A stretch of 22,722 nucleotides of DNA from Eledone cirrhosa (lineage: Eukaryota), in NCBI GenBank assembly GCA_964016885.1, contig CAXHJY010000484.1, positions 1-22,722 on the forward strand, read 5' to 3'. Positions 1-22,722 of the stretch are shown in pieces (within the stretch, counting starts at the first letter, position 1; every line of letters begins with the position of its first letter). The position numbers and the translations under genes were made by a program. The notes beneath the pieces were generated by a model that searched no databases, was not told where the DNA came from, and saw nothing but the letters and a program-made list of their open reading frames with translations.

Positions 1-510
1 ATCACGAAAAAGATAGATGGCATGTCAGACCTTGACTACTGGGGTCGACTAGAAAAGCTGAAACTTTACTCACTCCAACGTCGCCGTGAGCGTTATATTA
101 TCTGCATGATGTGGAAAATGTTCCATCATCACTGCCCAAATGATGTTGGCATCGCCTTCAAGATACACCCAAGGCTTGGGCCCCGTGCTATCCGTCCCAT
201 TCAAAAATCTAAATCGCAACTCATAACAACAATACGGCACAATTATTTCACCTCAATCGGCCCTGCTCTCTTCAACATCACACCAGGACACGTCAAAACA
301 GAAACTGACCACACAAAATTCAAGAAGTCTTTGGACAAATTCCTCCAAGTAATCCCGGACAAACCACCCACACCCGGATATGTCTCCGCAAACAGTAATT
401 CTCTTCTCGAATGGGCCATGGTGCCCAAATCCTGAATTGAAAGACTTCGCCAGGTGGTGCTATTAAGTTAGACATGGCCTGGGCCAATACTGGCCAAAAC
501 ATTTCAAAGT
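1..510 (+). mobile_element. CR1-clade LINE 3' end (ORF2 C-terminus 1-435 plus short 3' UTR)
   Basis: Frame reads ITKKIDGMSDLDYWGRLEKLKLYSLQRRRERY...GPALFN...FKKSLDKFL...SNSLL, typical of the CR1/L2-group ORF2 C-terminus. Stop at 435; the UTR ends at a (TA)n tract. Confidence 0.85.
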
Positions 511-876
<366 letters not shown>

Positions 877-1311
877 GATTTTGAGTTTATGTTGGTTGTA
901 TACCAACACCTCAGTATGCAGGCTGGAGCACTCGACGAAGTGCGCAGGTTGGTTTGGTTACTCCGGAGTAGTGTAAAATAAAGTTAAATAAAAGTCAAAT
1001 GATTAAAATTTAGCTTCGTTTATTACTGCTATATATATTTCAGTGACAGCCATCTTTGGCTGTGACCTCTTCAGGCAGTTTGAATTAGTATGGTATAGAC
1101 AAGTACAGTGAATTAACAACCCAGCAAGGAACTGGGCATATCAGAGTATTGACAATATCATACACCTAAACAACATATGTACTTGTCTATACCATACTAA
1201 TTCAAACTGCCTGAAGAGGTCACAGCCAAAGATGGCTGTCACTGAAATATATATAGCAGTAATAAACGAAGCTAAATTTTAATCATTTGACTTTTATTTA
1301 ACTTTATTTTA
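877..1311. mobile_element. Penelope-like terminal fragment with 134-bp inverted repeat (974-1107 / 1178-1311)
   Basis: Perfect inverted arms with a 70-bp spacer, flanked by (TA)n. Each arm carries an HHR motif followed by AATAAA. Confidence 0.7.
1206..1260 (+). ncRNA. Type I hammerhead ribozyme (minimal; mirror copy on - strand at 1025-1079)
   Basis: ACTGC-CTGAAGA-[GGTCACAGCC AAAGAT GGCTGTCACT]-GAAA-TATATA-TA-GCAGT: helix I ACTGC/GCAGT, conserved core, palindromic helix III, AUA cleavage triplet. Confidence 0.8.
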
Positions 1312-1352
1312 TATATATATATACATATATATATATACATATATATATATAC

Positions 1353-1415
<63 letters not shown>

Positions 1416-1461
1416 CATATATATATACATATATATATATATACACATATATATATATATA
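1312..1461. repeat. (TA)n compound microsatellite
   Basis: Directly visible. Confidence 0.95.
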
Positions 1462-1576
1462 TAAGTTGAAAAAAATGAAAACCAAATTTCATTTCTCACT
1501 CTTAGTATGGCACTTACTTAAATGTAAGTATGTATGTATACGTACATACATATATGTATACAGACGTACAGTAGCA

Positions 1577-1622
<46 letters not shown>

Positions 1623-1856
1623 CATATACACAAACACGCAGGTACACATACATATATGCACGCATCAGTTGAAACTAGTACATCGTTCCTGTGTCAATGT
1701 TGAACAAAAAGGTGACGTGGTTGCCTTAACACCGTATGGCATAAATTCAGGCTGTTCGGTTTGTTGACAAACAAACGAACAAAGCGGCGTTATAATAAAC
1801 GTCCGCTAAACTGATGCGTGCATATATGTATGTGTACTTGCGTGTATGTGTCTATG

Positions 1857-1902
<46 letters not shown>

Positions 1903-2136
1903 TGCTACTGTACGTCTGTATACATATATGTATGTACGTATACATACATACTTACATTTAAGTAAGTGCCATACTAAGAGTGAGAAATGAAATTTCGTTT
2001 TCATATTTTTCAACTTATCGTTTTCGGTATGCCTGACCGATTTAACTCACTCAATTTGCAAATTAGGCTGCTCAGCCGTTAATTTTCATAAGGAAAGTAT
2101 ATACTTTCGAACGTTCAACTATCTGGCAGATGGGTA

Positions 2137-2181
2137 AACGGTGCTGATGATAGCTAACAAGCTTGAAACTAGTACATCGTT
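2137..2181 (+). ncRNA. Type I minimal hammerhead ribozyme
   Basis: AACGGTG-CTGATGA-T AGCT AACA AGCT T-GAAA-CTAG-TA-CATCGTT: 7-bp helix I (one G-U), helix II AGCT/AGCT, palindromic helix III ACTAGT, GUA triplet. Confidence 0.85.
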
Positions 2182-2616
2182 CCTGTGTCAGTGTTGAACA
2201 AAAAGGTGACGTGGTTGCCTTAACACCGTATGGCATAAATTCAGGCTGTTCGGTTTGTTGACAAACAAACGAACAAAGCGGCGTTATAATAAACGTCCGC
2301 TAAACTGATGCGTGCATATATGTATGTGGACCTGCGTGTATGTGTATATGTATGTGTATATATATATATATATATATATGCATGCTACTGTACGTCTGTA
2401 TACATATATGTATGTACGTATACATACATACTTACATTTAAGTAAGTGCCATACTAAGAGTGAGAAATGAAATTTCGTTTTCATTTTTTTCAACTTATCG
2501 TTTTCGGTATGCCTGACCGATTTTACTCACTCAATATGCAAATTAGGCTGCTCAGCCGTTAATTTTCATAAGGAAAGTATATACTTTCGAACGTTCAACT
2601 ATCTGGCAGATGGGTA

Positions 2617-2661
2617 AACGGTGCTGATGATAGCTAACAAGCTTGAAACTAGTACATCGTT
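2617..2661 (+). ncRNA. Type I minimal hammerhead ribozyme (identical second copy)
   Basis: Same sequence as 2137-2181, exactly 480 bp downstream. Confidence 0.85.
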
Positions 2662-2830
2662 CCTGTGTCAGTGTTGAACAAAAAGGTGACGTGGTTGCCT
2701 TAACACCGTATGGCATAAATTCAGGCTGTTCGGTTTGTTGACAAACAAACGAACAAAGCGGCGTTATAATAAACGTCCGCTAAACTGATGCGTGCATATA
2801 TGTATGTGTACCTGCGTGTATGTGTATATG

Positions 2831-2861
<31 letters not shown>

Positions 2862-2920
2862 GCATGCTACTGTACGTCTGTATACATATATGTATGTACG
2901 TATACATACATACTTACATT

Positions 2921-2921
<1 letters not shown>

Positions 2922-2966
<45 letters not shown>

Positions 2967-3185
2967 TAGATATACATATATATACATATATATATATACA
3001 TATATATATATACATATATATATATACATATATATATATACATATATATATATACATATATATATATACATATATATATATACATATATATATACATATA
3101 TATATATACATATATATATACATATATATATATACATATATATATACATATATATATATACATATATATATACATATATATATAC

Positions 3186-3220
<35 letters not shown>

Positions 3221-3221
3221 C

Positions 3222-3292
<71 letters not shown>

Positions 3293-3300
3293 CATATATA
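2922..3300. repeat. (TA)n/(TACATATATA) microsatellite
   Basis: Directly visible. Confidence 0.98.
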
Positions 3301-6300
3301 TCATCATCATCATCATCAACGTTTAACATCCGTGTTCCACGCTTGCATGGGTTTGGACGGGGGTAGTCCCACTTGAGGCAAGAGTGATTGTCTTGCTCGC
3401 ATAGGACTATCTGGCAGGTTTTCTACAGTTGGATGCCCTTCCTAACACCAACCACATTTACAGTGTGGGTCTGGGAGGTTTTTACCGTGTTGCCTACACG
3501 GCCACATTACAGCGTGGACTGTGTGTTTTTTTGTCGTGACACCTACACGATCTCATTTGTTTCGGCCCGGATGGCGCGGCACCAACATAACTTTACATAG
3601 AACGGGGTGGTGTGGGGGGGTGGGGGTGTATTTTGTTAGAGATGCCTACTGGCTGTAGTAGGTGCCTATTTAGGTAAAGCGGGTCTTCTCTGTTACTGAG
3701 TACCGCCAAAGGTCTCGGTCCAGTGACATTGTCTTGGTGAGGTGTAAGTGTGTGAGGTCGGAGTTTTAGTGGGTTTTACTATGTATTTAGGTAAGGCGGG
3801 TCTTCTCTGTTACTGAGTATCGCCAAAGGTCTCGGTCCAGTGACATTGTCTTGGTGAGGTGTAAGTGTGTGAGGTCGGAGTTTATCAGCTCATCCCATGT
3901 TTTTCTAGGTCTGCCTATTCCGTGGCTACCGTCTATCTTTATTGCCCTGCACTTTGTTATACAGCTATCGACTTTCATGCGCATCACGTGTCCATACCAA
4001 CGCAGCCTTCTCTCGAGTAAACAACATCTGATCCCTCTTATCTCTAATTTTTTCCTTAGTTCGTTTATGCTTTGCCGTTCACAGTATATTACTGTTACAC
4101 ATCCAGCGGAGCATGCAAGCTTCGTTCCTCTCTAGTCTGCGTATATCCTCTGCACACAATGCCCAGGTCTCACTGCCATGCAACATTGCTGTTCGTATGC
4201 AGGCATCGTACAACCTGCCTTTCATTTTTAGGGAGAACCCTTTAGCAGCTAATAGTGGTATAAGCTCTCTGAACTTTTTCCAACCAGTTCTGACTCTAGC
4301 TACTGTACTTTCAGAGCACCCTACCCCACTGCTGATTTTATCGCCCAGGTAACGGAAGCTGTCCACTATTTCTATAGAACCCTCTGCGCAATTGAAAGAG
4401 CTAGTATTTTGTGGGCACTTGCTGCTACTTATTGCACCAGAACACCGGCCACATGTAAAATCTATGTTCTTAGTTAGCTTACCTGTGATCCCACTACATC
4501 TTTTATGCACCCATACTTTGCATTTAGGACATCAAATGGAGTTTCTACCTACGCCTTTCCTACACACCGAGCACGACCATTTCCCAGAAGGGACCGCCGC
4601 CTTGTTTTCTTTCCTACAAACTAGAACTTTAGTCTTAGCCAGGTTAATTTTAAGTCCTTTTGACTCTAGGCCGTGCTTCCATGTTTGGAATTTCTTCTCT
4701 AGCTCGGCCATTGATTCCGCTATGAGTGTCAGGTCGTCTGCGTATAGGAGTTCCCATGGGCAGCCGGTCTTGAACTCCTCTGTTATAGCCTAAAGGGCAA
4801 TAATAAATAGTAGGGGGCTGAGAACAGAGCCCTGATGGACGCCAACTTTTACGCTAAACTCTTCACTATATTCGTTGTTAATTCTAACCTTGCTGACTGT
4901 TTCTTTATACATGGCTTGTATAGCCCTCACAAGCCATTCGTCAACGCCTAGTTTTCTAAGAGCCCACCAGATAATGGAGCGGGGGACTCTGTCGAAGGCT
5001 TTCTCCAAGTCGACAAAAGCTAAGTAGAGGGGTTTACCTTTAGCTAGGTACTTCTCCTGTAGTTGTCGTACAATGAAAAGAGCGTCTGTGGTACTTTTGC
5101 CTGACACAAACCCGAACTGCATTTCATCTAGGTCAATTCTCTCTCTGATTAGTTGCGCTATTACTTTTTCAGTGACCTTCATGACCTGGTCGATTAATTT
5201 AATGCCTCTATAGTTACTCCTATCTAGGGCGTCTCCTTTACCCTTATAACAGTTAACGATGATGCTGCTATGCTAGTCCTTCGGAACAACCCCATTCTGT
5301 ACGACTTGGTTAACTATACGGGTGACCATGGTGTGTCCCACCGTGCCAGATGCCTTCAGCATCTCAGCAACTATTTCCGAAGGCCCAGCCGCCTTACCCG
5401 CCTTCATATCCTTGATTGCCTTACTTATTATACTCCCCTCGACTAACACTGCTGGTCCCTCTGTTGGGTCGATATGGGGGAGACTGTCTTTCTCCCATTT
5501 ATTCTCCTCATTTAGTAGCTTTTCATAGTGACACTTCCAAGCTACCTTCTTATCAGCGTCGGTGATGGCAAGTATGCCATCATCGTTAAGTACACACTTC
5601 TCCCCGACAATATCACGGTTTTCCTTGACGCATTGCCTAGCAATCCTGAACACCTCACGTTTTTGGTCCTCGCGTTGTAGAACATGCTTGAACTTTCTTT
5701 CCTCAGCTTCCCTTCTTGCTAAGTACACTTGTCTCCTAGCTTCCCTCCTGGCCACTTGATAGTCTTCTCTACTTCCCCCATCCCGCCATACTTTCCAAGC
5801 CTGCTTTTTGGCCTTAATTGACCCCTCCACCTTACTGTTCCACCACCATGTTACTCTCCTCCTGCCTGCAGGCCTGCTCCAGCCACAGACTTCGTCTGTC
5901 GCCATCAGCAGGTTTGCTTTCAGAAATTCCCACTGTCCCTCTATATTGTCCGACTCTAAATGTTCTTCCTTACTGTCGAAAGCATCAAGTAATATGCTTT
6001 GAAATTTATTTCTGGCTGTGGGGTCCTTTAGCTTCCATATTTTTCTCCTGAGGATAGTCCTCTTCTGCTGTCGAGTACGTCTCGTCCTGACTATGAGGTC
6101 GCTAATTATCAGTCTATGTTGGGAGGTGCATTCTTCATGGGGGAGGGATTTAGTGTTTACAACAGACACTCTGTCACGTCTTCTGGTAAGGATATAATCT
6201 ACCTGGCTTGTGTGTTCCCCGGATCTATAGGTGATCAGGTGATTGTCACGTTTTTTGAAGTTAGTGTTACAGATAGTTAGGTTATTTGCATCACAGAATT

Positions 6301-6430
6301 CCAGGATTCTGGAGCCTTCCTCATTTCTAGTACCAAACCCATAGCCTCCATGGATTTCGTCGTAGCCGTCACAATGTTGTCCAACGTGACCATTTAGGTC
6401 GCCTGCAATAATTATATAGTCACTGTCGGA
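3301..6430 (-). mobile_element. RTE-clade LINE, 5'-truncated, with (GAT)n tail
   Basis: APE motifs ([24 protein letters not shown]), RT motifs (FVDLEKAFDRVPR, GVHQGSVLSPLLF, ELLYADDL, FRYLG), C-terminal RLRWYGHVMR...GRPRKTW, 3' UTR with AGGAAGGGCATCC, GATGATGAT tail at 3301-3318. Confidence 0.95.
3787..6430 (-). pseudogene. Disrupted RTE endonuclease/reverse transcriptase ORF
   Basis: In-frame stops at 5273-5275 (TAG), 4790-4792 (TAG) and 4532-4534 (TGA), plus a frameshift near 4080. N-terminus lost in the (TA)n tract. Confidence 0.9.
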
Positions 6431-6483
6431 TACATATATATATATACATATATATATATACATATATACATATATACATATAC

Positions 6484-6532
<49 letters not shown>

Positions 6533-6542
6533 CATATACATG

Positions 6543-6715
6543 TAAAGTTATATTTAAAATTGTTGGGTTACAACTAGTAAATATTTATAACTGATATAAA
6601 AGCACTCGACAAATATTTGGAGTATATTTACAATATTAACATGATATCCCCGAAATATATATAATGAAATAAATATGGTTTTATAAATATAGTTTTCCAT
6701 TTATTTAATATTGTA
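6543..6715. mobile_element. Penelope-like terminal fragment (family B) with inversion; only the 3' half of the HHR is retained
   Basis: Matches 7933-8028, 9785-10204 and 22061-22310. Contains CCCCGAAATATATATAATGAAATA and short inverted TACAATATTAA/TTAATATTGTA. Confidence 0.65.
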
Positions 6716-6820
6716 TATATACATATATATATATACATATATATATATACATATATATATATACATATATATATATATACATATATATACATATATATAT
6801 ATATACATATATATATACAC

Positions 6821-6855
<35 letters not shown>

Positions 6856-6856
<1 letters not shown>

Positions 6857-7143
6857 CATTATCATCACCGTTTTACGTCCATTCTTCCACGCTAGCATGG
6901 GTTAGACGGGTTGTCCTATTGTGGGCAGTGTCTGGTCGGCTGACCATGCCTTGCTCATACAGGAACTGATTTGGCTTGATTTCTACAGCAGGATGCCCTT
7001 CCTAACACCAACCCCATTTACAGTGAGTGCTAGGTGCTTTTTAGTGGCGCCTACACGTCCACTTTACAGTGTGGGCTGGGTGCTTTTTTGCCGTGGCACC
7101 TCCACAACCACCTTGCGGTGGGGGGTGTGGGGGCATATTGTCT
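6856..7143 (-). mobile_element. RTE 3' UTR fragment
   Basis: Near-identical to 7417-7705 and 14070-14358; GGATGCCCTTCCTAACACCAACC motif; (GAT)n tail. Confidence 0.85.
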
Positions 7144-7196
7144 ATATATACATACATATATATATATTGTCATATATATACATATATATATATATG

Positions 7197-7234
<38 letters not shown>

Positions 7235-7356
7235 CATATATATACATATATATACATATATATACATATATATAAATATACATAAATATACATATATATA
7301 CATATTACATAAATATACATATATATACATATATATACATATATATATATATATTA

Positions 7357-7402
7357 TTCTTTTACCTGTTTCAGCCATCCGGCTGAGGCCATGCTGGGGC
7401 AC
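7357..7402 (-). mobile_element. Short SINE 3' fragment
   Basis: TTCTTTTACCTGTTTCAGCCATCCGGCTGAGGCCATGCTGGGGCAC resembles, from memory, the end of an abundant Octopus SINE. Confidence 0.5.
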
Positions 7403-7416
7403 ATATATATATATAT

Positions 7417-7899
7417 CATCATCATCACCGTTTCACGTCCGTTCTTCTATGCTAGCATGGGTTAGACGGTTGTCCTGTTGTGGGCAGTGTCTGATCGGCT
7501 GACCATGCCTTGCTCATACAGGAACTGATTTGGCTTGATTTCTACAGCAGGATGCCCTTCCTAACACCAACCTCATTTACAGTGAGTGTTGGGTGCTTTT
7601 TCGTGGCGCCAACACGTCCACTTTACAGTGTGGGCTGGGTGCTGTTTTGCCGTGGCACCTCCACGACCACCTTGCGGTGGGAAGGTGTGGGTGCATATTG
7701 TCTATATGCTTCAGCTTGTACCCATGGGAGGTCGGGTACTCTGTATTAATGTGTGACGCCAGAGGTGCAACTGTGTAAGGTTGGCTTTTATCACCTCATC
7801 CCAGGTCTTCTGGGGTCTCCCCACTCCGCGGTTTCCATTGACTTCTAGTGCTCTGCACCTTTTTATGCAGCTGTCATCCTTCATATGCATCACATGTCC
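7417..7899 (-). mobile_element. RTE LINE 3' fragment (second subfamily; ORF C-terminus plus UTR)
   Basis: Translates GHVMHMKDDSCIKRCRALEVNGNRGVGRPQKTWDEVIK, homologous to 3787-3987; (GAT)n tail. Confidence 0.9.
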
Positions 7900-7931
<32 letters not shown>

Positions 7932-8028
7932 GCAGAGGTTACATTTAATTTGTTGGGATACAACAAGCTTAAAAATATTTTTATAACTGATATAAAGCAC
8001 TCAACAAATTATTGGAGTAAATATACAA

Positions 8029-8901
8029 TCTATATATATAAAACTGTGGTTGTCCGTCTGTCTATCGATTTTTGGCACACATCTCCTCTTAGAATCTCTC
8101 ACGGAATTGCACCGAAATTGCTATACTTGTACATTGAGCCCTAGCGAAGACATCGGAAAAAAAAAATTTCAAATTGACCCACCCTATGTGACGAAATCGA
8201 ATATAATGTATCGATTTTTGAGCGTAAGTTATCAGTTATTTCCCTTTGTTCTGTTTACATTGAGCGTCTTACGTAAAAAATTACGCTGGCTTTCTCAGCG
8301 TTTAAAACGACATTAACACAATACATGAAGCTTCCGTTTTGCTTCATTTCCATTTAAAAGCATTTTAAAACAATATTTTTACTTGAAAACAAGTCTATTT
8401 AAAGACTACGTAAAACAAGCAAATATTTCGTCGTTAGGCGTGCAGACAGACAGTCGTGCAGAGAGGTGATATAGGCGTGCAGACAGACAGTCGTGCAGAG
8501 AGGTGATATAGGCGTGCAGACAGACAGTCGTGCAGAGAGGTGATATAGGCGTGCAGACAGACAGTCGTGCAGAGAGGTGATATAGGCGTGCAGACATAAC
8601 TGATAATTTGGTTACGGTAATGTTTTTCTCTGCGTTGCAGTGTTTACATTTTCGATCTTTGTTAATAAATAACCAGTGCAGTTTCTATCCCCAGCATCCT
8701 CTTTTGTTATAACATTCGGGTTATCGTTATGTTTTCTTAACTTCATAAGGCATATTGTTGGTTGAGGGAATATTAATCAAAAACACCACATGCAAGTCTG
8801 CACAGTAGACACTACAGTTTTTAAGCCAAGAAAGAAACTTAACATTGTAACTTTAACACAGCTACTGAGCGACCCCGAGCAACGCCGGGCTTTACTGCTA
8901 G
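8029..8901 (+). mobile_element. Non-autonomous Helitron
   Basis: 5' TCTATATATATAAAACTG followed by a GTCTGTCT tract; 3' hairpin CCCGAGCAACGCCGGG then CTAG; inserted between A and T; no clear target-site duplication. Confidence 0.88.
8435..8596. repeat. 37-bp minisatellite (~4.3 copies) inside the Helitron
   Basis: AGGCGTGCAGACAGACAGTCGTGCAGAGAGGTGATAT at 8436, 8473, 8510, 8547 and partial at 8584. Confidence 0.95.
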
Positions 8902-9078
8902 TATATTAATAAATGGAAACTATATTTATAAAACCATATTTATTTTATTAAACATGTTTCAAGGGCCACCAAGGCAAATTATGGTGCGCTTTCATCAGTC
9001 TATCCAGGAAGCTCCAACCGTTAAGGTTGTCTTTTTTCCGGGTATGTCAATATTTATTTATAAAACTAACCTGTATTG

Positions 9079-9144
9079 TATTTTATCTGATGAAAGCACA
9101 CCATAATTTGCCTTGGTGGCCCTTGAAACATGTATAATAAAATA
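9079..9144 (+). ncRNA. Type I hammerhead ribozyme motif (family B)
   Basis: TATTTTAT-CTGATGA-helix II (CACCA/TGGTG)-GAAA-CATGTA-TA-ATAAAATA. Helix III is imperfect in this copy. Confidence 0.6.
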
Positions 9145-9200
9145 AATATGGTTTTATAAATATAGTTTCCAATTGTTAATATATTGTGTATATATATATA

Positions 9201-9474
9201 TCATTTCATTTCAGTTCACGTCCACTTTTCCCTGCTTGCAAGGGTGGGACAGGAACTGATTCTGGCTTGATTTCTACAGCTGGACACCCTTCCTAACACC
9301 AACCTCATTTACAGTGAGTGCTGGGTGCTTTTTTGCCGTGGCACCTCCACGACCACTTTGCAGTGGAATGATAGGAACCCCAGTCCCTATCATCTCATTT
9401 CTACAGCTGAGTAAACTGGAGCAATGTGAAATAAAGTGTCTTGCTCAAGGAAACAACACATCACCTGGTCCGAG
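9201..9474 (-). mobile_element. SINE with RTE-derived tail, 5'-truncated
   Basis: Colinear with the full copy at 16036-16376. Confidence 0.85.
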
Positions 9475-9499
<25 letters not shown>

Positions 9500-9507
<8 letters not shown>

Positions 9508-9709
9508 ATACTTGGGGAGGGTCATATTTGTGTAATATTGCCAGAATTAATAACAGAACACACTCACTGTTTGGTTGGTTTTTGCTTTTGAGTGTGTTCT
9601 GTTATTAATTCTGGCAATATTACACAAATATGACCCTCCCCAAGTATAACAATATTTGTTTCGACACACGATTTCATATCAAAAACCTTGGAAAACTAAT
9701 TCATCGCCG

Positions 9710-9711
<2 letters not shown>
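9500..9711. repeat. 67-bp perfect inverted repeat (9500-9566 / 9589-9655) plus unique tail, within (TA)n
   Basis: Arms directly visible; no HHR core found. Confidence 0.85.
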
Positions 9712-9766
<55 letters not shown>

Positions 9767-9784
9767 TATACATATATATATATG

Positions 9785-10204
9785 TAAAAGTTCTATTTAA
9801 ATTGTTGGGATACAACAAGCAAATATTTTTATAACTGATATAAAGCACTCAACAAATATTTGGAGTAAAAATACGATATTAACAAATGGAAACTATATTT
9901 ATAAAACCATATTTATTTCATTATACATATTTCAAGGACACCAAGTTCAATTATGGTGTGCTTTCATCAGATAAAATATAATATAGAGCAGTTTTATAAA
10001 TAAATATTGACATACTCTTAAAAAATGCAACCATTACTGTTGGAAGCTCCCGGTTGCATTTTTTAAGGGTATGTCAATATTTATTTATAAAACTGCTCTA
10101 TATTATATTTTATCTGATGAAAGCACACCATAATTTAACTTGGTGTCCTTGAAATATGTATAATGAAATAAATATGGTTTTCTAAATATAGTTTCCATTT
10201 GTTA
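9785..10204. mobile_element. Penelope-like family B fold-back insert, ~153-bp inverted arms (9880-10032 / 10051-10204)
   Basis: Near-perfect palindrome flanked by (TA)n; HHR on both strands. Confidence 0.75.
10106..10170 (+). ncRNA. Type I hammerhead ribozyme (mirror copy on - strand at 9914-9978)
   Basis: TATTTTAT-CTGATGA-AAGCACACCA..TGGTGTCCTT-GAAA-TATGTA-TA-ATGAAATA. Confidence 0.75.
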
Positions 10205-10422
10205 TATATATATATATATATATGAAAGAAGGAATTGGTAGTTTACTTGAAGCATTGTGTAGTGAGGTATAAAGGTTTGAAGTTAGAAAGCCAGAACAAT
10301 GCAGTTTTGGATAATTTATTAGTAAATTAAGGTAAAAGACTAATTGTCAGCGTCATTGTCTTTTGCATTTATATTCTATATCCAAACCTCCATTGTGCTG
10401 GCCTTCTAACTTCAAACGTTTA

Positions 10423-10848
10423 TCTATATATATAAAGCTGTGGTTGTCTGTCTGTCTATCGATTTTTGGCACACATCTCCTCTTAGATTCTCTGACAGAA
10501 TTGCACCGAAATTGCTATACTTGTACATTGAGCCCTAGCGAAGACATCGGAAAAAAAATATTTCAAATTGACCCACCCTATGTGACGAAATCGAATCTTC
10601 GATCTTTGTTAATAAATAACCAGTGCAGTTTCTATCCCCAGCATCCTCTTTTGTTATAACATTCGGGTTATCGTTATGTTTTCTTAACTTCATAAGGCAT
10701 ATTGTTGGTTGAGGGAATATTAATCAAAAACACCACATGCAAGTCTGCACAGTAGACACTACAGTTTTTAAGCCAAAAAAGAAACTTAACATTGTAACTT
10801 TAACACAGCTACTGAGCGACCCCGAGCAACGCCGGGCTTTACTGCTAG
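10423..10848 (+). mobile_element. Non-autonomous Helitron, internally deleted relative of 8029-8901
   Basis: Same TC start and hairpin+CTAG end; lacks ~8203-8649 of the longer copy. Confidence 0.88.
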
Positions 10849-11468
10849 TATATTTATAAAACTGAGGTTGTCTGTCTGTCTGTCTACTAAAACCTTCGGC
10901 ACACATCTCCTCTTAAACCATACGTTCAAATTTCGGTGAAATTGCTACACTTATAGATGAAGGTCTGGCGGACGAACATACGCACACACAAATACACACA
11001 CACACACACAAACACACACGTGCGCGCGCGTATGTATAAACCTTATGCATTTCTACAGTATTTTCACCAAACTTAAGACATAGGTTACTTATGTACTCCG
11101 GATGGTCATGGGCACTTTCATTTTTCCAGATATTGATTATAGGGCCTCCCGGCAGATAACCCCCTTTAACCACTTCCTTGGAGTCAACTGAAGAACTGCA
11201 GTGCAATGCAACAAAACGTCATAACTTCTGGAGTTCGCAACCGATTTTCACAAAACTTGACACATGGGCTATGTTTGTCCTACAGACGAATGTGAACTCT
11301 CAGAATTGGCGCATATTGAGTAGGGGACCCCTGGGGGCAGGAACCCCCTTTTGGAAAAAGCCGATGATTTTGTAAAAGTATAGTTTTCGAAATAGCACTG
11401 AAGTATTGACATAAATGGTATACACAACTGCTATTTAATACCCGAGCAACACCGGGTACCTCTGCTAG
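10849..11468 (+). mobile_element. Non-autonomous Helitron (different subfamily) abutting the previous copy
   Basis: Starts TATATTTATAAAACTGAGGTTGTCTGTCTG; ends CCCGAGCAACACCGGGTACCTCTGCTAG followed by T. Confidence 0.8.
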
Positions 11469-11736
11469 TATATATATATGTGTGTGTGTATATAATATAC
11501 ACAGTAGTGAGGGTTATGTTCCTAGAGCACTTGTGAAGAGTGAAAAACCACGAATATTGGACGTGGTCCATAAAAATGCCTACAAATGTCAAATATAATA
11601 AAAAGAGGGAGCATCTTGTGTGAAGGGGCGTCGAATAGGCCGGCAAATATGGTATTTCTTTATTAATAATTTAATGTTTAAAAAAATATATATTGCCACG
11701 AAAAAAGCCATTAAAAAAATCGTGGAAGATATTTAC

Positions 11737-12260
11737 GATTCCACGAATATGCGGTGATATCCGCGAATATGCGGTGGTTTCCACGAATATGCGGTGATAT
11801 CCGCGAATATGCGGTGGTTTCCGCGAATATGCGGTGGTTTGCGCGAATATGCGGTGGTTTCCGCGAATATGCGGTGGTTTCCGCGAATATGCGGTGGTTT
11901 CCGCGAATATGCGGTGGATTCCGCGAATATGCGGTGGTATCCATGAATATGCGGTAGTATCCTGCGGTGGTTTCCACGAATATGCGGTGGTATCCACGAA
12001 TATGCGGTGGTTTCCTCGAATATGCGGTGGATTCCGCGAATATGCGGTAGTTTCCACAAATATGCGGTGATTTCCACGAATATGCGGTGGATTCCGCGAA
12101 TATGCGGTGGTTTCCACGAATATGCGGTGATTTCCACGAATATGCGGTGGATTCCGCGAATATGCGGTGGTTTCCACGAATATGCGGTAGATTCCACGAA
12201 TATGCGGTGGTTTCCACGAATATGCGGTGGATTCCGCGAATATGCGGTAGATTCCACGAA
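11737..12260. repeat. 20-bp CpG-rich minisatellite (~26 copies)
   Basis: Unit CCGCGAATATGCGGTGGTTT with variants; one phase break near 11960. Confidence 0.97.
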
Positions 12261-12504
12261 CTTACATACACGAGTTGATGGACCTTCTACGTTGCCAACG
12301 AGGAGTGTGTGGTCCAGTTGTTTAAACAACGGGATAGCCTGCTAGTGGCTGACCATTCCACAGACACGTATACCTTTGGTGGTTTCCGCGAACAATTATT
12401 AGTTAGGTTCTAAGGAAAATTCCGCAAATAACCTTGACTGCGAATGCCGTGGGTACACTCTTGATTTCTCCCCACCCATCCCTTCAATCTTTCTAATTTC
12501 TCAT

Positions 12505-12545
12505 TCTTTATTCTAATGAAGGACTAGCGTCCGAAACGTTAAGAC
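12505..12545 (+). ncRNA. Degenerate hammerhead motif (Penelope-type 3' remnant)
   Basis: CTAATGA-A-GGAC TAGC GTCC-GAAACGTTAAGA. Core has a G>A change relative to CTGATGA; helix I is weak. Confidence 0.5.
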
Positions 12546-12625
12546 CCTCTTCCTGCTATTTCAAGCGTTAAACTAATATATTCCTTCTATATAATGTACC
12601 AACTGTGTTATTTCTGTTTACCTTT

Positions 12626-12660
<35 letters not shown>

Positions 12661-12662
<2 letters not shown>

Positions 12663-12835
12663 GTTATTCCGGGTTGAGTCGGAGGTAACCACAGTAAGTA
12701 AGGTACTCAATACATTGCAGAGTATAAAAGTTATAATATAGATGAGATTCTACAGGACTAGAACTGTTTCATTCTTTAGAAATGATTCCCGATGATTTCT
12801 AAAGAATGAAACAGTTCTAGTCCTGTAGAATCTCA

Positions 12836-12884
<49 letters not shown>

Positions 12885-12977
12885 TGAGATTCTACAGGAC
12901 TAGAACTGTTTCATTCTTTAGAAATGATTCCCGATGATTTCTAAAGAATGAAACAGTTCTAGTCCTGTAGAATCTCA

Positions 12978-13020
<43 letters not shown>

Positions 13021-13109
13021 ATTCTACAGGACTAGAACTGTTTCATTCTTTAGAAATGATTCCTGATGATTTCTAAAGAATGAAACAGTTCTAGTCCTGT
13101 AGAATCTCA

Positions 13110-13140
<31 letters not shown>

Positions 13141-13246
13141 GATGAGATTCTACAGGACTAGAACTGTTTCATTCTTTAGAAATGATTCCTGATGATTTCT
13201 AAAGAATGAAACAGTTCTAGTCCTGTAGAATCTCATCTATATTATA
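12661..13246. mobile_element. Penelope-like terminus followed by four tandem ~105-bp hairpins separated by (TA)n, each overlapping an HHR
   Basis: Hairpins at ~12732-12846, 12881-12990, 13019-13120 and 13139-13246. Confidence 0.8.
13058..13106 (+). ncRNA. Type I hammerhead ribozyme (also 13184-13232; CCGATGA variants at 12784-12832 and 12926-12974)
   Basis: GATTC-CTGATGA-T TTC TAAA GAA T-GAAA-CAG TTCTAGTC CTG-TA-GAATC: helix I GATTC/GAATC, helix III ACAG/CTGT, GUA triplet. Confidence 0.8.
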
Positions 13247-14069
13247 TATATATATATATATAGTAGCTGAGGTACCCAGCTTCACCAAGGTTAACAAATG
13301 ATAAGAGAAGACCAACAGAAGAGAAAACGTCTGTATTGAATGTATTGTCTTGTTTACAGTGTGTGTGTGTTTGTGTATATATATGTATGTGTGTATATAT
13401 ATATATGTGTGTGTGTGTGCCTGTGTGAGTGTTCATGCGTGTGTGTGTAAACCACCGCTGGAATCGGAGACATAGGCCGCGAAACACGATCATCACTGAC
13501 AACGAACTCGCAGAAAGAATCCCTTATGGTTGATTCCCAACCTGCTAGAAATAGCAGACAAGTTGGTTAGCATACGTGGTATGTCTTTCCTCTTCTTTGG
13601 TGTTATAAAATTAGTATCAATAAACTTTCCTGGATATACTCTTATCCCAATCCTGTACATACTTTCCGATTGTCACTTTTCGTTTTTTTCGTGTGATACA
13701 TGAAGGAACCAACCAATAAACATCTCTCTTTTATATTATGTATAGGTTACTATATCTCTTTTATTTGTTCATTCAAAATATTTTTCAGCTAATTCTGTCG
13801 TACAATATACATCAGCAATCGTTATCTAATGTTTAAAACATATGAATAGCTGCGATATATGCACCATATCAATCAAAAAAGATATGAGAATTGAATACCA
13901 TACTAAAGCGCCAGTAAGCTTGCTAAGAACCTGCAGATAGAAATGTTAATAAATACATTTGATTTGGGTAAACTTTAACATGTTCTTTCATTGTAGGTTT
14001 ATTTTCTCCTCCTCTCCTCTTCCTTCTTTATCTCTCTCCTTCTCTCTCTCTCTCTCTATATATATATAG

Positions 14070-14358
14070 ACAATATGCCCCCACACCCCCCACTGCAAGG
14101 TGGTCGTGGAGGTGCCACGGCAAAAAAAGCACCCAGCCCACACTGTAAAGTGGACGTGTAGGCACCACGAAAAAGCACCCAGCACTCACTGTAAATGAGG
14201 TTGGTGTTAGGAAGGGCATCCAGCTGTAGAAATCAAGCCAGAATCAGTTCCTGTATGAGCAAGGCATGGTCAGCCGACCAGACACTGCCCACAACAGGAC
14301 AACCCGTCTAACCCATGCTAGCGTGGAAGAACGGACGTAAAACGGTGATGATGATGAT
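14070..14358 (+). mobile_element. RTE 3' UTR fragment
   Basis: Reverse complement of 6856-7143; ends GATGATGATGAT. Confidence 0.85.
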
Positions 14359-14393
14359 ATACGGCTAGGTTTACCGACATTTTATCTTTTCAG

Positions 14394-14449
14394 GAATCCC
14401 TCCTCCACTCTAGTGCAAAGATACAGCATGCCCTCTCAAGTCACCAATG
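14394..14449 (+). CDS. Possible upstream exon of the host gene (NPSSTLVQRYSMPSQVTNG)
   Basis: Good acceptor TTTTATCTTTTCAG. Ends in phase 1, compatible with 15481, but the donor GTGGGG is weak; alternative donor at 14467. Confidence 0.35.
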
Positions 14450-14510
14450 GTGGGGGGGGGGGGGGGGTAACGTGCTCTGTTGTTTGGGTTTGAATAGTTT
14501 TTAGGATTCC

Positions 14511-14835
14511 CCAGTTCAGTAGCCGTACGTTAAAGAAAATTAATAGTTACAACAATAAAGGCTGAACAGAGAACACATTTTTTTAACAAACTTTACAATA
14601 ATTTGTACAACCATAATGGAAATTCCAAGTAACAGAAAATACATAGATTACATTGTTAGAGCCTCAGAGTATACAATATTTTTTGTTCGGCCCTCGGGAG
14701 CAAAGATGAAGAGATTGTTTGGCGAGCTCACCCGAGAGCAGCCTACATACAATTGACCATGGTTTTCCCAGATGAAGGCCAGCCACTTTTAGGGTTTGAC
14801 CCTGAGCTTTGTTGATGGCATTCGCGAAGCTGTTG
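14511..14835 (-). pseudogene. Helitron RepHel PIF1-type helicase C-terminal remnant plus degenerate 3' end
   Basis: Reads SFANAINKAQGQTLKVAGLHLGKP /frameshift/ HGQLYVGCSRVSSPNNLFIFAPEGRTKNIVYSEALTM* (stop 14648-14650), matching helicase motifs V/VI. Downstream AACGTACGGCTACTGAACTGG resembles a CTRR end. Confidence 0.85.
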
Positions 14836-15393
14836 CTCTAGTAACATTTTTTCTTCTCGAAAATCTGATCTTGCGGCCAGGCTAGGACTCTGGGTGGCAT
14901 ATCGGCAGTAACAATGACGATAAGCCATCTGTGCTTTCGTGAAATAAATACGTTTGTTTATATTTTGTTTTTGTGTATGCAAAAATATCTGTACATGAAT
15001 ATATAATTATATATATTAAAATAACAGATTAAAGTTTAAGCAAAGAATCGCTGCTTTCACCCTTAACGGGATCTTCTGAAACTAAAAAAATCCATCTGTG
15101 AACGTAGAAGTAAATATTTCGAAAAACGTTGCAACCGAAAGAAAACAGGAAGATGATACTTAGGTTCATGAAGACGTTAGGAATGATGTATAACTGGAAA
15201 TGTTGACATTTGAAAATTTTAAAGAAGTGAATATTTAAATAATGTCTTTAATCTTTTAACAAAATTCAGTAGACGGAAATACCCTAACTTTTTTTACTTG
15301 CAAAAAGTTACATCTTTGGTGCTGTTTGGCCCAGCCATTTGGCGGAAAGTTTGTTACCTACATACGGCCATCAGCTTTATAGTATATATATAT

Positions 15394-15436
<43 letters not shown>

Positions 15437-15480
15437 TACACAGGATGAATAGCTTAACATTGTTGCTTTCTATATTGCAG

Positions 15481-15536
15481 GAAAACGAAAACATAAAAAA
15501 TGTTCAACTCAGTCTGATGGAGAAGAATCATTAAAG
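15481..15536 (+). CDS. Exon of unidentified gene (KRKHKKCSTQSDGEESLK)
   Basis: TTGCAG acceptor, AAG|GTGAGT donor; phase 1 to 0. Confidence 0.75.
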
Positions 15537-15860
15537 GTGAGTGTTGTTGTTGTTGTTATTGGTGGGTGGTGGTGGTGGTAGTAGTGGTGCGTGATGCTAT
15601 TGTTGGTGGGTGGTGGTGGTGATGGTAGGGGTTGGTGTTGGGAATTAGTGTTGGTGGTGGAGAGAGGTGATGGTAGGGATTGGTGTTGGTGATGGGGAGT
15701 TGTGATGGTAGGGATTGGTGTTGGTGGGGAGTGGTGATGGTATGGATTGGTGTTGGTGGTGGGGAGTGGTGTTGGTGGTGGGGAGTGGTGTTGGTGGTGG
15801 GGATGGTAGGGATTGGTGTTGGTGGTGGTGGTGGTAGTTATTGGTGTTGGTGGCTGATGG
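15537..15860 (+). repeat. (GGT)n-rich degenerate minisatellite
   Basis: Repeated GTGATGGTAGGGATTGGTGTTGGTGG-like units filling the intron. Confidence 0.9.
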
Positions 15861-15915
15861 TAATACTATCACATTTAATAACCTCAATCTTCTTCCTTGG
15901 TCTTCTGTTATGCAG

Positions 15916-16003
15916 AGTTTCTCGGAATCCAGTGAAATGTGTTCCCCCAAACGGGAATGTAACACATCCAGTGATGAAGAAACCTTTACATGTAATTTTA
16001 ATG
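15916..16003 (+). CDS. Exon (SFSESSEMCSPKRECNTSSDEETFTCNFN)
   Basis: ATGCAG acceptor, G|GTAAGT donor; 88 nt, phase 0 to 1, open frame. Confidence 0.78.
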
Positions 16004-16035
16004 GTAAGTGGTACAATCTATATATAGTGTATATA

Positions 16036-16375
16036 TCATCATCATCATTTCATTTTACGTCCGCTTTTCCCTGCTTGCAAGGGTGGGACTGGAACTGATT
16101 CTGGCTTGATTTCTACAGCTGGATGCCCTTCCTAACACCAACCTCATTTACAGTGAGTGCTGGGTGCTTTTTTGCCATGGCACCTCCACGACCACTTTAC
16201 AGTGGAATGATAGGGACCCCAGTCCCTATCATCTCATTTCTACAGCTGAGTAAACTGGAGCAATGTGAAATAAAGTGTCTTGCTCAAGGAAACAACACAT
16301 CACCTGGTGTGAGAATTGAACTCACAACCTTTCGATTGCAAGGCCAATGCTCTAACCACTAAGTCATGTGCCTTC

Positions 16376-16376
<1 letters not shown>
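16036..16376 (-). mobile_element. Full-length tRNA-derived SINE with RTE-derived 3' tail
   Basis: Pol III A box TGACTTAGTGG (16356-16366), B box GTTCAATTC (16313-16321), central CCTTGAGCAAGACACTT domain, tail shared with the RTE UTR, (GAAAT)/(GAT)n end. Confidence 0.9.
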
Positions 16377-16437
<61 letters not shown>

Positions 16438-16553
16438 GTTTGACTACCTCATACTACTCCTCTCTCTTTACGCCTTGGTGAATGTATGTGTATGTAAAAA
16501 GAAAGAAGGCAATGGTGCAAGTGTGAATGTATACACTTGCACCATTGTATGTA

Positions 16554-18180
16554 TACATTACTCTATATATACTATTATATTTACATGGTAAAGTCTTTAT
16601 CTCACATAACACTTACATTACTCTGTATATACTATTATATTTTCATGGTAAAGTCTTTACCTCACATAACACTTACATTACTCTATATATACTATTATAT
16701 TTACATGGTAAAGTCTTTATCTCACATAACACTTACATTACTCTATATATACTATTATATTTACATGGTAAAGTCTTTATCTCACATAACACTTACATTA
16801 CTCTATATATACTATTATATTTACATGGTAAAGTCTTTATCTCACATAACACTTACATTACTCTATATATACTATTATATTTACATGGTAAAGTCTTTAT
16901 CTCACATAACACTTACATTACTCTATATATACTATTATATTTACATGGTAAAGTCTTTACCTCACATAACACTTACATTACTCTATATATACTATTATAT
17001 TTACATGGTAAAGTCTTTATCTCACATAACACTTACATTACTCTATATATACTATTATATTTACATGGTAAAGTCTTTATCTCACATAACACTTACATTA
17101 CTCTATATATACTATTATATTTTCATGGTAAAGTCTTTACCTCACATAACACTTACATTACTCTATATATACTATTATATTTACATGGTAAAGTCTTTAT
17201 CTCACATAACACTTACATTACTCTATATATACTATTATATTTTCATGGTAAAGTCTTTACCTCACATAACACTTACATTACTCTATATATACTATTATAT
17301 TTTCATGGTAAAGTCTTTATCTCACATAACACTTACATTACTCTATATATACTATTATATTTTCATGGTAAAGTCTTTATCTCACATAACACTTACATTA
17401 CTCTATATATACTATTATATTTTCATGGTAAAGTCTTTACCTCACATAACACTTACATTACTCTATATATACTATTATATTTTCATGGTAAAGTCTTTAT
17501 CTCACATAACACTTACATTACTCTATATATACTATTATATTTACATGGTAAAGTCTTTACCTCACATAACACTTACATTACTCTATATTTACTATTATAT
17601 TTTCATGGTAAAGTCTTTACCTCACATAACATTTACATTACTCTATATATACTATTGTATTTTCATGGTAAAGTCTTTACCTTACATAACACTTACATTA
17701 CTCTATATTTACTATTATATTTTCATGGTAAAGTCTTTATCTCACATAACACTTACATTCCTCTATATTTACTATTATATTTTCATGGTAAAGTCTTTAC
17801 CTCACATAACATTTACATTACTCTATATATACTATTATATTTTCATGGTAAAGTCTTTATCTCACATAACACTTACATTACTCTATATTTACTATTATAT
17901 TTTCATGGTAAAGTCTTTACCTCACATAACACTTACATTACTCTATATATACTATTATATTTTCATGGTAAAGTCTTTATCTCACATAACACTTACATTA
18001 CTCTATATTTACTATTATATTTTCATGGTAAAGTCTTTATCTCACATAACACTTACATTACTCTATATATACTATTATATTTACATGGTAAAGTCTTTAT
18101 CTCACATAACACTTACATTACTCTATATATACTATTATATTTTCATGGTAAAGTCTTTATCTATCATAATTATCTCACAT
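16554..18180 (+). repeat. 60-bp tandem satellite (~27 copies) derived from the piggyBac-type MITE
   Basis: Unit TACATTACTCTATATATACTATTATATTTTCATGGTAAAGTCTTTATCTCACATAACACT matches the MITE subterminal region at 20117-20173. Confidence 0.97.
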
Positions 18181-18311
18181 AATATTGAATCTATGAGATT
18201 TTGAAAGTATTTATTTTGAGAACAATACGTTAACATCAGTTTGAGCAACCGGTTACAGCCAGTTTCAACAGAAAGAGGTAGAGAATTCTGGCCGGTTTGA
18301 ACATTAAAGGG
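18181..18311 (+). mobile_element. Right part of the MITE continuing from the satellite
   Basis: Ends ...AACATTAAAGGG followed by TTAA; colinear with 18604-18811. Confidence 0.85.
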
Positions 18312-18526
18312 TTAATGATGCAATGTTGTAGTTTTGATTACATAATGTTGCGGTTGCATTCTTACTGTAATTCTAAATATAGTGCAACTGGCATCATTTT
18401 TTACTGCAATTTTAAATTTAAGAGATTCAACTTAAGTTTGTTATAAAATGTCAGTTAATTAGCAAGTAATTAACTACTAATTAACGATCAATTGTTGCTA
18501 AATACATTTTTTCTTTGTTATTTCAG

Positions 18527-18562
18527 ATCAACAGAGTGGTGGTGTGTGTTACAGAATTTATG
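18527..18562 (+). CDS. 36-nt micro-exon (DQQSGGVCYRIY)
   Basis: Polypyrimidine tract + TTTCAG acceptor, G|GTAAGG donor; phase 1 to 1. Confidence 0.72.
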
Positions 18563-18603
18563 GTAAGGAAGTTTTACATATAACATTTGTTGAACTGCCT
18601 TAA

Positions 18604-18811
18604 CCCTTTAGCATTTACATTACTCTATATTTACTATTGTATTTTTGAGGTAAAAGCTTTACCTTATATAATATTGAATCTAGGAGATTTTGATATTATT
18701 TATGATGAGAACAATACCTTAACATGAGTATGAGCAGCCGGTTACAACCGGTTTGAACAGAAAAGTGTGTGAGAATTCTGGCCGGATACGGCCAGTTTAA
18801 ATGCTAAAGGG
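18604..18811 (+). mobile_element. piggyBac-type MITE
   Basis: TTAA duplication both sides; TIR CCCTTTAGCATTTA / TAAATGCTAAAGGG. Confidence 0.9.
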
Positions 18812-19180
18812 TTAAAGCAGGGAACCCCCTAGAATTTTCGAGACCATCAATCAATCCTTTATGGGGTTCTGCCAAATGTTTCTGAACCAAAAATGGTTCC
18901 GTGTTTGAAAAGTCTGATTAACCCTGGACTATAGAATAGAAGCAATTATATATGAATTAGAAACTTGTGTAATAATACTGTTGTGGTATTTGTTCAGTTT
19001 TGCTAATGTGGTTTCATATGGTACAGGACATAAAATGTTAATGTGATGCAGTCATAGTGCTGTTTTCTACTCTTCAAGAATGTCTTGCTAATGTGACTTT
19101 GTGTGTTAGAGAACATAAAGAACTAAATAGGTTTGTAGTTGAGTGGCTTACTAAAGATTATTTTTTTATATTTATTATAG

Positions 19181-19207
19181 AACCTCAGATACCGAAAACA
19201 GAAGAAG
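19181..19207 (+). CDS. 27-nt micro-exon (EPQIPKTEE)
   Basis: T-rich tract + TATAG acceptor, AAG|GTAAGT donor; phase 1 to 1. Confidence 0.75.
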
Positions 19208-19382
19208 GTAAGTGTTGTTACAAACTACTAATAAACACTGTCTCTAATGAAACACAGAAATATTTAATTATTAACATTACTCTTAATGTGTGTACACATT
19301 TACACTTGCACACAGGTGTGTGTAATGAGTTAAGTTGAACTTAGTACAGAAGACAGGTCTCCGACACACGACAAAGTGTGTA

Positions 19383-19660
19383 TCATCATTTCATTTTACA
19401 TCCACTTTTCCCTGCTTGCAAGAGTGGGACGGGAACTGATTCTGGCTTGATTTCTACAGCTGGATGCCCTTCCTAACACCAACCTCATTTACAGTGAGTG
19501 CTGGGTGCTTTTTTGCAGTGGAATGATATGGACCTCAGTCCCTATCATCTCATTTCTACAGCTGAGTAAACTGGAGCAATGTGAAATAAAGTGCCTTGCT
19601 CAAGGAAACAACACATCACTCGGTCTGAGAATTGAACTCACAACCTTCCGATTGCAAGGC
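19383..19660 (-). mobile_element. tRNA-derived SINE with RTE tail (5'-truncated)
   Basis: Colinear with 16036-16376; B box retained. Confidence 0.85.
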
Positions 19661-19993
19661 TAGTATATATATATATATACTTATATATACATATTTAATA
19701 TGAAAGAGTTGGAACCCCGACGGCTGAGGTCTTGAGGTTTCAAAGACAGCGATGGGCAAATTATCTCTGTTGACCACTGGACGCTGGTTTTTGTCCTCTG
19801 AGGCACTTTTGCCCATCACTGTCAAAGACAGAGATGGACAAAATTAATGGCTGTTCTAGCGATGAGTATTCTCATTTTTACATTCAAATAGTCTCGCTTC
19901 ATCTAGATCAGAGATAACATTGGTTTTCTTTTTTCATTTAATTATATTATTGGTTTTCTTTTTTCATTTAATTATATTATTCTTATTTTCCAG

Positions 19994-20037
19994 GTGATGC
20001 ACAACAAATATTCAACACTATGATGGGATTTCAAAGC
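19994..20037 (+). CDS. Exon (GDAQQIFNTMMGFQS)
   Basis: TTTTCCAG acceptor, GTAAGT donor; 44 nt, phase 1 to 0. Confidence 0.78.
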
Positions 20038-20104
20038 GTAAGTTTCTGTTTCTTTAATTCTTCCTCTTCTGAATACATTTTCTTTTATCCTCACAGTTTA
20101 TTAA

Positions 20105-20312
20105 CCCTTTAGCATTTACATTACTCTATATATACTATTATATTTTCATGGTAAAGGCTTTATCTCACATAATATCGAATCTGTGAGATTTTAATATTTA
20201 CTTTGTGAACAAAACTTAACATCAATATGAGTTGCCGGTTACAGCTGGTTTGAAGAGAAAGAATTCGATTAGAGAATTCTGGCCGGCAATGGCCGATTTA
20301 AATGCTAAAGGG
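20105..20312 (+). mobile_element. piggyBac-type MITE
   Basis: TTAA-CCCTTTAGCATTTA ... TAAATGCTAAAGGG-TTAA. Confidence 0.9.
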
Positions 20313-20380
20313 TTAATCAACTTTCCCTCCCCAAAAATTGTTGACCTTGTGCCTATAGTAGAAACAATTATTATTATTAA

Positions 20381-20577
20381 CCCTTTAGTGTTCAAACCGG
20401 CCAGAATTCTCTACCTCTTTCTGTTGAAACTGGCTGTAACTGGCCACTCATACTGATGTTAAGGTATTGTTTTCACAATAAATACTTTCAAAATCTCATA
20501 GATTCTATATTATGTGAGATAAAGACTTTACCATGAAAATACAATAGTATATATAAAATAATGTGATTGCTAAAGAG
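20381..20577 (-). mobile_element. piggyBac-type MITE, inverted orientation
   Basis: TTAA-CCCTTTAG ... GCTAAAGAG-TTAA; reverse complement of the other copies. Confidence 0.85.
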
Positions 20578-20580
20578 TTA

Positions 20581-20755
20581 AAGGTGGTGGATTAGCAGAA
20601 TCAGTAGAACATCTGACATGCTTCACGGCATAAAGTTATAGCCCTTTATGTTGATTTCAAATCCCACCGAGGTTAACTTGGCATCCTTATGGAGTTGATT
20701 TAATTGACTTTCCCTCCCTAAAAATTGTTGGAGTTGTGCCTAAATAGGAAACTGT
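20581..20755 (+). mobile_element. Degenerate SINE of a second family
   Basis: A/B-box-like head (TAGCAGAATC..., TTCAAATCCCACCGAGGTTAAC); related to 21438-21552 (-) and 20317-20370. Confidence 0.55.
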
Positions 20756-20842
20756 TGTTCAATTTGGCTTCAATTTACTTTTGAAATGAAGAGATATGAT
20801 GAGAAACGCTTCTGTTGTTAACATCTGTTTATTTTTTGTTTT

Positions 20843-21147
20843 TTCATTTCATTTCATTTCATTTCATTTCATTTCATTTGAGTCCATGCTCAGGCCAAGT
20901 CGAAGACTCCACCCTCAGATTCTGGTGTGGTTGCCAGGTTGGATTCTCTGTTTAATTTTGATATGTGTAGGAGCGAGTTTGAGTCAGTTTGTGCTCGTTG
21001 TGTATATCCTGGGAGATGGGGTTCATCTCTAATGGTGCTTAAGTATCTATCCAGCTGCAATTTGAATGATTCCACACTGCATCCTGATAGATTTCTGACA
21101 TGTACCGGAATGGAGTTGAATAGTTGTGCCCCTCGAACCAACAGACT
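20843..21147 (-). mobile_element. CR1-clade LINE 3' fragment with (GAAAT)n tail
   Basis: SVRGAQLFNSIP...FKLQLDRYLSTIRDEPHLPGY...SNSLL is homologous to the ORF at 1-435; TTCAT repeats at 20843-20879. Confidence 0.85.
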
Positions 21148-21192
21148 TGTTATATATATTTATATATATTTTTTTTTTTTTTTTTTTTTCAG

Positions 21193-21255
21193 GAGGAATT
21201 GGAAATATCAGCAAACCAGTATATGGACTTGGAAATCTTTCCACTTCTTCCATAA
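21193..21255 (+). CDS. Probable terminal coding exon (EELEISANQYMDLEIFPLLP*)
   Basis: Long T tract + CAG acceptor; phase 0; TAA at 21253-21255. Confidence 0.68.
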   Translation, partial: EELEISANQYMDLEIFPLLP

Positions 21256-21437
21256 ACACTTTACAGCTCTGTCAAAATCTCTTTGTATATAATCTGGCTT
21301 TATTCTTGTATATATTTATCCATGCTAGCGTGGAGAATGGAAGTTAAACCATGACGATGATGGTGATGATGTATATATATATTATATATATATACACATA
21401 TATAACATATAATATATATGTACATAATAAATAATTG

Positions 21438-21552
21438 TTTCTACTTTTTGGCACAAGGCCAGCAATTATCCCAGTACATTACTGGTACTTTTATTTTATC
21501 GACCCCTGTAAGGATGAAAGGCAAAGTTGACCTCGGCGAGATTTGAACTCAG
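21438..21552 (-). mobile_element. SINE fragment (second family)
   Basis: TGGTACTTTTATTTTATCGACCCC..GGATGAAAGGCAAAGTTGACCTCGGCGAGATTTGAACTC includes a B box. Confidence 0.75.
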
Positions 21553-22032
21553 TACATGTACATAATATATAGAGTATCATCATCATCATCATCATCATCA
21601 TCACCGTTTTACGTCTGTTCTTCCATGCTAGCATGGGTTAGATATATGTATATATATTTATATATATATCTTTATATACATTTATATATATATAAATGAA
21701 AGGTATAGAAAATATTGTAGCAAAAAGCCAATATATATTTATATATATATATATATTTTTATATGTAAGTATATTTATATATATATATATAATATATATA
21801 TCTATATAATGTTTATAATATTATATACATGTATATAGTGTATATATTTGTATATATGCGTAAAAAATATAAAAACTGTGTAAACTATGAAACGCACACA
21901 ACAATTACAATTATTGTGAAAAACATTAAAAAAAGCGTTAATAAAGACGGATCATTTGATGATACCTGTCCTACCCTGAACCCTGACCCCCTCATATTCT
22001 CCTTATGATGTTGAATTAGGAGAGTTAATAAG

Positions 22033-22060
<28 letters not shown>

Positions 22061-22063
<3 letters not shown>

Positions 22064-22310
22064 TTCGGGGATATCATATTAACAATATGCTATGCCTTCA
22101 TCAGACAAAATACAATATAAACAGTTTTATAGATAGCATATTGTTAATATGATATCCCCGAAATATATATAATGAAATAAATATGGTTTTATAAATATAG
22201 TTTCCATTTATTTAATATTGCAAATATACTCCAAATATTTGTCGAGTGCTTTTATATCAGTTATAAATATTTACTAGTTGTAACCCAACAATTTTAAATA
22301 TAACTTTACA
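22061..22310. mobile_element. Penelope-like family B fold-back insert with HHR core on the - strand (22063-22112)
   Basis: Minus strand reads TATTTTGT-CTGATGA-AGGCATAGCATATT..AATATGATATCCCC-GAAA-TATATA; the right part is the reverse complement of 6543-6640. Confidence 0.7.
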
Positions 22311-22394
22311 TATATATATATATATATATATATGTATATGTATGTATATATGTATATATATATATATATGTATGTATATATGTATATATATATG

Positions 22395-22425
<31 letters not shown>

Positions 22426-22497
22426 ATATGTATATATATATATATATATGTATGTATATATGTATATATATATATATGTATGTATGTATATATATAT

Positions 22498-22722
22498 TTC
22501 ATTTTTCATTTTCATTTCATTTTACGTCCTCTTTCCCCTGCTTGCAAGGGTGGGACTGGAACTGATTCTGGCTTGATTTCTACAGCTGGATGCCCTTCCT
22601 AACACCAACCTCATTTACAGTGAGTGCTGGGTGCGTTTTTGCTGTGGCACCTACACGTCCACTTTACAGTGGAATGATATGGACCCCAGTCCCTATCATC
22701 TCATTTCTACAGCTGAGTAAAC
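22498..22722 (-). mobile_element. SINE with RTE tail, running off the window
   Basis: Colinear with 16045-16255. Confidence 0.85.

What the first reader, a model, noticed from the sequence alone, without database searches (positions are those of the whole stretch)
877..22310. About five distinct HHR-carrying families, nearly all embedded in (TA)n and mostly as fold-back inserts
Seen: a dozen or more HHR motifs in 22 kb (1025-, 1206+, 2137+, 2617+, 9079+, 9914-, 10106+, 12513+, four at 12784-13232+, 22063-) in sequence-unrelated contexts. The recurring layout is a fixed terminus, an HHR, then a variable-length inverted copy ending in TA. Known: Penelope-like elements leave inverted truncated pLTRs. 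Inference: a radiation of (TA)n-targeting PLE-dependent elements, which may also contribute to the TA expansion.
Basis: partly seen in the sequence, partly recalled or inferred. Interest (0 to 1): 0.75.

Follow-up and report, generated by a model that had tools for sequence, protein, structure and literature searches.

The report
Penelope retroelement ends in TA repeats
The hammerhead motifs are real: they mark cut-short ends of four Penelope-type jumping-gene families plus one tandem repeat likely copied by the same enzymes, mostly lying beside TA repeats as already published for this group.

Summary
Ten strict type I hammerheads lie in the window, with none in 600 shuffles. Three more listed motifs are damaged copies, and one damaged copy was missed. 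They form five families with 3,500-10,700 exact motif matches each in the genome. A, C and E are 5'-truncated ends of Hydra-clade Penelope-like elements (PLEs) with RT and GIY-YIG partners. D is the end of a Neptune/Nematis-type PLE and is almost never fold-back (1/30). B is a 480-nt tandem retrozyme with PLE-type ends. HHR, (TA)n preference, inverted arm and one-sided tail are all published for Hydra/PLEs, including an octopus Hydra family. TA targeting is not special to HHR carriers: an HHR-less LINE scores 26/30 against 75/90. Their share of the TA tracts looks small. New here are numbers: 33 of 38 fold-backs pair one long end with one short end and none pairs two long ends; 7 of 8 end sites read on into TA; the genome may hold about 300,000 HHRs. 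Earlier scan notes already reported two-armed retrozymes with Penelope ends on other DNA of this genome.

The parts
877..1309 (.). Family A fold-back insert: long (tailed) arm on - from 877, short arm on + ending 1309; end of a Hydra-clade PLE
   Evidence: partner L031 with two direct pLTRs, RT and GIY-YIG; 6,162 exact 28-mer matches
1025..1079 (-). type I HHR, family A
1206..1260 (+). type I HHR, family A
1461..2920 (.). Family B: 2.6 tandem 480-nt retrozyme units on + (short end 2920) with an inverted long-end arm 1461-1670; each unit holds an internal (TA)n tract
   Evidence: 10,672 exact 32-mer matches
2137..2181 (+). type I HHR, family B (palindromic stem III)
2617..2661 (+). type I HHR, family B
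6545..6711 (.). C2 fold-back truncated so that only the 3' half of the HHR remains
   Evidence: sequence
7935..9183 (.). C1-subfamily fold-back interrupted by a Helitron-like element (8030-8901); damaged HHRs at 8998- and 9087+
9504..9709 (.). Sixth PLE-type fold-back (family F), short end left and long end right, truncated before its HHR-core-like motif
   Evidence: a GIY-YIG ORF lies upstream in L163 and L166
9785..10202 (.). Family C1 fold-back with HHRs 9914-9978(-) and 10106-10170(+); end of a Hydra-clade PLE
   Evidence: partners L161, L162; 4,025 exact matches
12453..12628 (+). Family D: 5'-truncated end of a Neptune/Nematis-type PLE, HHR core mutated (12513), no inverted arm
   Evidence: 17 of 20 endonuclease loci carry this terminus
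12662..13242 (.). Family E: one tailed fold-back, then three tandem copies separated by (TA)n; HHR cores 12789, 12931, 13063, 13189 (+); end of a Hydra-clade PLE
   Evidence: partners L168, L169, L075/L358; 9,206 exact matches
22064..22306 (.). C2 fold-back; - arm HHR (core 22104) ends in the TA tract at stem III; + arm has the long end
   Evidence: C2 flanks a GIY-YIG ORF in L037; 10,398 matches

Best explanation
These inserts are 5'-truncated 3' ends of protein-coding Penelope-like retroelements (A, C and E with Hydra-clade motifs, D with Neptune/Nematis-type motifs) plus one non-coding 480-nt tandem retrozyme (B) that is likely copied by the same enzymes. Shown: the HHR lies in the terminal repeat, copies end at two fixed sites 57-99 nt apart, and fold-backs join one long and one short arm between TA tracts. 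Inferred: the GIY-YIG endonuclease cuts both strands of an existing (TA)n tract. Reverse transcription then starts at two internal RNA sites, one per DNA end, probably helped by about 2 nt of UA pairing. The two short cDNAs are joined at their 5' ends, giving the fold-back. The HHR is a passenger of the pLTR, not the priming point. The short-stem-III forms would cleave as dimers, and fold-back copies would mask their HHR in double-stranded RNA.
For: RT+EN partners bounded by the same HHR termini: A L031/L032/L034; C L161/L162; E L168/L169, and L075 where the tail runs straight into the ORF; D 17/20 EN loci, with RT+EN in one frame in L343. Hydra motifs: RW[K/R], DKT, CxCx5C, CxxC...CxH, no CxxC inside GIY-YIG. 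End positions are bimodal for A, C and E. Of 38 fold-backs, 33 were long+short, 3 short+partial tail, 2 short+short and 0 long+long (p=4e-8 on 33/35). B shows the same two ends and inverted arm. (TA)>=4 lies within 10 nt of the 3' end in A 27/30, C 25/30, E 23/30, against 6.8% background. Read-through copies have no TA tract at the end sites, but 7 of 8 sites continue with TA or AT. Two internal RT start sites and cutting of both strands were shown in vitro for an Anolis PLE (PMC11167929, parts 1-2 read).
Against: No labelled reference PLEs were in the tree, so clade names rest on motifs; the tree is a quick one using 43 of 120 homologues. Units A and C are about 4.1 kb, longer than the '<3 kb' given for Hydra. 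The A RT copy in L034 has EKT, though L031 has DKT; DKT was not seen for C. No enzyme partner is identified for B. Loci are the first 30 exact matches along one contig, some of them the two arms of one insert, so the TA fractions are not fully independent. L154 and L155 are a local duplicate within the 38. The Anolis study found RT initiation without homology to the target, against the UA-pairing step. E's main short end overlaps TA by only 1 nt. No cleavage or RNA data.
Confidence: 0.88

Rival explanations
1. The fold-backs are non-autonomous inverted-repeat DNA elements (MITE-like) inserted at TA and carrying HHR-like sequence by descent.
For: Terminal inverted arms, TA flanks, thousands of copies.
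Against: The arms are unequal at two fixed sites, the centres vary in length, single-arm and full-length RT+EN copies share the same ends, and the tail reads into the ORF.
Confidence: 0.04
2. The inverted arm arises by self-priming or template switching on one cDNA (or on an antisense RNA), not by two priming events at a double-strand break.
For: Proposed for rotifer Penelopes (PMC3846280, passages). Arms within an insert are closer than arms between inserts (A 2.4% vs 4.9%, C 2.7% vs 3.7%; no difference in E).
Against: It does not readily explain why the outer ends fall on the two RT start sites, one each, nor why both lie in TA. A single template is also compatible with two primings.
Confidence: 0.2
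3. The elements themselves make the (TA)n tracts, by reiterative, telomerase-like synthesis at priming, and so drive TA expansion.
For: Both ends are TA-flanked; end sites read on into TA; B carries an internal TA tract of 12-80 nt, mean 38.
Against: HHR-less LINE ends are as TA-adjacent (26/30) and have longer flanks (median 97 vs 30-60 nt, p=0.002). Only 70 of 514 TA blocks lie within 300 nt of an HHR. B's internal tracts come to about 0.4 Mb of about 140 Mb pure TA (from; a lower bound). The empty-site test gave nothing either way.
Confidence: 0.1

Closest known systems
Hydra-clade PLEs, including Hydra-1_Obim and Penelope-13_HM (Craig et al. 2021, PMC8557442; section 11, passages and supplement part 2 read)
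   Same: C-terminal GIY-YIG, RWK/DKT, CxCX5C linker, no CCHH, canonical type I HHR near the 3' end, (TA)n insertion, inverted 5'-truncated copy; an octopus family is already listed.
   Different: These families have other HHR sequences (by eye against the supplement table), units of about 4.1 kb (A, C), tails of 68-99 nt rather than 30-40, and thousands of copies each.
Neptune/Nematis-type PLEs (Craig 2021 Fig. 1 legend and text; 'Neptune' for D is partly recalled)
   Same: D has a CX4CxxC linker, CxxC plus histidines in GIY-YIG, RT then EN, an HHR in the 3' end and a microsatellite bias.
   Different: D has a single fixed end, almost no inverted arms, and mixed (CA)n/(TA)n flanks.
Metazoan non-LTR retrozymes (Cervera and de la Pena 2020, PMC7229834, passages; Li et al. 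2026 preprint 10.64898/2026.07.22.740005, part 1 of 5 and term search)
   Same: B is a non-coding tandem repeat with one type I HHR per unit and a short palindromic stem III.
   Different: The unit is 480 nt with an internal (TA)n. It shows the PLE insertion footprint (two fixed ends, inverted arm); the word 'tail' does not occur in the 2026 preprint's main text.
Poseidon_Ac in vitro (Frangieh et al. 2024, PMC11167929; parts 1-2 of 4 read)
   Same: Two internal RT start sites bounding the tail, cutting and extension of both strands, HHR dispensable for insertion.
   Different: No target homology and no strand bias of start sites were seen there; here the ends pair long with short and mostly overlap TA.

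Membership tests
type I hammerhead ribozyme | core CUGANGA + GAAA + UH with stems I-III | tested here: met
   10 motifs, 0 in 600 shuffles; core invariant across 9 related variants
type I hammerhead ribozyme | self-cleavage | not testable with these tools
   needs an in vitro assay; single-strand folds recover the hammerhead stems only in part
Penelope-like element (A, C, D, E) | RT plus C-terminal GIY-YIG joined to the same terminus | tested here: met
   Pfam GIY-YIG weak (E 0.002 for A, below cut-off) and no Pfam RT match for A, C or E
Penelope-like element (A, C) | direct pLTRs with HHR, inverted 5'-truncated copy, one-sided tail | tested here: met
   L031, L161
Hydra clade (A, C, E) | CxCX5C linker, CCHH absent, CxxC and CxH near the C-terminus | tested here: met
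   all three families and C2
Hydra clade (A, C, E) | RWK and DKT motifs | tested here: inconclusive
   A RWK and DKT (L031), E RWR and DKT; C N-terminal frame is broken in the copies seen
Hydra clade (A, C, E) | (TA)n insertion | tested here: met
   75/90 vs 6.8% background
Hydra clade (A, C, E) | generally shorter than 3 kb | tested here: not met
   A and C pLTR-to-pLTR about 4.1 kb; a described tendency, not a strict criterion
Hydra clade (A, C, E) | placement with labelled Hydra RTs in a tree | tested here: inconclusive
   they group with unnamed homologues (91/120 DKT, 116/120 CxCx4-6C); no labelled references
Neptune/Nematis PLE (D) | CX2-5CxxC linker and CCHH in a C-terminal EN | tested here: met
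   Neptune versus Nematis not resolved
non-LTR retrozyme (B) | non-coding tandem units, each with a type I HHR | tested here: met
   no linked RT/EN ORF seen in 30 loci plus 3 long stretches
non-LTR retrozyme (B) | circular monomer RNA | not testable with these tools
   needs RNA work

The most novel reading that the evidence does not exclude
Every two-armed insert records one coordinated event: a PLE enzyme pair cuts both strands of (TA)n and primes once at each of two fixed RNA sites through a 2-nt UA match. Retrozyme B is inserted by the same route, which is direct genomic evidence that PLE enzymes mobilise animal retrozymes. The genome may hold about 300,000 hammerheads, more than the 126,247 reported for axolotl.
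Probability: 0.45. Interest if true: 0.55.

Novelty: new member of a known kind. Interest (0 to 1): 0.3.

Why it matters
The class is published, so the window is mostly ordinary for this genome. Its value is as a large natural data set for an unsettled question: how PLEs make inverted arms and one-sided tails, and whether they mobilise retrozymes. The strict long+short rule and the TA overlap at start sites give specific predictions for an existing in vitro assay. The extrapolated 136,000-545,000 HHRs would be a very high count for an animal genome.

Tried and rejected
(1) The Rfam scan listed no hammerhead in the 150 rows shown; a custom descriptor was used instead. (2) The first descriptor missed B and E because it required a paired first position in stem II, fixed. 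(3) DNA similarity search of the genome returned nothing because common words are skipped; exact patterns were used. (4) Idea that insertion is primed from the HHR-cleaved 3' end, suggested by 22064: rejected. 0 of 117 distinct contexts in fetched loci and 0 of the 100 listed of 10,398 C2 matches end there. (5) Empty-site test through flanks of 38 inserts: no usable hit (one search timed out). (6) TA controls from the random stretches had too few or ill-defined ends and were replaced by matched pattern searches. under-parsed LINE tails (10/30), corrected (26/30). (7) No strand-polarised A-to-G excess between arms of the window's fold-backs. (8) Sequencing runs: no RNA holder listed. (9) Literature: no paper on cephalopod HHR-PLE fold-backs beyond Craig 2021 in the searches. 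Cervera and de la Pena 2014 was not seen, only cited by others. The O. vulgaris repeat paper has no 'hammerhead' in its main text; the giant squid paper counts 235 hammerhead hits.
Full report
Setting. The window is the whole of contig C511 of a 3.0-Gb animal genome. Pure (TA)>=6 makes up 6.9% of the window and 4.7% of 396 kb taken from 40 spread-out stretches. Earlier scan notes call the genome cephalopod or octopus-type; I did not test this.

Observation. A structure-aware scan finds 10 type I hammerheads and none in 600 block shuffles. Three more listed motifs (9087+, 12513+, 22104-) and one unlisted (8998-) are damaged copies. They fall into five families: A (1025/1206), B (2137/2617), C (9079, 9914, 10106, with variant C2 at 22063 and 6545), D (12513) and E (12784-13232). 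Exact motif matches in the genome are A 6,162, B 10,672, C1 4,025, C2 10,398, D 3,525 and E 9,206. The 40 stretches hold 41 strict HHRs in 14 sequence groups, 104 per Mb (bootstrap 45-182), which extrapolates to about 310,000 (136,000-545,000). Two of the 40 stretches are as dense as the window, so the window is rich but not exceptional.

What the families are. A: L031 has an inverted truncated copy, a pLTR with HHR, RT and GIY-YIG frames, and a second pLTR 4.1 kb on. C: L161 and L162 show the same layout; C2 flanks a GIY-YIG frame in L037. E: L168 and L169 carry RT+EN between E termini, and in L075 the E tail runs directly into the ORF. All three have CxCx5C, CxxC and CxH and lack CxxC inside GIY-YIG; A and E have RW[K/R] and DKT. 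These are the Hydra-clade marks of Craig et al. 2021. That paper's supplement lists Hydra-1_Obim from an octopus with (TA)n preference and an HHR, and a Hydra family with an inverted copy. D: 17 of 20 best endonuclease loci carry the D terminus, and L343 has RT and EN in one frame with CX4CxxC and CCHH-type motifs, so it is Neptune/Nematis-type. A, C and E proteins are 37-50% identical; D is about 22% identical to E. In a quick tree (51 rows, 43 of 120 homologues, no labelled references), A, C, E, one more in-genome element and two unnamed proteins form a branch with support 99. This fits an old diversification of Hydra-type elements plus an unrelated clade, not one recent burst. B is a 480-nt non-coding tandem unit with one HHR and an internal (TA)n of 12-80 nt; no linked RT/EN frame was seen.

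Anatomy. In 30 genomic copies per family, A, C and E end mostly at two fixed sites; D ends at one. An inverted arm lies within 1.5 kb upstream in A 17/30, C 18/30, E 19/30 and D 1/30. Among 38 fold-backs, 33 join a long and a short end, 3 a short end and a partial tail, 2 two short ends, and 0 two long ends. One of the two short+short cases has a tail with an internal deletion; the other has its long end just outside the 520-nt search range. B shows the same two ends and inverted arm. A one-sided tail is published (PMC8557442, PMC3846280 passages), and it matches the two internal RT start sites shown for Poseidon_Ac. In read-through copies, 7 of 8 end sites of A, B, C and E continue with TA or AT but not with a TA tract. 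With a rough chance rate of 0.25, p is 0.0004; the rate is my estimate. Arms within an insert are closer than arms between inserts in A and C but not E, which fits one template or later gene conversion. Short stem III segments are mostly self-complementary (33 of 41 motifs), as expected for dimer cleavage (PMC7229834 passages).

TA targeting and controls. (TA)>=4 begins within 10 nt of the 3' end in A 27/30, C 25/30, E 23/30 and D 14/30, against 6.8% of random positions. Matched controls: the LINE ending at window 510 scores 26/30 (p=0.78 against A+C+E), RTE-tailed repeats 19/30 (p=0.04), a tRNA-SINE 17/30 (p=0.005) and a Helitron-like element 8/30. Only 70 of 514 TA blocks lie within 300 nt of an HHR, and A/C/E flanks (medians 30-60 nt) are shorter than LINE flanks (97 nt). 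B spreads TA tracts inside its unit, at least 0.4 Mb of about 140 Mb. A large role in TA expansion is not supported; the empty-site test was uninformative.

Mechanism. Shown: element identity, two fixed ends, long+short pairing, TA flanks. Inferred: a double-strand cut in (TA)n, two target-primed cDNAs starting at the two RNA sites with about 2 nt of UA pairing, early termination, and joining at the 5' ends. The HHR travels with the pLTR. Inserts that lost it exist in the window (6545-6711, 9504-9709), and ends at the cleavage site are not a class. The E array is likely one insert repeated locally at the DNA level, since only the first unit has the tail. The rival self-priming model is not excluded.

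Novelty and verdict. These are new families of known kinds. The combination of HHR, (TA)n, inverted arm and tail is in print for Hydra-clade PLEs. Earlier notes of this scan already describe two-armed retrozymes with Penelope ends on other DNA of this genome; I reached the B result before that look-up, and such notes are not independent support. Supplements of the 2026 preprint and of the other papers were not seen and could bear on the retrozyme claim. Interest 0.3.

Noticed in passing
window 9504-9709; L163:8452-9825, L166:3759-4897: Sixth PLE-type fold-back family whose longer copies carry a C-terminal GIY-YIG and, about 170 nt upstream of the window's part, a hammerhead core with good stem II but no clear canonical stems I and III.
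   Followed up: partly
window 10225-10424; L328: Another TA-flanked fold-back with diverged arms and no HHR found; family not identified.
   Followed up: partly
window 3302-6429 (-): 5'-truncated RTE-like LINE (APE and RT Pfam hits) with an (ATG)n tail, in TA tracts; related tails on short repeats at 6857, 7417 and 14069.
   Followed up: partly
window 1-510: 3' end of a LINE with a short repeated tail that is TA-adjacent in 26 of 30 genomic copies (3,663 matches): a second, HHR-less (TA)n-targeting family.
   Followed up: partly
window 9206-9473, 16041-16376, 19382-19660, 22506-22722 (-): tRNA-headed SINE with an RTE-like 3' tail; 24,905 matches of its 3' motif.
   Followed up: partly
window 8030-8901, 10422-10860, 10849-11468: Helitron-like non-autonomous elements (3' hairpin plus CTAG; label from recall), one inserted into a family C fold-back.
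   Followed up: partly
window 16554-18169, 18600-18815, 20101-20581: 27 copies of a 60-bp tandem unit related to the subterminal part of an inverted-repeat element with TTAA-CCC ends (piggyBac-like by recall).
   Followed up: no
window 15481-15537, 15917-16003, 18528-18563, 19181-19207, 19994-20038: Short AG...GT-bounded segments that look like small exons of a host gene on +, so the right half may be intronic.
   Followed up: no
L180, L193: Other tandem HHR arrays (11 and 4 units) in the random stretches, probably further retrozyme families.
   Followed up: no
L359: A diverged B-like retrozyme family with the same unit layout and internal TA tract.
   Followed up: no
window 11739-12260: 20-bp minisatellite, 26 copies.
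   Followed up: no

What the first reader, a model, noticed from the sequence alone, without database searches (positions are those of the whole stretch)
12661..13246. Four tandem hairpins, each hiding a hammerhead that its own antisense arm would block
Seen: each ~105-bp unit is a near-perfect palindrome. Loop plus right arm can alternatively fold as a full HHR (GATTC/GAATC helix I, CUGAUGA, GAAA, ACAG/CUGU helix III, GUA site). Copies 3-4 have the canonical core; copies 1-2 share a U4C change, implying stepwise duplication. Inference: two mutually exclusive folds (long dsRNA versus ribozyme); the array could be a dsRNA/siRNA source or a conformationally silenced ribozyme.
Basis: partly seen in the sequence, partly recalled or inferred. 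Interest (0 to 1): 0.75.

Follow-up and report, generated by a model that had tools for sequence, protein, structure and literature searches.

The report
Penelope run-off hairpins, locally duplicated
The four hairpins are copies of one tiny, promoterless insertion left by an abundant Penelope-type jumping gene; it was likely made when the gene's enzyme copied only the capped front end of its own RNA from both sides of a DNA break, so it is probably debris rather than an RNA switch, but the thousands of such hairpins in this genome record how these elements likely copy themselves.

Summary
In detail: four 39-52-bp hairpins, each with a type I hammerhead on the right arm, copies 1-2 carrying U4C. 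The reading does not. The motif is the front end of a young Hydra-clade Penelope-like element (7,745 exact core matches; intact 758-aa frames). The genome holds 3,247 such tight fold-backs.

In 100 unselected arms, 3' ends fall at two sites (about +66 and +134) and 47 5' ends pile up at the hammerhead's first base. That base lies 30 nt behind a conserved TATA box. Arms joined there to (TA)n carry a non-native G in 65 of 97 cases (control 1 of 40), likely a copied cap. Of 13 head-to-head pairs, 12 have one long and one short arm.

So each hairpin is likely two run-off cDNAs from an uncut, capped RNA, joined head to head. The array grew from one founder: its junction occurs 10 times genome-wide, 4 of them here. 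The hairpin beats the ribozyme fold by about 62 kcal/mol, so this is no switch. Copy number was not confirmed by reads, and cleavage and start site are untested. The scan noted two-armed Penelope footprints elsewhere in this genome before.

The parts
12629..12661 (.). (TA)n target microsatellite, left flank
   Evidence: family members end in (TA)n
12662..12729 (-). 68-nt 'tail' (element +67..+134), between the two inferred reverse-transcription start sites; present only once, on the long arm
   Evidence: blastn to full-length copy L102; bimodal 3' ends
12730..12783 (-). long arm, continued (element +66..+13): left arm of hairpin 1; lacks helix I 5' strand and CUGAUGA
12784..12844 (+). short arm of unit 1 (element +2..+62): hammerhead 12784-12832 with U4C at 12790, predicted cut after 12827
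12878..12986 (+). unit 2: left arm 12878-12925, short arm 12926-12986 with U4C at 12932
13019..13118 (+). unit 3: shortened left arm 13019-13057, short arm 13058-13118 with canonical core, predicted cut after 13101
13136..13244 (+). unit 4: left arm 13136-13183, short arm 13184-13244 with canonical core, predicted cut after 13227
13245..13262 (.). (TA)n right flank; (TA)n spacers also at about 12845-12877, 12987-13018 and 13119-13135

Best explanation
The array is four copies of one small, promoterless fold-back insertion of a Hydra-clade Penelope-like retroelement in a (TA)n tract, likely made from two run-off cDNAs of the element's predicted capped, uncut RNA and then likely duplicated in place. 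Steps: (1, inferred) a TATA/CCAAT promoter in the element's terminal repeat starts RNA at the first base of hammerhead helix I. (2, inferred; in vitro precedent in another clade) the RT-endonuclease nicks both strands of (TA)n and primes one cDNA at about +134 and the other at about +62 to +66. (3, inferred) both cDNAs run to the RNA's 5' end across the uncleaved hammerhead, often copying the cap as an extra base. (4, inferred) the two ends are trimmed and joined head to head, giving a palindrome centred on the hammerhead with the tail on one side only (shown as a pattern in sequence). (5, single founder shown; mechanism inferred) the hairpin plus (TA)n was duplicated to four copies by slippage or unequal exchange, with a point change in the loop along the way. 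The array most likely has no function, and its hammerheads would be buried in the hairpin if transcribed.
For: Family: 7,745 exact matches of the 31-nt core. Longer copies continue from the tail into an open frame of about 758 aa. Of 16 fetched long-frame loci, 14 have all seven Hydra-type motifs checked and 11 carry the hammerhead directly upstream. Fold-backs: 3,247 tight hairpins centred on the hammerhead 5' part. Ends (the first 100 exact matches of a post-cleavage 21-mer on contig C1): 3' ends are 29 within 4 nt of +66, 55 at 66-80 nt beyond it, 13 in between and 3 running into the ORF. 5' ends are 47 within -6..+13 (19 at +1..+3), 11 in -99..-7, 8 in +14..+40, 4 at +42..+44, none at the cleavage site, and 30 beyond -100. 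Promoter: among 32 distinct upstream-running copies picked for having a TATA-like word at -45..-20, 28 have it at -29..-31, in several subfamilies, and 21 have CCAAT at -84 or -85. Extra base: in (TA)n-joined arms starting at +1, the base at -1 is G 65, native C 19, A 13 of 97; the same test at +7 gives G 1 of 40 (hand counts; Fisher p = 3e-13). An untemplated 5' G is attributed to cap copying for L1/SVA (PMC3287187 passages). Two primers: 12 of 13 head-to-head pairs have one long and one short arm (11 of 12 after dropping one duplicated locus, p = 0.002). The short arm reaches further 5' in 5 pairs, the long arm in 5, with 2 ties, so often neither arm contains the other; the window is such a case (+13 against +2). 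A Poseidon PLE protein nicks and extends both strands, starts at two internal sites and uses uncleaved RNA (PMC11167929, parts 1-2 read). Founder: the window's junction occurs 10 times in the genome, 4 of them here, and the C variant only here. Only 19 right-arm-to-left-arm joints exist, 3 here.
Against: The start site and cap are inferred from DNA only. A non-templated G can also be added by an RT without a cap: R2 junctions made in vitro contain non-templated G and T (PMC13000458 passage). So the G marks an RNA end more firmly than it marks a cap. The control site is an internal, probably trimmed join and so is not a full control for run-off additions. The window's own junction has no extra G (it starts at +2). 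Most arms carrying the hammerhead start run on upstream (7,269 matches with the native upstream bases, against 1,097 with other bases), so run-off at +1 is one outcome, not the only one. Loss of sequence at palindrome centres after insertion could mimic 'neither arm contains the other'. In the Poseidon assay both strands used the same start sites, which does not by itself predict one long plus one short arm. The 100-arm sample is from one region of one chromosome and needs the exact 21-mer. The promoter count is conditional on a TATA-like word being present.
Confidence: 0.72

Rival explanations
1. Same element and same debris status, but each hairpin comes from self-priming (fold-back) on one nucleic-acid strand, as proposed for rotifer Penelope elements on an antisense template, with later deletions at the palindrome centre.
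For: Palindromes at inverted junctions were interpreted this way in PMC3846280 (passages). Many junctions use short microhomologies inside the hammerhead.
Against: It does not predict a non-native G at -1 of the sense strand (65 of 97 against 1 of 40), both outer ends falling on two fixed sense-RNA sites, or one long plus one short arm in 12 of 13 pairs.
Confidence: 0.13
2. The family and a single hairpin are real, but the four-fold array is an assembly artefact of palindromic DNA or of merged alleles.
For: The window is a whole unplaced 22.7-kb contig. Palindromes and (TA)n are hard to assemble. I found no second copy of the locus on a chromosome.
Against: Units differ in a nested way (C,C,T,T; a shortened arm in unit 3; different spacer lengths) and all loops face the same way, whereas read fold-back would alternate them. 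Similar short arrays sit on large contigs C7, C27 and C1.
Confidence: 0.12
3. The array is a functional RNA device: a dsRNA/siRNA source aimed at the element, or a ribozyme switched off by its antisense arm.
For: If transcribed, either strand would form about 46 bp of perfect duplex matching the element's 5' leader. An earlier scan note reports ADAR-type edits in other Penelope fold-backs of this genome (unchecked).
Against: There is a 62 kcal/mol gap between the folds, so no bistability. The promoter is missing from the units. The architecture is produced in thousands of copies. The surroundings are other repeats. Two of the four cores are mutated.
Confidence: 0.05
4. The array is a non-LTR retrozyme: tandem hammerhead units copied from a multimeric or circular RNA.
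For: Tandem type I hammerheads in a Penelope-rich genome fit the published definition in outline (PMC7229834 passages; preprint 10.64898/2026.07.22.740005 part 1).
Against: Units are 126-142 bp, below the 170-400 nt reported. They include variable (TA)n and an antisense arm that blocks cleavage. The unit's junction is not a dispersed family (10 places), and arrays are rare (19 joints).
Confidence: 0.04
5. The pile-up of ends at helix I reflects a 3' splice site rather than a transcription start.
For: Upstream of the hammerhead is a T-rich tract ending in CAG. In D. virilis Penelope an intron ends at the 5' end of helix I (PMC4209133 part 2).
Against: A spliced exon would start at +3 and carry a fixed upstream exon. 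Arms keep the AG and gain a G, and no fixed upstream sequence appears. Subfamilies starting GGCTT lack the AG at that place but keep the TATA at -30.
Confidence: 0.05

Closest known systems
Hydra-clade Penelope-like elements (Craig et al. 2021, PMC8557442; section 11, passages and supplement rows read), including Hydra-1_Obim
   Same: RW(K/R), DKT, CxCX5C linker, C-terminal GIY-YIG-like domain with CxxC and CxH; hammerhead; (TA)n insertion; inverted truncated copies; a tail at one end.
   Different: A separate family: its hammerhead and protein differ from Hydra-1_Obim as printed in the supplement (by eye). The best database relatives are 44% identical over the full length and 53% over 77%. 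The tail is 68 nt, not 30-40. Miniature hammerhead-centred palindromes are a major product.
Poseidon element PAc of Anolis (Frangieh et al. 2024, PMC11167929; parts 1-2 of 4 read)
   Same: AT-rich target, both strands nicked and extended, two internal RT start sites bounding the tail, uncleaved RNA as template.
   Different: A different clade. The parts read do not report head-to-head joined products, a start site at helix I or a cap-derived G. Both strands used the same start sites.
Inverted pLTR structures of Adineta vaga Penelope (Arkhipova et al. 2013, PMC3846280; passages) and paired opposite-strand hammerheads of Schistosoma PLEs (Cervera and de la Pena 2014, PMC4209133; parts 1-2)
   Same: Head-to-head inverted repeats with palindromic junctions; a TATA/Inr-like pair noted in one pLTR; hammerheads 100-700 bp apart on opposite strands.
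   Different: There they are explained by self-priming on an antisense template or left unexplained. Here the ends point to two cDNAs from a sense RNA.
Metazoan non-LTR retrozymes (PMC7229834, passages; preprint 10.64898/2026.07.22.740005, part 1)
   Same: Tandem type I hammerheads of Penelope origin; a U.U pair at the base of helix II is described for axolotl HHR_Amex2.
   Different: The units here are palindromes with microsatellite spacers, too short, locally duplicated and blocked from cleaving.
Retroviral minus-strand strong-stop DNA (recalled, no call)
   Same: A short cDNA from a primer site near the RNA's 5' end that runs off at the cap.
   Different: Here it is primed by nicked genomic DNA at two sites and integrated as a palindrome; no tRNA primer or LTR integrase.

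Membership tests
Hydra-clade PLE (parent element) | Single ORF, RT followed by a C-terminal GIY-YIG endonuclease | tested here: met
   Open frames of 750-834 aa with YxDD and IVY..YIG motifs in 16 of 16 loci; the Pfam GIY-YIG match is only weak, E = 0.036, below cut-off
Hydra-clade PLE (parent element) | RWK and DKT motifs | tested here: met
   RWR and DKT in 14 of 16; the other 2 are 5'-truncated
Hydra-clade PLE (parent element) | CxCX5C linker; CxxC and CxH around the conserved E and N; no CCHH | tested here: met
   Three motifs in 16 of 16; absence of CCHH judged by eye on L102
Hydra-clade PLE (parent element) | Hammerhead in the terminal repeat; insertion into (TA)n | tested here: met
Hydra-clade PLE (parent element) | Placement in the Hydra clade of an RT tree | not tested
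   No tree with reference Hydra proteins was built; assignment rests on motifs and visual likeness to the supplement's alignment
Type I hammerhead ribozyme | CUGANGA, GAAA and NUH core with three helices | tested here: met
   Met in copies 3-4; U4C in copies 1-2; helix II is 3 bp on U.U
Type I hammerhead ribozyme | Structure conserved by compensatory change | tested here: met
   13 hand-picked variants: 94.7% of cells paired, 2 helix I pairs with changes on both sides; helices II and III near-invariant, loop II free. Sequences are related, so this is modest support
Type I hammerhead ribozyme | Rfam gathering score | tested here: not met
   13.5 bits RAGATH-1-hammerhead, 12.3 bits Hammerhead_3
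Type I hammerhead ribozyme | Self-cleavage | not testable with these tools
   Needs an assay; the predicted minimum-energy fold of the 49-mer is an alternative structure
Non-LTR retrozyme | Dispersed family of 170-400-nt tandem units with cleavable hammerheads | tested here: not met
   Units are 126-142 bp and palindromic; the junction is found at 10 places; 19 tandem joints
Non-LTR retrozyme | Expressed linear and circular unit-length RNA | not testable with these tools
   No RNA run could be laid
Conformational RNA switch | Two folds of comparable stability | tested here: not met
   -76.5 against -14.6 kcal/mol; hammerhead helix pair probabilities 0.0 in the full unit

The most novel reading that the evidence does not exclude
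In this Hydra-clade family the RNA begins at the first base of the hammerhead, and the enzyme dimer primes one strong-stop-like cDNA on each target strand from two fixed sites in the 5' leader. If both run off at the cap, a miniature palindrome results. If one jumps to the identical sequence at the RNA's 3' end, the partial-tandem pseudo-LTR structure results. This would give Penelope elements a retrovirus-like strand-transfer step, explain tails, inverted repeats and pseudo-LTRs at once, and make the hammerhead a decapping switch that removes the first 45 nt rather than a unit-length processing site.
Probability: 0.3. Interest if true: 0.8.

Novelty: new variant of a known kind. Interest (0 to 1): 0.55.

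Why it matters
The array itself is probably inert. The family it belongs to bears on an open question named in the papers read: how Penelope elements form their tails, inverted repeats and pseudo-LTRs, and what the hammerhead does. Thousands of young miniature palindromes give a genomic read-out suggesting a capped, sense, uncleaved template and two primers per insertion, against the published antisense self-priming idea. Intact 758-aa copies and a 134-nt leader make this directly testable in the existing in vitro assay. It also warns that hammerhead-in-hairpin motifs in such genomes are usually insertion by-products, not switches.

Tried and rejected
Rfam on the whole window gave only sub-threshold miRNA-hairpin matches at the array, and on the motif only weak hammerhead hits. 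No RNA holder was listed for the stretch; this is no evidence either way on expression. Assembled contigs of four runs and RAD reads of three samples were swamped by other family members, skipped the repeats and did not span the array, so copy number is unresolved. The search for an allelic copy found a hit on C24 that shares only about 85-115 bp of a repeat and is not the same locus. The Hydra-like peptide next to L022 was a lead only; the parent element was found through L036 instead. My first end-mapping script misaligned across (TA)n and misclassified 3' ends; it was replaced. A cleavage-site origin for the fold-backs was rejected: none of 100 arms starts at +46. The G at -1 as a remnant of the inverted arm (helix I microhomology) was judged too rare: about 5 of the 100 listed joints are of that type, and G follows many different bases. 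A MITE or DNA-transposon origin was rejected because the two outer ends differ and both map to a retroelement leader. Pfam found no RT family in the first 502 aa of one copy.

Full report
Observation. The four hairpins are there. Loops of 11 nt start at 12784, 12926, 13058 and 13184, with perfect arms of 52, 48, 39 and 48 bp and (TA)n between units. One unit folds at -76.5 kcal/mol, z = -19. Loop plus right arm contain every part of a type I hammerhead. Copies 1-2 have C at core position 4, and helix II is three pairs on a U.U pair. Rfam scores are far below cut-off, and the 49-mer's predicted best fold is not the hammerhead (-6.0 against -2.6 kcal/mol). The stretch 12662-12729 is not hairpin.

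What it belongs to. The window is a whole unplaced contig of a 3.0-Gb genome; a cephalopod-type host is my inference and was not tested. The 31-nt core has 7,745 exact matches and a 21-mer behind the cleavage site has 12,934. Longer copies show the native context: a promoter-like region, the hammerhead, a leader, then an open frame. A protein search returned 150 scored matches at 91-100% identity, several in frames of about 758 aa. Of 16 such loci fetched, 14 have RWR, DKT, YxDD, CxCX5C, a GIY-YIG-like motif, CxxC and CxH, and 11 have the hammerhead directly upstream. These are the features given for the Hydra clade of Penelope-like elements (PMC8557442, section 11 read). The family differs from the published Hydra-1_Obim (supplement rows), and its best database relatives are 44-53% identical. 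No tree was built. In 13 hand-picked subfamily variants, helix I shows changes on both sides at 2 pairs, the core is kept and loop II varies.

Anatomy of the window insertion. Numbering +1 at the first base of helix I, the minus strand at 12662-12783 reads +13..+134 (long arm, including the 68-nt tail). The plus strand at 12784-12844 reads +2..+62 (short arm). Units 2-4 repeat the hairpin without the tail. This fold-back form is common: 3,247 tight hairpins centred on the hammerhead's 5' part (the count includes related subfamilies).

Where the arms end. I mapped all of the first 100 exact matches of the 21-mer on contig C1 (one search was a faulty first try). 3' ends: 29 within 4 nt of +66, 55 at 66-80 nt beyond it, 13 in between, 3 running into the ORF. 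5' ends: 47 in -6..+13, of which 19 at +1..+3; 11 in -99..-7; 8 in +14..+40; 4 at +42..+44; none at the cleavage site; 30 beyond -100. Of 13 head-to-head pairs, 12 combine a long and a short arm (11 of 12 without one duplicated locus; p = 0.002 against independent choice). In 5 pairs the short arm reaches further 5', in 5 the long arm does, and 2 tie. Neither arm then contains the other, which one self-primed cDNA cannot give unless sequence was later lost at the centre.

Why +1. Among 32 distinct upstream-running copies selected for a TATA-like word at -45..-20, 28 have it at -29..-31, across subfamilies, with a pyrimidine-purine step at -1/+1 and CCAAT at -84 or -85 in 21. In arms joined to (TA)n and starting at +1, the base at -1 is G in 65, native C in 19 and A in 13 of 97 genome-wide matches (hand count). 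At +7 it is G in 1 of 40 (p = 3e-13). G or GA also appears before the short arm in joints of assembled reads (table 5c). An untemplated 5' G is attributed to cap copying in L1 and SVA (PMC3287187, passages). Against this, R2 adds non-templated G and T in vitro (PMC13000458, passage), so the G proves an RNA end better than a cap. Also, 7,269 matches keep the native upstream bases against 1,097 that do not. A splice acceptor is the other candidate, since an intron ends at helix I in D. virilis Penelope (PMC4209133, parts 1-2 read). But it would start at +3 with a fixed upstream exon, and none appears. D. virilis Penelope has a TATA-less internal promoter with a 75-bp intron 46 bp behind the start (PMC2377424, passages), so the arrangement here is not the known one.

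Mechanism. Shown in sequence: family, two 3' end sites, 5' pile-up, excess G, mixed pairs. Inferred: RNA starts at +1; the enzyme nicks both strands of (TA)n and primes at +134 and about +66; both cDNAs cross the uncut hammerhead and run off; trimmed ends join head to head. A Poseidon protein does nick and extend both strands, starts at two internal sites that bound the tail, and uses uncleaved RNA (PMC11167929, parts 1-2 read). The published account of inverted junctions is self-priming on an antisense template (PMC3846280, passages). Craig et al. list the origin of tandem and inverted structures as unresolved (passages).

The array. The window's junction occurs at 10 places in the genome, 4 of them here, and the C variant only here, so the four units come from one founder. 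Right-arm-to-left-arm joints with 30-60-nt spacers number 19 in the genome, 3 here. Other short arrays lie on C7, C27 and C1. Slippage or unequal exchange at the shared TA-rich ends is the likely route; the C,C,T,T pattern fits stepwise duplication but also conversion. Reads could not span the array and no second copy of the locus was found, so an assembly artefact stays open at about 12%.

The hairpin is about 62 kcal/mol more stable than the best fold containing the hammerhead helices, and hammerhead pair probabilities in the unit are zero. The blocking arm is transcribed first, the minus strand lacks the core, and the promoter is absent. This is silencing by accident of origin, not a switch. 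Read-through could still yield dsRNA; nothing here tests it.

Novelty. Hydra elements, their hammerheads, (TA)n targeting, inverted copies and one-sided tails are published. I did not find a start site at helix I, a cap-type G or run-off palindromes for Penelope elements in searches or in the parts read; subscription papers and bioRxiv supplements were not searchable. Also seen: preprint 10.64898/2026.07.22.740005 (part 1 of 5), PMC7229834 (passages), PMC6962438 (passages). Earlier scan notes on this genome already describe two-armed Penelope footprints for retrozyme-like families. They are unchecked and not independent support; I had noted the two-cDNA idea before reading them. A word search for the start-site and cap reading returned nothing. 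Verdict: ordinary locus, informative family; interest 0.55.

Noticed in passing
window 1669-2922: 480-bp tandem repeat (2.6 copies, 96% matches) with a different type I hammerhead at 2144 and 2624 (short palindromic helix III, GUA site) and an internal microsatellite; retrozyme-like. The same motif occurs twice, 472 bp apart, in L105.
   Followed up: partly
window 12505-12628: A degenerate minimal hammerhead (core CTAATGA at 12513) of another very high-copy family ends at the (TA)n into which the studied element inserted; a relative also precedes the array in L132.
   Followed up: partly
window 12733: The long arm has A where other copies have T, which lengthens the palindrome into the right-hand (TA)n; possibly a quasi-palindrome correction.
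   Followed up: no
window 13263-13362: Start of another dispersed repeat (40 scored matches at 95-100%); its first bases resemble Helitron-type 5' ends (recalled, untested).
   Followed up: partly
window 3787-6547, minus strand: Broken non-LTR retrotransposon with endonuclease and RT-like frames; a relative interrupts the Hydra copy in L061.
   Followed up: no
window 11739-12260 and 16554-18169: A 20-bp minisatellite (26.5 copies) and a 60-bp tandem array (26.9 copies, 96% matches).
   Followed up: no
L023 around 1440-1500: The fold-back junction holds about 60 nt matching the reverse complement of DNA flanking the insertion, suggesting a template switch onto target DNA.
   Followed up: no
L127/L128 (C7) and L132 (C27): Independent short arrays of the same hairpins, one with (CT)n spacers and two different junctions.
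   Followed up: partly
L102, 3' of the ORF: The stop codon is followed by a long microsatellite-rich stretch before any terminal repeat; the full element length was not established.
   Followed up: no
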